Virus genome (UHGV): UHGV-0126275
Source of the DNA: a virus
Direction: 5' to 3' (one strand)
DNA: 43,021 nucleotides
Part shown: piece by piece, positions 1 to 43,021 of the stretch
How positions within the stretch are numbered: the first letter of the stretch is position 1
How the letters are laid out: every line of letters starts with the position of its first letter
Position numbers and translations under genes: made by a program
The notes under the pieces: model-generated
Told to the model about the DNA's origin: nothing
Seen by the model: the letters and a program-made list of their open reading frames with translations, nothing else
The model's database searches: none

Positions 1-49
1 AAGGTATACTCTCATACCGTCATGAAAATGGTTTCTATACGGGTGAATT

Positions 50-1306
50 GTGCTTACCGATACAAAATTAAAAAACCTCAAGCCGCAGGACAAACTGTAC
101 AAGGTCTCCGATCGTGACGGGCTGTATGTAGCTGTGCTTACGTCAGGTACGGTCTCGTTTCGCTATGACTACCGTATCAACGGTCGCCGCGAAACACTGG
201 TAATCGGGCAGTATGGGCGTGACGGTATCAGCCTGGCAGAAGCGCGGGAAGAACTGATTGCTGCAAAGAAGCTGCTTAAAGCAGGCCAGTCGCCGGCTGC
301 GGCTAAACGTGACGGTATCAAAAAGATTCGTGGTGCCGAGACGTTTGCGGTACATACCGACAGTTATATGAAACACGTCATCCTGGCTGACAGTACCCGC
401 GCAATGAAGCAGGCGGTGATCGACCGTGACATACTTCCGGTTCTTGGCAACAAAATGATGGCTGAAATTACCACATCGATGGTTCGTGATTTGTGTGACC
501 GGATTGTCGAACGCGGTGGCCGGGCAACAGCAGTGCAGGCCAGGGAGATCATCAGCAGCGTATACCGTCACGCCAATGACCGCGGTCATGGTTTGTTTAA
601 TCCTGCGGCTGATATTAAGCCTTCGTCTATCGCCATATTTAAACCACGAGAGCGAACGCTGACACCAGAAGAAATTGGTCTTTTCTTCCGCACGCTGGAT
701 GCCATTGGTGCTATGGGCACTATGAAAATGGCTTTAAAACTGGTGCTTATCACTATGGTTCGTAAAGGCGAATTCACCAATGCAACGTGGGACGAAATAG
801 ATTTTAAAAAATGGACATGGACAATTCCTTCAGACCGCATGAAGGGAAGCCGGGCGCACGTTATTTACCTGCCAAAACAGGCACAGGATATATTGGTCGG
901 GTTGCAGATGTGCGCTGGTGGAAGTGAATATCTGGTTCCTGGTCGTTACAATTTCCGGAAGCCATTATCTAATGCCGCACTGAACTCTCTGATCGACAGA
1001 ACGGTGAAAATAATAAATGAAGATGGTGAGTATATTCAGGACTTCACTGTACATGATATGCGCCGTACAGCCAGTACGTTGTTGCATGAGGCTGGTTATC
1101 CTTCAGACTGGATTGAAAAGGCTCTGGCACATGAGCAGAAAGGTGTGCGCGCCGTATATAACAAAGCGGAATACGCCAGACAGCGCGCCTACATGTTGCA
1201 GCAGTGGGCCGATATGATTGATTCCTGGATTAACGGGGAGCATACGGATCTGATTCCGTTCTCCCCGTCGAAGTTTGAGAAGTGGATGGAAGACAGTAAT
1301 AAATAA
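50..1306 (+). CDS. int: Tyrosine-type phage integrase (N-terminal arm-binding DUF4102-like domain, C-terminal catalytic domain)
   Basis: 418-aa ORF with GTG start; N-terminus 'LTDTKLKNLKPQDKLYKVSDRDGLYVAV' typical of P4-type integrases; C-terminus has 'HDMRRT...LAHEQKGVRAVYNKAEY' (R, HxxR, Y catalytic pattern). Confidence 0.9.
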   Translation: MLTDTKLKNLKPQDKLYKVSDRDGLYVAVLTSGTVSFRYDYRINGRRETLVIGQYGRDGISLAEAREELIAAKKLLKAGQSPAAAKRDGIKKIRGAETFAVHTDSYMKHVILADSTRAMKQAVIDRDILPVLGNKMMAEITTSMVRDLCDRIVERGGRATAVQAREIISSVYRHANDRGHGLFNPAADIKPSSIAIFKPRERTLTPEEIGLFFRTLDAIGAMGTMKMALKLVLITMVRKGEFTNATWDEIDFKKWTWTIPSDRMKGSRAHVIYLPKQAQDILVGLQMCAGGSEYLVPGRYNFRKPLSNAALNSLIDRTVKIINEDGEYIQDFTVHDMRRTASTLLHEAGYPSDWIEKALAHEQKGVRAVYNKAEYARQRAYMLQQWADMIDSWINGEHTDLIPFSPSKFEKWMEDSNK

Positions 1307-1308
1307 TT

Positions 1309-1968
1309 CTATCCTTCCTGGACTTTGGTAAGCGTCAGATTTCCGCAGAACACTGCGCCGGTGTCGATGTACATCTGGTTTGCATACACTAGTGGGTGAT
1401 GTGCTGGCGTATGACCGAAGATGAACAAATCGGCACCGGTTATCTCCGAGACAATACCGTCCTGCGCGTCGCTAACCCGCTCACGATTCCATATCACCAT
1501 TTCTTCCGGTACTGGCTTATCGAATGCGTATTCGTTGTGGGGGTAGTCTGCGTGGCAGATGACGACCTTCTTATTGCCGGTAACCAGTTCGATAATCATC
1601 GGGAGGTTGGTAACCTTTGGCAGAAGGTATTTGAGTTGCACATCCTGCTCAGAATCAAGTTGGCGCCACCATCCACCGCCGTTTGACATCCAATGTCCGA
1701 AACTTCCGCCGTTGACCAGTGCATCCAGCATCATCTGCTCATGGTTGCCACGAACAGCTCGGAACCACGGCATAGTAATCAAATCCAGGCATTCGACGTT
1801 TTCAGCGCCGCGGTCAACAAGGTCACCAACGGAAATAAGCAAATCGCGCGCCGGGTCGAATGAAACTTTGTCGAGTTCGTTCATCAGCAGCGTGTAGCAC
1901 CCATGCAGATCGCCGACGACGAAGATATTGCACCAGTCAGCGCCATTGATGCGTTGATATAGGTTCAT
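1309..1968 (-). CDS. Ser/Thr protein phosphatase (lambda PPase-like metallophosphoesterase)
   Basis: Motifs GDLHG, GDLVDRG, GNHE in the translation; start taken at internal Met '[12 protein letters not shown]' because the longer ORF overlaps the upstream gene. Confidence 0.8.
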
Positions 1969-2615
1969 GCTGAACGCTCCCGCCCCTGGTTGTCTGTTGG
2001 TGACAGCGGAGCATTGCTGAATGCATTTGTTAATCCGCCAATAGCCAACGCGTATCCAGGGTGTAGTTGCACTGCCGTGTCTTCGCACTGATTACCCCAA
2101 ACATCGAAGCCATGAGACGTCTGGCGGGCGAACAGTTCAATGCGAGAAACATCGCCTAATAATTGCACAAGTTTTTCACGAACGATATCTGGCTTTCTTG
2201 AATGCTCAAGCCGCGGTGCGGTAAATGACTGAACGATCCCTGCATTAATGCGCGTAGGTAGTTTTCCCTTTACCGCAAACAGGCAATCTTCACTATTGGC
2301 GCGAGTCATGTGTCCCATACCCATAACCAGTTTATCTGGTTGTCGACTACCACATTTTATCCACGTGAAGCCCTTCATCGTCATCAGACGGAATCCCCAG
2401 GTTTCAACAACTTTTAGTGCTTCGAGTGGTTGTGTTGGCACCCACCACATGGCCAACAGACAGTTTTCATCGGCCAAATCCCACACAGGAAGGCGGCAGA
2501 TATCCAGCACACTCATAACCGGATATTTAAAACCGGCACCGCGATTACCATCTGCGGCTTTGTCCCGGTATACCCAGGGTGGATCTGCATAGATTAGTGT
2601 GTATTTCTTAGTCAT
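1965..2615 (-). CDS. MT-A70 family DNA N6-adenine methyltransferase
   Basis: 216-aa ORF beginning '[16 protein letters not shown]' (the DPPW motif characteristic of MT-A70/Dam-like phage methylases); 4-bp overlap with the downstream phosphatase gene. Confidence 0.8.
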
Positions 2616-2907
2616 AAACCACCCCGCAACATCCTATACCGCTATAGTCTCCACGGCGAAGGCCGTTACCTTTTGTGATACATTGGTCCCTGCGAACCGC
2701 GATCCTTGCACGCTCAACATCACCAGAAGCAACATCCATACACTGAAGCCAAAGGTGAGCGGCAATGCGGAACTGCCCTTTTTTCTCTCTTTCAATCGCG
2801 CGTTTTTCGATCTCTATCGCCGCAGGAGTAACGGCGACAATCTTTGACGGACTGCGCATTGAAACCTTGTTCATGTGATATTTTTCAAGTCGGCTTAACT
2901 TTCTCAC
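2608..2907 (-). CDS. Hypothetical protein; start uncertain (GTG at 2907 or ATG at 2859)
   Basis: ORF in operon context between the AlpA-like and methyltransferase genes; no recognisable motif. Confidence 0.4.
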   Translation of the reverse strand: MRKLSRLEKYHMNKVSMRSPSKIVAVTPAAIEIEKRAIEREKKGQFRIAAHLWLQCMDVASGDVERARIAVRRDQCITKGNGLRRGDYSGIGCCGVVYD

Positions 2908-3016
2908 TTAATCCAACCCTCTCTGAAAATTAATGCCAGCAGATAAAGCCATGCTGAAACAGAGGCCAGGAATAAGTACCATCCTGACCATTTGCTCCAG
3001 TGCCTTAGCAGCACAC

Positions 3017-3265
3017 TCATGCAGCGTTGCTCACAGGACGATATACACGTTGCTGAACAGGAGGCTTTTTACCCTGGAACTCTGCCGGGCTTGCTGCCTG
3101 ACGTTCATCAAGCCAACGCTCAACTTCGTCACGGTTCCATGCGCAGCGTTTGTCAGTGATATACCAGCGTTTAGGAAATTCACCTGCGCGCTCCATACGG
3201 TCGATAGTGCTCCATGACAGTGGCACCACCGCCAGGAGTTCCTTCTTACCTAATGCACCTTTCAT
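3017..3265 (-). CDS. AlpA/excisionase-like DNA-binding protein (candidate Xis or regulator)
   Basis: 82 aa; 'LLAVVPLSWSTIDRMERAGEFPKRWYITDKRCAWNRDEVERWL' matches the AlpA/Xis winged-helix pattern. Confidence 0.6.
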   Translation of the reverse strand: MKGALGKKELLAVVPLSWSTIDRMERAGEFPKRWYITDKRCAWNRDEVERWLDERQAASPAEFQGKKPPVQQRVYRPVSNAA

Positions 3266-3314
3266 AAATACCTCTCTTGGTTGCAGTGCGGCGCGTGTGG
3301 CGCCGCGGTGGTGG

Positions 3315-4337
3315 TTACTCGAATTCTGGACGCATATCGTTAAGCGTCATCATGAATTTTTGGTGATATTCATCACCGAGCTTTTCAGCCATGGTGTTAA
3401 TCTCATTTTCAGCGCGCTTGAACATCGTTTTTGCATCTTCAGCAGATGGATCCAGGCTATTAAGTATCGCGATGATATATTCTCGAGCTTCTTCTCGTTC
3501 TGAATCTGAAATTGGCGACAGGTGTTGACGCTCATCGTCAACTACGGAATATTCACCAGTGATAACAGCTGCGTTATCTTGGCTAAGTCCAGCTTCAGCG
3601 CGCTCATCCATAACAACAGCCTTCTGCATTTCAATAGAAACAGGAAGATATTTGAATAGTCGGCGAATTACTGTTTTTTTAGCCATCTCATCGAAGTGAT
3701 CAACCCATGGGCCACTGCTACCGGCTTTGCTCAGTGCACGAACTTTCTCAATGTCTGCCCGGCTCATAACTTCAAATTGGACTCCGCCATCTTTCAGTCG
3801 TGCAACGGCGTAAACGTGCGTTAATTCTCCGCGGTCACCTGTTTCGCAAGGTAAATGCTCGAGCGTTTCTTCCAGGCCGTATGAGTAGCTGAATTTGTCG
3901 TTTGTATGTACGGTACGAGCCGAGATACTCAGGATCTGCCCAGAGCGGCGGGCAAGGTCAATCATTCCGCGATAGCCGATAATCAGCTGTGCTTCTGTAG
4001 ATACGGTTTCCCATCTTCCATTTACTTTCTGGCGTTTGTCGAACGGTATCAGGTAAGCGTGTCCAAGAGCTCCGCCTGGTTCAAGACCCAATTGGGCACA
4101 TTGCATAATTGCCCCCAGGAAGCTGGCTTGGTCGCATGATGCAAGTTTTGGAACCTTTCGGATCTCTGTGGTTGCTATGCGCGCCAGACGGTCTGCTGTC
4201 ATGTGCTTTGGAAGTGCCAAAGCCATCTGAGCTTTAATTTTTGGGTCTGCCAGAAGTCCGGCCAGAGTTGTTGGTTTCTCATTATGATGTGCAACTTGGT
4301 TACCGGTAGCCGCTGCCTTAAGTGCATTGATAGACAT
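3315..4337 (-). CDS. recT: RecT-family single-strand annealing recombinase
   Basis: 340-aa translation resembles RecT (central 'AYLIPFDKRQK...' region and acidic C-terminus); lies immediately downstream of a YqaJ-type exonuclease, the canonical pair. Confidence 0.8.
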   Translation of the reverse strand: MSINALKAAATGNQVAHHNEKPTTLAGLLADPKIKAQMALALPKHMTADRLARIATTEIRKVPKLASCDQASFLGAIMQCAQLGLEPGGALGHAYLIPFDKRQKVNGRWETVSTEAQLIIGYRGMIDLARRSGQILSISARTVHTNDKFSYSYGLEETLEHLPCETGDRGELTHVYAVARLKDGGVQFEVMSRADIEKVRALSKAGSSGPWVDHFDEMAKKTVIRRLFKYLPVSIEMQKAVVMDERAEAGLSQDNAAVITGEYSVVDDERQHLSPISDSEREEAREYIIAILNSLDPSAEDAKTMFKRAENEINTMAEKLGDEYHQKFMMTLNDMRPEFE

Positions 4338-4346
4338 TTTTTCTCC

Positions 4347-5225
4347 TTACTTCATTCTGAAGACGCGTTGTGTCGTTGTTGTTTTGAATTTTTCGAATAA
4401 CTCAGGGTGTACTGACTGGAATAGCTTCTGGTCGAATCTGTTGCTGATCTGAGATTTCCATGTGCAGAGCGGCTTTCCGTCCAGGGTCAGGACTGAGTGC
4501 TCTTGCATGTACATCTTCAGCTTCTCTTCTGATATAGCTATTTCTTCTTCCAGTGATTTTCTGCGTGACTTCATGTCTCGTAGATCGTTGAATAGTGCGA
4601 GTGCCTTTCCGTCAGCCTCGATACTTGTCCCTGCATCTTTCTCAAACATCAGCGATACATCGCTTACGCTGGTAGCTTCCGGCGGGTTAAGATTTTTCAC
4701 TCGGTCCCAGAAAGCGATTTCTTTTTCTAAGATCGCCTGGATAGTTTCTTCATCACGCTCAACCCGATAGATTCGGAAGTCGTCGCCACCGATAAGCACA
4801 CCGAAAACGCATACCTGTTTGTTTGTAACCATCAACCCGTGCATGGCCTGGGCCGTGTAATGCACAGGAATTGCATCTGTCTGGATTTCTCCCCATTCTT
4901 TGGCTTTGAACGGACTAACTGTTTTGATCTCAATGTTCTCGCCTGACGCTGCTTCTGCATCGATCTCAGCTGCAATAAAATCGTAATCACGGTGGATATA
5001 GCGGTTTCCGCGATGAACGATTTCCATCCCTGTTTCCTCAGAAAGCAGGTCTATTACGTATGGCTCCATACGCTGGCCACGCGTGAAAACTTTCTGCTTG
5101 CTTGGGTCTACTGGTTTGACACGTGGCTGGACCTTATCCAGATAAACCTCAAGCGGGGTGCGCCATGGGCTAATTCCAAGAATCCCTGCAACATCGCTTC
5201 CTCCGATGTATTTTGTTCTATCCAT
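4347..5225 (-). CDS. YqaJ-like (lambda-exonuclease fold) recombination exonuclease
   Basis: N-terminus 'MDRTKYIGGSDVAGILGISPWRTPLEVY' is the YqaJ signature; start taken at that Met. Confidence 0.8.
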   Translation of the reverse strand: MDRTKYIGGSDVAGILGISPWRTPLEVYLDKVQPRVKPVDPSKQKVFTRGQRMEPYVIDLLSEETGMEIVHRGNRYIHRDYDFIAAEIDAEAASGENIEIKTVSPFKAKEWGEIQTDAIPVHYTAQAMHGLMVTNKQVCVFGVLIGGDDFRIYRVERDEETIQAILEKEIAFWDRVKNLNPPEATSVSDVSLMFEKDAGTSIEADGKALALFNDLRDMKSRRKSLEEEIAISEEKLKMYMQEHSVLTLDGKPLCTWKSQISNRFDQKLFQSVHPELFEKFKTTTTQRVFRMK

Positions 5226-5242
5226 GATTCCAGCGTTCTGCA

Positions 5243-5542
5243 TCATGCCGCTTCCCTCTGCCCATCAATCCGATCCGCCAGATCCCAGCGGGCGATAATT
5301 GCCATTGCCTCGCGCCGGTAGGAATCCATCAGTTCTTCGAACTCAGGGCTGTCTTTAGCAGCCTCCAGCACTTCCTGACGAACGCCTTTGCCTGTTACAA
5401 CGTCGAAAGTTGAGGACAGTTGATGAAGTCGGATGCTCTCAATCAGTTCAACTTGTCGGTCATATAGCTGTTCTGACAGGCGGTAGTCCTTGTCGAATGC
5501 CAGCATGATTTTTTGAAGATTTTTCTGCTGATTAACGTTCAT
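5243..5542 (-). CDS. Hypothetical early protein
   Basis: ORF in the early-left operon; start chosen at 'MNVNQQ' preceded by GGAGG. Confidence 0.45.
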   Translation of the reverse strand: MNVNQQKNLQKIMLAFDKDYRLSEQLYDRQVELIESIRLHQLSSTFDVVTGKGVRQEVLEAAKDSPEFEELMDSYRREAMAIIARWDLADRIDGQREAA

Positions 5543-5544
5543 TA

Positions 5545-5697
5545 TCAGCCCTCCCATATCTCGTTATCGTTGGCTACATCGCGAGCTTCTTTGCTGACGA
5601 AAGCCCACTTAATGCCTTCCTGTAAGGTGCGGAACTTCCAGCTCATGAATCCGCATGCAGTAACGCAGTACCAACCGTTGATGATTTTCCACTGCAT
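5545..5697 (-). CDS. Small hypothetical protein (50 aa), first gene after the leftward promoter
   Basis: Translated by hand from the minus strand: MQWKIINGWYCVTACGFMSWKFRTLQEGIKWAFVSKEARDVANDNEIWEG; GAGGT about 9 nt upstream; not in the supplied track (under 60 aa). Confidence 0.3.
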   Translation of the reverse strand: MQWKIINGWYCVTACGFMSWKFRTLQEGIKWAFVSKEARDVANDNEIWEG

Positions 5698-5716
5698 AAC
5701 TTGTTACCTCGGTCTG

Positions 5717-5793
5717 TTACCGTTGAGGTAATAATTATGCTTATTTGGTTTGGTGTCAATAGATATGAGTTAAAAAAATTACCCGTAAGGTAA
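5717..5793. promoter_or_regulatory. Left operator pair: two copies of the palindrome TTACC-N5-GGTAA (5717..5731 and 5779..5793)
   Basis: TTACCgttgaGGTAA and TTACCcgtaaGGTAA bracket the candidate leftward promoter, one over the -10 and one just upstream of the -35. Confidence 0.6.
5731..5759 (-). promoter_or_regulatory. Candidate leftward early promoter (-35 TTGACA, 17-nt spacer, -10 AATTAT on the minus strand)
   Basis: Read from the reverse complement; flanked by palindromes at 5717..5731 and 5779..5793. Confidence 0.5.
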
Positions 5794-5804
5794 TCTATCT
5801 GGCA

Positions 5805-5830
5805 ATAAAAAAGCCGCCATGAGGCGGCTT
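5805..5830 (-). terminator. Rho-independent terminator after the repressor gene
   Basis: GCCGCC-ATGA-GGCGGC hairpin followed by a U-tract on the minus strand (A-tract on plus). Confidence 0.7.
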
Positions 5831-5850
5831 ACTTACTGAAAACTATAGTT

Positions 5851-6435
5851 TTATTGTTTGCTTTTTTCGTTCTGGTTGATGACAAATTCAATGTAACTTT
5901 CGATCTTTGCTTTCTCGGTTTCGGGTAACAATGCGTAGCGTGAGCGGTCATAGTTGATAGTCGCAGGGTCGTGCGGGTGAATCAGTAGTTCATATCCGTG
6001 ACGCCCGAATGCGGATGCAACATTCTCCAGAGTGGAAATGGAAACGCTGACCTCATTGTTTAACAGGCGGCTGATTGTCACCTGGGCGACGCCGGATGCG
6101 CGGTGAAGTTTTCCCTGTGTTGAAAGGTCGCGGCTTTCGCTCATCCAGCGTTCCAGGTTGTGAGCCGCCAGCTGACCTATATCGCTCGGGCCGACAGGCT
6201 GAAAACCCTCCTGAGAAAGCGAACGATCAATATCAAGCCAGTTACGGGGTTTATTGGCGGCAGCTTCAATTTTTCGTGCAACCTGGTCGCCGATAACCTT
6301 CTTGCCAAGAGCCCAGCGGTTTACCAGATTTGCCTGAGTTCCAAGTTTTTCTGCCATCCGCGTCTGAACACCATTGAATTCACGGTCGATCAAGTCGTTG
6401 AGATTTTGCCTGCGGACGTCCTGGATACTTTTCAT
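5851..6435 (-). CDS. Prophage repressor, tandem HTH (XRE-type) domains, no LexA-like peptidase S24 domain
   Basis: 194 aa; HTH-like segments 'VQTRMAEKLGTQANLVNRW' and 'LHRASGVAQVTISRLLNNE'; no Ser/Lys autocleavage domain; divergent from the Cro-like gene. Confidence 0.75.
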   Translation of the reverse strand: MKSIQDVRRQNLNDLIDREFNGVQTRMAEKLGTQANLVNRWALGKKVIGDQVARKIEAAANKPRNWLDIDRSLSQEGFQPVGPSDIGQLAAHNLERWMSESRDLSTQGKLHRASGVAQVTISRLLNNEVSVSISTLENVASAFGRHGYELLIHPHDPATINYDRSRYALLPETEKAKIESYIEFVINQNEKSKQ

Positions 6436-6490
6436 TTTCTGGAAAATCGCCTCATATATGAATCAGTAGATGATTCAATTTAAAGCAATA

Positions 6491-6553
6491 TTACCCAACA
6501 GGTAAATGCACCCCGTAGGTAACTATCCTTGATTTTTGTTACCTTATGGGTGA
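6491..6553. promoter_or_regulatory. Right operator pair in the repressor/cro divergent region (6491..6505 exact; 6539..6553 with one mismatch)
   Basis: TTACCcaacaGGTAA and TTACCttatgGGTGA; the second overlaps a candidate rightward promoter (TTGTTA-N17-TATTAT). Confidence 0.6.
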
Positions 6554-6589
6554 ATATTTATTATCTGAAATAAATATCAGGCAATAGCT

Positions 6590-6820
6590 ATGAGCGATAA
6601 CGGACATTTCGATTTCAAAAAGCACTGGCTTGCACTTACTCCGGATGAGCGTGAAGCCTTCGCACAGGAAGCCGGAACGACGAGTCACTATATCCAGACT
6701 CACTTAACAGGTAAGCGCAAAATGCCAGGTAAGGTATTGATGAATGGGCTTTTTAAAGCCTGTAAAACAAGACAATGGCTGCGCTCAAAAGCAGAACTGG
6801 CATACTTCTTCTACTCATGA
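6590..6820 (+). CDS. Cro-like / small DNA-binding early regulator
   Basis: 76-aa ORF divergent from the repressor gene, followed by a terminator; assignment is mainly positional. Confidence 0.5.
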   Translation: MSDNGHFDFKKHWLALTPDEREAFAQEAGTTSHYIQTHLTGKRKMPGKVLMNGLFKACKTRQWLRSKAELAYFFYS

Positions 6821-6842
6821 TATCCAGCTACAACCCTCTGTA

Positions 6843-6866
6843 GACCGCCACCCGGCGGTCTTTTCA
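6843..6866 (+). terminator. Rho-independent terminator (tR1-like) after the Cro-like gene
   Basis: GACCGCC-ACCC-GGCGGTC followed by TTTTCAT. Confidence 0.65.
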
Positions 6867-6970
6867 TATCTATTCGTACCTCAAAGGTAATAAAAAACCA
6901 AATCTGGTTGATCTTTTTTTTGTGTCAGCACAAAATGACCGTAATCCCAATACTAATAACAGGGCTTACC

Positions 6971-7171
6971 ATGGAAATCATTACACGTATTGATGCCGCA
7001 AAGCGCGGACTTAAACGCTACTACACCGGAAAACCATGTAAGCATGGACATGACAGTGAACGCTGGGTTTACAACGGACACTGTGTTGAGTGCACCATGG
7101 AATCAAACCGTCGCATCAGGGCAGAGATTAAGCAGATCATGATTAATTCCTCCCCACAACACTCAAGCTGA
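6971..7171 (+). CDS. Hypothetical Cys/His-rich (zinc-binding?) small protein
   Basis: Start taken at 'MEIITRIDAAKRGLKRYYTGKPCKHGHDSERWVYNGHCVEC'; near-operator site gTACCtcaaaGGTAA at 6876..6890 upstream. Confidence 0.45.
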   Translation: MEIITRIDAAKRGLKRYYTGKPCKHGHDSERWVYNGHCVECTMESNRRIRAEIKQIMINSSPQHSS

Positions 7172-7186
7172 TAGCGGAGATTAATC

Positions 7187-8020
7187 ATGAGCAGACATGC
7201 AACAGATTGGGCCTGGGAGACAGATCCAGGTAGCTCATCATTAAAGCTCATACTGCTCTCGATGGCTGACAGAGCCGATGAATATAACCTCTGCTACCCC
7301 AGCATAGAACGCCTCGTTAAAGACACTTGCCTGAATAAAAAAACCGTGCAGGCCGGGCTTATATCGCTCATGAAAATGGGGCTTATTTCAGATACCGGAG
7401 AGAGAAAGGGAGCGACAAAAAGAGTGCGGGTTTTCTCTCTTAATATAACCAAAAACGGGAACATTAAAGGCAACCGGGAGGGGGGCAATGAACCCGAAAA
7501 CGGTAATGTTACCGAAAACGGGAATATACCCAAAAACGGGATGTTGAATGATCCCAAAAACGGGATGTTGAATGATCCCAAAAACGGGATCCAGAACCAG
7601 TCATATAACCAGTCATTTAACCAAGAGAGGGAGAGCAGGACAAAAACCGGGGATTCTGTTCCTCATGACCCCGGCGCAAACAACGCCGTGATGAATAACT
7701 TTGTTCCTCCTGGTGGGCCAGGGCAATTAGGCAAATTTGTCATGCATGAACAATGGCAGCCATCAGATGACTTTCTTCGGAAAAGCTCATTGCAGGGAAT
7801 CTACCTGGACAGTCTGCCAACGGCACAGGAACTTGCAGAGTTCAGAATTTACTGGATGGCTGAGGGTAAGGCATACCATCAGGCACAGTGGGAGCAGAAG
7901 CTGGCAAGGCGCATCCAGTTCTGTAGACAGAAATCAGGTGAAGTCAGAAAGAGCCTTGACTGGCATAACACTGACTGGATAGATGAGGTGTGGGATGAAA
8001 TCAACTCCAGAACTTCTTAA
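7187..8020 (+). CDS. Replication initiator (lambda O-like), with origin iterons inside the coding sequence
   Basis: N-terminal winged-helix-like region; central low-complexity 'NGN...PKNGMLNDPKNGMLNDPKNG' encoded by the tandem DNA repeats; immediately upstream of a P-like gene. Confidence 0.65.
   Translation: MSRHATDWAWETDPGSSSLKLILLSMADRADEYNLCYPSIERLVKDTCLNKKTVQAGLISLMKMGLISDTGERKGATKRVRVFSLNITKNGNIKGNREGGNEPENGNVTENGNIPKNGMLNDPKNGMLNDPKNGIQNQSYNQSFNQERESRTKTGDSVPHDPGANNAVMNNFVPPGGPGQLGKFVMHEQWQPSDDFLRKSSLQGIYLDSLPTAQELAEFRIYWMAEGKAYHQAQWEQKLARRIQFCRQKSGEVRKSLDWHNTDWIDEVWDEINSRTS
7449..7620. repeat. Iteron array (candidate origin of replication): six CCNAAAACGGGA-type repeats, including two perfect 24-bp tandem units, then AACCAGTCAT x2
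   Basis: Repeat starts at 7449, 7493, 7511, 7529, 7553, 7577; 24-bp unit cccaaaaacgggatgttgaatgat at 7529..7552 and 7553..7576. Confidence 0.7.
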
Positions 8021-8777
8021 TGAGTACGATCGCTTTCGTGGTGGGCATGACCACTCGACGGCGGTTGCTTCTGCTGACGATGAAAGGGCAAAGAAGGAGC
8101 AGGTTGCAAGAATTTTCAACGAAATGTTTGTCCAGTTACAGGCTGCATTTCCAGGCAGCATCGCTGCTATCAGCGAGCAAGGAAAGCTAAACGAATTTCG
8201 AAAACAATGGATGCTTGCGTTTCTGGAGAATGGGATCACAACAATGGAACAGGTTAACGCTGGTATGCGCCACGCCCGCGCCAGTGAGTCTCCGTTCTGG
8301 CCGTCGCCAGGGCAATTCATCAAGTGGTGTAAAGACAGCAAGATGGTTCTTGGCGTCACCATTGACGATGTGATGGCGGAGTTTCACCGGTACAGCAAGG
8401 AAAAAAGTTTATATCCTGGTGGTCCCGAAAGATTCCCGTGGCGACATCCGGTTATGTACTGGGTCGTATGTGATACCCGCCGTGCAATGTATCAGCGCCA
8501 GCTTAGCGAGATTGAGGTTGAGAAACACGCGTGCAGGCTGCTCGATGATTGGGCGAAAAAGGTAGCTTCCGGACAGCAGATACCCGATCCGGTGATCAGC
8601 ATACAGGCAAAGCGAGAGCCCATGAGTACACCTCCGGATACAGGGAGAGACGTTTACCATCCACCAGGGCGAAGTTTCGGGTGCATGCCTAACGCCGCCA
8701 CCCTGGGGGGAATAACACCGGCGCAGTGGCTGATGGAGGAATACAGGCGGGGAAAGGCGGCAGGATTTATCAAGTAA
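7995..8777 (+). CDS. P: Replication protein P-like (DnaB helicase loader)
   Basis: 'LNEFRKQWMLAFLENGITTMEQVNAGMRHARASESPFWPSPGQFIKWCKD' closely matches my recollection of lambda P; start taken at 'MKSTPELL' with GAGGTG upstream. Confidence 0.7.
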   Translation: MKSTPELLNEYDRFRGGHDHSTAVASADDERAKKEQVARIFNEMFVQLQAAFPGSIAAISEQGKLNEFRKQWMLAFLENGITTMEQVNAGMRHARASESPFWPSPGQFIKWCKDSKMVLGVTIDDVMAEFHRYSKEKSLYPGGPERFPWRHPVMYWVVCDTRRAMYQRQLSEIEVEKHACRLLDDWAKKVASGQQIPDPVISIQAKREPMSTPPDTGRDVYHPPGRSFGCMPNAATLGGITPAQWLMEEYRRGKAAGFIK

Positions 8778-8782
8778 TACCA

Positions 8783-8803
8783 GCGCGATAGCGCATTTTT
8801 TTA
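8783..8803 (+). terminator. Rho-independent terminator after the P-like gene
   Basis: GCGC-GATA-GCGC hairpin followed by TTTTTTT. Confidence 0.55.
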
Positions 8804-8814
8804 CGTTTCAATGA

Positions 8815-8891
8815 TTACCTGGCGGGTAATAAAATATTCTAAAATCTATTGATTTCGTGTCTTATGTGGTTTTTAATTACCTTAGAGGTAA
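8815..8891. promoter_or_regulatory. Promoter (TTGATT-N17-TTTAAT) bracketed by two TTACC-N5-GGTAA palindromes (8815..8829, 8877..8891)
   Basis: Same geometry as the left operator pair: distal site upstream of the -35, proximal site over the -10/start. Confidence 0.55.
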
Positions 8892-8894
8892 ATC

Positions 8895-9239
8895 ATGAAA
8901 AAACAGATACAGGCTCTTGGTCGACTCAAAACAGGCCAGATGAACAAAACTGAATCTGCGTATTGCCAGCACCTTGAGCTGCGTAAACGTGCAGGGGAAA
9001 TCGCCTGGTATCGATTCGAGGGTATCAAGCTGCGGTTAGCTGACAACACGTTCTATACGCCAGATTTCGCTGTGATGCTCGCCACCGGAGAGATGGAACT
9101 GCACGAAGTGAAAGGTTTCTGGACCGACGACGCCAGGGTGAAAACCAAAGTCGCCGCAGATCAGTATCCGTTCCGAATCATCGGGGTAACGGTTAAACCA
9201 AAGAAAGCAGGTGGTGGCTGGAACATCGAAGAGTTCTGA
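8895..9239 (+). CDS. DUF1064-like putative PD-(D/E)xK nuclease
   Basis: 114 aa; 'FYTPDFAV...ELHEVKG' resembles a D...ExK nuclease core. Confidence 0.5.
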   Translation: MKKQIQALGRLKTGQMNKTESAYCQHLELRKRAGEIAWYRFEGIKLRLADNTFYTPDFAVMLATGEMELHEVKGFWTDDARVKTKVAADQYPFRIIGVTVKPKKAGGGWNIEEF

Positions 9240-9300
9240 ATCGACGATCTTTTTAGTTATCAATGTAATCAATAAGTTATGTGGATAAGCGAGGGTAAAG

Positions 9301-9840
9301 ATGAAACCGAGTTATGAAGAACTTGAAGAGCAACTGAACAGATCTCGACGTCTCTGTGATGCTGCTCTGGCTAATGAGCGGGCATGGGAAACAGCCATGA
9401 TGCAGGCATGCGGTGAAGACGGTCCGAAGTCAGTAGCTGATAAGTTTGCGGAACTTGAAGCCAGATGCGCGGCGCTGGCGGCGGAGAGTGCGCTGGCTCG
9501 TAAAGCAGTTCAGGCATTTTGCGATGTTGTTGGCGACAGCACCGAGGTTATCTGCGAGGAGATTGGGCGAGATGGCGTTCTGGTTATTTTGGAGGCAATG
9601 AAGGCAACAGGAAATATGCCAGCCACCGACGCTTTCCTGGCTGAAGTTCGGGCGCAGGGGGTGGATGCTGCTATAGAAGCTGCAAAAAATCTGGTGGCCC
9701 AAGAATATGAGTATAAGGATTTCAAAGCGGCGCAGAGTGATTGCTGTATGCACCCTGGTTCAGACCTGGTAGGGAAGGTTGAAATGACTGAGTGGTTAGT
9801 TGACTTTGCTGCCCAGCTTCGCAAAGGAGGCAACCAGTGA
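9301..9840 (+). CDS. Hypothetical protein (nin-like region)
   Basis: 179-aa ORF with GAGGG RBS; no confident motif. Confidence 0.5.
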   Translation: MKPSYEELEEQLNRSRRLCDAALANERAWETAMMQACGEDGPKSVADKFAELEARCAALAAESALARKAVQAFCDVVGDSTEVICEEIGRDGVLVILEAMKATGNMPATDAFLAEVRAQGVDAAIEAAKNLVAQEYEYKDFKAAQSDCCMHPGSDLVGKVEMTEWLVDFAAQLRKGGNQ

Positions 9841-10136
9841 CTGTATGTCTTATTGATAAACGTCGACGCGGGCAACAAATACCATCTGTTGAAATGCCGA
9901 ATCACACATGGTTTTGCGTACTTGATATCGATGGTATGGATACGTTGGTTGACACTCGTCATTACTGCGATACCGCAACAGCTACTCCGGCGAAAGCAAA
10001 GAAAATGGCTGCTCTGATAGAAAACTGGACTCCACCTGATGGTTGGTGCAATGGGAATGATCGAGATTGGCACGAAAAAATGAAGGGCTATATCTGCGAT
10101 TTTTTACGTAAATGCAACGGCTTCAGGGTGATGTGA
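9837..10136 (+). CDS. Hypothetical protein
   Basis: ORF overlapping its neighbours by 4 bp (translational coupling). Confidence 0.45.
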   Translation: MTVCLIDKRRRGQQIPSVEMPNHTWFCVLDIDGMDTLVDTRHYCDTATATPAKAKKMAALIENWTPPDGWCNGNDRDWHEKMKGYICDFLRKCNGFRVM

Positions 10137-10137
10137 T

Positions 10138-10770
10138 ATGACCAAAATTAACTATCAGGCACTGCGTGAGGCGGCAGAACGTGCAATTCCGGCAATGGAA
10201 CGCCTGTTAATGTTGCCAGTTGATGATGATCTGATAAGCGAACAGGAACTTAAAGATTACGGTGTGGATATTGATGCGCTCAACGCCTTCAAATTTCTGG
10301 CCGGACCAGAAACCGTGCTGGCACTGCTGGATGAACGGGAAAGAAACCAGCAATACATCAAACGCCGTGACCAGGAGAACGAGGATATTGCGCTAACGGT
10401 AGGGAAGCTGAGAGTTGAGCTTGAGGAAGCAAAATCAAAACTCAACGAGCAGCGTGAGTATTACGAAGGTGTTATCTCGGATGGAAGTAAGCGCATAGCA
10501 GAACTGGAAGCGCGGGAAATAAAACCAGCCAAAGGTGAAGTTCTGGTCGTTGTATCTGGTTTTACTGGTTGCGGAAAAAGCGCCATTGCCGGGGAAATAG
10601 AAATCGCGATGAAGGCTATTGGTGTATCGGTTAAGTGGACTAATGGCGATGCAGAAAAGCGCATGACTGGCGCTGACTGGCTGACTGCGATTGAGATGTA
10701 CAAACCAACTGTGCGCATCGTGGAAGTTAATGTGCCCCGCGCCGCTGGCATTGGCGTGAAGGGGGAATGA
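10138..10770 (+). CDS. Ead/Ea22-like prophage protein
   Basis: N-terminus 'MTKINYQALREAAERAIPAMERL' resembles the Ea22-like family as I recall it. Confidence 0.55.
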   Translation: MTKINYQALREAAERAIPAMERLLMLPVDDDLISEQELKDYGVDIDALNAFKFLAGPETVLALLDERERNQQYIKRRDQENEDIALTVGKLRVELEEAKSKLNEQREYYEGVISDGSKRIAELEAREIKPAKGEVLVVVSGFTGCGKSAIAGEIEIAMKAIGVSVKWTNGDAEKRMTGADWLTAIEMYKPTVRIVEVNVPRAAGIGVKGE

Positions 10771-11126
10771 GTATGGCTTTTGTATCAATCATAACTGGTG
10801 GCAGAGGTCGCAAGCGTGACACGGCAGGAATATCCGTTAAATATTCAAAATCAGGATCTGTGCAGTGCTATATCGGAGTTGATGTCAGATCGAACAGTCG
10901 ATTTATTTTCGTTGAGTTGGATGAGGAAAACAGGCAGATCAGGGTGATGCCAACCTCGGATGAAAAGGGTGCAAAGATGACTGGTGCAAGCGGAGGGACA
11001 TTCTCAGTAACTAAAAAGTTTGGGGATGTGGTTATACCTTTAGGACATAAAAAAGCTTTCATCGAGCTGGAAAAAAATGCTGATGGTTGGTGGTACGGTA
11101 AATATCAAGAAGGGGATACGGCATGA
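10767..11126 (+). CDS. Hypothetical protein
   Basis: ORF in operon with 4-bp overlaps. Confidence 0.45.
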   Translation: MSMAFVSIITGGRGRKRDTAGISVKYSKSGSVQCYIGVDVRSNSRFIFVELDEENRQIRVMPTSDEKGAKMTGASGGTFSVTKKFGDVVIPLGHKKAFIELEKNADGWWYGKYQEGDTA

Positions 11127-12022
11127 TCACTATTACTAAAGAGCGACTGCTGACAATCAAGCAGTGGCGCGAAACATACGGACCTGATAGCAACGTTGTA
11201 CTGCCAGCAGAAGAAGCGGAAGAACTGGCACGAATTGCTCTGGCATCGCTGGAAGCAGAGCCGATAGGTTTCCGTTGCAGGCGCAATGATAACCTTGGTG
11301 ATTGGAGTTACGTATATCATCGAGAGCCAGATGATTTTGAGCGCAAACATTTAGTGATAGAGGGCATTTACGCCGCCCCTCCAGCACCGGTAGTGCCTGA
11401 AGAAGCAACTCCGGAAAACGTAGAAATGCTCTCTGGCTATGTTTCAACGTACAAATTAACCGATAGCGAGCGCGATATTGCTGCCGAAATATGGAACGCC
11501 TGCCGCGCCGCCATGCTTCAGTCCGGAAACTTTTGGGAAAACAAGAATTCGTCAACCAATAATTTTCGGGAAATCGCGGAAACGTCAACCAACTATCCGG
11601 CAATTCCTAGTGAGGTGTTGTCCGCAATCCTGAAGGTTGCCAGGATTCGTGCCGATTTCGATGATTTTGACGGTGACAGGCGAGGTATCGGTGATTGTCT
11701 GGATGAGGCTGAGCAAGAGCTTATCGTTACCATTAACAAATATGCCAGTCAGTTGGCAGCAGAACCTATAGCGCCTAATGACGTTCGAGAGCAGACAGCC
11801 ATTCCACAAGTTCCGGTAACTCCGGATAGTTGGATAAGCTGTAGTGAGCGAATGCCGGATGACGGGCAGGAAGTTGTTGTTCAAACTCATTCAGGGTGGC
11901 GTTACATCGCATTCTACGAATCCCACTCTGGATTGTTCTATGACAGTCCTGAGGGTGATGTCGAGTATGTTCTCGTAACTCACTGGATGCCACTACCAGA
12001 ACCGCCGCAGGAGGTGAAGTGA
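11123..12022 (+). CDS. Hypothetical protein with DUF551-like C-terminal domain
   Basis: C-terminus 'SWISCSERMPDDGQEVVVQTHSGWRYIAFY...THWMPLPEPP' resembles DUF551. Confidence 0.55.
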   Translation: MITITKERLLTIKQWRETYGPDSNVVLPAEEAEELARIALASLEAEPIGFRCRRNDNLGDWSYVYHREPDDFERKHLVIEGIYAAPPAPVVPEEATPENVEMLSGYVSTYKLTDSERDIAAEIWNACRAAMLQSGNFWENKNSSTNNFREIAETSTNYPAIPSEVLSAILKVARIRADFDDFDGDRRGIGDCLDEAEQELIVTINKYASQLAAEPIAPNDVREQTAIPQVPVTPDSWISCSERMPDDGQEVVVQTHSGWRYIAFYESHSGLFYDSPEGDVEYVLVTHWMPLPEPPQEVK

Positions 12023-12306
12023 TGGACTCCTTCGCGAAATATACGATTATTGACTGGATAGCCTTCCTTCAGGTTTTGCTCATCTGGTTTTATATGGCTT
12101 ACAGGAGTGGACAGTGGATTGTCAGTATAGCCTGTAGCAAGGGATGGCGTTGGTGGAACCGGAAGAATAAAAAAGCACTGGCATTGGATTCGTTTTACGA
12201 AGCATTCAATCTTAACAGCCTTCAGCCTGGTTCTGTCATTGTAGTCACCACTCAAAGCGGCATGACGATACAAATTCACAAGCCAAAGGAGGAAGGTCGT
12301 GGCTAA
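12019..12306 (+). CDS. Hypothetical small membrane protein
   Basis: Hydrophobic N-terminal segment; operon context. Confidence 0.4.
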   Translation: MMDSFAKYTIIDWIAFLQVLLIWFYMAYRSGQWIVSIACSKGWRWWNRKNKKALALDSFYEAFNLNSLQPGSVIVVTTQSGMTIQIHKPKEEGRG

Positions 12307-12580
12307 CCTGCAACTTGCCGTTAAAGGTGAATACTTCGATGCCATGATTCGCGGGGAGAAAACGGAAGAGTATCGCCTGTGTAATGACTACTGGAAAAAG
12401 CGCCTCGTTAACCGTAAGTATGACCGCCTGATTATCACAAAGGGATATCCGAAGCGCGACGATTCCAGCCGTAGAATTGATGTTCCGTATGACGGATATG
12501 AAATCAAGACAATCACACATCCGCACTTCGGCGATAAACCGGTAAAGGTGTTCGCGATAAAGGTGAATATTGATGGCTAA
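12299..12580 (+). CDS. Hypothetical protein (possibly ASCH/PUA-like fold)
   Basis: 93-aa ORF in operon; weak family recollection only. Confidence 0.4.
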   Translation: MANLQLAVKGEYFDAMIRGEKTEEYRLCNDYWKKRLVNRKYDRLIITKGYPKRDDSSRRIDVPYDGYEIKTITHPHFGDKPVKVFAIKVNIDG

Positions 12581-12911
12581 ATCAGCAGCAGAGCGCAAAG
12601 CCGCTCAGAGAGCCAGACAAGCTGCATCTGGTGTGCGTAAGCTGGAGATTGTGCTTGATGCTCAGGAAATTGAAATGCTGGAGCGTAACTGTGCCACACG
12701 TCGCCCCGGGCGTGCGCCTTACGAATTTGGTGAGTATATAGCATTACTGATCCGCCAGGATGATGCGCGCGTGCACGGGCGTATAAAATCGATCAGCAGA
12801 AAACGTTGCGGTAAGTGCGGCGAGAGAGTTCCTGTGAATTCATGCCCGTGTAATGGTGACTCGCAATGCTGGGTGACTAAAGGCTGGCATGAAACGAAAT
12901 TAATATTGTGA
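12570..12911 (+). CDS. Hypothetical protein with Cys-rich C-terminus
   Basis: 113 aa; 'CGKCGERVPVNSCPCNGDSQC'; stop codon lies inside the 12-bp palindrome. Confidence 0.45.
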   Translation: MMAKSAAERKAAQRARQAASGVRKLEIVLDAQEIEMLERNCATRRPGRAPYEFGEYIALLIRQDDARVHGRIKSISRKRCGKCGERVPVNSCPCNGDSQCWVTKGWHETKLIL

Positions 12912-12960
12912 CATGTCACGAGTGGGTTATGCATGATGAATTTGATGGGTTTTGAATACT

Positions 12961-12987
12961 GCCGCCAACTATGGCGGCTTTATTTTG
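12961..12987 (+). terminator. Rho-independent terminator between the early/nin region and the packaging genes
   Basis: GCCGCCA-ACTA-TGGCGGC followed by TTTATTTTG. Confidence 0.65.
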
Positions 12988-12997
12988 CATGGTACTA

Positions 12998-13012
12998 TTA
13001 CCACAACGGTAA
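12998..13012. promoter_or_regulatory. TTACC-N5-GGTAA palindrome upstream of terS
   Basis: TTACCacaacGGTAA, preceded by TACTAT (-10-like) and followed by an extra TTACC half-site. Confidence 0.5.
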
Positions 13013-13029
13013 CTATTACCACGGTGGTT

Positions 13030-13629
13030 ATGATGCCTGCTGAACCTAAAACCTATAAACGCAAATCAACGCAATTTAAGCCACTAACAGCAATGCAGGA
13101 GGCTTATTGCCAGTCATACATCAAAACGCCTGAAAACCAGACTCAGGCAGCGATTAACGCAGGATTCTCCCCAAATACAGCGGCAGTTAAAGCCAGTGTC
13201 ATGATGCGCGATGAACGCATTCAAAAACGGATTGCCGAGTTGATGGAGGAGCGCAACAAACGAATGCGCGTCAGTGCTGATTACGTTCTCATGCGCCTGG
13301 TGGAGATCGACCAGATGGACGTGATTGACATTCTCAACGACGATATGAGCATCAAGCCGGTCTCGGAATGGCCTAAGGTCTGGCGGCAGTACCTGACAGG
13401 TTTCGAACTGGCCGACATGTTCGAAGGCCGTGGAGACGAGAAAGAGCTGGTTGGCATCCTCAAAAAAATTAAATGGCCTGACAAGGTGAAGAACCTCGAA
13501 CTGATTGGTAAGCACGTCGACGTCAACGCATTCAAAGAACGCCTGGATGTTAATGTGAATGTGACAATTGCTGATCGCATAGCGGCAGCCAGGAAGAGAC
13601 TGAAAGAACGTCAGGATGGCAATCAGTGA
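13030..13629 (+). CDS. terS: Terminase small subunit
   Basis: 'LTAMQEAYCQSYIKTPENQTQAAINAGFSPNTAAVKA' HTH-type TerS N-terminus; sits directly upstream of terL with overlap; start chosen downstream of the terminator. Confidence 0.7.
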   Translation: MMPAEPKTYKRKSTQFKPLTAMQEAYCQSYIKTPENQTQAAINAGFSPNTAAVKASVMMRDERIQKRIAELMEERNKRMRVSADYVLMRLVEIDQMDVIDILNDDMSIKPVSEWPKVWRQYLTGFELADMFEGRGDEKELVGILKKIKWPDKVKNLELIGKHVDVNAFKERLDVNVNVTIADRIAAARKRLKERQDGNQ

Positions 13630-15101
13630 CAGATACAGCGTTATCTCCTGAAGAGCAGTTAATCGAGGATATTGCAGGGTTCACTCACGATCCGCTTGGC
13701 TATGCCCTCTATGCGTTCCCATGGGGGGAAGAGGGGACTGAACTGGCACATGCCACCGGCCCACGTCAGTGGCAGGCTGATGCGTTCCGAGAGATACGTG
13801 ATCACCTGCAGAATCCAGAGACGCGATATCAGCCGCTTATGCTGGCACGTGCTTCTGGTCACGGTATTGGTAAATCCGCATTCATCTCAATGCTGATCAA
13901 CTGGGGCATGTCCACTTGCGAGGATTGTAAGGTCGTGGTGACCGCCAACACCGACAACCAGCTACGAACGAAGACCTGGCCGGAAATTATCAAGTGGTCA
14001 AACCTTGCTATCACGAAAGACTGGTTTACCTGTACCGCTACCGCGATGTACAGCAATGACCCTGGGCACGACAAGCGGTGGCGAGCTGACGCAATCCCCT
14101 GGTCTGAGCACAACACTGAGGCGTTCGCCGGACTACACAACGAGCGCAAACGCATCATCGTGGTATTCGATGAAGCGTCGAACATTGCGGATCTGGTGTG
14201 GGAAGTTGCTGAGGGTGCGCTTACGGACGAAGACACTGAGATTATCTGGGTAGCGTTCGGAAACCCTACACGTAACACCGGGCGTTTCCGCGAATGTTTC
14301 CGCAAATATAAACACCGCTGGAAAACTGCGCAGATTGACAGCCGGACGGTGGAAGGCACTAACAAACAGCAGTTGCAGAAATGGGTTGATGACTACGGGG
14401 AAGATAGCGACTTCGTTAAAATCCGTGTGCGCGGCATATTCCCTGATGCATCTGAATTGCAGTTTATCCCTACCGGTCTTACTGACGAGGCAATGAAACG
14501 GGTGGTAACCGCTGCGCAGGTTGCACATGCTCCGGTGATAATCGGTGTTGACCCGGCATATTCAGGCGTTGATGACGCGGTGATATACCTGCGGCAGGGG
14601 CTACACAGTAAGGTGCTGTGGACTGGCAACAAGACTACCGACGATCTGATTATGGCGAAGCGTATCGCTGACTTTGAAGACCAGTATCAGGCTGACGCGG
14701 TGTTCATCGACTTCGGTTACGGAACCGGTTTGAAGTCAATCGGTGACGGCTGGGGTCGTACATGGCAACTTGTTCCGTTCGGTGGCGCGTCTACTGACCC
14801 GCAGATGCTCAACAAGCGTGGGGAGATGTTCAACTCATGCAAGACATGGCTGAGGCTCGGCGGCATGCTGGATGACCAGGAAACAGCGGACGACCTGTCG
14901 ACGGCAGAGTACAAAGTTCGCGTGGACGGTAAAATCGTTATCGAACCGAAGGAAGATATCAAGGAGCGGCTTGGGCGTTCTCCTGGTAAAGGCGATGCGC
15001 TACTGCTGACGTTTGCGTTCCCTGTGTCGAAGCGTCTGCGAATTCCCGGGCAGCAGAACCAGCAAGGCAAGGCCATCACAGATTACGATCCATATGCTTA
15101 A
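13626..15101 (+). CDS. terL: Terminase large subunit
   Basis: 491 aa; position and size, with ATPase-like 'ARASGHGIGKSAF' (Walker A-like) and a nuclease-like C-terminus. Confidence 0.85.
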   Translation: MTDTALSPEEQLIEDIAGFTHDPLGYALYAFPWGEEGTELAHATGPRQWQADAFREIRDHLQNPETRYQPLMLARASGHGIGKSAFISMLINWGMSTCEDCKVVVTANTDNQLRTKTWPEIIKWSNLAITKDWFTCTATAMYSNDPGHDKRWRADAIPWSEHNTEAFAGLHNERKRIIVVFDEASNIADLVWEVAEGALTDEDTEIIWVAFGNPTRNTGRFRECFRKYKHRWKTAQIDSRTVEGTNKQQLQKWVDDYGEDSDFVKIRVRGIFPDASELQFIPTGLTDEAMKRVVTAAQVAHAPVIIGVDPAYSGVDDAVIYLRQGLHSKVLWTGNKTTDDLIMAKRIADFEDQYQADAVFIDFGYGTGLKSIGDGWGRTWQLVPFGGASTDPQMLNKRGEMFNSCKTWLRLGGMLDDQETADDLSTAEYKVRVDGKIVIEPKEDIKERLGRSPGKGDALLLTFAFPVSKRLRIPGQQNQQGKAITDYDPYA

Positions 15102-15149
15102 TCCGCTGGTGGGGATAATGTCGTTGATATCCTCTGATGAGGATAAAAC

Positions 15150-15175
15150 AAAGCCAGCTCATCGGCTGGCTGTTT
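15150..15175 (+). terminator. Rho-independent terminator after terL
   Basis: GCCAGC-TCATCG-GCTGGC followed by TGTTTG; immediately followed by the 12-bp palindrome. Confidence 0.6.
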
Positions 15176-15191
15176 GTGACATGTCACGGTG

Positions 15192-15563
15192 TTATTGCTC
15201 GCTTAACTTCTGCTTCAGCAAGTAACCTTCAAGCATCCAGATTTTGTTTACAGCATTCTGCCGGGCAATCTTCCGACCAATTTCCGCATCAAAGTTTTCC
15301 GGGCTTGCACAGGCGCTCTCTCCGGTGACGGTGAAGCCGTTGCGCAGCACCAGGATGCAGAACGTCAGCAGAGAAAGTGATTCGTGCGGCTGGTAGTTTA
15401 CCTCTCCGCCAGTATGTTTCTCTTTTATGGCTTTGCCAAAGGCACCATCTTCTGCTGTGAAATATGCCTCCTGAGCAATAATGCCTTCGATATGGTCTGG
15501 CGTAACGCGCGGTGCCGTTTTGCCTTTCTCAACGATTTCTTTTTCGATTTGCTGGTCGTTCAT
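15192..15563 (-). CDS. Hypothetical protein (123 aa) in the tRNA island
   Basis: ORF with AAGGTGAG RBS; terminator-like hairpin directly upstream of the RBS; LexA-like palindrome about 65 nt upstream. Confidence 0.55.
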   Translation of the reverse strand: MNDQQIEKEIVEKGKTAPRVTPDHIEGIIAQEAYFTAEDGAFGKAIKEKHTGGEVNYQPHESLSLLTFCILVLRNGFTVTGESACASPENFDAEIGRKIARQNAVNKIWMLEGYLLKQKLSEQ

Positions 15564-15628
15564 AATCTCACCTTAAAAAAAGCCCGCGAATCGGGCGAAC
15601 TGGAAGCAATGAGTTATGCCTTCCGTGG

Positions 15629-15644
15629 CTGTACTGGTTTACAG
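15629..15644. promoter_or_regulatory. Candidate LexA (SOS) box, CTGT-N8-ACAG
   Basis: CTGTactggtttACAG; central octamer only moderately AT-rich, so weaker than the 35610 box. Confidence 0.35.
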
Positions 15645-15679
15645 CATGAAGCCATCGCAATGGCGTCCTGCTGTAAAAA

Positions 15680-15716
15680 GGGCGGTGATAGTCCTTCAAG
15701 GGAAACCATCACCGCC
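15680..15716 (-). terminator. Rho-independent terminator downstream of the tRNA
   Basis: On the minus strand GGCGGTGAT (18-nt loop) ATCACCGCC followed by CTTTTTA. Confidence 0.5.
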
Positions 15717-15759
15717 AAGCCCCTGGAACTTCTGGCATCACGGTCCTTAGGCGTGATTC

Positions 15760-15836
15760 TGGCGTGGCATGCAGGATTCGAACCTGCGACCAACCGCTTA
15801 GAAGGCGGTTGCTCTGTCCAACTGAGCTAATGCCAC
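15760..15836 (-). tRNA. tRNA-Arg (anticodon UCU), phage-encoded, argU-like
   Basis: Reverse complement folds as a cloverleaf: acceptor GTGGCAT/ATGCCAC, D-arm GCTC-AGTTGGACA-GAGC, anticodon stem ACCGC/GCGGT with loop CTTCTAA, T-arm GCAGG-TTCGAAT-CCTGC, encoded CCA end. Confidence 0.9.
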
Positions 15837-16158
15837 AACGCTGAGAGCACTTAGCCTGTTAAGGCGCCACACTTTGTCGCGGCTCCATAAATGCTCTCAT
15901 CGTTGTACCCTCGTCTCTTCCGAGGCGTCACACCGAATCGCCGGGATGGTGAATCCCCGTGCGCGGAATAAAACCGCTCGACTTGCACATTCCGGCTACC
16001 TGGTTCGTTTGCCACAGCCAGGGAGGGTGCCCCTTAAACGTATCCAGACCGCTATCGGCGCATGTGCCATACGCCGTACTGCTCAAAATAAAAGCTCACT
16101 CCACCTGTTCAATTTAACGACAAGCCAGTCAGGTTAGTAACCGGAATGAACTCTTTTG

Positions 16159-16173
16159 TTACCTGAAAGGTAA
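16159..16173. promoter_or_regulatory. TTACC-N5-GGTAA palindrome upstream of the head-gene block
   Basis: TTACCtgaaaGGTAA, about 90 nt upstream of the ORF at 16264. Confidence 0.5.
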
Positions 16174-16263
16174 TAATTTGTGCGTTAAATGTCAACCACC
16201 TACGATAAATAAATCATATGTGGTTAAATTGGTAATAATTTAATTGCGTACGGAGTCATTGAT

Positions 16264-16470
16264 ATGTGCATGGGTAGCTCACCATCAGTGCCTGCAACAC
16301 CAGAAGTTCAGGCAGCACCACAGGAGCAGGATGCCGCCGTTGTTGATGCCCGCGACGAAGAAACTCGTCGCCGTCGCGCTGCTGCTGGTCGTAGTTCTAC
16401 GCTGCTTACCGGTTCTCAGGGCGACACATCAACCGCTAATACCAGCGGTAAAACGCTGCTTGGTCAGTAA
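16264..16470 (+). CDS. Small hypothetical protein (68 aa) upstream of portal
   Basis: Shares an almost identical ribosome-binding context (CGGAGTCATTGA-ATG) with the portal gene. Confidence 0.5.
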   Translation: MCMGSSPSVPATPEVQAAPQEQDAAVVDARDEETRRRRAAAGRSSTLLTGSQGDTSTANTSGKTLLGQ

Positions 16471-16484
16471 CCGGAGTCATTGAA

Positions 16485-18164
16485 ATGGCGGAAACAACTA
16501 AAGAGCGATTGAACAAACAGTTCGCACAACTTGAAAGCGAGCGTCAGTCGTTCGAGCCGCACTGGCGCGAGTTGAGTGATTACATCAACCCGCGTGGTTC
16601 CCGCTTTCTGGCTTCTGAGGTTAACCGTAACGATCGACGCAATACACGCATTATTGATTCGACCGGGACTATGGCGGCGCGCACTCTCGCCAGCGGCATG
16701 ATGTCAGGCATCACAAGCCCCGCGCGTCCGTGGTTTCGCCTGGCTACGCCAGATCCTGAAATGATGGATTATGGCCCTGTTAAGTTGTGGCTTGAGGCGG
16801 TGCAGAACCGCATGAACGATATGTTCAATAAGTCGAATCTCTATCAGTCGCTGCCGCAGTTATACGGAAGCCTCGGCACATACAGCACTGGTGCAATGGC
16901 AGTGCTGGAGGATGACGAGGACATCATTCGCACAATGCCATTCCCGATAGGCAGTTACTACCTGGCTAACTCACCTCGTGGCAGTGTGGACACCTGTTTT
17001 CGCAAGTTCTCTATGACTGTTCGTCAGCTTGTTCAGGAGTTCGGGCTAAATAACGTCAGCGAATCCGTAAAAAGCATGTGGGAAAGCGGAACCTACGAGA
17101 AGTGGATTGAAGTGATGCATTCGGTTTACCCGAACATTGACCGCGATACATCGAAGCTGGATAGCAAGAACAAGCCATTCAAATCGGTTTATTACGAGGT
17201 TGGTGGCGATAACGACAAGTTGTTGCGTGAGTCCGGATTCGATGAGTTTCCAATTATGGCCCCGCGCTGGGAAGTTAACGGCGAAGATGTTTATGGATCA
17301 TCATGCCCGGGTATGCTGGCGCTTGGACCTGTTAAGGCATTGCAGCTTCTCCAGAAGCGCAAGTCGCAGTTGATTGATAAAGCCACCAATCCGCCGATGG
17401 TTGCTCCGAATTCCCTCAAGAATCAGCGTGCCTCCCTTCTTCCTGGCGACATCACGTATATCGATCAGATTACTGGTCAGGATGGTTTCAGGCCTGCTTA
17501 TCTGGTTAACCCCAGTACAGCAGATTTGGTGGCAGACATTCAGGACACTCGTCAAATCATTAACAGCGCCTACTTTGTCGATCTGTTCATGATGTTGCAG
17601 AACATCAATACCCGCTCGATGCCTGTGGAAGCGGTGATCGAAATGAAAGAAGAAAAACTTCTGATGTTGGGGCCGGTTCTGGAGCGCCTGAACGACGAAT
17701 GTCTTAATCCTCTCATTGATCGCTCTTTCTCGATGATGGTGCGTAAAAACATGCTGCCGCCACCGCCTGACGCGATGGAAGGCATGCCCCTGAAGGTCGA
17801 ATACATTTCCGTCATGGCTCAGGCGCAGAAGTCTATCGGCCTGTCCAGTCTGGCGTCCACGGTTAACTTCATTGGTCAACTTGCGCAAGCGAAACCAGAA
17901 GCTCTCGACAAACTCAACGTTGATCAGGCGATCGATGCATTCGCTGATATGTCCGGAGTGTCTCCAACCGTCATTGTTCCGCAGGAACAGGTTGAGCAGG
18001 CTCGCCAGCAACGGGCACAGCAACAACAGCAGCAACAAATGATGGCGATGGGGATGGCGGCGGCACAGGGTGCCAAGACGCTAAGTGAAGCTAAAACTTC
18101 GGATCCGAGTGTTTTGTCAGCTATGGCGAATGTAGTTAGTGGTCAGGGTGGGCAATCACAATGA
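16485..18164 (+). CDS. Portal protein
   Basis: 559 aa, immediately after terminase and before scaffold/capsid; poly-Gln segment near the C-terminus. Confidence 0.8.
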   Translation: MAETTKERLNKQFAQLESERQSFEPHWRELSDYINPRGSRFLASEVNRNDRRNTRIIDSTGTMAARTLASGMMSGITSPARPWFRLATPDPEMMDYGPVKLWLEAVQNRMNDMFNKSNLYQSLPQLYGSLGTYSTGAMAVLEDDEDIIRTMPFPIGSYYLANSPRGSVDTCFRKFSMTVRQLVQEFGLNNVSESVKSMWESGTYEKWIEVMHSVYPNIDRDTSKLDSKNKPFKSVYYEVGGDNDKLLRESGFDEFPIMAPRWEVNGEDVYGSSCPGMLALGPVKALQLLQKRKSQLIDKATNPPMVAPNSLKNQRASLLPGDITYIDQITGQDGFRPAYLVNPSTADLVADIQDTRQIINSAYFVDLFMMLQNINTRSMPVEAVIEMKEEKLLMLGPVLERLNDECLNPLIDRSFSMMVRKNMLPPPPDAMEGMPLKVEYISVMAQAQKSIGLSSLASTVNFIGQLAQAKPEALDKLNVDQAIDAFADMSGVSPTVIVPQEQVEQARQQRAQQQQQQQMMAMGMAAAQGAKTLSEAKTSDPSVLSAMANVVSGQGGQSQ

Positions 18165-18457
18165 CAGATTACGAAGACGATCAACTGAAAGAAGAAAACG
18201 CCCGTAAGCAACGTGACATGGCACAGCGTGAAATTGATGACATTCGCTTTGTCATGAGCAGTGAACAGGGGCGTCGCGTTGTCTGGTCGGTGCTGGAGAA
18301 AGGCCGTGTGTTTTCCGCTATCTCACCGATGGATGCTATGGCAATGGCATTTAATGAGGGGCAACGCAATCTGGCGCTGGAATTGTTTCAGCGCGTTATG
18401 GCGCATTGCCCTGAACAGTATTTGAAGATGGCCAAAGAGGCCAGTGAACAGGAGTGA
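18161..18457 (+). CDS. Hypothetical head-module protein
   Basis: 98-aa ORF overlapping the portal stop by 4 bp. Confidence 0.5.
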   Translation: MTDYEDDQLKEENARKQRDMAQREIDDIRFVMSSEQGRRVVWSVLEKGRVFSAISPMDAMAMAFNEGQRNLALELFQRVMAHCPEQYLKMAKEASEQE

Positions 18458-18459
18458 TC

Positions 18460-19155
18460 ATGAGTTTATTTGAGCGTTTGCTGTATCGCCGTCTTTGCAA
18501 TGAGCAACAAGTCGATGGTGGGGCAGCTCCGGCTGCGTCAGAACCGTCAGCGCATGCAGGTGATAACCCTGCTCCAGTTGGTGATCCATCACAACAGGAA
18601 GGTGATAAGCCACAACCTGTTTCTGATGGCGATAAACCTGCTGATGACAAAAAGCCTGAAAACGATAAGCAGGATGAAAAAAAGGGCGGCGATAAACCAG
18701 AGGGTGCGCCTGAGAAGTACGAGTTTCAGGCTGCCGAAGGCGTAGAGCTGGATACAGAAGCGTTGAAGGAATTCGAGCCGGTGGCGCGAGAACTAAACCT
18801 GACCAACGAGCAAGCGCAAAAGCTGGTTGATGCTTATCCGAAGATTCTGGCAGGTGTTCAGCAGCGCCAGGCAGAAGCCTGGCAGAAAACAACCGAGCAG
18901 TGGGCTGCGGATGTAAAAGCCGACAAAGAAATCGGTGGCGACAAGTTGATTTCTAACCTTAGCGCCGCACAGCGTGCGCTTGACCAGTTCGGGACACCTG
19001 AACTCAAAGAATATCTGAACACCACCGGGCTGGGTAATCACCCTGATCTGGTCAAAACGTTCGTGATAATCGGAAAGGCGATGTCTGAAGATGGCATGGT
19101 CACCGGTGGTAATGAAGGCCAGCGTAGTGCGGCCGAAGTGCTCTATGGCAAATAA
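18460..19155 (+). CDS. Scaffolding protein (candidate)
   Basis: Acidic, Pro/Asp/Lys-rich N-terminal half and helical C-terminal half; sits between portal and major capsid; ATG at 18460 with GGAG RBS. Confidence 0.6.
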   Translation: MSLFERLLYRRLCNEQQVDGGAAPAASEPSAHAGDNPAPVGDPSQQEGDKPQPVSDGDKPADDKKPENDKQDEKKGGDKPEGAPEKYEFQAAEGVELDTEALKEFEPVARELNLTNEQAQKLVDAYPKILAGVQQRQAEAWQKTTEQWAADVKADKEIGGDKLISNLSAAQRALDQFGTPELKEYLNTTGLGNHPDLVKTFVIIGKAMSEDGMVTGGNEGQRSAAEVLYGK

Positions 19156-19163
19156 GAGAGGAA

Positions 19164-20156
19164 ATGACAATGGCTGTTAAAGGCTTAACTGCGCTGACGC
19201 TGGCTGACTGGGGTAAGCGCGTCGATCCAAACGGGAAAGTCGATAAGATTATCGAGCTTCTCGGTCAAACTAACCCGATCCTTCAGGATATGCCTTTTGT
19301 CGAAGGGAACCTTCCTACCGGACACCGAACCACCATTCGTTCTGGTTTACCTTCAGCTACCTGGCGTTTGCTGAACTATGGCGTACAGCCAAGCAAATCA
19401 ACCACAGTGCAGGTAACCGATTCCGTGGGCATGCTGGAAACCTATGCTGAAGTCGATAAGTCACTGGCTGATCTGAACGGCAATACCGCCGAATTCCGCC
19501 TTTCTGAAGACCGCGCATTTATTGAAGCGATGAATCAGCAGATGGCGCAGACGCTGTTTTATGGTGATTCCAGCGTTAACCCTCAGCAGTTTATGGGACT
19601 GTCCTCCCGCTATTCCAGCCTGTCTGCGGGTAATGCTCAGAACATCATTGATGCTGGTGGCACGGGTACAGATAACACCTCAATCTGGTTAGTGGTGTGG
19701 GGCGAAAACACCGTGCATGGCATCTTCCCGAAAGGGCAGAAGGCTGGCATCCAGATGGAAGATAAAGGCCAGGTGACACTGGAAGATGCTAATGGCGGCA
19801 AGTACGAAGGCTATCGCACCCATTACAAATGGGATAACGGACTTGCTCTGCGTGACTGGCGTTATGTTGTTCGCATTGCAAACATCGATGTCAGCAATAT
19901 TTCAGAACCATCCTCTGCCGCAAATATTGCGAAGTTGATGGTTAAAGCACTACATCGCATTCCAAACCGTGGCATGGGCCGCCCGGTGTTCTACATGAAC
20001 CGCACTGTAGGCCAGACTCTTGATCTGCAGTCTCTGGAGAAAACATCTCTGGCTATCAGCGTAAAAGAGACAGAAGGCGAGTGGTGGACTTCATTCCGTG
20101 GTGTACCAATCCGTGAAACTGATGCGATTCTGGAAACAGAAGCCCGCGTGGTGTAA
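19164..20156 (+). CDS. Major capsid protein
   Basis: 330 aa, position after the scaffold, followed by a stable hairpin. Confidence 0.75.
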   Translation: MTMAVKGLTALTLADWGKRVDPNGKVDKIIELLGQTNPILQDMPFVEGNLPTGHRTTIRSGLPSATWRLLNYGVQPSKSTTVQVTDSVGMLETYAEVDKSLADLNGNTAEFRLSEDRAFIEAMNQQMAQTLFYGDSSVNPQQFMGLSSRYSSLSAGNAQNIIDAGGTGTDNTSIWLVVWGENTVHGIFPKGQKAGIQMEDKGQVTLEDANGGKYEGYRTHYKWDNGLALRDWRYVVRIANIDVSNISEPSSAANIAKLMVKALHRIPNRGMGRPVFYMNRTVGQTLDLQSLEKTSLAISVKETEGEWWTSFRGVPIRETDAILETEARVV

Positions 20157-20172
20157 CGCCTGTTATTAACCT

Positions 20173-20192
20173 GTGGGTCGTAACAGACCCAC
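20173..20192 (+). other. Stable stem-loop directly after the capsid gene (no U-tract); candidate partial terminator or RNA stability element
   Basis: GTGGGTC-GTAACA-GACCCAC. Confidence 0.45.
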
Positions 20193-20207
20193 TAATGGAG
20201 AAAGAAG

Positions 20208-20645
20208 ATGATCACCGACAAACTGTTGATGTTCTCCGAAGCTCAGGCGGTTACGAATACCGCGGCTTCTACTGACGTAATCGATCTCGGTCCAATTGAC
20301 GGAAAACGTCGTGATATCGGCGTGGGTTACCCGCTTGAGTTTTGGGCGCTGGTTAACGCAGCCGCCGCGGCAAGCGGTGATGCAACTGTAAACATCCAGT
20401 TGCAGACGAGTGAGAATAACAGCTCATGGACCACTATTTATGATAGTGGCGCACTGGCAAAGACCGCCCTGACAGCAGGTAAACGAGTTGTTTCTGCAAA
20501 GGTGCCTGCCGGTGTTCAGCGATATCTGCGTGTTAACTACTCCGTCGCAACTGGCCCACTAACGGCTGGCAAATTCACTGCGGGTATCAGTCTGGATGTT
20601 GATGCCAATACGCCGTACCCGATCCGCTCAAAAGTAACTGGTTAA
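20208..20645 (+). CDS. Hypothetical virion protein (possible capsid decoration)
   Basis: 145 aa, Ala/Thr/Gly-rich, position after the capsid gene. Confidence 0.45.
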   Translation: MITDKLLMFSEAQAVTNTAASTDVIDLGPIDGKRRDIGVGYPLEFWALVNAAAAASGDATVNIQLQTSENNSSWTTIYDSGALAKTALTAGKRVVSAKVPAGVQRYLRVNYSVATGPLTAGKFTAGISLDVDANTPYPIRSKVTG

Positions 20646-20646
20646 G

Positions 20647-20991
20647 GTGATATCGATGTCAGGTGAGAAACCAAGATACCGCGTTCTGCGCCTCTCTCAT
20701 ATCCATAACACTCTGTGGCCAGAGGGGGCAGAAATCGAATACGAAGGTGAGCCTGGTAGCGCACTGGAACCTGTTAACGATGCAGCCAGACAGGCAAAAG
20801 CAAAAGTTGCAGGAAAGGTGTCTATGGCAGCAACCAGCACCAAAATCATCAACGATGTGTCAGATGATGGTGAACTGGATAAGCTCCGTGAAGAGTACGA
20901 ATTGCTCTTTAACGAGAAGCCACACCATAACGCCAAAGCCGAAACGCTACGCGAGAAGATCGCAGATAAGCGTAAAGAACTGGGCGTGTAA
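20647..20991 (+). CDS. Hypothetical virion-module protein
   Basis: 114-aa ORF in the structural operon. Confidence 0.45.
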   Translation: MISMSGEKPRYRVLRLSHIHNTLWPEGAEIEYEGEPGSALEPVNDAARQAKAKVAGKVSMAATSTKIINDVSDDGELDKLREEYELLFNEKPHHNAKAETLREKIADKRKELGV

Positions 20992-21047
20992 GCCTCGCGA
21001 ATCAGACAAGGGGCTTCGGCCCCTTTATTGCAGGAGTATAGAAACTT

Positions 21048-21653
21048 ATGGCCTCTGTAGTAGAGATCTGCAATCGTGCGCTGTCCAATATTGGCAACAG
21101 CCGCAGCATTAACAGCCTGACGGAAGCCAGCAAGGAAGCGGGGGAATGTTCGCTGCACTTTGAGGCCTGTCGTGATGCTGTGCTTTCTGATTTTGACTGG
21201 AACTTTGCTACCAAACGCGTGGCGCTTGCAGATACGAGCAATCCACCGCCTGACTGGGAATATGCGTACCAGTACCCGTCAGATTGTCTGCGCATTACTG
21301 AAATTATGCTTCCTGGTGTACGCAATCCAACAGCAGCAATGCGCGTTCAGTACGAAGTTGGTGCAGACACCAACGGAACAGGAAAGTTGATCTACACAGA
21401 CCAGCCTCAGGCATGGCTCAAGTATGTCTCTCGCGTTACAGATGTGAACATGTTTGATGCCATTTTTATGGAGGCGTTGGCCTGGCGTCTTGCGGCAGCT
21501 ATTAACATGGCGCTGACTGGGAATGCAGACCTCGGTACGTTTGCCCTCAATATGTACAATCGCGTGATTCTTAGTGCTGGCTCGCATAGCCAGAATGAAT
21601 CACAGGAACCACAGCCACCGGTTGATGAGTTTACCATTGCGAGGTTGTCCTGA
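21048..21653 (+). CDS. Head-to-tail adaptor (T7 gp11-like)
   Basis: About 200 aa followed by an about 820-aa protein, the gp11/gp12 size pattern. Confidence 0.5.
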   Translation: MASVVEICNRALSNIGNSRSINSLTEASKEAGECSLHFEACRDAVLSDFDWNFATKRVALADTSNPPPDWEYAYQYPSDCLRITEIMLPGVRNPTAAMRVQYEVGADTNGTGKLIYTDQPQAWLKYVSRVTDVNMFDAIFMEALAWRLAAAINMALTGNADLGTFALNMYNRVILSAGSHSQNESQEPQPPVDEFTIARLS

Positions 21654-24124
21654 TGGCTATCAGTTGGATCCAGCCCAGCTTTGCCGGTGGTGAGATTGGA
21701 CCGTCGTTGTACGGGCGTATTGACATGGCGAAGTACCAGGTAGCATTGCGCAAGTGCGATAACTTTATCGTGCGGCAGTATGGCGGCGTTGAGAATCGAC
21801 CTGGTACGCGTTTTGTCGGTGCCGCCAAATACCCAAATCGGAAATGCCGCCTGATCCCGTTCCAATTCTCGACGGTTCAGACTTATGCTCTGGAGTTCGG
21901 ACACCAGTACATGCGCGTTATCAAAGATGGTGCGTTGGTGCTGAACAGCAGCAATGTTATTTATGAAATTGCCACGCCATATACTGAAGCCGATCTGTTC
22001 CGAATTAAATTCACGCAAAGCGCCGACGTGCTTACGCTGGTTCACCCGGCATACCCGCCGAAAGAGCTGCGCCGCTATGCGCATGACAACTGGCAACTGG
22101 TTGATGTGGTAACGAAGAACGGGCCATTTGAAGATATCAATATTGATGAGTCAGTGACGGTTTATGCCAGCGCCAGCACCGGGACAATTACGTTAACGGC
22201 AAGCGCCTCTATTTTTGGCGCGGAGCAGGTAGGCAAATTGTTCTATCTGGAACAGCCTGCAGTGGATTCTGTGCCGGTATGGGAAACCAGTAAGAGTACG
22301 TCGATTGGCGATATTCGCCGTGCAGACAGTAACTACTATCGCGCCGTTACAGCAGGCAAAACAGGCACTTTGCGCCCTTCGCATACAGAAGGCACATCAT
22401 GGGATGGCTGGGGCGGATCCGGTGATGATGATACTGGCATTGAGTGGGAGTATCTGCACAGTGGTTTTGGCATTGCCCGTATAACTGCTGTAAATGGCAC
22501 TACTGCAACTGCTGAGGTGATTTCCTATATCCCTTCGCAGGTCGTTGGCGAGGATAATGCCAGCTATAAATGGGCTAAATATGCCTGGAACAGTGTTAAC
22601 GGTTATCCTGGCACGGTTGTTTATTATCAACAACGTCTTTACTTCGCCGCATCGACAGCGTTCCCTCAGACTATCTGGGCCAGCCGTACTGGGGATTATA
22701 AGGATTTTGGCAAAAGCAATCCTACGCAGGATGACGACAGAATTATCTACACCTATGCCGGGCGTCAGGTTAATGAGATCCGCCACCTGATTGATGTCGG
22801 TTCGCTGGTGGCACTGACTTCCGGAGGTGAGTACGTCATCACCGGCGACCAGAACAAAGTGCTTACCCCATCATCATTCGCATTCAGCTCTCAGGGATCA
22901 AATGGCTCAAGCAACGTCCCGCCAATTGCCGTGGCGAATATTGCTCTGTTCGTCCAGGAGAAAGGCAGCGTTGTCCGTGATCTGGCCTACTCATTCGATG
23001 TTGACGGCTATCAGGGGAACGACCTGACCATCCTTGCCAATCATCTTTTTCAGAAGCACAGCATTGTTGACTGGTGCTTCTCGATAGTCCCTTACTCCAG
23101 CGCCTTCTGCATTCGTGATGACGGTAAATTACTGGTGATGACCTATTTGCGTGATCAACAGGTTTTTGCATGGGCACCACAGTCCAGTACCGGAAAATAT
23201 GAAAGCACATGCAGTATCAGCGAAGGCAATGAAGATGCGGTGTATTTCGTCATTAACCGAACCGTTAACGGGCAAACAGTGAGATACATCGAGCGACTGT
23301 CCAGCCGTTTATTTACCAGCGATGAAGATGCTTTCTTTGTTGATTCTGGCCTTAGCTATGATGGAAGAAATACGTCTGACAGAACGATGACCATCACTGG
23401 TGGTTCTGGCGAATGGGATTACCGCGCGGAATATACAATCAGTGTTTCTGGTGGTGCGTACTTCACCAGTAGTGATGTCGGCGCGCAACTACAGTTCCCT
23501 TATACCGGAACTGATCCTGATACTGGCGATGAGGTGTCAAAAGAATTACGTTGCGACATTATTTCTGTAACCAGCAATACCGCTGTAGTGGTTCGTGCTA
23601 ACAGGAACGTCCCGCCATCCCTCAGGAATGTGGCCACCACGAACTGGCAGATGGCGCGCCGGACATTTGGAGGCCTGTCTCATCTTGAAGGCCAGACCGT
23701 AAACATTCTCTCTGATGCGAACGTGGAACCACAGAAAGTGGTTTCCGGAGGTGCCGTCACGCTGGAATCTCCGGGGGCTGTAGTGCACATCGGCCTGCCA
23801 ATAACTGCTGAATTCGAAACACTGGATATCAACATTAACGGACAGGAAACGCTGCTGGACAAAAAACAGGTGATCCCCTCCGTTACTCTGGTTGTGAATG
23901 CCAGTCGCGGCATCTGGGCGACTACGCCCGGCGGTAAATGGTACGAATATCCACAGCGTGAATTCGAGTTCTACGATGATCCTGTTGATGATGCTACCGG
24001 AAAAGTAGAAGTGAAACTGGACAGTAACTGGGGCAAAAACGGACGTGTAAAAATCCGTCAGCTTGATCCGTTGCCGCTGTCTGTTCTTGCCGTTATTCCT
24101 CGCCTTACTGTTGGGGGATTCTGA
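21653..24124 (+). CDS. Tail nozzle / tubular protein B-like
   Basis: 823 aa immediately after the adaptor-like gene. Confidence 0.5.
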   Translation: MAISWIQPSFAGGEIGPSLYGRIDMAKYQVALRKCDNFIVRQYGGVENRPGTRFVGAAKYPNRKCRLIPFQFSTVQTYALEFGHQYMRVIKDGALVLNSSNVIYEIATPYTEADLFRIKFTQSADVLTLVHPAYPPKELRRYAHDNWQLVDVVTKNGPFEDINIDESVTVYASASTGTITLTASASIFGAEQVGKLFYLEQPAVDSVPVWETSKSTSIGDIRRADSNYYRAVTAGKTGTLRPSHTEGTSWDGWGGSGDDDTGIEWEYLHSGFGIARITAVNGTTATAEVISYIPSQVVGEDNASYKWAKYAWNSVNGYPGTVVYYQQRLYFAASTAFPQTIWASRTGDYKDFGKSNPTQDDDRIIYTYAGRQVNEIRHLIDVGSLVALTSGGEYVITGDQNKVLTPSSFAFSSQGSNGSSNVPPIAVANIALFVQEKGSVVRDLAYSFDVDGYQGNDLTILANHLFQKHSIVDWCFSIVPYSSAFCIRDDGKLLVMTYLRDQQVFAWAPQSSTGKYESTCSISEGNEDAVYFVINRTVNGQTVRYIERLSSRLFTSDEDAFFVDSGLSYDGRNTSDRTMTITGGSGEWDYRAEYTISVSGGAYFTSSDVGAQLQFPYTGTDPDTGDEVSKELRCDIISVTSNTAVVVRANRNVPPSLRNVATTNWQMARRTFGGLSHLEGQTVNILSDANVEPQKVVSGGAVTLESPGAVVHIGLPITAEFETLDININGQETLLDKKQVIPSVTLVVNASRGIWATTPGGKWYEYPQREFEFYDDPVDDATGKVEVKLDSNWGKNGRVKIRQLDPLPLSVLAVIPRLTVGGF

Positions 24125-24588
24125 TGATCGATGTTCAAATTATTCCCGCAACCGAAGAGCATCTTCAGATGATTTTGCCGGATGTTCGTCAGGCTGATAT
24201 TGACGAACTGTATGCGGTATCACTGATGACTACCGAAGATGCGCTGCGTGTTGGTCTGCGTACTGCGACTATGGCCTGGTCAGGATTTGCGAACGGAGAA
24301 CTGGTAACCATGTTTGGCGTATCTCCGGCGTCAATGATCGGTGGCAATGGTACGCCCTGGCTGGTCGGAACCAGCCGTATCGAAAAATATCAGAAGACAT
24401 TTCTTCGCCACTGCCGCCCTGTATTGCAGCAGATGCTGGCAGTTTATCCGCGCCTGGAAAACTATGTCGACGAGCGAAACCATGTTGCCAAAGCATGGCT
24501 GCACTGGCTTGGATTCAGGCTTGAAGAAGCCGCGCCTTATGGTGCTCTTGGTCTTAATTTCCACAGATTTCACATGGAGAGAAAATAA
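24124..24588 (+). CDS. Hypothetical virion protein
   Basis: 154-aa ORF, coupled start/stop. Confidence 0.45.
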   Translation: MIDVQIIPATEEHLQMILPDVRQADIDELYAVSLMTTEDALRVGLRTATMAWSGFANGELVTMFGVSPASMIGGNGTPWLVGTSRIEKYQKTFLRHCRPVLQQMLAVYPRLENYVDERNHVAKAWLHWLGFRLEEAAPYGALGLNFHRFHMERK

Positions 24589-25133
24589 TGTGCGATCCGG
24601 TTATTGCTGGTGGCGCAATGCTCGCCATGAGTGGCATTCAGGCATACACCCAGTACCAACAGGGAAAGTATGCCTCGAAGGTTGCAGAAGCGAACGCAGA
24701 TATAGCCACAGCTCAGGCAAATGATGCAATAAACAGAGGTAACGCTGAAGCTGAGCAACGGCGCAGAGAGACCCGACAGCGGCTTGGTACACAGGCGGCG
24801 ACAATGGGGGCTACCGGCGCTGATTTATCTACAGGTAACGCGCTGGATATATTTGGCGACACTGCCCAGTTTGGCGCTCTTGATTCTCTGACGACGGTGA
24901 ATAACGCGCAACGCGAGGCTTACGGTTATCAGGTTCAGGCTGCCAACTATAAAGCAGAAGCCAGTTCAGCCCGTAAACAGGGGAATGTGGGAGCAGCAAC
25001 AACATTGCTCACTGCGCCTCTGAAGGCATACGGTGCGTACCAGATGTTTGGTGGGACGTGGAGTCCGTTTACTCAAAGCACCCCTGCGCCAATCGGGGCA
25101 GCAGCAGGAACCAGATTACCCGGAGGATTATAA
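24588..25133 (+). CDS. Internal virion protein-like (Ala/Gln-rich)
   Basis: 181 aa, low-complexity Ala/Gly/Gln-rich. Confidence 0.45.
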   Translation: MCDPVIAGGAMLAMSGIQAYTQYQQGKYASKVAEANADIATAQANDAINRGNAEAEQRRRETRQRLGTQAATMGATGADLSTGNALDIFGDTAQFGALDSLTTVNNAQREAYGYQVQAANYKAEASSARKQGNVGAATTLLTAPLKAYGAYQMFGGTWSPFTQSTPAPIGAAAGTRLPGGL

Positions 25134-27646
25134 TGCCAGTCGTACCAACAGTATCCGGCCGTCAGGTTCAGAGCCGTGGAGTTCAGTCAGCAGGCTTGCA
25201 GACGTTTTCTCAGCCAGGTATTGGTGATGCTTTTGTTCGGGCAGGGACAGAGGCAATTGATGTTTTTGGTCAGGCAAAACAGCGTGCCAATATCGCTCTG
25301 GCTCAGGAGGCATCTCTTAACCTCAGTCAGATAAGCAGTGATCTGCTGAATAATCCTGAAACAGGATTGCTTAACCTGAAAGGGAAAAATGCTATTGGAA
25401 AAGGCCATGAGTATACGCAGCAGTTTGATGCTCAGGTCGAACAACTGGCTATGTCGCTGCCGGATGAACAGGCTCGTAATGCTTTCATGCAGCAGGCGCA
25501 GCAGCAGCGCATTCAGTTCACTACGCAGGCCGGGAGGTACGAGATAGGGCAAATAAATGCCTACGAAGAAGGCCAGTTTCAGGCTACGCTGCTGAACAAT
25601 GGTAAAAATGCCGCAGCATTGTATGGCGACAACGCCGCATACGTATTGGCTAATAAGCAAACTTTCCAGCAAATTGAGGATTACGGCATTGCACATGGCT
25701 GGAGTGACGAGCAAATCCAGGCCAAGAAAATCGAGTTTAAAGAAGCAACAGCAAAAGCAACTGCTCAAAATGCTATTGGAGCAAACTATCTTCAGGTAAG
25801 ACAGCAAAACGGCGAGTTAAGCGATACTGCTGCTGGTTCTCGCCGTGCTGTAGCAGATAGTGGCTCTTCCGATCGTACCCGCGGTATACGCAACAATAAC
25901 CCCGGCAATCTTGAATACAGCAAAACTAATCCGTGGGTTGGGCAGACTGGTGATGATGGTCGCTTTGCCAAATTCGAAACCCCTGAACACGGTATTCGTG
26001 CATTAGGGCGGAACCTGATGTCGTATCAGCGGCAGGGTATTGATACCGTCAGCGAGATAATTAATCGCTGGGCACCGCCTACTGATAAAAATGACACTAT
26101 GTCGTATATCAAAGCAGTGTGCGAACAACTTGGCGTTTCTGCTGATGAGCCTCTCGATGCATCAAATCCTGATACCCTGAAGGCGCTTTGTGCAGCCATT
26201 ATCCATCATGAAAACGGTAGCCAGCCATACAGTGATCAGCAGTTAACTGCAGGTGTTAGTGCTGCGCTGGGGCTTTCTCAGCTACCGACAAAAAATAAAC
26301 GTTATACCGGTGTAGCCTGGTTCGATGCTTTAAGTGAATCAGATCAGGCCAGCGTGTTGCGACAGACTGATGCACTAGCCAGACAACAGCAGGCTGAATA
26401 TAAAACGATGCTCGACAGCCGGGTTCGCGATGCGACGGCTGCGTATATGCGTGGCATTGAATTTCCTAACCCACCTGGTGAGGATGATTTTATTGCAGCT
26501 TATGGAGTCAGAGAAGGAAACCTGCGATATACCGAGTTTAAGAATACGCAGATCGCCGGACAGTATATAGGCTCTTTCCGCAACATGCCGACAAGCAGCA
26601 TTACAGCATATGTTGAGCAATTACGCCCGGATACTGGTGATACAGGGGAGGGGTATGCGGCACGCGCAACTCTTTATGACAACGTTGTTTCGGCTGCAAA
26701 TCAGGTGATAAAGCAGCGGCAGTCGGATCCTGTGCAGTTCTCTCTTGCCTCCGGACAGGCAAAGCCTATCGACATGAGCAATAAGGATAACTTTGGACAG
26801 AGCGTTGCCTTGCGTGCCGCTCAGGTCAGTGACCTTGCTAAGTCATATGGCACTCCACTGACGTTCTTTTCCAAAGACGAGGCCAATCAGATCGGTGTTT
26901 TCTTTCGTGATGCTCCAGTTTCCCAACAGGCAGCATATCTCGATACCATCAGGCAGAGCACTGGTGGTGGGCAGGTGTATATGTCAGCACTACAGCAGAT
27001 CAGTGCCAACGCTCCATCTGCTGCCGTTGCCGGGATACTGATGGATAAGCCTGGTGGTATTTTGGCAGAAAAAAACTGGTTTAATCCGGATGTTTCCGTG
27101 TCTCCTGAAACCGCTGCGCAGACAATTCTTGCTGGCGCGGCGGCTCGTAAAGGTACTGATGATGCGAAAGGTATTCCGATGCCTAAAGATGCTGATCTTC
27201 GCCTTGAGTTTTCTGACATGGTGAAGGATGCATTTGCTGGTGACGCTCAGGGCGCATCAATGGCATACGAGATCGCAAAGGATTATTACGCTGGTGTGAT
27301 GGCGAAAAAAGGCGTGGTATCAGGCGAAATTGACAATGATGTCTGGAAACAGGCTGTTAACGTAGCTACAGGTGGCGTGCATGACTATAACGGAATGGGG
27401 AATGTCCTTTTGCCGTGGGGAATGTCTGCAGAGCAATTCGATAAGCAGGTTAATCAGGCTTGGAATGAACAAGTTGTCGGCTCCGGGATAAAAACACCGC
27501 CTGGTCAGTATGGTTTGCAAAGTTACGGCGATAGTCAGTACCTGGTGAAACTTGGTACTGGTTATCTGCTGAAAGATGATGGTTCTCCCGTTGTTCTTAA
27601 TCTGACACAGAAGCGTCAGAGATTCTCCGGAGATATTCCGCAATGA
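25133..27646 (+). CDS. Large internal core / ejection protein
   Basis: Start taken at 'MPVVPT' (TAATG overlap, GGAGG RBS); about 837 aa; contains 'GIRNNNPGNLEY...' segment. Confidence 0.55.
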   Translation: MPVVPTVSGRQVQSRGVQSAGLQTFSQPGIGDAFVRAGTEAIDVFGQAKQRANIALAQEASLNLSQISSDLLNNPETGLLNLKGKNAIGKGHEYTQQFDAQVEQLAMSLPDEQARNAFMQQAQQQRIQFTTQAGRYEIGQINAYEEGQFQATLLNNGKNAAALYGDNAAYVLANKQTFQQIEDYGIAHGWSDEQIQAKKIEFKEATAKATAQNAIGANYLQVRQQNGELSDTAAGSRRAVADSGSSDRTRGIRNNNPGNLEYSKTNPWVGQTGDDGRFAKFETPEHGIRALGRNLMSYQRQGIDTVSEIINRWAPPTDKNDTMSYIKAVCEQLGVSADEPLDASNPDTLKALCAAIIHHENGSQPYSDQQLTAGVSAALGLSQLPTKNKRYTGVAWFDALSESDQASVLRQTDALARQQQAEYKTMLDSRVRDATAAYMRGIEFPNPPGEDDFIAAYGVREGNLRYTEFKNTQIAGQYIGSFRNMPTSSITAYVEQLRPDTGDTGEGYAARATLYDNVVSAANQVIKQRQSDPVQFSLASGQAKPIDMSNKDNFGQSVALRAAQVSDLAKSYGTPLTFFSKDEANQIGVFFRDAPVSQQAAYLDTIRQSTGGGQVYMSALQQISANAPSAAVAGILMDKPGGILAEKNWFNPDVSVSPETAAQTILAGAAARKGTDDAKGIPMPKDADLRLEFSDMVKDAFAGDAQGASMAYEIAKDYYAGVMAKKGVVSGEIDNDVWKQAVNVATGGVHDYNGMGNVLLPWGMSAEQFDKQVNQAWNEQVVGSGIKTPPGQYGLQSYGDSQYLVKLGTGYLLKDDGSPVVLNLTQKRQRFSGDIPQ

Positions 27647-29445
27647 GTTACTTTGGCCTTAATCCAGTAAACCAGAATCAGCAGCTTGACGAAGCAGCAT
27701 CAAATCCAGCTGGCTTTAACAGCGATGTTGGTTTTTTCGACAATGCTGTAGGAGCGGCATTGTCTGGTTTGTACTCCGGGCTGGTGGCAAAGCCAGATCA
27801 GTTGCTATGGGCAGGGATGGATAAAATCGTATCCCCGATTGCTCAGTTTGTTAACGAAAACACCTCGATCAATGACACTTCAGTTTCATACATTGCTGAG
27901 CAGAGAAAACTAGCAGAGCAGCAGGTTAAGCGGCTGACGCCTGATGCCGCGACAACCGGAACCGCCGGGCAGGTCCTTTATGGGTTGTTCGATATGGGCG
28001 GGCAGGCTGTTGTCGGTACAACGCTCGGTGGTCCGGTCGGAGGTGCTGCGGCGGTAACTTCTCTACAGGGTTTTTCTGAGTTTGAACGGCTTACAGCACA
28101 GGGTGTTGATTTCAGGACGGCGCAGGAAGCGGGATTAGTGCAGGGTATTACTGCTGGTGCCGGAACACTGATCCCTATGAGCCTCGGGTTACGTGCTGGT
28201 GGTGCGCTGGCGGAAGGTGTGGCGGCTCAGCTTGCGCGGACGGGTGAAAGTTCAGTGCGACGCGCCGCAGCAACAGCAGTACGTGCAACGCCAGATATTG
28301 CCTATGCCGCAGGTACAAATATTGCGTTCGGTATGGCACAGCGTGGGCTTACTGCAAAAACGCTTCGTGATGGTGGCTATAGCGAAATGGCTAACCAGTA
28401 TGATGTGTTGGATCGACAGGCAATTGCTATTGATGCTGTTCTTGGGGTGGCGTTTGGTGGTGTCGGCAGATTTATTAACTCTCGCGGCGAGTCTACAAGC
28501 GCACCAAATTTTTCACCAGTTGATATCGATGCTGCACTGGCGGCGAATGCCGCTCATCATGCTGAAATTGATATTGCTCCCGGCGTGCCGATCAACGTGC
28601 TTTCGCGTAATTCGCACATTCAGGCTCTGCGAAAAGCCATGTCTGATGTTAGCCAGGGGAGACCTGTAGACGTTGCCAGCATTGTTGAGTCTGCATCTTT
28701 CAGTGAAATTCCTGGACGCAAGAGTCTGCTGTCTCAGGCAGTTAATGAGGCTCTGTCATCTGTAGATGATGGAGTAACGGCGCGCGCTATAGAAAATCGG
28801 TTGCTTGAAGAACAGGCCGCGCAGCTTTTGCCGCGTGGCGATAGACAGGTTTACCAGTCTGAAATCGCTAATAGCCAACGAATTATTGAAAATCTCACTG
28901 AACAGCGCGCACAAATTCTTGCAGAAGATCCAGCCGGTAGCGGTAAGGCTTTATCTCGTGCTCGATCAGATAAACAGGCCAGACTTCGCGATATTGACCA
29001 ACGAATCCGGCAGGCACAAGAACGCCTGGAATTTTCTCGTAACGCGTTGGCACCGCATGAGCCTGGCGGTCAGTTTTTTGAAGCTCGAGCAGAACTGGCT
29101 CGGAGACAGCAGGCAGAAAGTGAACTTAATGCTCAGGCTGTTTCATTCTATAAAACAGCAGAGGTCAGGACGCCAGACGAAGTAGCTCCTTTTGAGCCTG
29201 ATAAAATATTGCAACAGGCAGAACAAAAAATGATGTCAGATCAGGCAGGAGATATTGATTTGCGCATAGCTGAAGACTCGCTGCTTGAATCACCTGACAT
29301 GATAATCACCGTGCTGGATGATGATGGTAATCCACAATCGCGCAGTGCGCGTGAAGCACTGGATGAAGCGAACAGGGAAAGTGAGCAGGCAATACAGGAT
29401 TCCAGCCTGTTTGATGTCGCTGTGGCGTGTTTCTTGAGAGGTTAA
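27643..29445 (+). CDS. Large internal core / ejection protein
   Basis: 600 aa, Ala/Gly-rich N-terminus and coiled-coil C-terminal half. Confidence 0.5.
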   Translation: MSYFGLNPVNQNQQLDEAASNPAGFNSDVGFFDNAVGAALSGLYSGLVAKPDQLLWAGMDKIVSPIAQFVNENTSINDTSVSYIAEQRKLAEQQVKRLTPDAATTGTAGQVLYGLFDMGGQAVVGTTLGGPVGGAAAVTSLQGFSEFERLTAQGVDFRTAQEAGLVQGITAGAGTLIPMSLGLRAGGALAEGVAAQLARTGESSVRRAAATAVRATPDIAYAAGTNIAFGMAQRGLTAKTLRDGGYSEMANQYDVLDRQAIAIDAVLGVAFGGVGRFINSRGESTSAPNFSPVDIDAALAANAAHHAEIDIAPGVPINVLSRNSHIQALRKAMSDVSQGRPVDVASIVESASFSEIPGRKSLLSQAVNEALSSVDDGVTARAIENRLLEEQAAQLLPRGDRQVYQSEIANSQRIIENLTEQRAQILAEDPAGSGKALSRARSDKQARLRDIDQRIRQAQERLEFSRNALAPHEPGGQFFEARAELARRQQAESELNAQAVSFYKTAEVRTPDEVAPFEPDKILQQAEQKMMSDQAGDIDLRIAEDSLLESPDMIITVLDDDGNPQSRSAREALDEANRESEQAIQDSSLFDVAVACFLRG

Positions 29446-29450
29446 ATTAA

Positions 29451-31925
29451 ATGAGACAGGAATGTATACAAGCGGTTCAGCAGGCGGCGCAGCGCATGTT
29501 AACGGCGCGAGAAATACAGAACATTGAAGACCGCATTTATCGAAATATGCGCTCCATTGCTCGTGATGACCCTATGTCGTGGCGACAACTTTCCGAATCA
29601 GAGCGGCTATATCGAGCAGCACAATTGGCATCTGAAGAATTACAGCGAGAAGCGGCATTAAAGAAACGTCGTGTGGCTCTCACTATAGCCGCGCGTCAGA
29701 GATTGGATAAATTTATCAATAGCTATCAAGGGGCTGATGGGAAACTTGGCGCTCTTAACCGTACTATAGCTTTTAATGCAGACGGTAAATCTAATTTCCT
29801 CTCTGTTGAATCCAGAACAAAAGCCACCCGTGATTATGCATTGAGTCAATTGCAGGAGGCATTCGAAGCAGTTGATCCTCGCTTTTTTGGTCTGTTTGAA
29901 GATGAAGCGGGCGTACGTGACCTGGTATATGAAATGCGGGGGCAAAATACTGGCAATGCTAAAGCAAGAAACGGTGCTAAGGCGTGGAGAGAAGTTACAG
30001 AGCTGCTGCGCCGCCGGTTTAATGATGCTGGTGGGGACATTGGCTATCTCGAAAACTGGGGGATCCCTCAACATCATTCTATGGAAAAGGTTGGGGCAGT
30101 ATCAAAGGATAAGTGGGTTAGCGATGTTATAGGTAAGCTGGATCGCAAATATTATATCCGAGCCGATGGACAACTGATGAACGATGCCGAGTTGTCTTCA
30201 TTTCTTGGAGAGGCTTATAACACGATCGCTACTGGTGGGCTGAATAAGCTTACTGATACCGGAATGCGAATTTCCGGCGCACGTGCTAACCGTGGTAATG
30301 CATCACGACAGATACATTTCAAAGATGCAGATTCCTATCTGCAATATCAGCAACTTTATGGCGATCGCTCTCTATGGGAAATCATGGTCTGTCACCTGGA
30401 AGGTATCAGTAAAGATATTGCACTGGTGGAAACATATGGCCCAAACCCCGATCATGTTTTCCGCTCTCTTCTTGATCAGGTGAAGGCAGAAACGGCAACA
30501 GCTAACCCGAGTAAAACCGGTAAAGTCGAGCGGCTGGCGAACAACACAGAGAATCTGTACAACTTTATTTCCGGAAAGACACAGCCTGTAGCGAATCCGC
30601 ACATCGCGCGATGGTCTGACAATATCCGCAACTGGCTGGTTGCCAGCAGACTCGGATCCGCGTTGCTGTCATCGTTCTCTGATCTTGGAACCATGTATCT
30701 GTCTGCGAAGGTTACCAACCTTCCAATGAACCAGTTATTCCGCAACCAGCTTGAAGCTATGGACCCAACGAACCGTACAGAACTTGCGCGGGCGCGCCGC
30801 GCTGGTCTGGCGATGGAATCTCTACTTGGCAGCGTTAACCGCTGGGCGATGGATAATATGGGGCCGTCAGTGTCTCGTTGGGCGGCAACGGCGGTAATGC
30901 GTGCCAGTGGGCTTACAGCATGGTCAGATGCGCACAAGCGCGCCTATGGCGTAACCATGATGGGAAGCCTGGGAGAAGTAGTGTCACGGACACCAGACCT
31001 TCGTAGCCTCGATGACTCTGATTTTCGTATCCTGAAAAGCAAAGGGATTACTGACACAGACTGGAGCGTATGGAAGCTGGCGAAACAGGAGGACTGGGGG
31101 AACGGTAATAATACGATGCTGACACCGGAAAGCATTATGCGTATCCCTGATTCAGCAGTTAAACATCTTGGTGAGCCTGAACGCGTGAAATTTGAGGCAA
31201 TGCGTAAACTGCTCGGTGCCGTAACTGAAGAAGTTGATATGGCTGTTATTACACCGGGAGCACGTGAGCAACTGATAACCGGTTCTGGTATTCAGCGTGG
31301 AACATGGAAAGGTGAATTAACGAGAAGTGTTTTCCTGTTTAAATCGTTCCCTATCTCGGTTGTTATGCGTCACTGGTCACGCGCTATGGGTATGCCGTCT
31401 GCTGGTGGGCGTGCGGCATATATTGCGACGTTTATTGCCAGTACGACCATTCTTGGCGCTTTGTCGCAGCAACTTAACGACCTTGCGTCTGGTCGTAATC
31501 CTCGAGAGATGACAGGAGAAGATGCCGCAAAATTCTGGCTTGGTGCTCTACTGAAAGGTGGTGGTCTTGGCCTTTACGGTGACTTTTTATTGTCAGATCA
31601 CACTAGGTACGGAAGCGGCGCGCTGGCGTCGATGCTTGGCCCGGTAGCTGGTCTGGTTGATGACGTAGTGAAGATTGCTCAGGGCATACCGTTAAATGCT
31701 GTGGAAGGGAAGAGTGAGCAGACTGGTGGTGATCTGGTGAAGCTGGGGAAAGGTTTGATGCCTGGTGCGAATCTCTGGTACTTGAAGGCGGCTCTCGATC
31801 ACATGATCTTTAACCAGATGCAGGAGTATTTTTCACCAGGCTATTTGCGTAAAATGGAGCAACGTTCGAAGAAAGAGTTTAACCAGACATACTGGTGGCG
31901 ACCACAGGATGTCACTCCGCAATAA
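29451..31925 (+). CDS. Large internal core / ejection protein
   Basis: 824 aa, last of three consecutive large virion genes. Confidence 0.5.
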   Translation: MRQECIQAVQQAAQRMLTAREIQNIEDRIYRNMRSIARDDPMSWRQLSESERLYRAAQLASEELQREAALKKRRVALTIAARQRLDKFINSYQGADGKLGALNRTIAFNADGKSNFLSVESRTKATRDYALSQLQEAFEAVDPRFFGLFEDEAGVRDLVYEMRGQNTGNAKARNGAKAWREVTELLRRRFNDAGGDIGYLENWGIPQHHSMEKVGAVSKDKWVSDVIGKLDRKYYIRADGQLMNDAELSSFLGEAYNTIATGGLNKLTDTGMRISGARANRGNASRQIHFKDADSYLQYQQLYGDRSLWEIMVCHLEGISKDIALVETYGPNPDHVFRSLLDQVKAETATANPSKTGKVERLANNTENLYNFISGKTQPVANPHIARWSDNIRNWLVASRLGSALLSSFSDLGTMYLSAKVTNLPMNQLFRNQLEAMDPTNRTELARARRAGLAMESLLGSVNRWAMDNMGPSVSRWAATAVMRASGLTAWSDAHKRAYGVTMMGSLGEVVSRTPDLRSLDDSDFRILKSKGITDTDWSVWKLAKQEDWGNGNNTMLTPESIMRIPDSAVKHLGEPERVKFEAMRKLLGAVTEEVDMAVITPGAREQLITGSGIQRGTWKGELTRSVFLFKSFPISVVMRHWSRAMGMPSAGGRAAYIATFIASTTILGALSQQLNDLASGRNPREMTGEDAAKFWLGALLKGGGLGLYGDFLLSDHTRYGSGALASMLGPVAGLVDDVVKIAQGIPLNAVEGKSEQTGGDLVKLGKGLMPGANLWYLKAALDHMIFNQMQEYFSPGYLRKMEQRSKKEFNQTYWWRPQDVTPQ

Positions 31926-31933
31926 AAGGAGAT

Positions 31934-32059
31934 ATGATGGTTCAAATAACTTTTATTGTACTAATATGTGCAGCGTTTTTATGCTATTCATACATTTTGA
32001 TAAAAATGGGTTTCAATTGGAATCTCTGTTGCGTGCAGCGGCATGGTTCGGCTTTGTAG
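31934..32059 (+). CDS. Small hydrophobic protein (41 aa)
   Basis: Hand-translated: MMVQITFIVLICAAFLCYSYILIKMGFNWNLCCVQRHGSAL; strong AAGGAG RBS; not in the supplied track. Confidence 0.35.
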   Translation: MMVQITFIVLICAAFLCYSYILIKMGFNWNLCCVQRHGSAL

Positions 32060-32144
32060 TATTCGGAATTGTATTGTTCGGAAGAATAATAAAATAACTA
32101 GTTAATTTGTGGATTGGTGCTGTTTTTCCATGATAGGGGTAATT

Positions 32145-32525
32145 ATGAGAAAAGTATTTTTGATTTTTGGATTTATGCTTCTCGTTGGATGCCAGTCAGC
32201 TGCACAGTTTGAAAGAAATATGCTTACGTGGCGCGGGCAGAGTATAGACGCAATGGTTCAGCAGTGGGGGTATCCTCAGGGAGAGCTTACATCTCCAGAT
32301 GGAAACAGAGTGTATGTTTACTCAAGCTCTGGTAGTTATAACGTACCACAAACCACAACGTATAATACTACGTCTAATCTAATTGGTAATACTATATATT
32401 CAAACACATACGCAACAACTGATGGCGGTTATACACTCCATTTCAGTTGCTCTGTTTACGTTGAGTTTGGTGCTGATAAGATTATTAAAAATGTTACATG
32501 GCGCGGTAATAATTGCGTTGCGTGA
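32145..32525 (+). CDS. Lipoprotein (accessory/moron gene)
   Basis: Start at 'MRKVFLIFGFMLLVGCQSA' (lipobox LVGC); stop codon embedded in the 12-bp palindrome; terminator follows. Confidence 0.6.
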   Translation: MRKVFLIFGFMLLVGCQSAAQFERNMLTWRGQSIDAMVQQWGYPQGELTSPDGNRVYVYSSSGSYNVPQTTTYNTTSNLIGNTIYSNTYATTDGGYTLHFSCSVYVEFGADKIIKNVTWRGNNCVA

Positions 32526-32534
32526 CATGTCACA

Positions 32535-32558
32535 GGCCGCTTTCGCGGCCTTGTTTTT
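32535..32558 (+). terminator. Rho-independent terminator after the lipoprotein gene
   Basis: GGCCGC-TTTC-GCGGCC followed by TTGTTTTT. Confidence 0.7.
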
Positions 32559-32597
32559 AACGAATGCCACCGCCGCCCGGGCGGGAATCCGCAGACA

Positions 32598-32621
32598 CAA
32601 AAAAGCCCGCGGCGCGGGCTT
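32598..32621 (-). terminator. Rho-independent terminator after the 211-aa gene
   Basis: On the minus strand AGCCCGC-GCC-GCGGGCT followed by TTTTTT. Confidence 0.65.
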
Positions 32622-32627
32622 AAAGAA

Positions 32628-33263
32628 CTATTTTATTGGCAGCTTATGCTTTGAAATTATGGCCAATCTGTTTTGGAAGTTTTCCGCATCACCCCACAAC
32701 CAGGTTTCACCTTTCTCAAGTTCTTCCTCGTTATTCATCTCTATAAGTTCGCATGTCATCATGTCGTAACCATAGAGATGGAGGCCAAGTTCCAGTGCGT
32801 CATACATGCGAGCCTGCCAGAACGACATGCCTTCATGAGTCTGGTTGCGATCAGACACGATGATATCGTACCGTTCCAAGAGGTAGTTCATGAAGATGAT
32901 GCCAGCGAAATCATGAAGCACAGCACGATGCTTAGGCTTCTGGGTTCTCCATACCAATATCTGCGTGACAGGACGGCAGTTAAGATAGCTGTCAGGCTGG
33001 ATAATGACACGATTGTAATACACTACCTCTTCGGTGAGGTCATTTATCAATGACAGTTCAAAGTGCGCCTGTGGAATCTCGCCTTTCTTACGATCGTCTA
33101 CACGGACAACGCGGTATCCAGGAGCCAGAGAAACGCCTTTGACATCAGATGTGACATCGTTGCCGTTCACTAACTCTGAATACAGGGCGCGGTTGTCTGG
33201 AGTTTCGTTCAGATGAGCGAAAACCTCAGTTACCTTTGCCGGATTCAGCAGTTGTTGTGGCAT
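32628..33263 (-). CDS. Hypothetical protein (211 aa), stand-alone accessory gene
   Basis: ORF with GAGGTG RBS, own candidate promoter and terminator; no recognisable motif. Confidence 0.6.
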   Translation of the reverse strand: MPQQLLNPAKVTEVFAHLNETPDNRALYSELVNGNDVTSDVKGVSLAPGYRVVRVDDRKKGEIPQAHFELSLINDLTEEVVYYNRVIIQPDSYLNCRPVTQILVWRTQKPKHRAVLHDFAGIIFMNYLLERYDIIVSDRNQTHEGMSFWQARMYDALELGLHLYGYDMMTCELIEMNNEEELEKGETWLWGDAENFQNRLAIISKHKLPIK

Positions 33264-33303
33264 ACATCACCTCATAATATATAGATGCTTCTTTAAGCGG
33301 GAT

Positions 33304-33318
33304 TTACCATTAGGGTAA
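33304..33318. promoter_or_regulatory. TTACC-N5-GGTAA palindrome in the leader of the 211-aa gene
   Basis: TTACCattagGGTAA. Confidence 0.5.
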
Positions 33319-33462
33319 ATGAACTATCCGAATGTTAAACGCCTTCGTACTCGTCAAATTTTCTCATGTGGGCTCCTCCTGTATCGGTGCCTAATCGCTA
33401 TGGATCACCCGTGAGGTAATAGTACGCTATTCACCCACAGTCTGCAATCTGTACAGAATTAT

Positions 33463-33480
33463 TTAAAGGCACATCCCTGT
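33463..33480 (-). terminator. Terminator after the Bro-N gene
   Basis: On the minus strand GGCACA-GGGA-TGTGCC followed by TTTAAATAATT. Confidence 0.5.
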
Positions 33481-33491
33481 GCCGCCGCTCG

Positions 33492-34184
33492 TCAGAAGAA
33501 CCCTGCTTTGTCGTTGATATACTCCGCGTGGGTCTGGATATCACGCAGGCATTTGCTCACACCGACGATGTAGCAGAACATGGTGGTCAGCTCCGCCGCC
33601 GCGCCCGATACGTCGTGCCCGTCGTCCTGTAACTGGTTCAGCAGATTCATCAGCAGTGAGTTCTCCGTCAGGCCGAGAACACCAGACGGCGAGTGAATCA
33701 GGCTGCGGTAGCCGGGCTTCAGCGGGGCGCTGTAGGTTTTGTTCTCTATCTTCATTGCCTGCATTACTGCTGACGCCGTGGCGTTGGCTACCTGGTCGGC
33801 AACCATCTTTATGCGTTCTTCCTGCGGGAGCGAGTTTTTAATGTAACTTCCGGTGCGGCGGATCTGAGGAAGAACCTCACCTGTAACCCATTCAAGAAAT
33901 CTGAATGCTCTCGTTCCCTCAGTCATTGCCTCTTTGCAACGCAGAATAAGGATGTAGAGACCTGATTCTGAAACGATGGATAGTTCTTGTATTCCACCAG
34001 GGGTCTGTATTGAATACAGCCCCTTTTTGTTCCAGCCTTTTTTATCAAGTTTTCTCGCTTGTGTAACATCAATATTCAAAGCATTGCACACATCTTTGGT
34101 GACAAACCAAGGTTCTCCGTCAATCATGAACATACGGATCTGGCAGGATGACTCAAAGGAAAAGATGGAAGGTTTGGTATTCAT
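33492..34184 (-). CDS. Bro-N domain protein (antirepressor-like) with C-terminal domain paralogous to the small protein at 35331..35588
   Basis: Start at 'MNTKPSIFSFESSCQIRMFMIDGEPWFVTKDVCNALNI' (Bro-N signature); AAGGTG RBS. Confidence 0.7.
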   Translation of the reverse strand: MNTKPSIFSFESSCQIRMFMIDGEPWFVTKDVCNALNIDVTQARKLDKKGWNKKGLYSIQTPGGIQELSIVSESGLYILILRCKEAMTEGTRAFRFLEWVTGEVLPQIRRTGSYIKNSLPQEERIKMVADQVANATASAVMQAMKIENKTYSAPLKPGYRSLIHSPSGVLGLTENSLLMNLLNQLQDDGHDVSGAAAELTTMFCYIVGVSKCLRDIQTHAEYINDKAGFF

Positions 34185-34451
34185 AGCGATCACCTTTGTA
34201 GTTAGGTTAATCACCACCGCTGAGACCAATCAGATGGTGGTGAACTGTGCAGAGTTGGTCTTACCGGCTACAAAGGAACCCGGCGCACCTTTCGGTGCCC
34301 CCACACAGCCCACCATAGAATAGGTGCGCTTTACACATAAAAAAACCGCTTATGCGGCATATGTGCCTCTGTAGTAATCCGGGAGACCAATCCCGGCACT
34401 GGATTTTGCCAGTGCCCGATTACTATGGCACAAGAGGAGTGCGATGTAAAT

Positions 34452-34559
34452 TTACCGCAAAGGTAATGATAAACGCGAAGAAATATTAAAATCAACCGTA
34501 TTTGGTTGATTGCGTTTAACGCTTGATCACCTGAAAGCAAGATATTACCTTTAAGGTAA
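34452..34559. promoter_or_regulatory. Two TTACC-N5-GGTAA palindromes (34452..34466, 34545..34559) in the divergent region between the Bro-N gene and the zinc-ribbon gene
   Basis: TTACCgcaaaGGTAA and TTACCtttaaGGTAA. Confidence 0.5.
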
Positions 34560-34579
34560 TGTTATTGTGAGGAAAAGCA

Positions 34580-35308
34580 ATGGAAGTTTTCTGGATAGTT
34601 GTTGGTGTGGTTGCGGTGATTATTTACGTTATCAACCAGAACAAGACTAAGATCTCTGATCGTACGGTCGTTAATCATAACAAAACGATAAAGACCGAAG
34701 ATGGGGAGATAACGATTAATCGTACACAGGTGATAGAACACACCTCTACTCAGTTTCAAAAAACTGGAGGTAATGCGCCTAATATTTCCGCACCTCCTGC
34801 TTATGATAGTGCGGTAATCCAGACATATTATAAACAGCAGGAGTTAGCAAAAGAGAGGCAACTGATTCAGCCAAAGCCGTTTACAGCTGAGCTTCCACCT
34901 GGAGTGTCAACGCGTCCGGCATATCATGGAAGATTCCCTGGTGATGACATATCGTCTCAGTCATCTAAAAAAGCACCTCAGGCAGTATCAGAGCCAGCAA
35001 GAATACCTTCTGTATCGCCGCCAAAAGAAGAATCAGCTAACAGAGTTTCAAGTGGCCGCAAGCAGTGTTTGCGATGCAGAATAAACCTTCCATATGACAA
35101 ATTCCGGAAATCGTCAAAAAATCCAGATGGATTGACTAAGTGGTGTGCAAGGTGTCTCGATGGCCCAAAGAATACACGCCATATGAAGTGGTGCCCAATT
35201 TGTAATGTCCGCAGAAAACGGACCAGCTTTTACCCTAATAATCAAAATGCGGACGGCTTAATGGCATGGTGCAAAACGTGCTGGGACGAGCACAAAGCGA
35301 AACGATAG
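34580..35308 (+). CDS. Membrane-anchored protein with tandem C-terminal CxxC-x22-CxxC zinc ribbons
   Basis: N-terminal 'VFWIVVGVVAVIIYVI' TM helix; Pro/Ser-rich linker; 'CLRC...WCARC' and 'CPIC...WCKTC' repeats each containing 'DGL'. Confidence 0.65.
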   Translation: MEVFWIVVGVVAVIIYVINQNKTKISDRTVVNHNKTIKTEDGEITINRTQVIEHTSTQFQKTGGNAPNISAPPAYDSAVIQTYYKQQELAKERQLIQPKPFTAELPPGVSTRPAYHGRFPGDDISSQSSKKAPQAVSEPARIPSVSPPKEESANRVSSGRKQCLRCRINLPYDKFRKSSKNPDGLTKWCARCLDGPKNTRHMKWCPICNVRRKRTSFYPNNQNADGLMAWCKTCWDEHKAKR

Positions 35309-35324
35309 GCCGCTCTTGCGGCCT
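35308..35324. terminator. Hairpin between the convergent zinc-ribbon and antirepressor-like genes
   Basis: GGCCGC-TCTT-GCGGCC with weak T-run. Confidence 0.45.
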
Positions 35325-35330
35325 TTAAAT

Positions 35331-35588
35331 TTACCGGGTTTGTTTTCGTAATTGTTCGGCACAATAGTCGAGATGTGTTTGCAGATCCTGCATAGACATC
35401 TGTGAGCTGGTGACGTAGTTAATCAGTGCAGTCAGTTCGGCAAGTGGGCCATCGACATTAAATCCATCCTTATCGAGATCCCGGAGTAATTTCATCAAGT
35501 GCGATCCCTCCACCAGTGACCTGACGCCTCCCGGCGTGTGAATCCTTTCGGTAAATCCGTCTTCCAGTGGATAGTGATACTGCTGCAT
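35331..35588 (-). CDS. Small antirepressor-like protein (about 85 aa), LexA-box-controlled
   Basis: Start at 'MQQYHYP' (GGAGAAG RBS); homologous to the C-terminal domain of the Bro-N protein; LexA box 22 bp upstream. Confidence 0.6.
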   Translation of the reverse strand: MQQYHYPLEDGFTERIHTPGGVRSLVEGSHLMKLLRDLDKDGFNVDGPLAELTALINYVTSSQMSMQDLQTHLDYCAEQLRKQTR

Positions 35589-35609
35589 CTTATCTTCTCC
35601 ATGCAATAA

Positions 35610-35625
35610 CTGTATGTTTATACAG
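35610..35625. promoter_or_regulatory. LexA (SOS) box CTGT-N8-ACAG
   Basis: aaCTGTatgtttatACAGta; near-consensus with AT-rich spacer, just upstream of the small antirepressor-like gene. Confidence 0.7.
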
Positions 35626-35664
35626 TAACAAATAATTTGTTTGCTATCCAGCACGTTTTGCAAA

Positions 35665-35679
35665 TTACCCGAAAGGTAA
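35665..35679. promoter_or_regulatory. TTACC-N5-GGTAA palindrome upstream of the antirepressor-like gene
   Basis: aTTACCcgaaaGGTAAt. Confidence 0.5.
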
Positions 35680-35783
35680 TATCTATTGGTATTTATAGTC
35701 TTTTTATCCATATATGGTTTTTCAGGTAATAGAATAACCAGATATGCGGCGCAACGGGTGCTGCGACTATCTGGAGATTTAAC

Positions 35784-38700
35784 ATGACGGTCTCAACCGA
35801 AGTTGACCACAACGAATACACCGGTAACGGCGTTACGACATCGTTTCCGTATACTTTTCGAATTTTCAGAAAATCAGACCTGGTTGTTCAGGTGTCTGAT
35901 CTGAACGGAAACGTAACAGAATTGGTCCTGGATACCGGTTATACGGTAACTGGGGCGGGCACTTATAGTGGCGGTTCTGTGGTTCTTCCGTCTCCGCTTG
36001 CTACTGGATGGCGAATTACGATAGATCGTGTGCTTGATGTAGTGCAGGACACAGACCTTCGCAATCAGGGAAAATTTTTCCCCGAAGTGCATGAAGATGC
36101 CTTTGACTACCTGACGATGCTGATCCAGCAATGTTTTGGGTGGTTCAGACGTGCATTGATGAAACCATCTTTGCTTGCAAAATATTACGATGCAAAGCAA
36201 AACAAAATTTCTAACCTTGCAGATCCATCATTTGAGCAGGACGCTGTAAATAATCGCTCAATGCGTAATTATGTCGATGCTGCAATCGCCGGAGTTGTTG
36301 GTGGTTTTGGTTGGTTTATTCAGTATGGTTCTGGGGCTGTGTACCGAACGTTCCAGGATAAAATGCGTGATGCTATTAGCCCCAAAGATTTTGGAGCTGT
36401 TGGTGATGGTATAAATGACGATTCCACTGCAATAAGCGCGTGCCTTGAAGCCTCATCTCCAGGTTATAAAATTGACGGATTAGGGCTTACTTTTAAAGTA
36501 TCAACTCTTCCGGATGTCAGTCGATTTAAAAATGCTCGTTTTTTATTTGAGAGAATACCGGGCCAGCCTCTTTTTTATGCTTCTGAAGATTTTATCCAGG
36601 GAGAGTTATTTAAAATTACAGATACACCGTGGTACAACGCCTGGACGCAGGATAAAACGTTTGTATATGACAATGTCATCTATGCGCCTTTTATGGCTGG
36701 AGACCGCCATGGTGTAAATAACCTCCATGTTGCATGGGTTCGCTCAGGAGATGACGGGAAGACCTGGACAACGCCGGAATGGCTTACAGATTTACATGAA
36801 AACTATCCCACAGTTAACTATCACTGCATGAGTATGGGGGTTGTCAGAAATCGCCTTTTTGCTGTAATTGAGACGCGGACCGTGAGAGGAAATAAACTGC
36901 AGGTTGCAGAGTTGTGGGATCGCCCAATGAGTCGCAGCCTTCGCGTTTATGGTGGTATAACGAAAGCAGCAAATCAGCAAGTCGCTTATATTCGCATTAC
37001 TGATCACGGATTATTTGCTGGTGATTTTGTCAACTTCTCAAACTCTGGTGTTACAGGTGTTACCGGGAATATGACGGTGACTACTGTTATTGATAAAAAT
37101 ACCTTTACAGTTACGACGCAAAATACCCAGGATGTGGATCAGAATAACGAGGGTAGATACTGGAGTTTTGGCACATCATTTCACTCGTCACCATGGAGAA
37201 AAACCAGTCTTGGAACTATTCCTTCTTTTGTTGACGGAAGCACTCCTGTTACTGAGATTCACAGTTTTGCGACGATTAGCGATAACAGTTTTGCTGTTGG
37301 CTACCATAATGGTGATATTGGTCCACGCGAGCTTGGGATACTCTATTTCTCTGATGCTTTCGGTTCTCCTGGTAGCTTTGTTCGCAGACGCATACCTGTA
37401 GAATATGAGGCGAATGCATCTGAGCCATGTGTAAAATATTATGATGGCATTCTGTATCTGACGACCAGGGGGACATTAAGTACTCAACCCGGTAGTTCAT
37501 TGCACAGAAGCTCTGATTTAGGTACATCATGGAATTCTCTTCGCTTCCCAAATAATGTTCATCACTCAAACCTTCCTTTTGCCAAAGTTGGCGATGAGCT
37601 GATTATTTTTGGCAGTGAGCGCGCATTTGGTGAGTGGGAAGGAGGAGAACCTGATAACCGTTATGCAGGAAATTATCCAAGAACATTTATGACCAGAGTT
37701 AACGTCAATGAGTGGAGTCTGGATAATGTAGAGTGGGTTAATGTTACTGATCAGATTTATCAGGGCGGAATAGTTAACTCTGCGGTTGGTGTTGGTTCAG
37801 TTTGTATCAAAGACAACTGGCTGTACTACATTTTCGGTGGGGAAGACTTTCTAAACCCATGGAGCATAGGGGATAACAACAGAAAATATCCTTATGTTCA
37901 CGATGGTCACCCGGCTGATTTGTATTGTTTCAGGGTGAAAATTAAACAGGAAGAATTTGTTTCAAGGGATTTTGTCTACGGAGCCACTCCTAACAGAACG
38001 CTTCCTACTTTTATGTCGACGTCAGGCGTGAGGACGGTTCCTGTACCCGTTGATTTCACAGATGATGTTGCCGTCCAGTCACTGACTGTCCATGCAGGTA
38101 CATCAGGACAAGTTCGCGCGGAAGTCAAACTTGAGGGTAATTACGCCATTATTGCGAAGAAAGTACCGTCTGATGATGTTACCGCTCAGAGATTAATCGT
38201 TAGCGGCGGTGAAACAACGTCTTCAGCAGATGGTGCAATGATAACGTTGCATGGTTCCGGAAGCAGTACTCCACGTCGCGCGGTATATAACGCACTCGAA
38301 CATCTTTTTGAGAACGGAGATGTTAAACCTTATCTTGATAATGTAAATGCTCTTGGTGGTCCGGGAAACAGGTTCTCGACAGTTTATCTTGGCTCCAATC
38401 CTGTGGTTACCAGTGACGGAACATTAAAGACAGAGCCGGTCTCTCCTGACGAAGCATTGCTGGATGCCTGGGGTGACGTCAGGTATATCGCTTATAAATG
38501 GCTGAACGCTGTCGCTATAAAGGGGGAAGAAGGGGCGAGGATACATCATGGTGTAATCGCGCAGCAACTTCGTGATGTTCTTATTTCTCACGGACTCATG
38601 GAAGAAGAAAGCACAACATGCTGCTATGCCTTTCTTTGCTATGACGATTATCCCGCAGTATATGATGACGTCATTACTGGCCAAAGGGAAATGCCGCTGA

Positions 38701-38903
38701 CTGATAATGACGGGAGCATCATTGTTGATGAGGATGATAATCCAGTGATGGTAATAGAAGACATCATTGAGCGCGTTGAAATAACGCCAGCAGGATCTAG
38801 ATGGGGGGTCAGACCTGATCTCTTATTCTATATCGAGGCAGCATGGCAGCGCAGAGAAATGGATAAGATAAAAGAGCGGGTTCAGTCTCTGGAAGAACGT
38901 TAA
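35784..38903 (+). CDS. Tailspike / tail fibre: T7 gp17-like N-terminal adaptor domain, Asp-box (sialidase-like) central region, C-terminal intramolecular chaperone (peptidase S74-like) domain
   Basis: 1039 aa; Asp-box-like 'SGDDGKTW' and 'SSDLGTSW'; 'VVTSDGTLK' (Ser-x4-Lys dyad, Ser codon at about 38412) followed by 'GVIAQQLRDVL', as in endosialidase-type chaperone domains. Confidence 0.75.
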   Translation: MTVSTEVDHNEYTGNGVTTSFPYTFRIFRKSDLVVQVSDLNGNVTELVLDTGYTVTGAGTYSGGSVVLPSPLATGWRITIDRVLDVVQDTDLRNQGKFFPEVHEDAFDYLTMLIQQCFGWFRRALMKPSLLAKYYDAKQNKISNLADPSFEQDAVNNRSMRNYVDAAIAGVVGGFGWFIQYGSGAVYRTFQDKMRDAISPKDFGAVGDGINDDSTAISACLEASSPGYKIDGLGLTFKVSTLPDVSRFKNARFLFERIPGQPLFYASEDFIQGELFKITDTPWYNAWTQDKTFVYDNVIYAPFMAGDRHGVNNLHVAWVRSGDDGKTWTTPEWLTDLHENYPTVNYHCMSMGVVRNRLFAVIETRTVRGNKLQVAELWDRPMSRSLRVYGGITKAANQQVAYIRITDHGLFAGDFVNFSNSGVTGVTGNMTVTTVIDKNTFTVTTQNTQDVDQNNEGRYWSFGTSFHSSPWRKTSLGTIPSFVDGSTPVTEIHSFATISDNSFAVGYHNGDIGPRELGILYFSDAFGSPGSFVRRRIPVEYEANASEPCVKYYDGILYLTTRGTLSTQPGSSLHRSSDLGTSWNSLRFPNNVHHSNLPFAKVGDELIIFGSERAFGEWEGGEPDNRYAGNYPRTFMTRVNVNEWSLDNVEWVNVTDQIYQGGIVNSAVGVGSVCIKDNWLYYIFGGEDFLNPWSIGDNNRKYPYVHDGHPADLYCFRVKIKQEEFVSRDFVYGATPNRTLPTFMSTSGVRTVPVPVDFTDDVAVQSLTVHAGTSGQVRAEVKLEGNYAIIAKKVPSDDVTAQRLIVSGGETTSSADGAMITLHGSGSSTPRRAVYNALEHLFENGDVKPYLDNVNALGGPGNRFSTVYLGSNPVVTSDGTLKTEPVSPDEALLDAWGDVRYIAYKWLNAVAIKGEEGARIHHGVIAQQLRDVLISHGLMEEESTTCCYAFLCYDDYPAVYDDVITGQREMPLTDNDGSIIVDEDDNPVMVIEDIIERVEITPAGSRWGVRPDLLFYIEAAWQRREMDKIKERVQSLEER

Positions 38904-39209
38904 AAAAAAGCCCGCAAAATATTGCGGGCATCAAAAACGGAGTTGGTGAAAAGTTATCTTTGAATTCTATCATGAATCAGTACGTATTTTAAATACATGT
39001 TCAGGTTTATTACACCATAGCATTATTAAATACAAAATTAAGTCTATGGTTCCTGTACAACTGCCCCCACTCTGCTGGCTCGTTCTGTAAAATCATTAGT
39101 ACTTTTATTGAGATATATGATATGGAACAATAATGATTCATATATGGTTTACTATGCGGGTTTAGTCATCAATAATTGACTGGCTTATAGATAGTAAACA
39201 GGAGAAAGT

Positions 39210-39614
39210 ATGTCTGCTCAAGTAACAAGTGAGCAATTAAATCAGTTGCTTAGTTTTGGTTCTCTTGCTGCAGTTATTGCAGGTGTCCCTCCGGAGGTTG
39301 CTTTAGGGGCTTTGGCTGGGGCGGTAATTTTTGTTACCTCTGCAGTAGAGTACCCCATCCGTCGCCGGGTGCTCCTGTCGATGCTCAGCTTTCTTTGCGG
39401 CCTTCTCTTTTACAAACCAGCAGCATCAATTCTTATCGGCATAGCCAGCCTGATCCCTACCATCACGCAGGACTCTTTTGAAAAAGGGATTGTTTTCTCT
39501 GCAGGCGCATTCGTGTCAGCAATTGTCGCTGTGCGTATTGGTATATGGCTCTATCACCGTTCCGATAATCCACGCGAGTTAATTCCGGGGAGAAAAGACG
39601 ATGGTAACGCATGA
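39210..39614 (+). CDS. Holin-like membrane protein
   Basis: 134 aa with several hydrophobic helices; directly upstream of the endolysin. Confidence 0.5.
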   Translation: MSAQVTSEQLNQLLSFGSLAAVIAGVPPEVALGALAGAVIFVTSAVEYPIRRRVLLSMLSFLCGLLFYKPAASILIGIASLIPTITQDSFEKGIVFSAGAFVSAIVAVRIGIWLYHRSDNPRELIPGRKDDGNA

Positions 39615-39909
39615 GTTTTTTTTGCTTATCACTAATGCAGTTATTTGCACTGGCATAGCAATTCGCGTTGTCACATTCCGGCGTAACGGCTCTCAACATC
39701 GAAGGTGGGGAGGATGGCTTGCTTATTTCCTGATTGTTGCTGCGGCCAGTATTCCTGTTCGAGTCGCCTATGCAATCTGGTTACGTACGCCAATGGCTGT
39801 GGATTTATCTGAGGTCATTATCAACGCTGTCATGCTGGCTGCGGTTATTAAAACGCGCGGTAACGTCGTTCAAATTTTTAAAGTATCGAGGTCTAAACAT
39901 GGAGATTAA
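39601..39909 (+). CDS. Second small membrane protein (holin/antiholin candidate)
   Basis: 102 aa with hydrophobic helices; overlaps both neighbours. Confidence 0.45.
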
Positions 39910-40528
39910 ACAATTCCAGCGAGCTGCTGGTATCAGCGAGGCACTGGCCGCACGCTGGTTCTCGCATATAACTTCTGCGATGAAAGAGTTTGGTATCAGC
40001 AAAGCAGAAGATCAGGCAATGTTTATTGCTCAAGCCGGGCATGAGTCTGGGGGCTTCACCAGGTTGCAGGAGAATTTCAACTACAGTGTCAGCGGACTGG
40101 CTAACTTCGTTCGGGCTGGGCGTCTCACTCAGGGGCAGGCTAATGCACTGGGGCGCCGTGCTGGTGAACCACCATTGCCACTTGAGCGCCAGCGCGCGAT
40201 CGCAAATCTGGTATACAGCAAACGCATGGGGAACAATGCCCCTGGTGATGGCTGGAATTACCGAGGGCGCGGACTTATCCAGATTACCGGTTTGAATAAC
40301 TATCGTGATTGCGGAAACGGTCTGAAGGTTGACCTGCTGGAGAGCCCTGAACTGCTGGCGCAGGACGAATATGCGGCTCGTAGCGCGGCGTGGTTCTTCG
40401 CCAGCAAAGGATGCATGAAGTATACCGGCGATATTGCACGTGTAACTCTGATTATCAATGGTGGCCGGAACGGCATCGACGACCGGCGAGCGCGGTACAT
40501 CACTGCCAGTAAGGTGCTGGCGGTATGA
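39899..40528 (+). CDS. Endolysin, glycoside hydrolase family 19 (chitinase-like lysozyme)
   Basis: Start at '[12 protein letters not shown]' with GAGG RBS; '[12 protein letters not shown]...[12 protein letters not shown]' matches the GH19 endolysin signature. Confidence 0.8.
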
Positions 40529-41007
40529 TCTGGGCATTCGTAAAAGCATACTGGAAACAGTTTCTTATCGTGGCAGTGCTTGCTGTTCTGGTCATATCAG
40601 GAGTGGTTGCCTGGAATATACACGGCAGTCGCCAGTACGATGCCGGGTATGCTCAGGCGGAAGAAGACCGCAAAGCCGAAGAAGACAAAGTTCGTCAGTA
40701 CTACGAACAGGAGAAAGTGACCAATGAACGTGAAGCTCAGCAGAGGATCGACCAGGCGCGCAATGATGCTCTTGATGCTGCCGCTAGCGCTGGCCGGTTG
40801 CAGCAACAACTCTTTGCCATCCGTGAGCAGCTCAGGCAGTATAACGCCATTGTCGGCGCTGGGTCGTCAGCCGCAGACACCGGAGTTTTGCTTGCCGACG
40901 TGCTCAGCAAATCTCTCGAGAGAAACAGACAACTGGCAGAGTATGCTGACCGGGCAGCCGAAGCCGGAAGAGTCTGCGAAAAACAGTACGACACTTTGAC
41001 CAGATAG
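40525..41007 (+). CDS. i-spanin (Rz-like)
   Basis: N-terminal TM helix, coiled-coil periplasmic domain, follows the endolysin. Confidence 0.7.
40724..40999 (+). CDS. o-spanin (Rz1-like) lipoprotein, embedded in a different frame within the i-spanin gene
   Basis: 'LALAGCS' lipobox; Pro/Ser-rich mature region; entirely nested in the Rz-like ORF. Confidence 0.65.
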   Translation: MNVKLSRGSTRRAMMLLMLPLALAGCSNNSLPSVSSSGSITPLSALGRQPQTPEFCLPTCSANLSRETDNWQSMLTGQPKPEESAKNSTTL

Positions 41008-41161
41008 CATGGCATTTTTCATGGTACTGATTTCCGGTGACGGTATATAAAACGGTACGGGAAAAATTGAGATTTGGAAAAATGTTATCACTCAATTGGT
41101 TATGGTTATCGTAAATAATTGAGTGGGAATGATTTGAACCCTGCACTATGAATGAACAAAA

Positions 41162-41187
41162 CCCTCTGTTACTACAGAGGGTTTTTT
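41162..41187. terminator. Bidirectional rho-independent terminator at the prophage/host junction
   Basis: CCCTCTG-TTACTA-CAGAGGG flanked by an A-tract upstream and TTTTTT downstream. Confidence 0.7.
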
Positions 41188-41225
41188 ATACTCACGAATC
41201 ATAGGCTTGAAGTTACTGACATCGC

Positions 41226-41765
41226 TTAGTTAAACCAGCTGTCCGATTTGTTCTCTTCTGCTTTACCCACGCTTTTCATCAGATCGCGACCGCCTTCAGT
41301 CATATTTCTGTTTGCGTCAGCTTCAGATTGCACCACATCGGTTTGCGCAGCTTTGTGCTTCAGTTCCTGATCGATAAATTCGTTTTCGCGCTTGACGCGG
41401 GCTTCTTCTTTCGCCAGCGCCAGTTTTTGTTTCTGAATCTCTAAGCTGCGTAGCTCATCTTCATAACTTTGATCGCGTTTTTTGTCCGCAGTGGCTTCGG
41501 CGTCCAGTTTATCCTGACGAGCTTTCTTATTCGCCGCTGCCGTTGCCGCTCTTTTATTAGCCGCGGCCTGGGCGTTTGCGCGACGTTGCTTCTCTTGCTG
41601 GATTTCCCTGTTGCGCTCCGCGACCCATTCGTCATGCTGCCTTTGCTCTTCATTTTTACCTTGCTGTTCCGCTTCTGCGACAGCCGAGAGTTGATCCTGC
41701 AATGATGAGGCGATAGCCGGATAGCTTAAGGAGGCTAAGATGGCGCAAAGAAAAACTTTCTTCAT
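41226..41765 (-). CDS. Secreted coiled-coil Lys/Ala/Glu-rich protein (probable host gene)
   Basis: Signal peptide 'MKKVFLCAILASLSYPAIA'; charged low-complexity body. Confidence 0.5.
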   Translation of the reverse strand: MKKVFLCAILASLSYPAIASSLQDQLSAVAEAEQQGKNEEQRQHDEWVAERNREIQQEKQRRANAQAAANKRAATAAANKKARQDKLDAEATADKKRDQSYEDELRSLEIQKQKLALAKEEARVKRENEFIDQELKHKAAQTDVVQSEADANRNMTEGGRDLMKSVGKAEENKSDSWFN

Positions 41766-41780
41766 GACTCCTCCTGATCA

Positions 41781-42299
41781 TTAGCTCTTTTCAGGACATT
41801 TCGTATTTGGCTGAATACGCGTTTCGTTATACGTCGTGGTAATAACAACGGCTAAAGCTGTCGTAAACTGGCACTCTTTACCCACCTGGGTGGAGGTATA
41901 CACTTTGGTGCCTTCCTTATACGTTAGAGAAACACCTTCCACTAAGGTTTTATCATTCACCATAGAACCCGCTGCCGCGCCAACAGCTCCGCCGCCAACT
42001 GCACCTGCCGTCGTTCCGGAATTGCTGCCAGACCCCACGTTGTGGCCGATTACACCGCCAGCGACTGCACCAATAAGCGCGCCGAAGGCTTGTGCGTTTC
42101 GTTTATTTTGGGAGTTGTCTACGGCAACTTTTGCGGGAAGAATGGAAATAATATTAACGGTTTTAGTTTCTTGTTTGGTATTCAGTTGATCGGTTTGATA
42201 AACATCGGCGGCATGATCATCAGCATTTGACTGGCATCCTGCCAGAGTGAATGACGCTAACATTGCCACAGGCAGAAGACATTTTTTAAATTTCATCAC
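41781..42299 (-). CDS. Glycine-zipper lipoprotein (YcfJ-like; probable host gene)
   Basis: Lipobox 'FTLAGCQ'; 'GALIGAVAGGVIGHNVGSG...GAVGGGAVGAAAG' glycine-zipper segment. Confidence 0.6.
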   Translation of the reverse strand: MMKFKKCLLPVAMLASFTLAGCQSNADDHAADVYQTDQLNTKQETKTVNIISILPAKVAVDNSQNKRNAQAFGALIGAVAGGVIGHNVGSGSNSGTTAGAVGGGAVGAAAGSMVNDKTLVEGVSLTYKEGTKVYTSTQVGKECQFTTALAVVITTTYNETRIQPNTKCPEKS

Positions 42300-43021
42300 T
42301 ATTCCTTGTTATACACATTACGAAAAATAAGACATTTAAGATCATCAAAAGAGGAAAGTAAATGTATTGCGTATAAAGGAATAGATTAAATTTATTAAAA
42401 TTCATGCGGGAAATAATTTATAAAAATACATCATCACAACATATGTATTAATGATGTATTTATTTCGCAGCCGAACAGGATGAACTTCAGTCAGAACAAA
42501 GACGTAAAATTTAAGATGAAAGAATATCTGCCGCTTTGATAATCTCAAAGAGCAAAAGCATCCGACAGCGAGGTGCCGTTATGTTCTGTGAGAGTGGAGA
42601 AGGTAACCGCTAACGTTGTACCGGTGATTCGACGGAGAGTGTGGATTGCTGAGCTTCTTTTTTGCTCTGATGGTGCTGCCAGGCACCGACGGACGAGTAG
42701 ATAAAACGGCCAAAGAAGAAGATAAAGCTGATGAGCAGTACGATACGGGTCATGCGACTGTTAAATCGGTGTCGTTTTCGCATACTGGTTGCCTGACTCA
42801 CAAAAGGTTCCTTGAAGTATGTCCCACGCCGTGGACGGTACTTACATTAAGGCACAACAGGACAAAATGGTCAATTCTTCGTTATGTAAAAAAGCGTCAG
42901 TGGATACATATTTTAATGTTATGGAAGTTAATTTAATTATTTACAATGATGATGTAATAATGATGAGTTAACATGATAAACGTAATAATTCATTAGTCAG
43001 GGTTATTTTGTTTGATATATA

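Follow-up and report, generated by a model that had tools for sequence, protein, structure and literature searches.

The repressor and antirepressor (Rep and Ant) of phage SPC32H were reportedly described by Kim & Ryu in 2013 and by Kim et al. in 2016, with structures in PDB entries 5D50 and 5D4Z. According to papers citing this structural work, DNA binding resides in the N-terminal domain of Rep, dimerisation in its middle domain, and both tetramerisation and Ant binding in its C-terminal domain (PMC9986798), and Rep binds palindromic sites as a tetramer that Ant breaks (PMC9638917). In the tetramer, the two partners of every DNA-binding pair come from different dimers (PMC9638917; PMC9986798). 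One of these papers remarks that the structural mechanism of Rep repression "has not been extensively characterized" (PMC9986798). In phage ZX5, overexpression of the repressor abolished free phage and reduced the transcripts for holin and endolysin by over 99.9%, overexpression of the antirepressor lowered rep mRNA, and overexpression of the ORF4 anti-repressor lowered lysogeny about 1000-fold; the ZX5 paper defines no operators (PMC9782041). The GenBank record of ε15 (AY150271.2), which carries seven features labelled "protein_bind: repressor / lysogeny", contains the motif TTACC-N5-GGTAA in all of them, at sites that include terS, the portal-proximal gene, the tailspike gene, O_L and the RuvC-gene region. 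This annotation may be purely bioinformatic. Operator features are absent from the GenBank records of phiV10, SPC32H, Tyrion and BUCT711, and a search of literature full text, outside which the primary ε15 and SPC32H papers lay, returned no operator sequence for the motif or for SPC32H.

Here we analyze a 43,021-nt stretch of DNA, virus genome UHGV-0126275 (hereafter, the window), which is a Uetakevirus (ε15/phiV10-like) prophage; its region around rep is 97–98% identical to phiV10, ZX5, TL-2011b, and others. The copies of TTACC-N5-GGTAA that it carries are very probably the operators of its SPC32H-type Rep (5851..6435). Biologically this amounts to a re-discovery: Rep and Ant have been crystallised as a complex, the ε15 sites are annotated, and the operator consensus for this Rep family was already public through the ε15 annotation.

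The prophage repressor

The rep gene (5851..6435, minus strand) encodes a 194-aa prophage repressor with an N-terminal HTH whose recognition helix reads NLVNRW, a middle domain of HTH_3 fold, and a C-terminal domain. The protein shares 99.5% identity with the repressors of phiV10 and ZX5 and matches SPC32H Rep over its full length (PDB 5D50_A; residues 1–190, phmmer E-value 3.5e-42). Aligned with SPC32H Rep, it shows 43% identity overall; NLVNRW and the C-terminal 35 residues are kept, whereas the middle domain and linker diverge. Its Pfam matches are to HTH_3/XRE-type HTH families only, and no Peptidase_S24 domain was found by Pfam. A reading of the DNA made before any database search (the sequence-only reading) had called this a tandem-HTH repressor, which is correct as a statement of fold; reading of DNA is expected of the first HTH only, the second being a dimerisation module in the solved homolog.

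A single palindrome is enriched between genes

Across the whole window, TTACC-N5-GGTAA occurs 11 times exactly (0.01 expected) and 15 times with at most one mismatch (0.81 expected). The comparison with a shuffled background that had been suggested as a check excludes chance, since neither count was reached in any of 100 shuffles. When all perfect 5-N(3–7)-5 palindromes were counted without bias, no other was enriched, the runner-up having 2 copies against 11. Sixteen sites with at most two mismatches were assigned; they are spread over nine intergenic regions and are all confined to non-coding DNA, which makes up 10.3% of the window, a placement that for the 11 exact copies has P ~1e-11. Pooling 70 exact sites gave the consensus A-TTACC-(AT-rich N5)-GGTAA-T, so that the operator consensus first proposed, TTACC-N5-GGTAA, was right and extends to A-TTACC-N5-GGTAA-T. 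The accompanying claim of four identical copies around rep is accurate for 5717..5731, 5779..5793, and 6491..6505, whereas the copy at 6539..6553 has one mismatch.

A motif with this abundance might have built up in the phage as a host-factor site, or as a target of restriction, modification or a methylase, and the phage does encode DNA methylases. We consider this very improbable, given that the coding 90% of the window contains no site, that the positions of the palindromes are fixed relative to promoter hexamers, that the motif accompanies the phage in five host genera, and that beyond position 39568, at the 3' end of the window including the presumed host flank, no copy with two or fewer mismatches is present.

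Sites on either side of rep

To the left of rep, an intrinsic terminator follows the gene (5811..5830, minus strand), detected by a promoter/terminator consensus scan and annotated in phiV10 as well. Beyond it lies the putative early-left promoter P_L, TTGACA-N17-AATTAT (5731..5759, minus strand), whose -35 is invariant in five genomes. This leftward promoter had been picked out in the sequence-only reading, and the scan confirmed it at 5759..5731 with 10/12 matches. Exact palindromes bracket it: O_L1 (5717..5731), which is invariant in five genomes, and O_L2 (5779..5793), which is spaced 62 bp from O_L1 and has its centre near position -62 relative to P_L. O_L1 and the P_L -10 share one base, the T that opens the palindrome and closes the hexamer, and O_L1 spans about -7 to +8. 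Where ε15 has a third O_L site, the window has only a lone half-site at 5704..5708. A terminator-like scan match at 5701..5734 was rejected as an artefact, produced by pairing of this extra TTACC at 5704 with the GGTAA of O_L1.

The divergent region on the other side of rep contains an O_R of three sites in every one of five aligned genomes. O_R-a (6491..6505) is an exact palindrome and overlaps a candidate leftward rep promoter, TTTACC-N17-TTAAAT (6506..6478, minus strand), that was read by eye; for a rep maintenance promoter the promoter consensus scan gave no match at its threshold. O_R-b (6508..6522, GCACCCCGTAGGTAA) is degenerate, GCACC-N5-GGTAA, with two mismatches. Since its counterparts in the aligned ε15, SPC32H, and BUCT711 sequences are perfect sites, the number of sites in the divergent region is three, not two. 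The palindromes previously reported there, 6491..6505 and 6539..6553, are both present, but this third copy between them had been missed. O_R-c (6539..6553, TTACCTTATGGGTGA) has its one mismatch in the right half-site (GGTGA); it occupies the spacer of P_R and the start of its -10, and is imperfect in all five aligned genomes. P_R itself, the presumed early-right promoter, reads TTGATT-N17-GAATAT (6529..6557, plus strand; -35 at 6529..6534, -10 at 6552..6557). TTGATT and the -10 positions A2 and T6 are invariant in the five-genome alignment, and the consensus scan offers an alternative match, TTGTTA-N17-TATTAT, at 6536..6564. Overlap of the palindromes with candidate promoters, as originally claimed, is thus borne out at P_L (5759..5731) and at P_R (6529..6557). 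The sole perfect O_R site overlaps the presumed rep promoter and not P_R, an odd arrangement for a maintenance repressor.

Downstream of P_R, a gene in the cro position (6590..6820, plus strand) encodes a 76-aa protein matching phrog_35, 'transcriptional repressor' (E-value 5.6e-13), and is followed by a terminator (6842..6861, plus strand; consensus scan). Directly past this terminator is a near-exact copy of the palindrome, GTACC-N5-GGTAA (6876..6890); in Tyrion (at 35365) and BUCT711 (at 6032), a one-mismatch copy separates the cro-position gene from the one after it.

Sites at other transcription units

Eight exact and three near-exact copies, from 6876 to 35679, lie outside the segment that the sequence-only reading covered. 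Two exact palindromes spaced 62 bp apart precede the DUF1064 gene. The upstream member (8815..8829) is centred near -62, and the other (8877..8891) starts with the final T in the -10 of a candidate promoter read from the sequence, TTGATT-N17-TTTAAT (8849..8877, plus strand); the promoter boxes and both sites are invariant in five genomes. At the terminase (late) genes, the control region (12990..13030) comprises an extended -10, TGgTACTAT (12990..12998, plus strand), an exact palindrome that begins at this -10 (12998..13012), and a one-mismatch copy (13016..13030) that abuts the terS ATG (13030). The same arrangement is found in Tyrion and in a second E. coli lineage. In the Serratia relative, a -10-like hexamer and the first site are kept and the second copy is absent, and ε15 has sites at 12 and 30, ahead of terS at 47. 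Another exact palindrome (16159..16173) lies upstream of a small gene preceding the portal gene and is syntenic with the annotated repressor site at 2932 in ε15 and with sites at 3175 in SPC32H, 3969 in Tyrion, and 34570 in BUCT711.

The remaining sites are towards the right of the prophage. An exact palindrome (33304..33318) lies upstream of a cargo gene (32628..33263, minus strand), with a one-mismatch copy nearby (33405..33419). A second (34452..34466) abuts the -35 of the promoter of an isrK/C4/Bro-N operon, with its centre near -44, and a third, 93 bp away from it (34545..34559), is upstream of the gene at 34580..35308 (plus strand). The last (35665..35679) separates ant from the tailspike gene, has its centre at about -62 relative to the inferred transcription start of ant, and is syntenic with the annotated repressor site of ε15 at 19895..19911.

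The palindromes had been taken to define the immunity switch. They do flank rep at the O_L and O_R positions, but they number about 16 and occur at nearly every transcription unit. The lambda-like picture drawn from the rep region was incomplete, in that the regulon would be genome-wide, the repressor a non-cleavable tetramer, and the switch thrown by antirepressors.

Conservation across the genus

TTACC-N5-GGTAA is the top palindrome in ε15, SPC32H, Enterobacter phage Tyrion, and Klebsiella phage BUCT711, with 9–11 exact copies in each, and likewise in three further prophages with a variant Rep helix, one of them from Serratia. The helix variants returned by a protein search are NLVSRW, NLINRW, and NLISRW, and their prophages keep this top palindrome. 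No Rep relative with a different operator was found by that search or by a scan of viral contigs, the latter yielding only 99–100% identical copies. The motif, the site positions, and the 62-bp pair spacing are conserved among relatives from E. coli, Salmonella, Enterobacter, Klebsiella, and Serratia. The window sites align in register with those of ε15, with the 17-bp form ATTACC-N5-GGTAAT at syntenic intergenic positions. In alignments of five syntenic intergenic regions, the half-sites and promoter boxes are invariant while the spacers and flanks vary; invariant half-sites amid variable spacers are typical phylogenetic footprints.

The same alignments bear on the idea that the palindromes act as RNA or single-stranded DNA hairpins, serving as terminators or processing sites, or as signals for replication or packaging. 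As inverted repeats they are perfect, and the consensus scan flagged 5701..5734 as terminator-like. However, the stems are just 5–7 bp with energies of -3.3 to -5.2 kcal/mol, no T-tract follows the palindromes, several of them are upstream of transcription starts, and genuine terminators adjoin them as separate elements. The stem never covaries, its sequence staying fixed from genus to genus next to a freely variable loop, which is the signature of recognition by a protein rather than of structure. With weak energies and no covariation, we rejected the hairpin or terminator reading, to which we assign only a very slight probability.

Operator geometry and a proposed mode of repression

Paired sites are 62 bp apart in 13 instances (63 bp once) in eight genomes, and 17–18 bp apart in eight instances. 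Three promoters share a base with a palindrome, their -10 ending in the T with which it starts: P_L (AATTAT|TACC), the DUF1064 promoter (TTTAAT|TACC), and the terS promoter (TGgTACTAT|TACC). As a consequence of the shared T, an operator in this position would cover about -7 to +8. P_L and the DUF1064 promoter have a partner site 62 bp upstream, centred near -62, and the terS promoter has its partner 18 bp downstream of the site at the -10. At the ant promoter, a candidate Rep site is found at about -62, and a LexA box occupies the position of the start-site operator. We infer from P_L and the DUF1064 promoter a recurring module of a start-site operator with a partner 62 bp upstream. This distance is close to six helical turns and would place both sites on the same helix face, so that one tetramer could hold them. 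For a single tetramer, a loop as short as 62 bp is tight.

The positions of the sites are also informative as to which protein reads them. The palindromes could chiefly serve the lytic regulator encoded at 6590..6820, or another phage factor such as an AlpA-like or PerC-like protein (for example, a late-gene activator), with Rep binding a subset of them or other sequences. That the PHROG family of the 6590..6820 product is annotated as a transcriptional repressor, and that many sites precede late operons (terS, portal, tailspike), would suit this explanation. Nevertheless, an operator that begins at the -10, as at P_L and the terS promoter, is positioned for repression and not for activation; the motif lies on both sides of rep, as is annotated for the ε15 repressor; and the Rep recognition helix is invariant alongside the motif. 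We therefore hold a different principal reader to be rather unlikely. Since Cro and the repressor use common operators in classical switches, this rival is for the most part compatible with binding by Rep, and a Cro-type protein could share or even dominate the palindromes.

Taking Rep as the probable reader, we propose that it binds each palindrome by a pair of N-terminal HTH domains, with NLVNRW as the recognition helix, and that, being a tetramer, it could hold two palindromes at once. Operators would lie at or just upstream of P_L, P_R, and the DUF1064, terminase, portal, tailspike, and two antirepressor operon promoters. With an operator at essentially every lytic transcription unit, Rep alone may silence the whole prophage directly. 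The fall in rep mRNA in ZX5 hints at positive autoregulation of rep, which the proposed Rep model does not explain.

More tentatively, these features may be joined in a single reading, which we put forward as a conjecture that could well prove wrong: Rep would be a genome-wide promoter clamp, its tetramer bridging the start-site operator and the partner 62 bp upstream, with the operator and recognition helix frozen genus-wide and DNA-level immunity shared as a result. Since a dozen or more operators must fit one recognition helix, neither operator nor helix would be free to change across the genus. The ant promoter, on the same reading, would reuse the -62 site, with the LexA box standing where the start-site operator is otherwise found. 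If this is true, then phages of the genus from E. coli, Salmonella, Enterobacter, Klebsiella, and Serratia share DNA-level immunity, and diversification is pushed onto the middle domain of Rep and onto the antirepressors. Neither the promoter-clamp nor the frozen-operator idea was found in the accessible literature.

Antirepressors and induction

The window encodes two candidate routes by which such repression could be lifted. The first is ant (35331..35588, minus strand), whose 85-aa product is an SPC32H-type antirepressor, 88% identical to SPC32H Ant and matching PDB 5D50_E with an E-value of 4.1e-47. A LexA box (CTGTATGTTTATACAG, 35610..35625) lies over the -10/+1 region of the ant promoter, and its core is invariant in SPC32H, ε15, and BUCT711. 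In the mechanism that we propose, DNA damage would remove LexA from this box, and the Ant then made would bind the C-terminal domains of Rep and take the tetramer off DNA.

The second is a module (33492..34415, minus strand) consisting of an isrK-like sRNA (34339..34415, minus strand), a C4 antisense RNA (34233..34320, minus strand), and a Bro-N protein of 245 aa (33492..34229, minus strand). Both RNAs were identified with Rfam, with scores of 74.7 and 78.6 bits. The protein has a Pfam Bro-N domain, matches phrog_130 and phrog_450, and ends in an SPC32H-Ant-like domain that is 42% identical to the small Ant. The ORF4 anti-repressor of ZX5 has, as described in the paper (PMC9782041), the same Bro-N architecture as the window's protein. 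A promoter for this operon is predicted at 34450..34422 (minus strand; TTTACA-N17-CATAGT), its -35 abutted by the 34452 palindrome. The 5' end of the Rfam isrK match (34415) is 7 nt past the operon -10 and coincides with the start that the promoter implies. The Ant-domain Bro-N protein, under isrK/C4 sRNA control, would provide a second induction input. Induction of Rep is thus expected to proceed via antirepressors and not by RecA-mediated cleavage.

These features correct the lambda-like picture: induction should rest on LexA- and sRNA-controlled antirepressors, and direct repression by Rep appears to keep the late genes off. The motif also provides a reliable map, readable from DNA alone, of the repressor regulon and promoters in phiV10-like prophages, which are found very frequently in E. 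coli, O157 included: over 600 sequences belong to the Rep cluster, and a relative is encoded by at least 300 viral contigs. Operators are annotated in no phiV10-lineage record that we inspected.

Comparison with known systems

SPC32H and ε15 belong to the same genus as the window's prophage (Uetakevirus), and SPC32H Rep is homologous to its Rep over the full length, with an identical recognition helix. SPC32H also has the 88% identical Ant and a conserved LexA box. An identical palindrome occurs at the syntenic O_L pair, O_R triple, terS, portal, ant/tailspike, and DUF1064/RuvC-gene pair. The differences are a middle domain and linker of Rep that diverge from those of SPC32H; an O_R-b that is degenerate in the window's lineage, against a perfect site in ε15 and SPC32H; and the cargo region at 32.6–35.3 kb, with four more sites and the second, sRNA-controlled antirepressor, which is absent from both phages.

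As in lambda and P22, the repressor gene is divergent from the early-right operon, operators are present at the early-left promoter too, and three palindromic, HTH-read operators span P_R and the presumed maintenance promoter in the divergent region. A lambda-type arrangement of a tripartite O_R (6491, 6508, 6539) and an O_L (5717, 5779) is thus found in the window. Unlike lambda CI, however, Rep is without an S24 autocleavage domain, and an antirepressor route is present instead; unlike the lambda and P22 repressors, Rep would be a preformed tetramer with DNA-binding domains paired in trans. Operators in lambda are confined to the immunity region, whereas the window has eleven more, from 6876 to 35679, late operons included.

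In this last respect the prophage resembles P1, where the single repressor C1 has a dozen or more scattered operators and controls many operons directly. The C4-governed antirepressor operon, with a repressor operator at its promoter, likewise recalls P1 immI (c4 antisense RNA, icd, ant). The P1 operators are asymmetric 17-mers, whereas the sites here are palindromes; Rep has no detected homology to C1, its family matches being to HTH_3/XRE and SPC32H Rep; and Ant of the window, unlike that of P1, carries an SPC32H-type Rep-binding domain. Finally, inactivation of an uncleaved repressor by a small LexA-repressed antirepressor is a trait shared with the Gifsy/Fels-type prophages (Lemire et al., 2011; PMC3121763), although the protein families are not the same.

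Antirepressor genes and their control

The small SPC32H-type antirepressor Ant (85 aa, preceded by a LexA box) is not the only protein with an Ant domain in the prophage. On the minus strand, a 245-aa Bro-N protein (33492..34229) is a fusion whose C-terminal ~80 residues are Ant-like, sharing 42% identity with the small Ant, and both proteins belong to phrog_450. The prophage therefore encodes two proteins with an Ant domain predicted to bind the repressor Rep, and these are probably under separate control, one by LexA and the other by small RNAs. Immediately 5' of the Bro-N antirepressor gene lies a tandem pair of RNAs (34233..34415, minus strand) matched in Rfam. One is the Hfq-binding sRNA isrK (34339..34415, minus strand; 74.7 bits), the other a C4 antisense RNA of the P1 type (34233..34320, minus strand; 78.6 bits). 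The 5' end of isrK coincides with the start implied by a promoter-like TTTACA-N17-CATAGT.

Compared by sequence with SPC32H, Ant of this prophage is 88% identical, whereas Rep is just 43% identical. In the Rep alignment, conserved positions cluster in the recognition helix and in the C-terminal ~35 residues, and divergence is strong in the linker and the middle domain.

The region between ant and the tailspike gene (35589..35783) contains an additional invariant block, CATATA.GGTTT...GGTAATAGAAT. From this block a candidate promoter for the tailspike gene can be read, TCCATA-N17-TAGAAT (35707..35735), with a single GGTAA half-site immediately 5' of its -10.

Early-left region, cargo genes and initiator repeats

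A lone TTACC half-site (5704..5708) lies 13 bp from O_L1, the exact palindrome at the early-left promoter; ε15, SPC32H and BUCT711 instead have a full third O_L palindrome 75-76 bp past O_L1. A terminator-like call at 5701..5734 is spurious, produced by this half-site.

Two genes of the early-left operon (both minus strand) encode a calcineurin-like metallophosphoesterase (1309..2088) and a homolog of PerC-family transcriptional activators (2608..2907); the PerC-like protein may serve as a late activator or an auxiliary one. Between the terminase and portal gene blocks, the intergenic cargo region carries a tRNA-Arg with anticodon TCT (15760..15836, minus strand); SPC32H and ZX5 likewise have one tRNA each.

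Within the replication-initiator gene (7187..8020), tandem repeats span 7492..7623. The central array (7529..7590) comprises 2.6 copies of a 24-bp unit at 100% identity and is flanked by 18-bp and 12-bp repeats. These look like origin iterons lying within the initiator gene, as iterons are likewise embedded in lambda O.

Follow-up and report, generated by a model that had tools for sequence, protein, structure and literature searches.

Copies of a TTACC-N5-GGTAA palindrome dispersed through a phiV10/epsilon15-like prophage are most likely binding sites of the phage repressor Rep

Nearly every transcription unit of a phiV10/epsilon15-like (Uetakevirus) E. coli prophage is headed by the palindrome TTACC-N5-GGTAA, in the same sequence as the copies flanking the repressor gene, and the phage repressor, Rep, is most likely the protein that binds it. 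The window, that is the whole stretch of 43,021 nucleotides analysed here, was assigned to this group by sequence comparison, its head genes being 97.5% identical to those of phiV10. We consider it probable that Rep uses these operators for direct shut-off of some units and for looping at late units, and that induction proceeds through LexA and the antirepressor Ant.

The whole window contains 11 exact copies of the palindrome where 0.01 would be expected, and 15 copies with at most one mismatch where 0.81 would be expected. Expectations were obtained by shuffling, and neither count was reached in any of 100 shuffles. The extended consensus of the operator is A-TTACC-WNWWA-GGTAA-T. A preliminary description of this DNA, made from its letters, had already reported the motif, and this observation is confirmed: a mismatch scan found all its coordinates to be correct, the near-match at 6876 included, while its list lacked the one-mismatch sites at 6539, 13016 and 33405 and the two-mismatch, OR2-like site at 6508. 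It had also placed all copies in intergenic DNA upstream of transcription units, and the comparison of coding with intergenic copies set beforehand bore this out. Indeed, in a curated gene map that is 91.6% coding and about 8% non-coding, all 15 sites are intergenic, with the qualification that 12998 is so only with the terS start given for epsilon15 and TL-2011b, ATG 13033 (phiV10 was originally annotated with a start further upstream), and that 34452 lies within a mechanical 69-aa ORF, in a stretch filled by an isrK-like RNA and its promoter. On the same map, 24 of 25 two-mismatch matches fall in coding sequence, which marks that class as chance background.

Table 1 Coordinates of the palindrome copies and associated features in the window.
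Feature	Position	Strand	Remarks
Int-proximal site, TTACCTTAAAGGTAT	1..7		Conserved; only the tail AAGGTAT, truncated by window start
OL proximal operator	5717..5731		Exact; immunity region; adjoins PL -10
PL, leftward early promoter	5759-5731	-	-35 TTGACA 5759-5754, -10 AATTAT 5736-5731; consensus scan
OL distal operator	5779..5793		Exact; immunity region; 62 bp from proximal, centred about -62 relative to PL
rep, immunity repressor	5851..6435	-	194 aa; PDB 5D50_A, Pfam HTH_3, PHROG transcriptional regulator
OR site	6491-6505		Exact; immunity region
OR site	6508-6522		Two mismatches
OR site	6539-6553		One mismatch
PR, rightward promoter	6536-6564		TTGTTA-17-TATTAT; consensus scan
Cro-like gene	6590..6820	+	76 aa; PHROG 35 'transcriptional repressor'
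Terminator of cro-like gene	6842-6861
Site before replication genes	6876..6890		One mismatch, GTACC...GGTAA; after terminator of cro-like gene
nin operator pair	8815..8891		8815-8829 and 8877-8891, both exact; bracket nin promoter
nin promoter	8849-8877		TTGATT 8849-8854, 17 nt spacer, TTTAAT 8872-8877; read by eye
Cys-rich regulator	12570-12911		Conserved; in 'Q position'
Terminator before terS promoter region	12961-12978
terS promoter	12990-12998		Extended -10-like TGgTACTAT, adjoins operator; read by eye
terS operator	12998-13012		Exact
Second terS-region site	13016-13030		One mismatch; directly before ATG 13033
Head-operon operator	16159..16173		Exact; solitary; 56 bp upstream of promoter block
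Head promoter block	16215-16244		Conserved
211-aa gene	32628-33263	-	PHROG 1349
Two sites upstream of 211-aa gene	33304..33419		33304-33318 exact; 33405-33419 one mismatch
BroN::Ant-like gene	33492-34229	-	Downstream of isrK-like and C4 RNAs
C4 antisense RNA	34233-34320	-	Rfam RF01695, 78.6 bits
isrK-like sRNA	34339-34415	-	Rfam RF01394, 74.7 bits
Operator	34452..34466		Exact; adjoins -10 TATCAT 34471-34466
Leftward promoter	34495-34466	-	TTGATT-18-TATCAT; consensus scan
Operator	34545..34559		Exact; 21 bp upstream of next gene
Zinc-ribbon/endonuclease VII-like gene	34580-35308	+
ant, small antirepressor	35331..35588	-	PDB 5D50_E (SPC32H Ant), E=2.7e-46
LexA box, AACTGTATGTTTATACAGTA	35608..35627		In ant promoter region
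Tailspike operator	35665..35679		Exact; solitary; between ant and tailspike gene; 44 bp upstream of block
Tailspike block	35709-35735		Conserved
Late-promoter motif, CATATATGGTT	39139..39149	+	Upstream of lysis genes

Three observations support a link between the motif and the HTH of Rep: the homology with SPC32H Rep, a recognition helix that does not vary, and TACC palindromes beside distant homologues. Rep matches the crystallised SPC32H Rep over residues 1-190 (E=3.5e-42), with an N-terminal HTH, a middle HTH_3-like domain and a C-terminal tetramerisation/Ant-binding region; its Pfam family matches are HTH_3/XRE-type only. When the Reps of epsilon15, SPC32H and Klebsiella were aligned, the recognition helix NLVNRW was invariant among proteins just 43% identical overall. 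Further away, TTACC-N4-GGTAA adjoins the repressor gene of PseuP_224 (Pseudomonas), and ATACC-N5-GGTAT that of pOW20-A (Psychrobacter).

Moreover, the same slots hold the motif in six relatives from E. coli, Salmonella, Klebsiella and Enterobacter, namely phiV10, epsilon15, TL-2011b, SPC32H, a Klebsiella prophage and Enterobacter phage Tyrion. Over 10 orthologous slots, only 4 of 100 arm columns vary, against 40 of 50 in the spacers and 133 of 200 in the flanks, which supports strong purifying selection on the arms; the GTACC variant at 6876 is retained in phiV10 and Tyrion. In 80 IMG/VR loci with a near-identical Rep we counted 66 distinct 15-mers, and 147 of the 150 close operator pairs are spaced 62 bp.

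The arrangement of the sites suggests how Rep could act. The centres of the half-sites are 10 bp apart, one helical turn, and one N-terminal HTH domain would contact each half-site. Rep has been described as binding palindromic sites as a tetramer, with DNA-binding pairs contributed by different dimers (PMC9638917), and its tetramerisation domain as resembling those of DNA-looping regulators, with two MDD (dimerisation) domain pairs about 100 Å apart (PMC9986798). From the two DNA-binding units of the tetramer, we infer that a single tetramer may clamp two operators. At PL and nin, with one operator at the -10 and the other exactly 62 bp upstream, the pair brackets the promoter. The nin pair had been said to copy the geometry of the left operator pair, and both indeed measure 62 bp from start to start; the spacing is kept at 62-63 bp for OL in seven genomes, and the 62 bp of nin are preserved, together with the promoter, in seven of seven. 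At OR, the site at 6539 overlaps the -35 and spacer of PR, and the three sites of epsilon15, at 17 and 30 bp spacing, have the same layout as in the window.

Since an operator abuts or overlaps the -10 or -35 at five promoters, direct repression is plausible there, and in a lysogen the PL, PR, nin, terS and isrK/C4/BroN::Ant units would probably be silenced directly. A consensus scan returned no more promoter-like sites than it did in shuffled sequence. It failed to detect the promoters of nin (which falls below its threshold), terS, head and tailspike; these four were read by eye, those of nin and terS being taken from conserved alignments. Overexpression of the identical repressor of ZX5 lowered endolysin and holin transcripts by more than 99.9% (PMC9782041).

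The proposal that a single regulator directly silences many units goes too far: it is plausible at PL, PR, nin, terS and 34466-34495, but not at the head and tailspike units, whose operators lie upstream, nor at lysis, which has none. The operators of the head and tailspike units, and of the lysis units of relatives, are centred about 67-79 bp upstream of the inferred start or promoter block; as they do not overlap the core promoter, simple occlusion is inapplicable. In front of the lysis operon of the window, no operator appears even when three mismatches are allowed, so that direct control does not cover every unit. Epsilon15, unlike the window, has a lysis-operon operator at 24704, an exact copy 47 bp upstream of the lysis late-promoter motif, and phiV10, SPC32H and Tyrion have a one-mismatch copy. 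For each late unit the operator-to-block distance (56 bp for head, 44 bp for tailspike, 47 bp for lysis) is constant in seven genomes while the intervening sequence diverges, and the head operator forms the left edge of conservation; not all of these distances fall in helical phase. The late blocks, though 100% conserved, are poor matches to the sigma-70 consensus, and those of head and tailspike carry a GGTAAT half-site at the -10 region. Rep would most likely sit here on an anchored auxiliary site and form loops with the half-site or with further operators, and late expression probably requires an additional factor. A separate conserved motif, CATATRTGGTT, together with the Cys-rich regulator in 'Q position', suggests a further layer over the late genes. 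In agreement with the preliminary description, no Q-like protein or family was recognised among the nin-region ORFs.

These late sites could also be read as position-dependent, the operator repressing when at the -10 and the solitary late copies serving a lytic activator, a Cro-like or other phage protein working in the manner of phi29 p4 and replacing a Q antiterminator. The solitary operators are centred at about -67 to -79, and such an activator would account for their fixed distances across diverging DNA, for fully conserved blocks of poor sigma-70 character and for the lack of a recognisable Q-like protein in the nin region. The Cro-like protein is itself highly conserved (58-84% identity across genera, with an invariant HTH segment AGTTSHYIQxHLTG) and is a possible second binder of the Rep operators. 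However, its binding to the motif is conjectural, the CATATRTGGTT motif and the Cys-rich regulator could explain late activation equally well, the lysis promoter of the window lacks an operator, and the epsilon15 authors gave the sites to the repressor; we regard the activator reading as unlikely.

It seems quite improbable that the dispersed copies chiefly block or insulate the borders of operons, in the way of L5 stoperators, where bound Rep would halt RNA polymerase coming past upstream terminators and leave initiation unblocked. The sites at 6876 and 12998 do lie directly past terminators, and that at 8815 past a conserved GC hairpin followed by a T-run, but the sites are palindromic and found at promoters, not within operons, and in five units they lie against or across the -10 or -35; L5 stoperators, in contrast, lack symmetry and depend on orientation. 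Roadblocking and control of initiation are compatible with each other. Readings without protein binding are effectively refuted, whether the palindrome is taken for a hairpin in RNA, a scar of recombination or of a mobile repeat, or a product of chance or of AT-rich composition. A hairpin of 4-5 bp is possible in the 15-mer and the intergenic DNA is AT-rich, but the hairpins are weak (-2.6 to -3.9 kcal/mol), changes in an arm are never compensated (TCACC..GGTAA, TTACC..GGTGA, GTACC..GGTAA), it is the arm sequence and not the pairing that is kept across four host genera, and the shuffles predict almost no copies. Flanks and spacers differ among copies, which are thus not repeats of a larger element.

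Under the preferred reading, in which the copies are Rep operators, the accessory genes of the window would come under the same repressor. Compared with epsilon15, the window adds operator-bearing accessory modules at 33304/33405 and 34452/34545. The leftward promoter adjoining the operator at 34452 would drive isrK, C4 and the BroN::Ant gene, the product of which matches the Ant family PHROG 450 at its C-terminus; no promoter was found at the operator 34545-34559. The LexA box upstream of ant is retained in all six aligned genomes and points to LexA control of this gene. Induction would then follow the SPC32H route, in which the small Ant is derepressed once LexA is cleaved and then removes Rep from every operator simultaneously.

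The preliminary description considered a dispersed regulon to be unusual, a view that does not hold. The epsilon15 record (NC_004775.2 / AY150271) annotates 'protein_bind: repressor' at sites orthologous to those of the window: 12-27 (before terS), 2931-2947 (before the head operon), 19895-19911 (gp19/tail fibre gap), 35906-35922 (before the nin-like genes) and, at OL, 32479/32554/32616. All of these are TTACC-N5-GGTAA, and some copies go unannotated there, namely those at OR, the second nin site and the lysis site. Epsilon15 and the window share the virus genus, the 15-17 bp motif and its slots (terS, head, ant/tail fibre, nin), with Reps that differ as noted above. The dispersed design was thus already known, and its presence here is a confirmation, neither new nor unusual; the earlier interpretation as a whole is partly supported. 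The study tied to the epsilon15 repressor-site record is reportedly that of Kropinski et al. 2007, in Virology 369:234.

SPC32H resembles the window in its homologous Rep, near-identical Ant, LexA box upstream of ant and motif in the same slots, and differs in a Rep of about 43% identity. Its Rep-Ant lytic switch is said to have been described by Kim and Ryu 2013 and Kim et al. 2016, with the structures PDB 5D4Z and 5D50. As far as it could be checked, the SPC32H literature treats the mechanism of Rep inactivation and gives no genome-wide operator map, and the repression mechanism has been described as not extensively characterised (PMC9986798). The Uetakevirus Rep system is represented in the window by a Rep homologue, OL and OR palindromes, syntenic dispersed copies and an Ant with a LexA box.

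Other phages offer partial parallels. Dispersed operators are classical for P1 C1, L5 gp71 and phiC31. The P1 C1 operators are asymmetric 17-mers scattered ahead of many operons, with Op51 before immI c4-icd-ant, and P1 late genes are controlled via the C1-repressed activator Lpa, not by per-operon operators. Like P1, the window combines one repressor, scattered operators, and a C4 RNA with an operator-controlled promoter before an antirepressor operon, the C4 and isrK-like RNAs lying between the operator at 34452 and the BroN::Ant gene, although this is an analogy of layout only and C1 is unrelated to Rep; a C1-type regulon was rejected, as the window motif is a perfect palindrome and Rep is HTH_3/XRE-type only. 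The L5/Bxb1 stoperators and the conserved inverted repeats of phiC31 number tens of sites, mostly in short intergenic regions, and L5 sites act on elongation. These temperate phages share with the window the dispersal of repressor sites through the genome, but their repressor families and hosts (Actinobacteria) are unrelated; L5-type stoperators were rejected, the window sites being palindromic and at promoters or operon starts. A lambda-type two-operator design was likewise rejected, with at least ten palindrome sites outside OL and OR and no Q-like family recognised among the nin-region ORFs. In the lambdoid PseuP_224 and pOW20-A the N-terminal HTH is homologous (about 39% identity) and TACC-type half-sites likewise lie on both sides of the repressor gene, but in 4 and 5 copies placed only at OL and OR, together with an S24-peptidase-type or CI-like repressor C-terminus and an annotated Q-like antiterminator; in the Uetakevirus group, by contrast, the sites extend over the whole genome.

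A last copy appears to begin before the window does. A one-mismatch site lies upstream of int in TL-2011b, phiV10, epsilon15, SPC32H and Tyrion; the first letters of the window, AAGGTATACTCTC, are identical to TL-2011b 143-155 and retain its tail.

The palindrome TTACC-N5-GGTAA, the predicted operator of the immunity repressor Rep, occurs in 11 exact copies in the 43,021 bp of the window, against 0.01 expected from dinucleotide-preserving shuffles, and a chance origin was rejected on these counts. An origin as a repeat element was rejected as well, since flanks and spacers differ among the copies. Allowing one mismatch in a scan of the whole window yields 15 copies against 0.81 expected. On a gene map curated by combining the ORF list with annotations of close relatives, in which coding sequence makes up 91.6% of the window, all 15 of these sites are intergenic, an outcome with a probability of about 0.084^15 (<1e-15) by our own arithmetic. 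The motif is thus not equally frequent in coding sequence; two-mismatch matches fall inside genes in 24 of 25 cases, which equals the chance expectation. The preliminary description had placed this palindrome at about nine further promoter regions, and every one of its motif coordinates proved correct on rescan. Its list lacked the one-mismatch copies at 6539, 13016 and 33405, as well as a two-mismatch copy at 6508 that makes OR, the group of sites right of rep, three-site as in epsilon15.

The palindrome is found in six relatives, in each far above chance: epsilon15 (11 exact copies), TL-2011b, SPC32H and Klebsiella prophage ST11-OXA245phi3.2 (10 exact each), Enterobacter phage Tyrion (9 exact) and phiV10 (8 exact and 6 with one mismatch). 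The slots held by the copies agree from genome to genome: rep has two or three on its left and two or three on its right, single copies follow the cro-like gene and precede the head operon and int, and another separates ant from the tailspike gene. The nin-like genes are preceded by a pair, the terminase gene terS by one or two copies, and the lysis genes usually by one. The consensus A-TTACC-WNWWA-GGTAA-T was derived from 60 exact sites (48 distinct 25-mers). When ten orthologous slots are compared across as many as seven genomes, 4 of 100 arm columns vary, as against 40 of 50 in the spacers and 133 of 200 in the flanks, and the few arm changes are compensated in no case. Moreover, 80 IMG/VR contigs with a near-identical Rep contain 66 different 15-mers of the motif, and the spacing is exactly 62 bp in 147 of their 150 closely neighbouring site pairs. 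At the level of sequence, this pattern of conservation and spacing indicates a sequence-specific dimeric DNA-binding protein. A reading as RNA hairpin was rejected because the arm changes are uncompensated and the hairpin would be worth just -2.6 to -3.9 kcal/mol.

The structural genes are 97.5% identical to those of Escherichia phage phiV10, and on this basis the window is assigned to a prophage of the phiV10 kind in the genus Uetakevirus (type member, Salmonella phage epsilon15). The homologies of Rep and of the small antirepressor Ant, together with a LexA box (Table), show that the prophage carries a Rep/Ant/LexA lytic switch of the SPC32H type. It is one of the commonest E. coli podovirus prophage types, with relatives of its Rep encoded on at least 226 IMG/VR contigs. 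The 80 loci kept from two viral-contig scans, queried with Rep and with an alignment of Reps respectively, all have a Rep that is 99-100% identical, so that covariation is not assessable and the loci served for the spacing statistics. Ant is almost unchanged with respect to the SPC32H Ant, whereas the part of Rep reported to bind Ant is about 39% identical between both phages; conservation is higher in the DNA-binding domain of Rep (54% identical) and in the operator than at this antirepressor interface.

Features of the window discussed in the text, in order of position
Feature	Position	Strand	Description
PL, leftward early promoter	TTGACA 5759-5754, AATTAT 5736-5731	minus	17-nt spacer; proximal operator starts at last -10 base
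rep	5851-6435	minus	194 aa; between the two densest site clusters; matches the crystallised SPC32H repressor, PDB 5D50 chain A, E=3.5e-42
PR, rightward promoter	6536-6564		operator covers -35 and spacer
Cro-like protein	6590-6820		76 aa
nin-region promoter	TTGATT 8849-8854, TTTAAT 8872-8877	plus	17-nt spacer; operators at 8815 and 8877
113-aa protein	12570-12911	plus	at lambda Q position; conserved; PHROG 536 'transcriptional regulator'
terS promoter	12990-12998		extended -10-like TGgTACTAT, adjoining operator 12998
tRNA-Arg (anticodon TCT)	15760-15836	minus	between terL (terminase gene) and head operon
Head-operon late block	16215-16244		CATATGTGGTTAAATTGGTAATAATTTAAT; 100% conserved in E. 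coli, Salmonella and Klebsiella phages
Operators 33304 and 33405	33304, 33405		precede 211-aa gene, function unknown
BroN::Ant protein	33492-34229	minus	245 aa; N-terminal Bro-N; residues 162-243 in PHROG 450, as small Ant
C4 antisense RNA	34233-34320	minus	RF01695, 78.6 bits; in tandem with isrK-like sRNA
isrK-like sRNA	34339-34415	minus	RF01394, 74.7 bits; downstream of operator 34452 and its promoter
Leftward promoter	34495-34466		TTGATT-18-TATCAT, adjoining operator 34452
Operator 34545	34545		precedes zinc-ribbon/endonuclease VII-like gene
ant	35331-35588	minus	small gene; matches SPC32H Ant, 5D50 chain E, E=2.7e-46
LexA box, near-consensus	35608-35627		ant promoter region; conserved in all aligned relatives
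Tailspike late block	35709-35735		related block starting CATATRTGGTT
Lysis late block	39139-39159		related block starting CATATRTGGTT

That the motif is bound by Rep, through its N-terminal domain, is predicted on four grounds. The rep gene is flanked by sites in the classical manner. Among E. coli, Salmonella and Klebsiella phages, Rep identity is just 43-44% over the full length and about 54% over the N-terminal 70 residues, yet an NLVNRW helix is invariant. Furthermore, a tblastn search of phage genomes with this domain as query found distant homologues in unrelated lambdoid phages, in which related palindromes flank the repressor gene: Pseudomonas phage PseuP_224 (10906-11820, 39% identity; four copies of TTACC-N4-GGTAA), Psychrobacter phage pOW20-A (8762-9706; five copies of ATACC-N5-GGTAT) and Hafnia phage yong2 (one copy of GTACC-N5-GGTAC). 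In PseuP_224 and pOW20-A, which both have an annotated Q-like antiterminator, the palindromes occur only on the two sides of the repressor gene, in contrast with the scattered layout of the window; the two phages form a small natural series tying the DNA-binding domain to its half-site. Finally, the RefSeq record of epsilon15 labels the orthologous sites 'protein_bind, repressor, lysogeny'. The Cro-like protein, more conserved than Rep (58-84% identity) and containing an invariant AGTTSHYIQxHLTG segment, may share the Rep operators, as Cro does in lambda.

At PL the distal operator lies 62 bp upstream of the proximal one, and the nin-region pair (8815/8877) indeed repeats, on the plus strand, this layout of OL, the sites left of rep, as had been proposed; the 62-bp spacing (63 bp once) is kept at both promoters in all seven genomes. 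A second terS-proximal site covers the ribosome-binding region. For the PL, nin, PR, terS and 34466-34495 promoters, the straightforward reading of the overlaps is that initiation would be directly repressed. In a consensus promoter scan, promoter-like sites were no commoner than in shuffles, and most of the inferred promoters were missed. Binding to palindromic sites by the SPC32H Rep is tetrameric, and different dimers supply the two DNA-binding pairs (PMC9638917). The tetramerisation domain of this Rep is p53-like, of the type used by DNA-looping regulators, its two pairs of dimerisation (MDD) domains lie about 100 A apart, and its repression mechanism is described as not characterised in detail (PMC9986798). 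Because Rep binds as a tetramer and has a looping-type tetramerisation domain, we favour a model in which a single tetramer would clamp the 62-bp operator pair around the promoter.

The late promoters are organised otherwise. Upstream of the head operon, conservation among the E. coli, Salmonella and Klebsiella phages begins exactly at the operator and extends into the head block. In 7/7 genomes compared, the head, tailspike and lysis promoters each bear the element CATATRTGGTT. Operator and block stand at a distance that is invariant among the genomes, 56 bp at the head operon, 44 bp at the tailspike gene and 47 bp at the lysis genes, and the sequence between the two diverges. With the likely -35 and -10 elements read by eye, the centres of the late operators fall about 67-79 bp before the start, too distant for simple occlusion. 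The late blocks fit the sigma-70 consensus poorly and were not reported by the consensus promoter scan. A GGTAAT half-site is present at the -10 region of the head and tailspike blocks, and a Rep tetramer anchored upstream could contact it. For the lysis operon of the window, no operator was found even at three mismatches, while relatives have one, exact in epsilon15 and with one mismatch in phiV10, SPC32H and Tyrion. The stretch 38904-39209 upstream of the lysis genes is unlike the corresponding regions of phiV10, epsilon15 and SPC32H and, judged from this comparison, has lost the Rep operator that relatives carry 47 bp upstream of CATATRTGGTT; its -10 region reads TACTAT, versus TATGAT or TATAAT in relatives. 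The proposal that one regulator silences many units directly thus has good support at the early and accessory units and just partial support at the late ones, because their operators are far upstream and the lysis operon is without one.

CATATRTGGTT, the second conserved motif, is partly palindromic (AACCA-N4-TGGTT), and a perfect palindrome (AACCAAATCTGGTT, 6896-6909) follows the post-cro site. Read as a palindrome, it is just weakly enriched at two mismatches (34 in the window vs 19 expected; 22 vs 16 in epsilon15, where 9 of 100 shuffles attained the observed count), and the motif is retained just as a phylogenetic footprint.

The absence of a Q-type antiterminator, put forward in the preliminary description, agrees with our search of the nin ORFs, in which no Q-like family was found. 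The protein encoded at 12570-12911 is a candidate zinc-binding late regulator with a basic N-terminus and a C-terminal cysteine cluster (C80, C83, C92, C94, C100). It gave no Pfam, NCBIfam or PDB sequence match, and its single-sequence AlphaFold model (mean pLDDT 44) is too poor to use. We also considered, as a rather unlikely reading, that one operator has two position-dependent uses and thereby sets the timing of the entire lytic programme, with no Q antiterminator involved. In this reading, copies abutting a -10 element would shut the early and accessory units, the 62-bp pairs being clamped by one Rep tetramer into a micro-loop around the promoter, and the solitary copies, at invariant distances of 44, 47 and 56 bp upstream of the three conserved late blocks, would anchor Rep loops in the lysogen and, in lytic growth, act as sites of activation by the Cro-like protein. 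The operator specificity would be common to Uetakeviruses of E. coli, Salmonella, Klebsiella and Enterobacter, whose Reps are about 43% identical.

In the accessory region, the isrK-like and C4 RNAs sit between a leftward promoter under predicted Rep-operator control and a BroN-type antirepressor gene, in the order operator, c4, ant known from P1 immI. By this analogy, BroN::Ant would be a second antirepressor module, predicted to be Rep-controlled. Two Ant-domain proteins are encoded in all, one behind the LexA box and the other behind a Rep operator. The operator-bearing accessory modules are common to the window and TL-2011b, and phiV10 has others; therefore accessory cassettes seem to travel with their own operators.

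Dispersed operator regulons are textbook for P1 C1, L5 gp71 and the phiC31 repressor. Compared with these, the sites of the window are palindromic rather than asymmetric and the repressor is unrelated, the likeness being one of working only. Every testable feature of the epsilon15/SPC32H Rep system is found in the window. The epsilon15 record marks repressor sites before terS, the head operon and the nin-like genes, between gp19 and the tail fibre gene, and at OL, and all of them are the motif of the window. The expectation that a dispersed regulon would be an unusual design was not borne out: finding the sites in a phiV10-type prophage rediscovers what had been annotated in epsilon15 in 2007. 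Overall, the observation is confirmed, its interpretation is partly supported and the finding is already known. A full-text literature search for ATTACC/GGTAAT as a prophage operator returned nothing relevant, and several details may be unreported: the conservation of the 62-bp bracket, the fixed distances between operators and late promoters, the series of DNA-binding domains and half-sites in unrelated phages, the apparent operator specificity common to four host genera, and the presence of operators in the accessory and C4/isrK/BroN::Ant modules. Such details refine a known system and do not amount to a new type.

The result is a precise map of predicted operators for a very common E. coli podovirus prophage. 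It ties accessory genes to the lysogenic switch, namely those for the 211-aa protein, the zinc-ribbon nuclease-like protein and BroN::Ant behind isrK/C4. The map predicts the simultaneous release of many promoters by one Ant-triggered event, and an operator specificity common to Uetakeviruses of four host genera; these predictions are relevant to how prophages are induced in pathogenic E. coli, O157 among them.

Positions 1-7 of the window fall inside a conserved one-mismatch operator-like site, TTACCTTAAAGGTAT. In relatives a site of this type stands about 57 bp upstream of int, which suggests that int may also be under Rep control.

Follow-up and report, generated by a model that had tools for sequence, protein, structure and literature searches.

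How a gene with no promoter of its own comes to be expressed from behind two predicted terminators, and what occupies the roughly 300 nt upstream of the neighboring tRNA, are questions raised by a short minus-strand island in the virus genome UHGV-0126275. The window analyzed here, meaning the entire 43,021-nt stretch of that genome, comes from a temperate phage of the phiV10/epsilon15 type (Uetakevirus), and the tRNA-Arg island is a standard component of phiV10-like genomes rather than a peculiarity of this one. Each physical feature that the original prediction had described in the island was found where it had been placed. Taken together, these features suggest a single accessory transcription unit (16195..15152, minus strand) that would run from an operator-bearing promoter through a structured RNA of about 320 nt (a 5' hairpin, a 171-nt core and a hairpin termed P6) to tRNA-Arg(UCU), two terminators (T1 and T2) and a swappable cargo gene, here a member of Pfam family PF13876.

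The tRNA gene and the cargo slot

The tRNA is the most readily identified element of the island. On the minus strand, ARAGORN places a tRNA-Arg(tct) gene at 15760..15836; it scores 73.3 bits against Rfam family RF00005 (E 1.5e-15; gathering score 29), carries a UCU anticodon and ends, as encoded, in ...AUGCCAC-G-CCA. Several relatives, including O157 typing phages 9 and 10, phiv142-3 and SPN9TCW, already have a tRNA-Arg annotated. The claim of a complete phage-borne tRNA-Arg(UCU) with its own CCA is borne out. The original prediction had also looked to AGA and AGG usage. The phage uses these codons at 8.0 and 5.4 per 1000 (12.8% and 8.7% of its Arg codons), and E. coli K-12 uses them at about 2 and 1 per 1000, an enrichment in the phage of roughly 4-fold. 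The tRNA may supplement the decoding of these AGA/AGG-rich phage genes. Rare-codon tRNAs such as argN/argO/ileZ of Stx phages and the tRNAs of phage P1 are likewise carried by temperate phages; what sets the present case apart is that tRNA-Arg appears to be fused to a conserved structured RNA within one transcription unit.

Three GC-rich hairpins followed by U-tracts on the transcribed strand qualify as predicted intrinsic (Rho-independent) terminators, in a region that holds 6 terminator-like sites against 1.6 expected. T1 (15675..15716, minus strand) follows the tRNA and consists of a 14-pair hairpin at 15716..15681 (-22.8 kcal/mol, z -4.5) and the run CUUUUU. T2 (15567..15601, minus strand) has a GCCCG/CGGGC stem at 15596..15582 and a U7 tract at 15581..15575 that directly joins the Shine-Dalgarno sequence AAGGTGAG (15574..15567) of the cargo gene, whose ATG is at 15563. 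No promoter-like site was found between T1 and T2. The third, T3 (15152..15171, minus strand; -12.8 kcal/mol, z -3.2), closes this unit at its convergence with the terminase large-subunit gene, and the phiV10 record annotates a terminator at the homologous place. Thus the two hairpins predicted downstream of the tRNA are present, and the unusual placement of a hairpin and U-tract immediately before a ribosome-binding site is real and conserved in relatives.

The cargo gene (15192..15563, minus strand) lacks a promoter of its own and encodes the predicted 123-aa protein, which matches the N4 gp49 / Sf6 gene 66 family (Phage_gp49_66, PF13876) at E 2.4e-34 and 118.1 bits (cut-off 27). Both that family and the corresponding PHROG, 322, are of unknown function. 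Other genes, unrelated to one another, fill the slot in relatives behind the shared ribosome-binding site. T2 forms the conserved left boundary of the slot in all tRNA-bearing relatives, and the boundary is also kept in Uetakevirus loci that lack the tRNA.

The proposed SOS control of this gene fared less well. The palindrome CTGTACTGGTTTACAG on which it was based is indeed present (15629..15644), but the window holds 3 instances of CTGT-N8-ACAG where 0.69 would be expected, a count reached in 2 of 100 shuffles and barely above chance. Its left half serves as the 3' strand in the stem of a conserved hairpin, its right half has been lost from Klebsiella/Citrobacter-type relatives in which the remainder of the block persists, and the palindrome is not conserved in six of the compared loci (L013, L026, L030, L081, L083 and L101). 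With the core pattern near chance, no promoter-like site beside it and the right half lost in divergent relatives, a LexA (SOS) box is not supported, and the palindrome is most likely incidental. The full model that went with it combined a tRNA moron with an SOS (LexA)-regulated, attenuated gene and took the 300 nt upstream for an ordinary leader or promoter region. Its ingredients are genuine, in that the tRNA, the AGA/AGG enrichment, the palindrome and the terminator ahead of the ribosome-binding site all exist. We nevertheless give it almost no credence, both because of the chance-level, unconserved and promoterless palindrome and because the 300 nt hold a covarying RNA that retains about 80% identity in unrelated phages.

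A conserved structured RNA upstream of the tRNA

The interval 15840..16140 is a member of a large, conserved and previously unannotated family of structured RNAs. It had been described as unexplained non-coding sequence, and the second half of that description holds: the ORFs at 15874..16137 (plus strand) and 15851..16015 (minus strand) gave no protein-family matches, and relatives annotate differing ORFs, or none, across the equivalent interval. It is more than an upstream leader, though, and far from random, since it contains an RNA supported by covariation. A cmscan of positions 14500..17000 against Rfam 15 (E <= 1) returned the tRNA and a spurious antisense match on it, and nothing else. 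Literature searches with the invariant 19-mer and the helix P1 motif as literal sequence led to unrelated papers only, and a keyword search yielded no description of the RNA. In existing annotations, copies of the RNA are often covered by spurious 'hypothetical protein' ORFs.

The core (15907..16077, minus strand) matches our covariance model, R1, at 136.7 bits (E 3e-45) and is the sole copy in the window. It has five covarying helices, one of which is a pseudoknot. Reading along the minus strand, helix P1 (16076..16056) is followed by P2 (16047..16044 with 16003..16000), which encloses a variable arm with the loop YCCUUG, and then by an invariant single strand, the 19-mer GGUAGCCGGAAUGUGCAAG (16000..15982). 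A variable P3 comes next, then P4 (15957..15954 with 15946..15943); CACC at 15951..15948 pairs with GGUG at 15934..15931 to form the pseudoknot; and P5 (15925..15921 with 15913..15909) is capped by the loop GAAGAGA. The single-stranded 19-mer and the two loops are extremely conserved. Over 42 non-redundant sequences, pairing holds in 92.7% of the pair cells, as against 29-49% when the partners are slid, and 15 of 29 pairs show changes on both sides, values that were reached in none of 500 shuffles. Frequent strand-specific G-U pairs place the RNA sense on the minus strand of the window and rule out an element acting at the level of DNA. RNAalifold proposed an alternative long-range helix, GCACAU/AUGUGC, which was rejected: it is itself invariant and is incompatible with P1, a helix with covariation at several positions.

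Long hairpins, termed module B, flank the core and occur in one to three copies per locus. The downstream copy, P6 (15836..15905, minus strand), has the form CAACG-AU-GAGAGCAUU [variable] AAGUGCUCUC-AG-CGUUG, and among 23 copies 7 of the 16 predicted pairs of its closing stem show compensatory changes. By its minimum-free-energy fold, the upstream hairpin (16090..16155, minus strand; AAAAGAGUUCAUUCC ... GGAGUGAGCUUUU) appears to be a diverged copy, and clearer ones (CAACAUGAAAGCGCAC...GAGUGCGCUUCCAGGUGUG) occupy the same position in loci L006, L010, L013 and L044.

The last G of P6 is also nucleotide 1 of tRNA-Arg, and tRNA adjacency, together with the long module B hairpins, is what one might expect of a processing or stability element, a substrate of RNase III, E or P that matures the tRNA or stabilizes the downstream mRNA. 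The epsilon15 record even bears a feature labeled 'RNaseIII, mRNA processing' that overlaps a helix P1/P2 remnant. That said, epsilon15 retains a deletion remnant only, the invariant single strands and the pseudoknot exceed the needs of an RNase III site, and for 84 of the 129 scanned copies no tRNA lies within 800 nt. tRNA-Arg(UCU) directly adjoins the RNA in 28 of the 129, and in phage P1 the neighbor is tRNA-Ile2. On this evidence we consider a role in processing improbable.

The architecture invites comparison with riboswitches as well, in which case a ligand or an uncharged tRNA would control termination downstream. A highly conserved junction with a pseudoknot, terminators beyond it, and the location of the P1 copy in a 5' UTR all speak for such a sensor. 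No alternative terminator/antiterminator pairing with the core was found, though, and T1 and T2 lie 190-330 nt off, past both P6 and the tRNA; moreover, the downstream genes are mutually unrelated and there is no match to an Rfam riboswitch family. A sensor of this type is very improbable.

Promoters, genomic position and hosts

A candidate sigma-70 promoter lies just upstream of the RNA (16159..16195, minus strand), with TTGACA at 16195..16190, a 17-nt spacer and TACCTT at 16172..16167. The operator palindrome, TTACC-N5-GGTAA (16159..16173), extends over its -10 element; the window contains 15 instances of this motif where 0.81 would be expected, an enrichment put at 15-fold. The same combination of TTGACA-17-TACCTT and palindrome precedes the RNA in other Uetakevirus-type loci. 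The epsilon15 record annotates a repressor-binding site of 17 bp within this intergenic region, at a distance of 91 bp from the remnant of the RNA; its correspondence to the palindrome is one of position. A weaker promoter-like site (16085..16112, minus strand; TTGAAC at 16112..16107, 16-nt spacer, TATTTT at 16090..16085) stops 7 nt ahead of helix P1, and in several lambdoid and SopranoGao-type members the promoter ends 6-7 nt before P1. Across loci, the RNA is preceded at 6-96 nt by promoters that carry operator-like palindromes, and loci from IMG/VR add further, distinct promoter types. As judged from these motifs, the structured RNA and tRNA-Arg are co-transcribed from a predicted promoter whose -10 element a phage operator palindrome overlaps.

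The family is widespread among the Enterobacteriaceae and their phages. Of 5426 complete E. coli genomes, 1562 (about 29%) carry it. It was found in at least 120 viral contigs and in 103 phage records, among them P1, P7, cdtI and Stx2c phages, and it also occurs in prophages of Klebsiella, Salmonella and Citrobacter. None of the 40 E. coli matches listed has an annotated feature under the RNA. A 16-mer scan of species genomes (596 Gb) returned mostly chance matches, as expected; 14 of 120 were true members, and all 10 of those with the organism shown were from Enterobacteriaceae. A CRISPR spacer in E. coli targets the RNA.

Throughout this range the RNA keeps a characteristic position: an early promoter with an operator always precedes it closely, the genes of the early operon follow in the same orientation, and it is never found alone or at a 3' end. 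In six lambdoid records, two of which share one cI (cdtI, Stx2c, Ayreon, mEp460, mEp390 and Stx2a_1447), it follows cI, a terminator and pL and takes up the initial 300 nt of what is transcribed from pL; in Ayreon the terminator and promoter were annotated by the authors, and the operon contains a further, internal terminator. In the BUCT709 record it comes after a divergent gene pair of the Cro/CI type. Loci L046 and L089 have a bidirectional terminator right after the RNA and a convergent gene before the early-left genes begin. In phage P1, the copy lies 2.3 kb into the ban operon, where it follows trnI, lacks P6 and runs straight into the ban ribosome-binding site, with no terminator annotated behind it. 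A CRISPRi study of P1 classed the flanking targets, trnI and ban, as non-essential, which says little about the function of the RNA. No protein gene consistently adjoins the RNA, and in the loci scanned there is no consistent second copy of core or module B in the pR operon, although one locus has a tandem pair.

These positions bear on whether the RNA works in trans, as a stable non-coding species, for example a host-protein sponge or an RNA serving host takeover or anti-defence. It would be produced early once repression is lifted, cut free from the tRNA by RNase P and terminated at T1, its neighbors being unrelated cargo. Its own strong predicted promoter, the terminator behind it, which in L089 and L046 is bidirectional and immediate, and the tight flanking tRNAs, which could serve as processing handles, are all consistent with this idea; so are the tandem copies, the CRISPR spacer and the extreme conservation of the 19-mer and the YCCUUG and GAAGAGA loops, which suggests a binding surface. 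Yet the RNA always lies upstream of, and in line with, early-operon genes, and the P1 copy leads straight into the ban ribosome-binding site. Furthermore, a terminator that ended the first 300 nt of the lambdoid pL transcript would silence the whole left operon. Such a role is conceivable but, in our estimation, unlikely.

A possible antiterminator of early transcription

The reading that we favor, to which we would assign a little under an even chance, is that the RNA is a cis-acting, put-like processive antiterminator. In phage HK022, put RNA binds the zinc-binding domain of the RNA polymerase beta' subunit without the help of any protein and brings about readthrough of terminators in cis. 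By analogy, the structured RNA would act on the very polymerase that transcribes it and enable it to elongate past T1 and T2 (and to resist Rho along the untranslated stretch), allowing the promoterless cargo gene to be expressed, while an RNase P cut at the 5' end of the tRNA would separate the two RNAs. In lambdoid phages, it is the early-left operon that would become readable in this way. An antiterminator would also explain the odd terminator-before-RBS design of the swappable cargo slot in phiV10-like phages. In its favor, terminators stand between the RNA and downstream genes in distinct settings (T1 and T2 here, L046 and L089, and within the Ayreon operon), and the lack of a consistently adjacent protein gene fits a protein-independent mechanism like that of put.

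Several parallels with put are apparent. In HK022, HK75, O276, UPF_BP1, S9-5, phiEt88, CobraSix and HK639, put RNA occupies the slot just downstream of pL and after cI and its terminator. The structured RNA occupies this same lambdoid slot, and, as in HK022 (putL/putR) and HK639 ('putL-like antiterminator RNA'), the early-left operon that follows has no annotated N; none of the lambdoid records named above contains an N gene, as judged from record annotation. Neither RNA has a linked, dedicated protein gene, and both have terminators downstream. The differences are considerable, however. Helix P1 and put stem I share ACGGCG...CAUGCGUCG, but this amounts to about 15 nt only, and G35, a residue critical to put, is not among the conserved positions. 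Where put is about 70 nt long and has two stems, the structured RNA has a core of about 155-171 nt with five helices including a pseudoknot, is accompanied by 70-nt module B hairpins and is thus 2-4 times larger. HK022 has both putL and putR, while the structured RNA is usually present once per phage with no pR copy; and its range extends beyond lambdoid phages to P1/P7, Uetakevirus and SopranoGao. Homology to put at the profile level was tested both ways and rejected: a six-sequence put profile run with nhmmer against 1.24 Mb holding about 125 copies of the structured RNA gave nothing better than E 4.2, for a match to an unrelated site, and R1 found no match at putL of HK022 or HK639.

Some observations count against antitermination. 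The missing put-profile match, larger size and absence of a pR copy are among them, as is the P1 copy, with its distance from the promoter, its lack of P6 and no annotated terminator behind. A terminator-resistant polymerase in this Uetakevirus would, moreover, enter the terminase gene in antisense unless T3 stopped it, and the cargo gene could be expressed well enough if some polymerases naturally passed T1 and T2.

A study of 2025 has returned to the open question of how lambdoid phages without N pass their early terminators, and notes that those lacking an N homologue may use a put-like RNA (PMC12315714). The structured-RNA family is a concrete and testable candidate, with a defined structure, clear boundaries and natural variants. 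It may represent a large and novel class of processive antiterminator RNAs, protein-independent or Nus-assisted, that supplies the missing early device of lambdoids without an annotated N (the SfV-like mEp460, cdtI and Stx2c types) and was recruited by P1/P7 and Uetakeviruses for tRNA and moron expression through terminators, a broader proposal that we put forward tentatively and rate somewhat below an even chance. To our knowledge, only a handful of RNAs, including put and EAR, directly reprogram bacterial RNA polymerase. If the proposal is correct, another such RNA sits unannotated in about 29% of sequenced E. coli genomes, and its carriers include Shiga-toxin phages and the workhorse phage P1. 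Even if antitermination proves wrong, a strongly constrained and abundant phage RNA has been missed by current annotation pipelines.

Two other kinds of RNA deserve mention. ROOL and GOLLD are large non-coding RNAs borne by prophages, often beside tRNAs. The structured RNA is likewise unexplained, resides in prophages and frequently adjoins tRNAs, but it has no Rfam similarity, is much smaller, differs in host range (Enterobacteriaceae) and is strictly promoter-proximal in early operons.

Like the lambda N/nut and rrn boxA (Nus-factor) systems of antitermination, the structured RNA is a promoter-proximal RNA site in early operons, though without an N-like gene or a boxB. The 3' strand of module B (UGCUCUUU.. 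/ UGCUCUCAG..GUUGUGG) resembles boxA, but in most members the boxA-like bases are paired inside P6. When boxA is taken as a single-stranded (U/C)GCUCUU(U)A, the UGCUCUCAG of the window falls within the P6 stem and GCUCUUUAACAA is found in one lineage only. That lineage (L089, L033 and L046) carries GCUCUUUAA(C/U/A)AA 30-37 nt past the core, and the L089 copy is an exact 12-nt match to the rrn boxA. Two of the lambdoid carriers, mEp460 and mEp390, come from a collection reportedly selected for Nus dependence (PMC11893012).

Layout of the island and its tRNA

In database comparison the DNA around the island shares 95% identity with Escherichia phage phiV10 and further members of Uetakevirus, the epsilon15-like temperate podovirus group. 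The minus-strand island sits between the terminase large-subunit gene (end 15101) and two plus-strand genes, of which a small epsilon15-gp3-like ORF (16264..16470) comes first and the portal gene (16485..18164) second. Every physical feature described in the original prediction (tRNA, hairpins, palindrome and gene) is present, while its interpretation of them held up in part. Three terminator-like hairpins lie on the tRNA strand: T1 (15716..15681, -22.8 kcal/mol), T2 (15596..15582) and T3 (15171..15152). The U7 tract of T2 runs straight into a Shine-Dalgarno sequence, AAGGTGAG, so that the ribosome-binding site does directly follow a hairpin and U-tract; the 123-aa ORF behind it, starting at ATG 15563 (minus), belongs to Pfam PF13876 (N4 gp49 / Sf6 gene 66).

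The sole tRNA that ARAGORN finds in the window is tRNA-Arg(tct) at 15760..15836 (minus), which scores 73.3 bits with the Rfam tRNA model and has an encoded CCA end, bearing out the predicted complete tRNA-Arg(UCU). AGA and AGG occur at 8.0 and 5.4 per 1000 codons in a crude gene set, about four times the E. coli K-12 frequencies, which supports the proposal that the tRNA supplies decoding of these codons. Because several related phage records already annotate the same tRNA, this part is not new; phiV10-like phages are already known to carry both the tRNA and the island.

The suggestion that the gene is SOS-controlled through a CTGT-N8-ACAG palindrome did not survive. The window has three copies of the palindrome where 0.69 would be expected, 2 of 100 shuffles reach that number, and no promoter-like site was found beside the copy at 15629. 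The right half-site is gone from more distant relatives that retain the surrounding block, and the left one forms the 3' strand of a hairpin, ACAGCA...UGCUGU, that is conserved. With a near-chance count, no promoter-like site and an unconserved half-site, the LexA box at 15629 was dropped, and SOS control is the least probable of the readings weighed for the island. A much better LexA-like match, CTGTATGTTTATACAG, lies at 35610..35625, 40 bp from an operator palindrome at 35665 and upstream of a 1039-aa ORF (35784..38903) that is the most AGA/AGG-rich gene in the window, with 25 such codons.

A structured RNA family beside the tRNA

The 300 nt upstream of the tRNA are indeed there, and they give the main finding, a conserved structured RNA. 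By blastn, 15837..16077 matches unrelated phages at about 80% identity. These include the lambdoid phages cdtI, mEp460, 2H10, Ayreon, twelve Stx2c phages and Stx2a_1447, as well as P1, P7, D6, SJ46, RCS47, Enterobacter phage Tyrion, and Klebsiella and Salmonella phages. An invariant 19-mer, GGTAGCCGGAATGTGCAAG (16000..15982), occurs in at least 120 IMG/VR viral contigs, and 1562 of 5426 complete E. coli genomes match the cdtI-type copy, on chromosomes and P1-like plasmids; none of the 40 E. coli matches listed has an annotated feature beneath it. Among species-representative genomes, every true member with its organism shown belongs to the Enterobacteriaceae (Kosakonia, Phytobacter, Superficieibacter, Citrobacter, Kluyvera, Klebsiella and E. 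whittamii). Rfam 15 gave no match at E <= 1; no annotation of the family turned up in the records examined, and no description of it in the searchable literature. The non-coding stretch is a member of a widespread structured RNA family.

An alignment of 42 non-redundant copies defines helix P1 (9 bp, GCA loop), helix P2, whose inner stem surrounds a variable arm capped by a YCCUUG loop, and helices P4 (4 bp) and P5 (5 bp, GAAGAGA loop). The P4 loop CACC forms a pseudoknot with a downstream GGUG, replaced by AACC/GGUU in cdtI-type copies. Standard pairs fill 92.7% of cells, a share that falls to 29-49% once partners are shifted by 1-3 columns, and both sides vary at 15 of 29 pairs; none of 500 shuffles reached the observed values. 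G-U pairs are abundant in the helices (40 U-G at one P1 pair), which ties the structure to the sense of the window minus strand alone and points to an RNA rather than a DNA site. The covariance model of the core, R1, finds exactly one window copy, at 16077..15907 (136.7 bits). Downstream, the long hairpin P6 (module B) also covaries, with 16 pairs, 7 of them compensatory. A diverged module B lies upstream of the core (16155..16090), and other phages carry one to three per locus.

Epsilon15 (1507..1588 of its locus) retains P1 and P2 only, at 40.6 bits with R1. Its record labels this remnant an RNase III site, as would suit a processing or stability element, a role judged improbable for the family. 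The break falls in a UUCCCUUGAUGCU loop motif also present in the T1 loop of relatives such as locus L013, and it was probably by deletion between two short UUCCCUUGAUGCU repeats that the tRNA and the remainder of the RNA were lost.

Other loci show further variation. Only L027 has tandem cores, at 4805..4958 (152.5 bits) and 3998..4153 (112 bits) on the minus strand, with about 650 nt between them. The variable P6 interior carries tRNA-like T-arm sequences, GAAAGGTTCGATTCCTTTC and GGTTCAATTCC, in L104 (3662..3780) and L013 (4475..4606), where ARAGORN calls no tRNA. One lineage (L089, L033 and L046) has a bidirectional terminator in place of P6 and behind it, 30-37 nt after the core, a boxA-like GCTCTTTAACAA, GCTCTTTAATAA or GCTCTTTAAAAA (at about 3360..3376 in L089). 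A CRISPR-annotated feature of E. coli 2012C-4502 (NZ_CP027440.1 1868888..1868919, H190) matches P1/P2 of the cdtI-type copy over 32/32 nt, so that a host spacer appears to target the element. Public records also draw 'hypothetical protein' CDSs over the tRNA or RNA on either strand (phiV10 DQ126339 2672..2923, mEp460_037, Tyrion gp54, BUCT709 WCS67766, mEp390_036); these are probably annotation artefacts.

Promoter, operators and cargo slot

A candidate promoter, TTGACA-17-TACCTT (16195..16167), precedes the RNA, its -10 overlapped by a palindrome, TTACC-N5-GGTAA, and an identical promoter-operator pair stands before the RNA in other Uetakevirus-type loci. The window holds 15 copies of the palindrome where 0.81 would be expected (5717, 5779, 6491, 6539, 6876, 8815, 8877, 12998, 13016, 16159, 33304, 33405, 34452, 34545 and 35665), and the set looks like a phage operator network over many promoters. 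The epsilon15 record has a repressor-binding site in the corresponding intergenic region, likened to the window palindrome by location only. One promoter of this network would lie between terS and terL, at the sites 12998 and 13016. The divergent control region that lies between RNA promoter and gp3/portal genes contains a direct repeat, GGTAATAATTT, at 16170..16183 and 16230..16243 (plus), with a spacing of 60 bp.

T2 forms the left edge of a cargo slot. After its U-tract (15567..15581 in the window, Shine-Dalgarno sequence included) the cargo varies among L011, L115, L123, L130, L035, L030 and others; at least three unrelated genes stand behind an identical ribosome-binding site and start, AAGGTGAGATTATG, in different phages, and other variants bring their own TTACC..GGTA operator and TATAAT promoter. 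The slot is thereby a hotspot of moron recombination. In the window, T1 and T2 have no promoter-like site between them, so the PF13876 gene can be reached only by polymerases started upstream of the RNA, past two intrinsic terminators.

Genomic context and a possible role in antitermination

The key to the function of the RNA is its genomic context. Six lambdoid records, two of which (mEp460 and Stx2a_1447) seem to have a cI in common, show the order cI, terminator, strong sigma-70 promoter with operator-like palindrome (pL), RNA and early-left genes. The Ayreon authors independently annotated a terminator and promoter before the RNA, and a terminator within the downstream operon. In BUCT709 the RNA follows a Cro/CI-type divergent gene pair, IMG/VR loci add further distinct promoter types, and L046 and L089 have the bidirectional terminator and a convergent gene for a membrane protein inserted between the RNA and the continuing early-left genes. 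None of the lambdoid records has an N gene annotated, and no protein gene is linked to the family; a 2025 study points out that put-like RNA may serve lambdoid phages without an N homologue (PMC12315714).

A conserved, covarying RNA heads operator-controlled early operons, with terminators between it and the following genes. The best-supported role is put-like processive antitermination in cis, a tentative reading given a little under an even chance. The RNA would fold co-transcriptionally and act on its own polymerase, suppressing termination and probably Rho action on the long untranslated stretch, after which RNase P would cut at 15836/15837 and free the tRNA. The last G of P6 is nucleotide 1 of the tRNA, and RNase P could instead release a stable RNA acting in trans, a rather unlikely reading. 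A riboswitch-like sensor is considered slightly more improbable than a processing element.

The antiterminator RNA put of HK022 binds the beta' zinc-binding domain of RNA polymerase (PMC9378689), and put RNAs occupy the same slot after pL in HK022, HK75, O276, UPF_BP1, S9-5, phiEt88, CobraSix and HK639. Homology was rejected at the profile level, as the put profile misses the RNA and R1 misses put; the RNA is two to four times larger and differs in architecture. The likeness is limited to a short motif, ACGGCG...CAUGCGUCG, found both in helix P1 and at the foot of stem I in put, and a loose resemblance of GCGGGUAGCCGGAAUGUGCAAG to put GCGGGUUCAGGAUGAACGGCAAUG; such motifs may reflect distant ancestry or convergence. 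Module B has some boxA-like sequence, one lineage has an rrn-type boxA, and the mEp phage collection is reportedly of Nus-dependent origin (PMC11893012), which leaves room for Nus-factor involvement.

The antitermination reading has weaknesses. The pR operons of the loci scanned yielded no second copy. In P1 the RNA is flanked by trnI and the ban ribosome-binding site, internal to the C1-controlled ban operon, and the neighbouring genes trnI and ban are scored non-essential. Expression of the cargo might also need no more than leaky termination. A terminator-resistant polymerase, for its part, would need T3 to avoid an antisense run into the terminase gene.

Follow-up and report, generated by a model that had tools for sequence, protein, structure and literature searches.

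What is carried by the short stretch of DNA at 31934-32558 of the viral genome UHGV-0126275, between the last large gene of a virion operon and its terminator, and does it act as one functional unit? The original prediction, made on the letters of this 43,021-nucleotide sequence (hereafter the window), described a 41-codon gene for a membrane peptide followed by a gene for a 126-aa lipoprotein, both inserted as accessory cargo. It proposed that they form an exclusion or envelope-modifying pair, and that the hydrophobic peptide might also be toxin-like.

The slot at the end of the ejection-protein operon

The window is a prophage of the Uetakevirus type (epsilon15/phiV10-like), and the segment occupies a variable slot, the 'gp18 slot', at the 3' end of the operon of gp15, gp16 and gp17 homologs; phage type and slot architecture were both taken from annotated records. 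This group of temperate podoviruses infects E. coli, Salmonella, Klebsiella and Shigella, and the window phage is specific for the K1 capsule. The gp15 homolog bears an injection-transglycosylase signature. The 824-aa gene immediately upstream of the segment (29451..31925, plus strand, from the ORF list) matches phrog_684, a virion structural protein (E=0), is the same gene as p20 of phiV10 and is a homolog of epsilon15 gp17, a protein assigned to the ejection proteins of the IVP-D type (T7 internal-virion-protein-D) (PMC4819975).

The cassette begins immediately 3' of the stop codon of the gp17-like gene. At its far end, a perfect 12-bp palindrome, GTGACATGTCAC (32522..32533), overlaps the lipoprotein stop codon and forms the 3' edge of the variable slot. 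The window contains three exact copies of this palindrome, where chance predicts 0.08, and it stands at the identical junction in epsilon15, phiV10, phiv142-3 and in Klebsiella, Salmonella and P0006-type loci; a literature search found the sequence in no paper. It is followed by the expected intrinsic terminator (32534..32558, plus strand), a hairpin at 32534-32551 with the stem AGGCCGC / GCGGCCT and then a T-run, which ends the ejection-protein operon and which the phiV10 and epsilon15 records annotate at the equivalent place. The next terminator (32603..32621, minus strand) serves a convergent accessory gene on the minus strand (32628-33263), where the neighbouring island starts.

The interpretation of the segment as accessory cargo, placed between the last ejection/virion gene and the terminator, is borne out by its AT-rich composition (37.8% GC, against 49.4% in gp17), by its presence in only 34 of the 316 E. 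coli prophage genomes with the matching gp17 type (~11%), and by the different cargo that other phages of the genus carry in the same slot. Among the 34 carriers, which include the extraintestinal pathogens APEC O1, CE10 and IAI39, the cassette has an identical arrangement and at least 99.5% nucleotide identity; this sameness reflects recent spread, not selection. Promoter-like matches in the cassette are no higher than background. A search of 31500-33000 against Rfam returned no antisense or regulatory RNA family, its sole match being a chance, sub-threshold Trp_leader.

The lipoprotein: sequence, fold and neighbourhood

The lipoprotein gene is present as predicted (32145..32525, plus strand), with an ATG at 32145, a TGA at 32523-32525 and a Shine-Dalgarno sequence AGGGG at 32135-32139. 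Its 126-aa product opens with the signal peptide MRKVFLIFGFMLLVGC, whose parts, MRK-VFLIFGFML-LVGC, are the basic n-region, hydrophobic h-region and lipobox (consensus [LVI][ASTVI][GAS]C) of a bacterial lipoprotein (Lgt/Lsp), and which ends in the lipobox L-V-G-C noted in the original prediction. The lipobox cysteine, Cys16 (codon 32190-32192), does not vary among 26 close homologs or among 30 diverse ones. The residue at position +2 is Gln, and Gln or Ala in the homologs. Under the Lol avoidance rule of E. coli, a +2 residue other than Asp leads to outer-membrane sorting, and the window lipoprotein is predicted to follow that route. Comparison with its relatives indicates purifying selection (pS 0.70-0.88 against pN 0.15-0.35), and by these sequence measures the gene is intact and selectively maintained.

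Structure modelling, confident at a mean pLDDT of 85, predicts for the 110-aa mature domain a BamE/OsmE/BLIP-like alpha-alpha-beta fold. Cys102 and Cys124 are invariant across the family, and a disulfide between them probably locks this domain. The modelled order of elements agrees with the alpha-alpha-beta-beta-beta fold of BamE/SmpA_OmlA (PF04355), but the Pfam and NCBIfam profiles of that family and of OsmE do not recognize the protein. Compared with BamE/OsmE/BLIP-like proteins, the window lipoprotein is phage-borne, has extra beta-hairpins within its 110 residues, and carries the invariant cysteine pair together with WGYP, GN.VY.Y and GNNC motifs that are specific to its family. A BamE/BLIP-like fold is in any case a generic protein-binding scaffold and specifies no partner.

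The family is large, with thousands of relatives (~3,700 clusters), and has no curated model. The window protein falls into PHROG 3716, of unknown function, and matches nothing in Pfam, NCBIfam or PADLOC, so that no annotation in these resources ties the family to exclusion. The core domain of 30 diverse members likewise had no match in Pfam or NCBIfam, a PDB sequence search with the family profile gave marginal matches only, and a BFVD search gave one uncharacterised viral match plus weak ones to phage proteins with an SmpA/OmlA domain. At least one member of the family is chromosomal and not phage-borne; given the size of the family and such non-phage contexts, a general envelope function is possible.

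In epsilon15-like prophages of several enterobacterial genera, the start of the lipoprotein gene abuts or overlaps the stop of gp17, and it is thus probably produced together with the late operon. Among Salmonella, P0006-type (Shigella/E. coli) and metagenomic lineages, at identities as low as 48%, the two genes are either 0-10 nt apart or joined by an ATGA overlap. In Raoultella, another gene lies between the two. A homolog of only 28% identity still adjoins the gp17 gene of an epsilon15-like phage of Burkholderia. In the window, the gene sits beside the entry genes, after gp17 and 3.3 kb upstream of the tailspike. Lipoproteins of the family are found with unrelated tailspikes, of the GDSL lipase, P22-tail, NAGPA and endosialidase types, which argues that the primary receptor is not their target. 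Only four phage records match the lipoprotein, and most sequenced phages of the genus are devoid of it.

Possible roles of the lipoprotein

An envelope or exclusion role is the most plausible one for this protein. We lean, without great assurance, towards a locus made of a broken small gene and an intact outer-membrane lipoprotein in a swappable slot, in which the lipoprotein interferes with phage DNA delivery. Such interference, which we infer by analogy with characterized phage proteins, would act at the level of the envelope, as superinfection exclusion or as protection of progeny.

Lipoproteins encoded in structural gene clusters are known to exclude their cognate phages (PMC11893012). Those compared here, T5 Llp, Cor of phi80/N15/HK022 and mEpimmI Lpp, are small phage lipoproteins with a lipobox and are sorted to the outer membrane, as predicted here; they are encoded, like the window gene, within or beside virion, tail or entry genes, and they have globular domains that contain disulfides, the one in the window protein being a prediction. 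The window lipoprotein differs from them in its modelled BamE/BLIP-like fold, and it has no sequence homology to characterised exclusion families in PHROG, Pfam, NCBIfam or PADLOC. Moreover, the window phage uses capsule or O-antigen as its primary receptor, and its lipoprotein is independent of the tailspike type. A further parallel is offered by envelope phage proteins that target ejection proteins or the tape measure and not the primary receptor: P22 SieA, which acts on the ejection-protein conduit (PMC10883804), and Ltp of a Streptococcus phage, an exclusion protein reported to block the DNA-delivery apparatus (PMC3952083). The likeness lies in the genetic linkage of the window cassette to ejection-protein genes. 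SieA, which the prophage expresses, is polytopic in the inner membrane, and Ltp is a lipoprotein of the Gram-positive cell surface that has helix-turn-helix-like repeats; neither has sequence or fold in common with the window lipoprotein.

On this model, the lipoprotein, probably made along with the late ejection-protein operon, would bind a periplasmic or outer-membrane partner, as T5 Llp, Cor, mEpimmI Lpp, Ltp and P22 SieA do. This partner could be some component of the host envelope that conduit formation requires, or else the ejection proteins as they come in. Related phages would then, on this prediction, be blocked from delivering their DNA, whether to an infected cell, a lysogen or cell debris. 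As no promoter above background was detected that would support expression in the lysogen, classical exclusion by a resident prophage is unproven, and a literature search found no paper that connects Uetakevirus with a lipoprotein.

It is tempting to go further, although we give this extension only a small chance. The window protein could be the first of a new class of periplasmic inhibitors, BLIP-like and anchored in the outer membrane, of the trans-envelope DNA-delivery conduit of epsilon15-like podoviruses, an outer-membrane counterpart of P22 SieA and T4 Spackle that might bind the emerging virion transglycosylase gp15 or gp16/gp17. Its bacterial relatives in the ~3,700 clusters would then be general inhibitors of envelope proteins. 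A separate, smaller possibility is a rescue of the small gene upstream by -1 frameshifting at G_GGT_TTC.

Alternatively, the lipoprotein could be a factor of lysogenic conversion or host fitness, in the manner of lambda Bor/Iss or of OsmE/BamE, which strengthens or modifies the outer membrane, for instance towards serum or stress resistance, and has no action on phages. We regard this as unlikely, but it deserves attention: the fold class is common to BamE and OsmE, the family is large with its chromosomal member, extraintestinal pathogens are found among the E. coli carriers, and the cassette is poor in GC, as morons are. It is less easily reconciled with the fixed position of the gene, often translationally coupled to a late ejection gene and with no promoter of its own detected, with its conservation in prophages of hosts of very different lifestyles, or with the distant homolog kept beside gp17 in the Burkholderia phage.

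Less probable still is a service to the phage's own lytic cycle, in lysis timing, outer-membrane disruption or protection of the envelope until release, with no exclusion of other phages. The probable co-expression with late genes and the predicted periplasmic or outer-membrane location would suit such a role, but lysis is already provided for in the window by a complete cassette, comprising two holins, an endolysin and Rz (40525-41007), with Rz1 (40724-40999) embedded and bearing its own lipobox LAGC. The scarcity of the gene in the genus (four matching phage records, and the cassette in 34/316 E. coli prophages) also shows that it is not needed for the lytic cycle. The lipoprotein does share with Rz1-type o-spanins the nature of a phage-encoded outer-membrane lipoprotein, but it lies outside the lysis cassette and is not embedded in an i-spanin gene, and, where an o-spanin is expected to have a short, proline-rich mature part, it is globular and twice as long. 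Its distance of 8 kb from the separate Rz/Rz1 genes and its 110-aa globular domain rule out a spanin role.

Virions are assembled in the cytoplasm, and a Sec/lipobox signal directs export. The signal carried by the lipoprotein would take it out of the cytoplasm, and a virion-associated role is therefore unlikely a priori.

The finding itself is modest and fairly ordinary. If the lipoprotein does block DNA delivery, an outer-membrane exclusion factor acting at the ejection stage would be added for a widespread group of temperate podoviruses. Such a factor would be relevant to the host range of therapeutic phages and to resistance in clinical strains that bear these prophages, and a large lipoprotein family absent from curated databases would gain its first clue to function.

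A frameshifted small gene

The proposed functional pairing of membrane peptide and lipoprotein does not survive comparison with related phages, in which each of the two genes is found without the other: they assort independently and are not a conserved pair. The open reading frame of the peptide does exist (frame A, 31934..32059, plus strand), with tandem ATGs at 31934 and 31937, a TAG at 32057-32059 and one hydrophobic segment, and the strong Shine-Dalgarno sequence AAGGAG announced for it directly after the 824-aa gene is found at 31926..31931 on the same strand. This sequence lies 2 nt 5' of the first ATG and 5 nt 5' of the second, which is better spaced and gives 40 codons. What fails is the status of this frame as a stand-alone gene. 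Codons 1 to ~21 preserve the genuine N-terminus of an ancestral gene, with its first transmembrane helix; the final 20 codons (LIKMGFNWNLCCVQRHGSAL) are the sequence of that 54-codon gene read out of frame.

The lesion can be placed precisely. DNA alignment with intact genes shows a 1-nt gap at a run of four T (31995..31998, plus strand), and the addition of one T there restores a 54-codon frame (53 from ATG 31937). Its 3' part, now in the -1 frame (frame B, 31999..32097, plus strand, TAA at 32095-32097), encodes the second transmembrane helix, FDKNGFQLESLLRAAAWFGFVVFGIVLFGRIIK. Both window frames are matched by the intact homologs P0038, from Klebsiella, and P0039. Once repaired, the sequence shares 68-73% identity with these two, with homology across both helices, and it aligns with P0038 without gaps over 52 residues with a score of 191, where the separate frames reach 79 and 126. 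The ancestral product, of inner-membrane type, was a hairpin of 54 aa made of two transmembrane helices. Pfam, NCBIfam and PADLOC had no match for the small protein, including its fused and repaired forms, and a tblastn search of phages with the fused protein found only two identical phages, in two separate pieces.

Intact homologs of 53-57 aa occur at the same position, after the gp17-like gene, in Klebsiella prophages and in the E. coli phage phiv142-3, whose 57-aa protein is a true homolog of the ancestral gene (44% identity and E=2e-10 with P0038). The intact gene is kept on hundreds of Klebsiella contigs, and this Klebsiella type is absent from complete E. coli genomes. Unlike the members of this small two-transmembrane family, with their uninterrupted frames of 52-57 codons, every copy of the window allele is frameshifted (34/34 E. 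coli genomes, two phages and 11 viral contigs), and we found no intact allele of the window lineage in IMG/VR or among representative genomes. A sequencing error is ruled out by the same deletion in 34 independent complete genomes. The phage ZX5 carries the frameshift and is viable, which shows that the small gene is dispensable and nothing more.

The coding signature is confined to the repaired frame. The tail of frame A, compared with L018, has pS 0.18 and pN 0.27, which is no coding signature, whereas the repaired 54-codon frame has pS 0.8-1.0 and pN 0.18; frame B alone, compared between lineages, has pS 0.80 and pN 0.18. The window allele encodes only a 40-41-aa product, the first helix with a nonsense tail. 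In all likelihood the small gene is here a pseudogene; at best it is a truncated remnant whose peptide may have some residual function. Short hydrophobic ORFs beside cargo genes call for caution in this respect, as they may be remnants of longer genes; checking neighbouring frames and distant homologs resolves the question.

Could the ribosome bypass the deletion? A heptamer, G_GGT_TTC (32008..32014, plus strand), lies in phase with frame A, so that a -1 slip into frame B is possible in principle, and some near-native two-helix protein of 54 aa would then keep the small gene functional. The phase is the correct one for an X_XXY_YYZ site, no more than ~4 residues would set the predicted product apart from the repaired protein, a hairpin begins 5 nt 3' of the heptamer, and in the relative L020 a 26-nt deletion has put the frame back, a hint that the C-terminal half is under pressure to be retained. 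We nevertheless consider this rescue very unlikely and the heptamer probably fortuitous. Chance alone would produce such a heptamer in 7-8% of cases, the hairpin is no better than shuffled sequence (z = -1.3, with 24 of 200 shuffles folding equally well), and one in three random deletions would put the frame back. Moreover, GGG TTT is simply the Gly-Phe that is conserved in the ancestral frame, and the homologous site in intact genes, AAA GGA TTC, is not slippery in genes that need no shift.

Least credible of all is a genuine 41-aa protein, a toxin-like or exclusion peptide working with the lipoprotein: its Shine-Dalgarno sequence, its open frame with one hydrophobic helix and its identical arrangement in 34 genomes invite such a reading, but that uniformity stems from recent spread, the frame is a shifted copy of a longer gene with a tail that bears no coding signature, each module occurs alone, and the region gave no Rfam antisense or toxin-antitoxin RNA and no PADLOC match. 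A type I toxin-antitoxin system was considered separately and rejected, with no Rfam RNA family in 31500-33000 and no toxin match in Pfam or PADLOC.

In epsilon15 and phiV10, the same place after gp17 and ahead of the palindrome and terminator is taken by gp18 and p21, proteins of the same size class (46-64 aa) that form a two-helix hairpin as well and whose genes, unlike the window copy, are not frameshifted. Sequence homology between p21 and the window small gene is not detectable (hhalign probability 7%), and alignment with gp18 gave no obvious similarity. As far as sequence comparison tells, gp18 and p21 are positional analogues only of the window small gene.

Phage type and layout of the cassette

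Sequence comparison of positions 31850-32650 retrieved Uetakevirus records (the epsilon15/phiV10 group); Escherichia phage vB_EcoP_ZX5 and Phi05_1387 B are 99.9% identical here, and the remaining members align in the flanks only. Annotated Uetakevirus records share a common gene order, in which homologs of gp15, gp16 and gp17 are followed by a short variable segment (here the gp18 slot), a terminator, a set of accessory genes on the minus strand that includes a Bro-N/Ant anti-repressor and, last, the tailspike. The 824-aa 'core gene' preceding the cassette (29451-31925, plus strand) is the gp17 homolog, matching phrog_684. The gp17 protein of epsilon15 has been placed in the T7 internal-virion-protein-D family, i.e. 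as an ejection protein (PMC4819975), and the gp15 homolog of the window carries injection-transglycosylase signatures. The tailspike (35784-38903, plus strand) matches PHROG tail-fibre and tail-protein families in its N-terminal part. It is a complete endosialidase, with End_N_terminal, End_beta_propel, End_beta_barrel, End_tail_spike and Peptidase_S74 chaperone domains, and the prophage is therefore a K1-capsule-specific temperate Uetakevirus. This reading agrees with the presence of the prophage in K1 strains, e.g. APEC O1, CE10 and IAI39.

All the elements originally predicted for the cassette are present on the plus strand: an AAGGAG motif (31926-31931), a 41-codon hydrophobic ORF (ATG at 31934 and 31937, TAG at 32057-32059), a 126-aa lipoprotein gene preceded by AGGGG (32145-32525, from ATG at 32145 to TGA at 32523-32525) and a terminator hairpin (32534-32551) with a T-run next to it. 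The N-terminus of the lipoprotein, MRKVFLIFGFMLLVGC, ends with the lipobox LVGC. The cassette has a GC content of 37.8%, against 49.4% for the gp17 gene, and occurs in 34 of the approximately 316 E. coli genomes having this gp17 type; it is accessory.

A frameshifted two-helix gene

The 41-codon ORF had been proposed as a gene in its own right, and possibly a toxin-like one. However, another hydrophobic helix, ESLLRAAAWFGFVVFGIVLFGRIIK, of the same quality as the first, lies in the -1 frame (31909-32097). The gp18 slot of other Uetakeviruses encodes a small two-helix protein, such as phiV10 p21 (46 aa) or epsilon15 gp18 (64 aa), and in phiv142-3 a 57-aa two-helix gene (4086-4259), without annotation in the record, directly follows gp17. 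Using a hypothetical fusion of the two frames as query, we recovered intact single-ORF homologs of 54 aa (P0038) and 52 aa (P0039), which match the 41-codon frame over '..FIV.I..AFLCYSY' and the -1 frame over 'FDK.GF.LE..RAAAWFGFVVFG.VL.GR'. When its DNA is aligned with the intact genes, the window lacks one base in the T-run 31995-31998. Addition of one T yields the repaired protein MMVQITFIVLICAAFLCYSYIFDKNGFQLESLLRAAAWFGFVVFGIVLFGRIIK, which aligns with P0038 without gaps and with a score of 191, compared with 79 and 126 for the single frames alone.

Compared between the two lineages, the repaired gene is saturated in synonymous changes but has few replacements in either half (pS 0.8-1.0, pN 0.18), a coding signature that is absent from the tail of the 41-aa ORF in its own frame (pS 0.18, pN 0.27). 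The intact small gene is real and maintained: it exists in several variants on hundreds of Klebsiella contigs, has a relative in phiv142-3 (44% identity, E=2e-10) and lies 8 nt 3' of gp17 on four further contigs. The frameshifted allele was found in 34 of 5,426 complete E. coli genomes (at least 99.5% identity), 2 phages and 11 IMG/VR contigs; it was the sole form seen, a search for an intact version of the window lineage having returned none. The segment has a single SNP, 32023 T>C, which is silent in the 41-codon frame, gives Ser>Pro in the -1 frame and is uninformative alone. Homologs spanning both frames, the one-base gap, the selection pattern and the frameshift common to the lineage therefore identify the 41-codon ORF as a remnant of a known positional gene class, which would yield the first helix followed by 20 nonsense residues.

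Rescue of the small gene by a -1 ribosomal slip has a low probability. There is a G_GGT_TTC heptamer (32008-32014) with the right phase for such a slip, and a hairpin starts 5 nt 3' of it. However, chance alone would produce a heptamer of this kind in 7-8% of cases, the hairpin does not surpass shuffled sequence (z = -1.3), and the site does no more than encode a conserved Gly-Phe, the intact homologs having no slippery sequence there. An allele related to that of the window, on an ENA metagenome scaffold (L020, 4001-4135), has the same 1-nt deletion and an upstream 26-nt deletion. With both, the frame is open again and encodes 44 aa, the first helix being shortened; the same lipoprotein gene comes next. 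The 26-nt deletion may compensate for the frameshift or may be coincidental.

The lipoprotein and its possible role

The lipoprotein belongs to PHROG 3716 (annotated 'unknown function') and has no match in Pfam, NCBIfam or PADLOC. Close homologs (35-99% identity) occur in E. coli, Shigella, Salmonella, Klebsiella, Enterobacter, Raoultella and Citrobacter, with one Salmonella sequence present on 593 contigs and one Klebsiella sequence on 876. The lipobox Cys16, Cys102, Cys124, a WGYP motif, G-N-x-V-Y-x-Y and a C-terminal GNNC are invariant, and the gene is under purifying selection (pS 0.70-0.88, pN 0.15-0.35). A profile search retrieved 3,694 cluster representatives, 1,073 of them at E<=1e-10. 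Most are lipoproteins 110-150 aa long, and additional C-terminal domains occur in some; the core domain of 30 diverse members matched curated models in none of the 30 cases. The gene is intact, selectively maintained and tightly linked to the ejection-protein operon, and its product is an exported, lipidated protein for which a BamE/BLIP-like binding fold is predicted. Established rules further imply sorting to the outer membrane, because of the Gln at +2, as well as a periplasmic disulfide, and imply that the lipoprotein cannot form part of the virion. Since the window has a separate Rz/Rz1, the lipoprotein is not a spanin.

In all enterobacterial loci examined, the lipoprotein gene lies 3' of a gp17-like gene. 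The gap is 9-10 nt in Salmonella and P0006-type (Shigella/E. coli) loci, disappears or turns into an ATGA overlap in members with only 48-57% identity, and reaches 142 nt in a Klebsiella prophage. In Raoultella and one other lineage, the two genes are separated by that of an unrelated membrane protein of 99-109 aa, with stops and starts that overlap. Farther away, a 28%-identical homolog in a Burkholderia epsilon15-like phage is convergent with the gp17 gene, and one 46%-identical member has a non-phage chromosomal context.

The 99-109-aa membrane protein (L011, 4675-5004; L016, 4705-5004) has a charged C-terminal tail and an ATGA overlap with both neighbours, and is a third, unrelated type of gp18-slot occupant. 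The 142-nt AT-rich gap, in Klebsiella phage ST11-OXA245phi3.2 (L007), contains no plus-strand small ORF; a 39-aa hydrophobic ORF on its minus strand (3852-3971) could be due to chance in T-rich sequence. In phiv142-3, a polytopic membrane protein (about 4274-4569) comes next after the 57-aa gene; it is annotated from an upstream TTG, and an internal ATG in better context looks a more likely start.

By analogy, the lipoprotein would most likely act at the envelope, where it would interfere with the delivery of DNA by related phages. Structural-cluster phage lipoproteins exclude cognate phages (PMC11893012), P22 SieA blocks the ejection-protein conduit (PMC10883804), and T5 Llp is reported to bind the receptor from the periplasmic side and Ltp to act on the injection apparatus. 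The tailspikes found beside the lipoprotein are unrelated (GDSL lipase, P22-tail, NAGPA and, in the window, endosialidase), so its target is not the primary surface receptor. Expression is probably late, since a search for a cassette promoter gave nothing above background and the start is often coupled to gp17; this timing would fit protection of the infected cell and of its progeny, both being shielded from wasted ejection. Alternatively, the lipoprotein could be a host-fitness moron or could serve the phage's own lytic cycle. The functional peptide-plus-lipoprotein pair of the original prediction finds no support, as L018, L019, L036, L037, phiV10 and epsilon15 have the small gene but no lipoprotein, and the lipoprotein is also found where the small gene is absent; they are independent modules. 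The lipoprotein is an uncharacterised though unsurprising kind of phage cargo, a putative member of the phage envelope lipoproteins likely to act in exclusion.

Palindrome and accessory island

A 12-bp perfect palindrome, GTGACATGTCAC, has three exact copies in the window (12908-12919, 15176-15187 and 32522-32533; 0.08 expected by chance) and one copy with a single mismatch (18213-18224). Each exact copy marks a module boundary beside a terminator-like hairpin, and two of the three overlap a stop codon. At the edge of the gp18 slot, the palindrome is conserved in epsilon15, phiV10 and phiv142-3 as well as in the Klebsiella, Salmonella and P0006-type loci. It was not found in the literature searched, and could be bound by a dimeric regulator or serve as a hot spot of module exchange.

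The accessory island 3' of the cassette (32628-35711) comprises four genes, encoding a 211-aa protein of unknown function (phrog_1349, minus strand), an anti-repressor of the Bro-N/Ant type (33492-34229, minus strand), a 242-aa protein (34580-35308, plus strand) whose N-terminal part includes a hydrophobic segment and whose C-terminal zinc-ribbon repeats resemble endonuclease VII and Lar-like proteins, and a 126-aa protein that matches anti-repressors in its C-terminal module only (35331-35711, minus strand). This island varies among otherwise near-identical prophages.

Follow-up and report, generated by a model that had tools for sequence, protein, structure and literature searches.

The 211-codon gene considered here lies on the minus strand, at 32628..33263, of a window of 43,021 nucleotides (the whole stretch of DNA analysed, from UHGV virus genome UHGV-0126275), where it is found both in the ORF list and in the sequence. 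The window represents an E. coli prophage that resembles phiV10 and epsilon15 (Uetakevirus-type). The prophage repressor (194 aa; 5851..6435, minus strand; Pfam HTH_3) is 99.5% identical to the repressors of phiV10, phiv142-3 and vB_EcoP_ZX5, and E. coli IAI39 carries a prophage to which the region shows 99% identity. Overexpression of the ZX5 repressor, ORF21, blocks the lytic cycle (PMC9782041). The 211-aa gene is placed between the genes for large ejection-type proteins and the endosialidase tailspike gene, on the strand opposite to the structural genes, and phiV10 and most closely related prophages are devoid of it.

Directly upstream, on the same strand, lies the antirepressor gene ant (33492..34229), whose Ant-type product carries a Bro-N domain (Pfam, E 2e-13) and also matches PHROG anti-repressor families. 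It is preceded by two RNAs that score above the Rfam gathering threshold, the C4 antisense RNA (34233..34320, minus strand; 78.6 bits) and isrK (34339..34415, minus strand; 74.7 bits), and by the promoter of the isrK–C4–ant unit, TTGATT-N18-TATCAT, called by the promoter scan within 34452..34495 on the minus strand. Together, isrK, the C4 RNA and ant constitute a control module of the P1/P7 immI type, in line with c4-icd-ant of P1 and P7 and isrK-anrP of Salmonella Gifsy-1, in which isrK and C4 RNAs likewise stand before an antirepressor. Unlike in immI of P1/P7, however, ant is followed here by a variable cargo slot with a putatively operator-controlled promoter of its own.

The original prediction regarded the 211-aa gene as insulated by terminators on both sides. 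Downstream this is borne out by a strong intrinsic terminator directly 3′ of the gene (32621..32603, minus strand), supported by the terminator scan and by the sequence, which reads AAGCCCGCG-CCG-CGGGCTT, then TTTTTGTGTCT, and comprises an 8-bp stem with six GC pairs and a T-run. An Rfam match to Trp_leader at 32597..32704 (E 0.34, below threshold) coincides with this terminator and was dismissed as due to chance. On the upstream side, sequence and folding reveal only a 6-bp hairpin 3′ of the ant stop codon, GGCACA-GGGA-TGTGCC (33483..33468, minus strand), followed by TTTAAAT, which the terminator scan did not call. This hairpin is possibly a weak terminator, and transcription may also read through from ant into the 211-aa gene.

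Between the hairpin and the gene, several short elements follow one another on the minus strand. A sigma-70-like promoter, TTGCAG-N17-TACTAT (33447..33419), consists of TTGCAG at 33447..33442, a 17-nt spacer and TACTAT at 33424..33419. It adjoins a first operator-like palindrome, hereafter O1 (33405..33419; TTACC-TCACG-GGTGA, one mismatch), recovered by the motif scan. Next comes an insert of 83 nt delimited by alignments (33322..33404), which holds the sequence GGAGGAG (33379..33373) and a 10-codon mini-ORF encoding MRKFDEYEGV (33335..33367 with its stop codon; ATG 33367..33365, TAA 33337..33335). The remaining stretch, the 5′ UTR proper (33264..33321), is common to the 211-aa gene and a homologue at another locus, L026; it contains a second, perfect palindrome found by the same scan, O2 (33304..33318; TTACC-CTAAT-GGTAA), and the Shine–Dalgarno sequence GAGGTGA (33267..33273), recognized from the sequence and from the comparison with L026. 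According to the ORF list, the mini-ORF is the only potential partner of the gene between promoter and terminator. The 211-aa ORF, the mini-ORF with its GGAGGAG, the promoter hexamers and the palindrome had all been described from the sequence beforehand, and each was found in its place.

The proposal that the gene has a sigma70 promoter of its own fared less evenly. The hexamers are present, conserved and overlapped by an operator, but they agree with the consensus at 7 of 12 positions, and the promoter scan left them below threshold. Support for this promoter thus comes from conservation and operator overlap, not from the quality of the hexamers: some 330 E. coli genomes and 105 IMG/VR contigs have it before differing cargoes, and TTGCAx-N17-TAnnAT followed by an operator also precedes homologues in other genera; this promoter–operator layout recurs ahead of homologues in Dickeya and in further IMG/VR contigs. 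In some genomes (B19429 type) the spacer is 7 nt shorter, which makes the exact promoter of the 211-aa gene uncertain.

The palindrome in the leader, noted as operator-like in the original prediction, is indeed present, but it appears to be one of 15 copies of a global operator, which would predict repression of the gene. Allowing at most one mismatch, the motif scan counted 15 copies of TTACC-N5-GGTAA in the window, where 0.81 would be expected by chance, a number attained in 0 of 100 shuffles, and all 15 copies are intergenic. Four of them (5717, 5779, 6491 and 6539) flank the repressor gene, 6491 and 6539 being situated between it and a divergent cro-like gene, while 5717 and 5779 bracket a strong leftward early promoter immediately 3′ of that gene. 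In this promoter, TTGACA-N16-TAATTA is directly followed by TTACC... at 5717, the same arrangement as is seen at O1. Two copies with the same 62-bp spacing (8815 and 8877) bracket a TTGATT-N17-TTTAAT promoter, another (34452..34466) occupies -10/+1 of the isrK–C4–ant promoter, and further copies precede the terminase and portal genes. This is reminiscent of the C1 repressor of P1 with its many dispersed operators, since here too the palindrome is found at many promoters, including that of ant; the operator sequences of the two phages are nevertheless unrelated, and the present one is an epsilon15/phiV10-like podovirus. We infer that TTACC-N5-GGTAA serves the phiV10-type repressor as its global operator, so that this repressor would presumably bind O1 and O2. 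The epsilon15 genome paper reportedly describes a similar operator motif; a search with a putative epsilon15 operator consensus string gave no match.

At the 211-aa gene, O1 shares the last base of the -10 hexamer TACTAT and spans the predicted +1, so that the multi-copy palindrome overlaps the candidate promoter in the manner anticipated for a member of a phiV10/epsilon15-type repressor regulon. O2 is located 101 bp downstream of O1 and 55 nt before the ATG, within the longer palindrome ATTTACC-CTAAT-GGTAAAT (33320..33302), and has no neighbouring -10 hexamer. In homologues of the gene, the motif lies between -53 and -85, and O2 is regarded as the operator copy that travels with the gene cassette. 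With O1 over -10/+1 and O2 in the leader, repression of the gene in the lysogen is predicted. Judged from this operator layout, the 211-aa gene is most likely repressed in the lysogen, the opposite of the lysogen expression originally proposed. An insulated gene at the tail-gene boundary is therefore not necessarily a lysogen-expressed one, and the rule of thumb to that effect is probably wrong.

The position downstream of ant is occupied by different genes in different prophages. Of 5426 complete E. coli genomes, about 330 contain the 85 nt next to the ant stop codon, a segment made up of hairpin, promoter and O1; 52 of these run on through the piece with the mini-ORF, and only 13 hold the 211-aa gene. 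Among 105 IMG/VR contigs with the same block, nine classes of cargo are found directly 3′ of TACTAT-TACC-N5-GGTAA. The most frequent is the mini-ORF with a DUF4760 gene (38 contigs), followed by a 59-aa protein with a YafO-like toxin (19 contigs) and by pairs of 55 and 146 aa (12 contigs) and of 108 and 170 aa (9 contigs). A 210-aa protein (8 contigs) is itself a member of PHROG 1349, the family of the 211-aa protein (see below), and represents a paralogous subfamily with 30% identity. The mini-ORF with the 211-aa gene and a pair of 72 and 125 aa account for 7 contigs each, a 69-aa protein for 3, and a pair of 62 and 110 aa for 2. A PADLOC search of the alternative cargo proteins returned no match. 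The site just downstream of the isrK/C4-controlled antirepressor is accordingly a hypervariable accessory site with at least nine types of cargo. The junctions between cargo and constant sequence coincide with the operator, which suggests that the operator copies provide short homologies for cargo exchange.

Outside these prophages, the gene family follows a similarly scattered course. In Dickeya, a homologue occupies the same position in a podovirus prophage, downstream of TTGCAT-N17-TAGGAT-TACC-CATAA-GGTAAT. In a Yersinia myovirus prophage, the homologue is inserted by itself into the cluster of tail genes and GTTACC-TTTAA-GGTAAT is still found upstream, and siphovirus LLS has the gene downstream of the lysis genes, at the end of its genome. 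Solitary, intact homologues are also present on the chromosomes of Erwinia amylovora (after ihfA), Xenorhabdus bovienii (after fliE) and Photorhabdus laumondii. Their neighbours are ihfA/btuE, fliE/NRPS and LuxR/RtxA, respectively, with T6SS genes in addition in Photorhabdus; no defence island and no conserved neighbour was found at the solitary loci examined. Such a distribution is what a single gene with a self-sufficient function would show, and the solitary chromosomal copies speak for some advantage to the cell that carries them. The description of the 211-aa gene as a stand-alone accessory gene is hence upheld by its strand, its presence in 13 of about 330 genomes, the variable slot and the solitary copies.

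The 211-aa protein (24.6 kDa) had been said to match no recognizable family. No match was indeed obtained in Pfam, NCBIfam or PADLOC, but PHROG 1349, a family with no annotated function, matches the protein over its full length (E 2.9e-78). An exhaustive profile search puts the size of this family at 915 clusters at 50% identity, nearly all of them single-domain proteins of about 200 aa. Of 63 diverse members, all match PHROG 1349 and none matches Pfam; NCBIfam likewise gave no match for the 211-aa protein or these 63 relatives. Close homologues (36–95% identity) are confined to Enterobacterales, and every one is annotated as hypothetical. Profile searches against PDB sequences yielded chance matches only, no annotated relatives were gained when a large homology search was repeated with the diverse alignment as query, and a search of the literature on PHROG 1349, WP_001136300, DUF4760 and anti-phage GNATs retrieved nothing relevant.

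The AlphaFold2 model of the 211-aa protein is confident (pLDDT 85.7, pTM 0.81) and shows an alpha/beta architecture with a central mixed sheet, as is typical of GNATs. Foldseek searches of PDB and BFVD assigned a probability of 1.0 to matches with GNATs and with viral proteins labelled 'Acyl-CoA N-acyltransferase' or 'NAT_SF', and several uncharacterised phage proteins align over the full length, with TM values up to 0.72/0.81. The best neighbours among solved structures are the C-terminal domain of M. tuberculosis ICL2/Rv1916, NatD (Naa40) and Hat1; small-molecule acetyltransferases such as AAC(2′)-Ia, ArsN, GNA1, EctA and MccE are found as well. On the evidence of the model, the protein has a divergent GNAT (acyl-CoA N-acyltransferase) fold. 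It shares this fold with the GNAT superfamily although sequence similarity is not detectable, about 120 of its 211 residues can be superposed, and it adds an N-terminal two-helix extension and a C-terminal helix–strand. The maximal 19-residue Kyte–Doolittle hydropathy is 1.07 and the model is globular alpha/beta, which argues for a soluble protein devoid of a transmembrane segment or signal peptide.

The sequence signature of GNATs, that is motif A with its Q/R-x-x-G-x-G/A loop, was not found in the 211-aa protein, nor was a match to GNAT HMMs; the loop after strand 99–106 reads WRTQKPKHR. The protein may consequently not bind acyl-CoA, or may be non-catalytic. Residues conserved throughout the family are clustered: Y82, Q101 and W105 on central strands (the latter two on strand 99–106), and D138, Q141, T142, G145, F148, W149 and A156 on the loop and helix after strand 134–136. 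In the model these positions would fall where GNATs place the cofactor/substrate cleft, and we infer that the most likely activity is acyl-group transfer, or at least acyl-CoA binding, with either a protein or a small molecule as the target.

Taken together with the location of the gene, these features lead us to favour, at a probability of roughly 0.45, the reading that the 211-aa protein is an early-expressed, acyl-CoA-dependent modifier with a part in phage–host or phage–phage conflict. The gene would be a mobile single-gene accessory cassette residing in the cargo slot, transcribed from TTGCAG-N17-TACTAT and shut off by the phiV10-type repressor in the stable lysogen. Derepression would occur together with that of ant, upon infection, induction or repressor inactivation, and the soluble GNAT-fold protein would then transfer an acyl group to a protein or a small molecule, serving counter-defence or exclusion during early development. 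A possible parallel is offered by AcrVA5-type acetyltransferases, phage-borne proteins that inactivate a host defence protein and that likewise combine a GNAT fold with the status of a variable, probably early, accessory gene; AcrVA5 is much smaller than the 211-aa protein, and lone copies in bacteria, as found for the present family, are unusual for genes with an anti-defence function. From the GNAT toxins of type II toxin–antitoxin systems, TacT, AtaT and ItaT, the 211-aa gene differs in having no adjacent antitoxin in the window or at the solitary loci, and the protein has no HMM match. The solitary copies in Erwinia, Xenorhabdus and Photorhabdus speak against the favoured reading; they would better fit a host-beneficial, constitutive function than an early phage or counter-defence one. 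A bolder generalization, according to which the PHROG 1349 proteins are GNAT-fold enzymes that acylate a specific host-defence or competitor-phage protein upon derepression, and make up a widespread counter-defence or exclusion family carried in an operator-gated 'early cargo' slot that is shuffled by recombination at the operator, is rather unlikely.

Those same solitary copies, intact and found in several genera as would befit a host-beneficial gene, are among the arguments for the idea closest to the original prediction, namely that the gene is a moron, expressed in the lysogen from a constitutive promoter of its own and protecting the cell against other phages by defence or superinfection exclusion. 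The cassette architecture, with a promoter-like site and a strong terminator, fits this idea, as do the hypervariable slot, whose alternative cargoes include toxin–antitoxin-like pairs, and the isolated insertion in the tail gene cluster of the Yersinia prophage. Like the morons of lambda/HK97-type phages, the gene is a promoter–gene–terminator unit that varies among near-identical phages and is found in several phage types, and it resembles them in being self-contained and variably present. Classical morons, however, are expressed from the repressed prophage, whereas the only plausible promoter of the 211-aa gene bears the prophage operator on its -10/+1, with a second copy in the leader, in the same way as early lytic promoters. 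Furthermore, the protein has no PADLOC match, its soluble nature and want of a membrane segment set it apart from exclusion proteins of the SieA/Imm type, and the chromosomal neighbours of the solitary copies are not defence islands. The candidacy of the gene as a defence or superinfection-exclusion function is weakened by these points, and we consider protection by a lysogen-expressed moron rather unlikely. Overall, the original prediction was largely right in what it observed and partly right in how it interpreted it.

Two further proposals, both somewhat less probable still, concern the biochemistry of the protein. It may modify small molecules (detoxification of an antibiotic, toxin or metabolite) to the benefit of the host, with no direct role in phage conflict. 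Many of its structural neighbours are small-molecule acetyltransferases, and the solitary copies are kept in plant and insect pathogens, adjoining an NRPS cluster in Xenorhabdus bovienii and RtxA and T6SS genes in Photorhabdus. Against this, the protein is structurally closest to protein acetyltransferases and to a regulatory acyl-CoA-binding domain, Pfam and NCBIfam reveal no sequence similarity to resistance families, and neither control by a phage operator nor a slot in common with toxin-like cargo would be expected for a resistance gene. Alternatively, and with about the same low likelihood, the GNAT fold may have become a non-catalytic binding or regulatory module, engaged in acyl-CoA sensing or in sequestration of a host protein, like the C-terminal domain of ICL2. 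That the top structural matches are to the regulatory acetyl-CoA-binding domain of M. tuberculosis ICL2/Rv1916, and that the pyrophosphate-binding motif cannot be recognized and no GNAT HMM matches, would be consistent with this proposal; the strong conservation of the polar residues Q101, D138, Q141 and T142 at the GNAT active-site cleft is more suggestive of an enzyme. Finally, a virion or assembly component akin to the internal or ejection proteins of podoviruses, as might be suspected from the adjoining ejection-protein genes and from a weak Foldseek match to the T7-group 'host specificity protein A' (rank 32), is highly improbable and effectively refuted by the distribution of the gene, which is missing from phiV10 and most closely related prophages, exists in solitary chromosomal copies, runs opposite to the structural operon and encodes a GNAT-fold protein.

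If the regulatory part of the favoured reading, early expression under repressor control, is true, the slot would be an early accessory locus under operator control, in which no fewer than nine cargoes are interchangeable, and a compact place to seek counter-defence, exclusion and toxin functions in common E. coli prophages. PHROG 1349 is a large family without a Pfam entry, and the GNAT fold points to enzymatic action, for which known phage conflict proteins still provide few examples. Both the fold and this kind of genomic niche were already known; the novelty resides in a divergent, uncatalogued branch.

The leader of the 211-aa gene, which the original prediction held to be long and structured, calls for a different explanation. 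The folding z-scores relative to shuffles are +1.05 for the leader from the predicted start (33412..33264) and -0.78 for a version of 241 nt; neither is significant, and a structured, riboswitch-like leader was therefore rejected. An Rfam search of the leader detected no RNA family. Nor is the mini-ORF intrinsic to this leader. At L026, which encodes a 96%-identical protein, TTGCAG-N17-TAATAT-TACC-TTACG-GGTAAAT is followed by the ATG about 40 nt on, and both the mini-ORF and the 83-nt insert are missing; this led us to reject the mini-ORF as a regulator belonging to the 211-aa gene. Alignments reveal that the 83 nt also precede DUF4760 genes, and they are found in 52 of 332 E. coli records; a search for the mini-ORF pattern in species-representative genomes found none. 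The element next to the mini-ORF in the window is O2, with no terminator in between, so that a leader-peptide attenuator is absent from the 211-aa gene. The leader, these comparisons indicate, is a recombination mosaic, in which the mini-ORF is a leftover of the DUF4760 unit separated from its terminator, probably still translated but with no obvious role for the 211-aa gene.

In the DUF4760 cassettes, by contrast, a GC-rich hairpin, GGGGCC-ATTA-GGCCCC, and a T-run come after the mini-ORF, and the leaders are more structured than shuffles (z about -2.4). Diverged DUF4760 loci, collected without reference to the mini-ORF, retain the peptide as MR/KKFDEYEGV, with one conservative and five synonymous third-position changes between diverging flanks. 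The terminator stem has undergone a compensatory change, from GGGGCC/GGCCCC to GGGGCT/AGCCCC. The preservation of the peptide and the compensatory change in the stem argue that the mini-ORF is the genuine leader peptide of a DUF4760 terminator-attenuator.

The palindrome TTACC-N5-GGTAA, the presumed binding site of the phiV10-type repressor, occurs in 15 intergenic copies in the window, as against 0.81 expected (5717, 5779, 6491, 6539, 6876, 8815, 8877, 12998, 13016, 16159, 33304, 33405, 34452, 34545 and 35665). Two pairs of copies, 5717/5779 and 8815/8877, have the same 62-bp spacing, and each pair brackets a promoter. Judged from its sequence, this prophage array looks like a dispersed operator network of the phiV10-type repressor, in the style of that of P1. 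The putative network extends as far as the terminase and portal genes. A further likeness to P1 lies upstream of the Bro-N antirepressor gene, where isrK and a C4 antisense RNA occupy 34233..34428 on the minus strand, together with a c4-a1b1 target element that scores just below threshold. This arrangement follows the logic of the P1/P7-type immI, here within an epsilon15/phiV10-like podovirus.

Downstream of the antirepressor gene ant is a hypervariable cargo slot, represented by 33405..33491 in the window and by the corresponding block of 105 IMG/VR contigs (including loci L063 and L126-L183). Across these contigs we found at least nine classes of cargo, every one of them joined directly after the operator, including two YafO-like toxin pairs and several small-ORF pairs; none of the slot's cargoes was matched by PADLOC. 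The exact promoter is uncertain, because in some DUF4760-carrying prophages (L011, from strain B19429, L012 and L013) the spacer of the TTGCAG-TACTAT promoter, homologous to 33425..33441, has a 7-nt deletion that would destroy the 17-nt distance between the hexamers unless TGTACA serves as the -35 element instead.

The DUF4760 cassettes with a leader peptide (L093:1352-1500 and L117:1018-1166), to whose leader a piece of the window at 33322..33404 is homologous, encode a conserved peptide, MR/KKFDEYEGV, with a strong RBS. An intrinsic terminator lies about 20 nt 3′ of this ORF, ahead of the gene for the DUF4760 membrane protein. Substitutions in the peptide are synonymous or conservative, the terminator stem displays compensatory changes, and in the predicted fold the start of the mini-ORF pairs with the U-tract of the terminator. 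Leader peptide and terminator are a candidate translation-coupled attenuator.

In the protein encoded by the target gene (32628..33263, minus strand), residues 1-2, Met-Pro, are invariant across the close family and are found in 78% of the diverse superfamily members of protein-family alignment A4; removal of the methionine would leave the N-terminal proline exposed.

Two other ORFs near the antirepressor are associated with operator copies. The copy at 34545 is located just upstream of a gene (34580..35308, plus strand) for a 242-aa protein of PHROG 6762. This protein carries two cysteine-rich repeats at its C-terminus, which look like the N-terminal zinc-binding region of endonuclease VII, Stc1 and Lar-like proteins. 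The gene is missing from E. coli IAI39 and from several related prophages, which makes it a further variable insert. The copy at 35665..35679 falls within the 5′ part of a long ORF (35331..35711, minus strand), in whose homologous regions RefSeq annotates only an 85-aa product. This product is similar to just the antirepressor's C-terminal domain (PHROG 450) and so may represent a truncated, Ant-like modulator.

In the IAI39 copy of the prophage (L001), the accessory region is undamaged. The homologue of the gene for the 824-aa ejection-type protein (L001:1671..3603) is broken there by IS3-family elements, so that this copy is probably defective. In the window, the ejection-protein gene is immediately followed by a 138-aa ORF of PHROG 3716 (32109..32525, plus strand), convergent with the target gene and provided with its own terminator (32534..32551). 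Read from a likely internal start, it begins with MRKVFLIFGFMLLVGC, which is a lipobox-containing lipoprotein signal, and on its face this ORF outranks the target gene as a candidate lysogenic-conversion or exclusion lipoprotein.

Follow-up and report, generated by a model that had tools for sequence, protein, structure and literature searches.

The antirepressor–repressor (Ant–Rep) system of Salmonella phage SPC32H was reportedly described by Kim & Ryu in 2013 (J Virol) and Kim et al. in 2016 (PNAS), with structures deposited as PDB 5D50, in which Ant is complexed with Rep, and 5D4Z. Other papers describe an Ant that inhibits the repressor and is produced once LexA has cleaved itself (PMC7380047), and an Ant tetramer that binds two Rep dimers via the Rep C-terminal domain (PMC9638917; PMC9986798); Salmonella prophages are known to have antirepressors that work in trans (PMC7380047). 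In the immI region of P1 and P7 (c4, icd, ant; background in PMC8201110), a C4 RNA is encoded upstream of the antirepressor gene and on the same strand, its a′ and b′ segments being matched by a1/b1 sites upstream and a2/b2 sites downstream; b2 lies over the ribosome-binding site, and several C4 specificities exist per repressor type. In the isrK–orf45(STnc1160)–anrP region of Gifsy-1, the short IsrK RNA activates, in trans, the translation of the antirepressor encoded downstream of it, and expression of AnrP induces the prophage (Hershko-Shalev et al. 2016, PMC4825925). For ORF4 of E. coli phage vB_EcoP_ZX5 (ZX5), named “anti-repressor”, overexpression is reported to have brought the lysogen titre down from 1e9 to 1e6 and repressor mRNA by 75%, as assayed with a GST-tag vector clone and indirect read-outs (PMC9782041), and in APSE phages the a′/b′ regions of C4 were noted to match the leader of the adjoining Bro-N gene (bioRxiv 10.1101/2020.03.17.996009). 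Term searches of these two papers returned nothing that ties the C-terminal domain to SPC32H Ant, nor a mention of a second, LexA-controlled copy, and the name “SPC32H” does not occur in the ZX5 paper.

The stretch of DNA analysed here (the window, 43,021 nt) is an epsilon15/phiV10-like (Uetakevirus) E. coli prophage, and it likely encodes a pair of paralogous antirepressors that act on the same Rep, one of them SOS-triggered and the other RNA-switched; two independent signals could then probably each turn off a single prophage repressor. This corresponds to the first of two alternatives in a sequence-only reading of the locus (two antirepressors responding to different signals), which is favoured by the orthology of Ant, the LexA box, the isrK/C4 cassette and the ZX5 phenotype. 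Each of the circuits is already known; the sharing of a domain between them appears to be undescribed. The genes, their domains and the SOS site are located as follows.

5851–6435, minus strand: rep, homolog of the SPC32H repressor and presumed common target (5D50_A, E=3.5e-42)
33492–34184, minus strand: Bro-N::Ant-like fusion gene, 230 aa (Pfam Bro-N and 5D50_E matches)
33510–33740, minus strand: Ant-like C-terminal domain of the fusion, aa 149–225, paralog of the free ant (5D50_E, 1.6e-13)
33867–34139, minus strand: Bro-N domain of the fusion, aa 16–106 (PF02498, 51.4 bits against a cutoff of 25.6, E=1.8e-13)
35331–35588, minus strand: ant, free-standing antirepressor, 85 aa, ortholog of SPC32H Ant (homology to 5D50_E and phrog_450)
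35608–35627, minus strand: LexA (SOS) box TACTGTATAAACATACAGTT, with the core CTGT-N8-ACAG at 35610–35625

The ant gene of the window resembles that of SPC32H in length, in its product (~88% identity; dN/dS 0.05 between the two genes), in its position next to the divergently oriented tailspike gene (35784–38903) and in having a LexA box. It starts at ATG 35588 behind the Shine-Dalgarno sequence GGAGAAG, and the longer open reading frame that is listed for it is not a real gene, its upstream extension overlapping the LexA box. The box stops 19 nt short of this ATG; its SPC32H counterpart, TACTGTATGTTTATACAGT, aligns with it, and of 80 related loci, 77 have a LexA box equally far upstream of ant, a conservation that supports, at the level of sequence, the earlier prediction of the small protein being LexA-controlled. 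None of the three CTGT-N8-ACAG matches in the window (at 15629, 20171 and 35610) lies near the Bro-N gene. The sequence-only reading did not recognize that the small protein belongs to a structurally solved family (5D50). A Rep homolog is likewise shared with SPC32H and also matches the C-terminal fragment 5D4Z_A (E=3.6e-20), but it is 44% identical overall and 47% in the C-terminal region; as Ant is 88% identical between the same two phages, its conservation does not simply track that of the presumed target. SPC32H differs from the window in being devoid of the second copy, the Bro-N fusion and the isrK/C4 cassette, an Rfam scan of its genome having found neither isrK nor C4.

That the Bro-N protein and the small protein share a C-terminal domain, as was originally proposed, is borne out by BLASTP, in which the fusion C-terminus aligns with the free protein without gaps and with 31 identities over 74 residues (42%; 57% positives; E=8e-19). 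The peptide strings compared at the outset were found in the minus-strand open reading frames 33492–34229 and 35331–35711, and the coordinates given with them were correct, 33492 being the end of the Bro-N reading frame and 35588 the ATG of the 85-aa protein. In a six-frame tblastn of the 43-kb window only these two copies are found (reciprocal E=8e-17 and 1.8e-13), with the next match at E≥0.04, and chance similarity of the two proteins was rejected on these grounds. The profile check that had been suggested together with the pairwise alignment was significant as well, returning the same PHROG families for both proteins, namely phrog_450 (4.8e-37 for the fusion, 1.1e-47 for free Ant) and phrog_15539, and, in phmmer against the PDB, the same chain, 5D50_E, “Anti-repressor protein” (4.1e-47 for free Ant; 1.6e-13 for the fused C-terminus, which aligns over its residues 3–79). 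Pfam and NCBIfam hold no model that covers the fused C-terminus, phrog_450 is listed as being of unknown function, and PADLOC and NCBIfam run on every gene of the locus returned nothing. Free-type and fused-type domains have 18 invariant alignment columns in common. The identity between the two types ranges from 37 to 42% across comparisons, and it has to be noted that this speaks against the main reading, in that their partners could differ.

The fusion is distinct from the stand-alone Ant type of ~86 aa, being a multidomain protein of 230 aa; its score against P22_AR_N (17.6 bits) is under the cutoff of 30.7, and its full-length AlphaFold2 model, with a pLDDT of 51, was left out of the analysis. 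A 99% identical protein (P0087) represents 355 member sequences, and the copy in phiV10 is annotated “putative anti-immunity protein”. Its start is ATG 34184, behind the Shine-Dalgarno sequence AAGGTGA, and here too the longer listed reading frame is not a real gene, its upstream extension overlapping the 3′ end of a C4 RNA and the a2 target of the latter. These belong to an RNA cassette directly upstream, which comprises the following features.

34193–34229, minus strand: C4 target sites in the Bro-N leader, exact complements of C4
34193–34201, minus strand: b2, CUACAAAGG, 9-nt exact complement of C4 nt 45–53
34223–34229, minus strand: a2, UUGGUCU, 7-nt exact complement of C4 nt 60–66
34233–34320, minus strand: C4 antisense RNA (Rfam RF01695, 78.6 bits, gathering score 45, E=4.5e-15)
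34255–34261, minus strand: a′ of C4, AGACCAA (complementarity computed)
34268–34276, minus strand: b′ loop of C4, CCUUUGUAG (complementarity computed)
34339–34415, minus strand: isrK-like RNA (Rfam RF01394, 74.7 bits, gathering score 50)
34345–34358 plus U run, minus strand: intrinsic terminator at the end of the isrK-like RNA (terminator scan)
34366–34374, minus strand: b1, CUACAGAGG, inside the isrK-like RNA (read from the sequence)
34384–34390, minus strand: a1, UUGGUCU, hairpin loop inside the isrK-like RNA (located by script)
34422–34450, minus strand: promoter-like site of the isrK–C4–Bro-N transcript (consensus scan only)

The b1 site pairs with b′ of C4 with one G-U wobble, and the Rfam c4-a1b1 motif scores 39.9 bits, under its gathering score of 46.7. 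The putative promoter (TTTACA and CATAGT with a 17-nt spacer and TG upstream) is kept in all related cassettes inspected. The b2 site overlaps the Shine-Dalgarno sequence of the fusion and stops 8 nt before its ATG. The cassette thus has the features listed above for immI of P1 and P7, including the variety of C4 specificities, which recurs among the relatives of the window, the antirepressor role of the fusion being putative; it differs in that an icd-like upstream ORF, translationally coupled to ant in the P1/P7 type, is absent, so that C4 would target the antirepressor’s own Shine-Dalgarno sequence, and in that the repressor is of the SPC32H type rather than C1. Only the ORF6N variant (L004) has an upstream ORF, of 168 aa. 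With Gifsy-1 the window shares an isrK-family RNA and terminator upstream of an antirepressor-like gene, although AnrP (STM2616) shows no detectable similarity to the fusion in BLASTP (E=3.1). ZX5 ORF4 has this Bro-N::Ant-like architecture too and likewise follows isrK and C4, in a phage whose Rep is 99.5% identical.

In every Rfam-scanned record or representative locus having a C4-linked fusion, isrK and C4 sit directly upstream of the fused gene; the fusion carriers scanned were phiV10, TL-2011b, Tyrion, a Klebsiella phage, ZX5 and IMG/VR loci. Related phages fall into seven (a,b) classes, e.g. AGACCAA/CCUUUGUAG for a′/b′ in the window versus ACGCCAA/CCUUUUAG in TL-2011b, in which a′/a1/a2 and b′/b1/b2 change together: cognate pairs keep complementarity of 7 nt (a) and 7–9 nt (b), while non-cognate pairs lose one or both. 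This covariation was scored by a direct matrix of cognate and non-cognate complementarity, since a MAFFT alignment of the cassettes did not bring the a and b sites into line from one class to the next. The “different signals” of the sequence-only reading would correspond to a LexA box on one side and an RNA cassette on the other; the cassette had been missed there and the second signal left unnamed.

In the model that we favor, LexA bound to the box at 35608–35627 would keep ant off, and DNA damage would clear LexA and allow Ant to be made, following which Ant, by analogy with SPC32H, would bind the C-terminal tetramerization domain of Rep and dismantle the Rep tetramer; Rep would presumably not cleave itself but depend on an antirepressor for its inactivation. 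The Bro-N::Ant fusion would be the last gene of an RNA cassette of the P1-immI/Gifsy-1-isrK type, in which a promoter near 34422–34450, assumed by analogy with P1 to be constitutive, would give rise to a short IsrK-like RNA with the decoy sites a1 and b1, while read-through transcripts would yield the C4 RNA. The a′/b′ segments of C4 could then pair with a2/b2 in the fusion leader, and as b2 covers the Shine-Dalgarno sequence, translation of the fusion would be blocked in the lysogen. The fusion would be made once IsrK titrates C4, or on entry into a cell without the cognate C4, and its C-terminal Ant-like domain, which we infer to bind the Rep of the window, would subsequently inactivate that repressor.

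The second alternative of the sequence-only reading, in which the paralogs act on each other in mixed oligomers so that one tunes, poisons or recruits the other, is in our estimate unlikely. The tetrameric state of SPC32H Ant, as described in PMC9638917, and the 18 invariant columns would be in keeping with it, and halves of the two types are evidently compatible in one chain, as there is a natural chimera with a free-type N-terminal half and a fused-type C-terminal half behind a LexA-like box, at a locus from which the cassette is deleted, and a Klebsiella free Ant that bears the fused-type motif DGHDVSGAAAEL. However, SPC32H and its Salmonella relatives work with free Ant alone, without a fusion, the fusions have a complete antirepressor-type control cassette of their own, and the two types are 37–42% identical. 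The divergence of the paralogs could also be taken to mean that the fused domain is aimed elsewhere, at the repressor of a heteroimmune resident prophage or at a host protein, with the fold being shared and the target not, for which the “anti-immunity” label of the phiV10 copy and the trans-acting antirepressors of Salmonella prophages (PMC7380047) may be adduced; the identity of the fused domain follows phage lineage (79% in Tyrion, 52% in Klebsiella) and says nothing on the target. We regard this reading, too, as improbable, given that in 50,697 records the Ant-family domain occurs in 32 phage records, all of which are among the 37 that carry this type of Rep, and that the fused domain is 93–100% identical among the E. 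coli Uetakeviruses whose Rep is 99–100% identical (the Rep of the window being one of these), despite swapping of the N-terminal domain or the RNA class. Furthermore, ZX5 ORF4 affected the lysis–lysogeny balance of ZX5 itself.

Frameshifts in the fusion gene of phiV10 and of the O157 typing phages 9 and 10, together with its absence from about 8 of 80 related loci, might suggest that the Bro-N fusion is a decaying, functionless duplicate whose similarity to Ant is a historical trace. This is very hard to reconcile with the remaining observations and is largely refuted: most loci and hundreds of genomes have an intact copy of the gene, there is covariation of its regulatory RNA sites, overexpression of the ZX5 homolog gives a phenotype, and the fused C-terminal domain is under purifying selection, with a dN/dS of 0.08–0.24 (dS=0.34 and dN=0.033 in a comparison of two different fusions). 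The 95-aa “fused-type” proteins (P0013), which had looked free-standing, were rejected as a third regulatory class, being 5′-truncated remnants that adjoin an AlpA-like gene and have an in-frame linker remnant upstream. When the C-terminal domain was used as query in a word-indexed search, all 27 homologs were short proteins; full-length fusions were recovered by an exhaustive profile search and a full-length query.

Returning to the reading with two antirepressors of one Rep, the C-terminal domain is joined in the relatives to four Bro-N subtypes, AntA, ORF6N and P22_AR_N. Its near-constancy across these fusions, the purifying selection on it and its confinement to records with this type of Rep favour it as the part that is matched to the repressor, and the natural chimera behind a LexA-like box speaks for the two domain types being interchangeable. 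The last of these fusions, from the close relative TL-2011b, is not found in the window; it carries the same Ant-like domain at its C-terminus and adjoins an Arc-like gene and a sar RNA, as known from the P22 immI region (P22_AR_N; arc/mnt/sar), which adds Arc/sar to the circuits connected to the Ant module and brings their number to three. As regards Gifsy-1, a shared-domain design was considered there and found no support, AnrP being unlike the small ORF beside the dinI homolog; as we take this ORF to be GfoA, an uncertain assignment, the lack of similarity implies that the antirepressor paralogy is not seen in Gifsy-1. More tentatively, one may speculate that the SPC32H-Ant fold serves as a portable “warhead” against repressors, which is connected to at least three circuits (LexA, isrK/C4, Arc/sar) and at least four kinds of N-terminal domain, with Rep and the warhead staying constant and C4 having at least seven specificities.

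If this warhead reading is true, the RNA switch would amount to a second immunity determinant, and a superinfecting phage with a non-cognate C4 would express its fusion in a lysogen, remove the resident Rep and overcome immunity, as in P1/P7, with an arms race taking place at the level of the RNA; the SOS and RNA signals might, in addition, be combined in mixed tetramers of free and fused proteins. Enterobacterial prophages encode hundreds of proteins labelled “BRO-N domain-containing” or “anti-repressor” whose C-terminus has no name, and its tie to a crystallized antirepressor–repressor complex provides a concrete testable mechanism and suggests which end recognizes the repressor. The locus would also represent a natural system in which one repressor answers to two triggers (three in TL-2011b) via paralogous modules, and its built-in series of RNA specificities makes it a handy model both for the combination of SOS-dependent and SOS-independent induction in temperate phages and for immI-type heteroimmunity outside P1.

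The locus is present in 546 of 5426 complete E. coli genomes, i.e. about one in ten. The tailspike next to it bears the annotation endosialidase in near-identical prophages, which suggests K1-capsule hosts.

Two minus-strand genes with a plus-strand gene between them make up the finding, and they lie in a phiV10/TL-2011b/epsilon15-like (Uetakevirus) prophage together with two RNA elements and a repressor gene:

33492-34229, minus strand: mechanical ORF of the Bro-N gene; true start ATG 34184, 230 aa
34233-34320, minus strand: C4 antisense RNA, directly upstream of the Bro-N gene (Rfam 78.6 bits, gathering score 45)
34339-34415, minus strand: isrK-family RNA, directly upstream of the Bro-N gene (Rfam 74.7 bits, gathering score 50)
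35331-35711, minus strand: mechanical ORF of the small gene, ant; true start ATG 35588, 85 aa
5851-6435: rep, homolog of the repressor gene of Salmonella phage SPC32H (5D50_A, E=3.5e-42)

ATG 35588 is taken as the true start of the small gene, since its homologs begin there and the upstream extension crosses the LexA box. The product, free Ant, has 88% identity to chain E of PDB 5D50 ('Anti-repressor protein', SPC32H; E=4.1e-47), and by this match it is assigned to a known, crystallised antirepressor family. In the 230-aa protein, residues 16-106 form a Bro-N domain (PF02498, E=1.8e-13), the C-terminal third gave no match in a Pfam search, and residues 149-225 match 5D50_E (E=1.6e-13). The sequence-only reading had proposed that the two proteins share a C-terminal domain, and this is confirmed: both peptide strings quoted for it are found in the sequence, and BLASTP aligns 74 ungapped residues at 42% identity (E=8e-19). 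What that reading missed was the antisense-RNA switch, which is the key element. Searched in all six frames, the whole window gave these two copies only, with the next match at E of at least 0.04, and both proteins match phrog_450 and phrog_15539, PHROG families without assigned function. The homology, recognized mainly from sequence, indicates that a paralog of the Ant domain is part of the Bro-N protein.

A promoter-like TTTACA-17-CATAGT site stands ahead of isrK and C4, and an intrinsic terminator closes the isrK element. The C4 recognition element b' (nucleotides 45-53, hairpin loop CCUUUGUAG) is exactly complementary to CUACAAAGG at 34193-34201, the b2 target in the fusion leader, which overlaps the Shine-Dalgarno sequence and stops 8 nt short of ATG 34184. 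The other recognition element, a' (nucleotides 60-66, AGACCAA), complements UUGGUCU both at a2 in the leader (34223-34229) and at a1 (34384-34390), which sits in an isrK hairpin loop; the upstream b1 site, CUACAGAGG, pairs with one G-U wobble included. The mechanical ORFs 34331-34540 (minus), 34352-34489 (plus) and 33976-34323 (plus) overlie these RNA genes, and in the record of phage ZX5 an 'ash family protein' CDS, probably a misannotation, is placed on top of the C4 RNA (L093, 1253-1366).

Both RNAs lie immediately upstream of the C4-linked fused gene in every Rfam-scanned phage record or representative locus having that gene (phiV10, TL-2011b, Enterobacter phage Tyrion, a Klebsiella phage, ZX5 and representative IMG/VR loci), and a Rfam scan found neither isrK nor C4 in SPC32H, which has no fusion. 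Of 80 IMG/VR loci, selected solely for a free ant with 99% or higher identity to that of the window, about 72 carry the fused domain downstream of it, and an isrK/C4 BLAST match precedes that domain in each of these whose preceding DNA could be inspected. The recognition elements occur in seven (a,b) combinations, with a' as AGACCAA, ACGCCAA or GUGCAAA and b' as CCUUUGUAG, CCUUUUAG, CCACUUAG or CCUACUAG; in all seven classes a1 and a2 complement a', and b1 and b2 complement b'. A cross-class matrix shows that cognate RNA/target pairs keep complementarities of 7 and 7-9 nt, whereas in non-cognate pairs at least one of the two sites is lost. Such three-way compensatory change is difficult to account for if the elements have no function. 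The 3' strand of the C4 closing stem, UCACCACC (nucleotides 78-85, 34236-34243), also complements GGUGGUGA in the Bro-N leader (34211-34218, between a2 and b2), and the cores of the two segments, CACCACC and GGUGGUG, respectively, are invariant across all classes; an alternative cis helix between them could form in the unprocessed read-through transcript, as in the alternative structures of Gifsy-1 isrK.

The isrK/C4/fusion arrangement has the same anatomy as the P1/P7 immI operon, in which the antirepressor Ant is under C4 RNA control (PMC8201110), and as the Gifsy-1 isrK locus, where short IsrK turns on in trans the translation of the downstream antirepressor-like AnrP, which induces the prophage (PMC4825925). 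For the APSE phages, too, C4 sites that match the leader of an adjacent Bro-N gene have been described. ZX5, whose Rep is 99.5% identical, has isrK, C4 and then a 231-aa Bro-N::Ant-like gene annotated 'anti-repressor', as in the window. In the ZX5 paper, infection with this gene (ORF4) overexpressed yielded a lysogen titre of 1e6 instead of 1e9, with 75% less repressor mRNA (PMC9782041), which gives a hint as to the function of the window's fusion. The name 'SPC32H' is absent from that paper, and so, in the passages used here, are the small ant gene and the RNAs (PMC9782041).

Identity across the E. coli Uetakeviruses is 99-100% for Rep and 93-100% for the fused domain, and the N-terminal part of the fusion is exchanged, being one of four Bro-N subtypes (57-68% identical), AntA (P0028, L014) or ORF6N (L004). 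TL-2011b (L002) additionally has a P22_AR_N protein with an Arc-like repressor gene and a sar RNA as neighbours, and three of its genes have an Ant-like domain:

5443-6387 of L002, minus strand: P22_AR_N protein, 314 aa, last ~80 residues almost the same as the fused domain of the window
6389-6456 of L002: sar antisense RNA

Together with the Arc-like gene, these make up a P22-type immI module. More distant members show fusion to Phage_pRha, and the whole family, with 61 representatives at E<=1e-3 in a set of 1.84 billion proteins, is small. All 32 phage-collection records with an Ant-family domain fall within the 37 with an SPC32H-type Rep, and the fused domain, judged from these sequences, appears to behave as a repressor-matched module. 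Its dN/dS is 0.08-0.24, and the window's Bro-N fusion compared with the TL-2011b P22_AR_N fusion gives dS=0.34 and dN=0.033; the view of the fusion as a decaying duplicate is largely refuted. A natural 84-aa chimeric Ant (L094, 2501-2755) joins a free-type N-terminal half to a fused-type C-terminal half, with a LexA-like box ATGTATATATATACAG ahead and a tail-fibre gene adjoining. Its locus is missing isrK, C4 and the fusion N-terminal domain, as expected from recombination between two direct paralogous copies, and it is likely to be a deletion of that origin. Klebsiella free Ant has the fused-type motif DGHDVSGAAAEL.

Ahead of the free ant, TACTGTATAAACATACAGTT stops 19 nt before the ATG; the window contains three CTGT-N8-ACAG matches, and the core of this sequence is one of them. 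This box can be aligned with that of SPC32H and is found in 77 of 80 related loci, which agrees with the earlier description of the small protein as LexA-controlled. In the window, as in SPC32H, ant is divergent from the adjacent tailspike gene, and in SPC32H the LexA site is reported to overlap the ant promoter. The accessible literature has Ant produced following LexA self-cleavage and inhibiting the repressor (PMC7380047), the Ant tetramer engaging two Rep dimers via the Rep C-terminal tetramerisation domain and breaking the Rep tetramer (PMC9638917; PMC9986798).

The best-supported reading is that two paralogous antirepressors are directed at one Rep and, in line with one of the two alternatives in the sequence-only reading, answer to different signals, through the LexA box on free ant and the isrK/C4 cassette on the fusion. 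Beside the observed homologies, RNA elements, complementarity and covariation, domain shuffling and selection stands a proposed mechanism, in which the SOS response would release free Ant, while in the lysogen C4 would pair over the ribosome-binding site of the fusion and hold it off. Titration of C4 by the IsrK-like decoy would release the fusion, and so would a missing or non-cognate C4, e.g. on entry into another cell. We infer that the fused domain binds Rep, the Bro-N domain may have some role in the fusion, and the isrK promoter is assumed to be constitutive, as in P1. The paralogs could regulate one another in mixed oligomers, which is compatible with the main model, or the fused domain could be aimed at another repressor or a host protein.

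The circuits are already known, namely the SPC32H Ant/LexA system and the P1 immI/Gifsy-1 IsrK/APSE C4-Bro-N arrangement. The accessible literature, outside which Kim and Ryu (2013) lies, yielded no identification of the C-terminus of Bro-N, AntA, ORF6N and P22_AR_N antirepressors as the SPC32H Ant domain, no single phage wiring this domain to two or three different controls, and no division of C4 elements among several specificities on a background of unchanged Rep and domain.

A frameshift interrupts the Bro-N::Ant gene of phiV10 (L001, 4012-4691) and of O157 typing phages 9 and 10, where the annotation gives a 194-aa Bro-N protein and a 29-aa ORF, so that these phages probably have no functional fused antirepressor. 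In the ORF6N variant (L004), the C4 b2 site stands ahead of a 168-aa ORF (3073-3579; gene after it 3557-4291), the end of which overlaps the start of the ORF6N::Ant gene, resembling the translationally coupled icd-ant pair of P1. The 95-aa 'anti-repressor' proteins (e.g. L086 2900-3288, Klebsiella) were considered as free-standing fused-type domains and rejected, being 5'-truncated remnants with in-frame linker sequence continuing upstream; in L086 the linker runs as far as an AlpA-like gene, the island here being next to a tRNA and to a HicA-toxin gene that has its partner gene alongside.

Between the window and SPC32H, free Ant is 88% identical (dN/dS 0.05, dS about 1.7) and Rep 44% (47% in its C-terminal region), so that the antirepressor is far more conserved than its presumed target. 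A 242-aa plus-strand gene (34580-35308) between ant and the isrK cassette, seen in about 28 of 80 related loci, encodes a protein with a hydrophobic helix at the N-terminus and, at the C-terminus, two zinc-ribbon-like CxxC...CxxC repeats (phrog_6762; weak matches to endonuclease VII, Lar and Stc1); it had no match in a PADLOC search and looks like a moron. The tailspike adjoining ant (35784-38903, plus strand, 1039 aa) is probably a K1-capsule-specific variant, since near-identical E. coli prophages have it annotated as an endosialidase catalytic beta-propeller protein, and other members of the phage group have quite different tailspikes at the same position (GH28, SGNH hydrolase, tail fibre).
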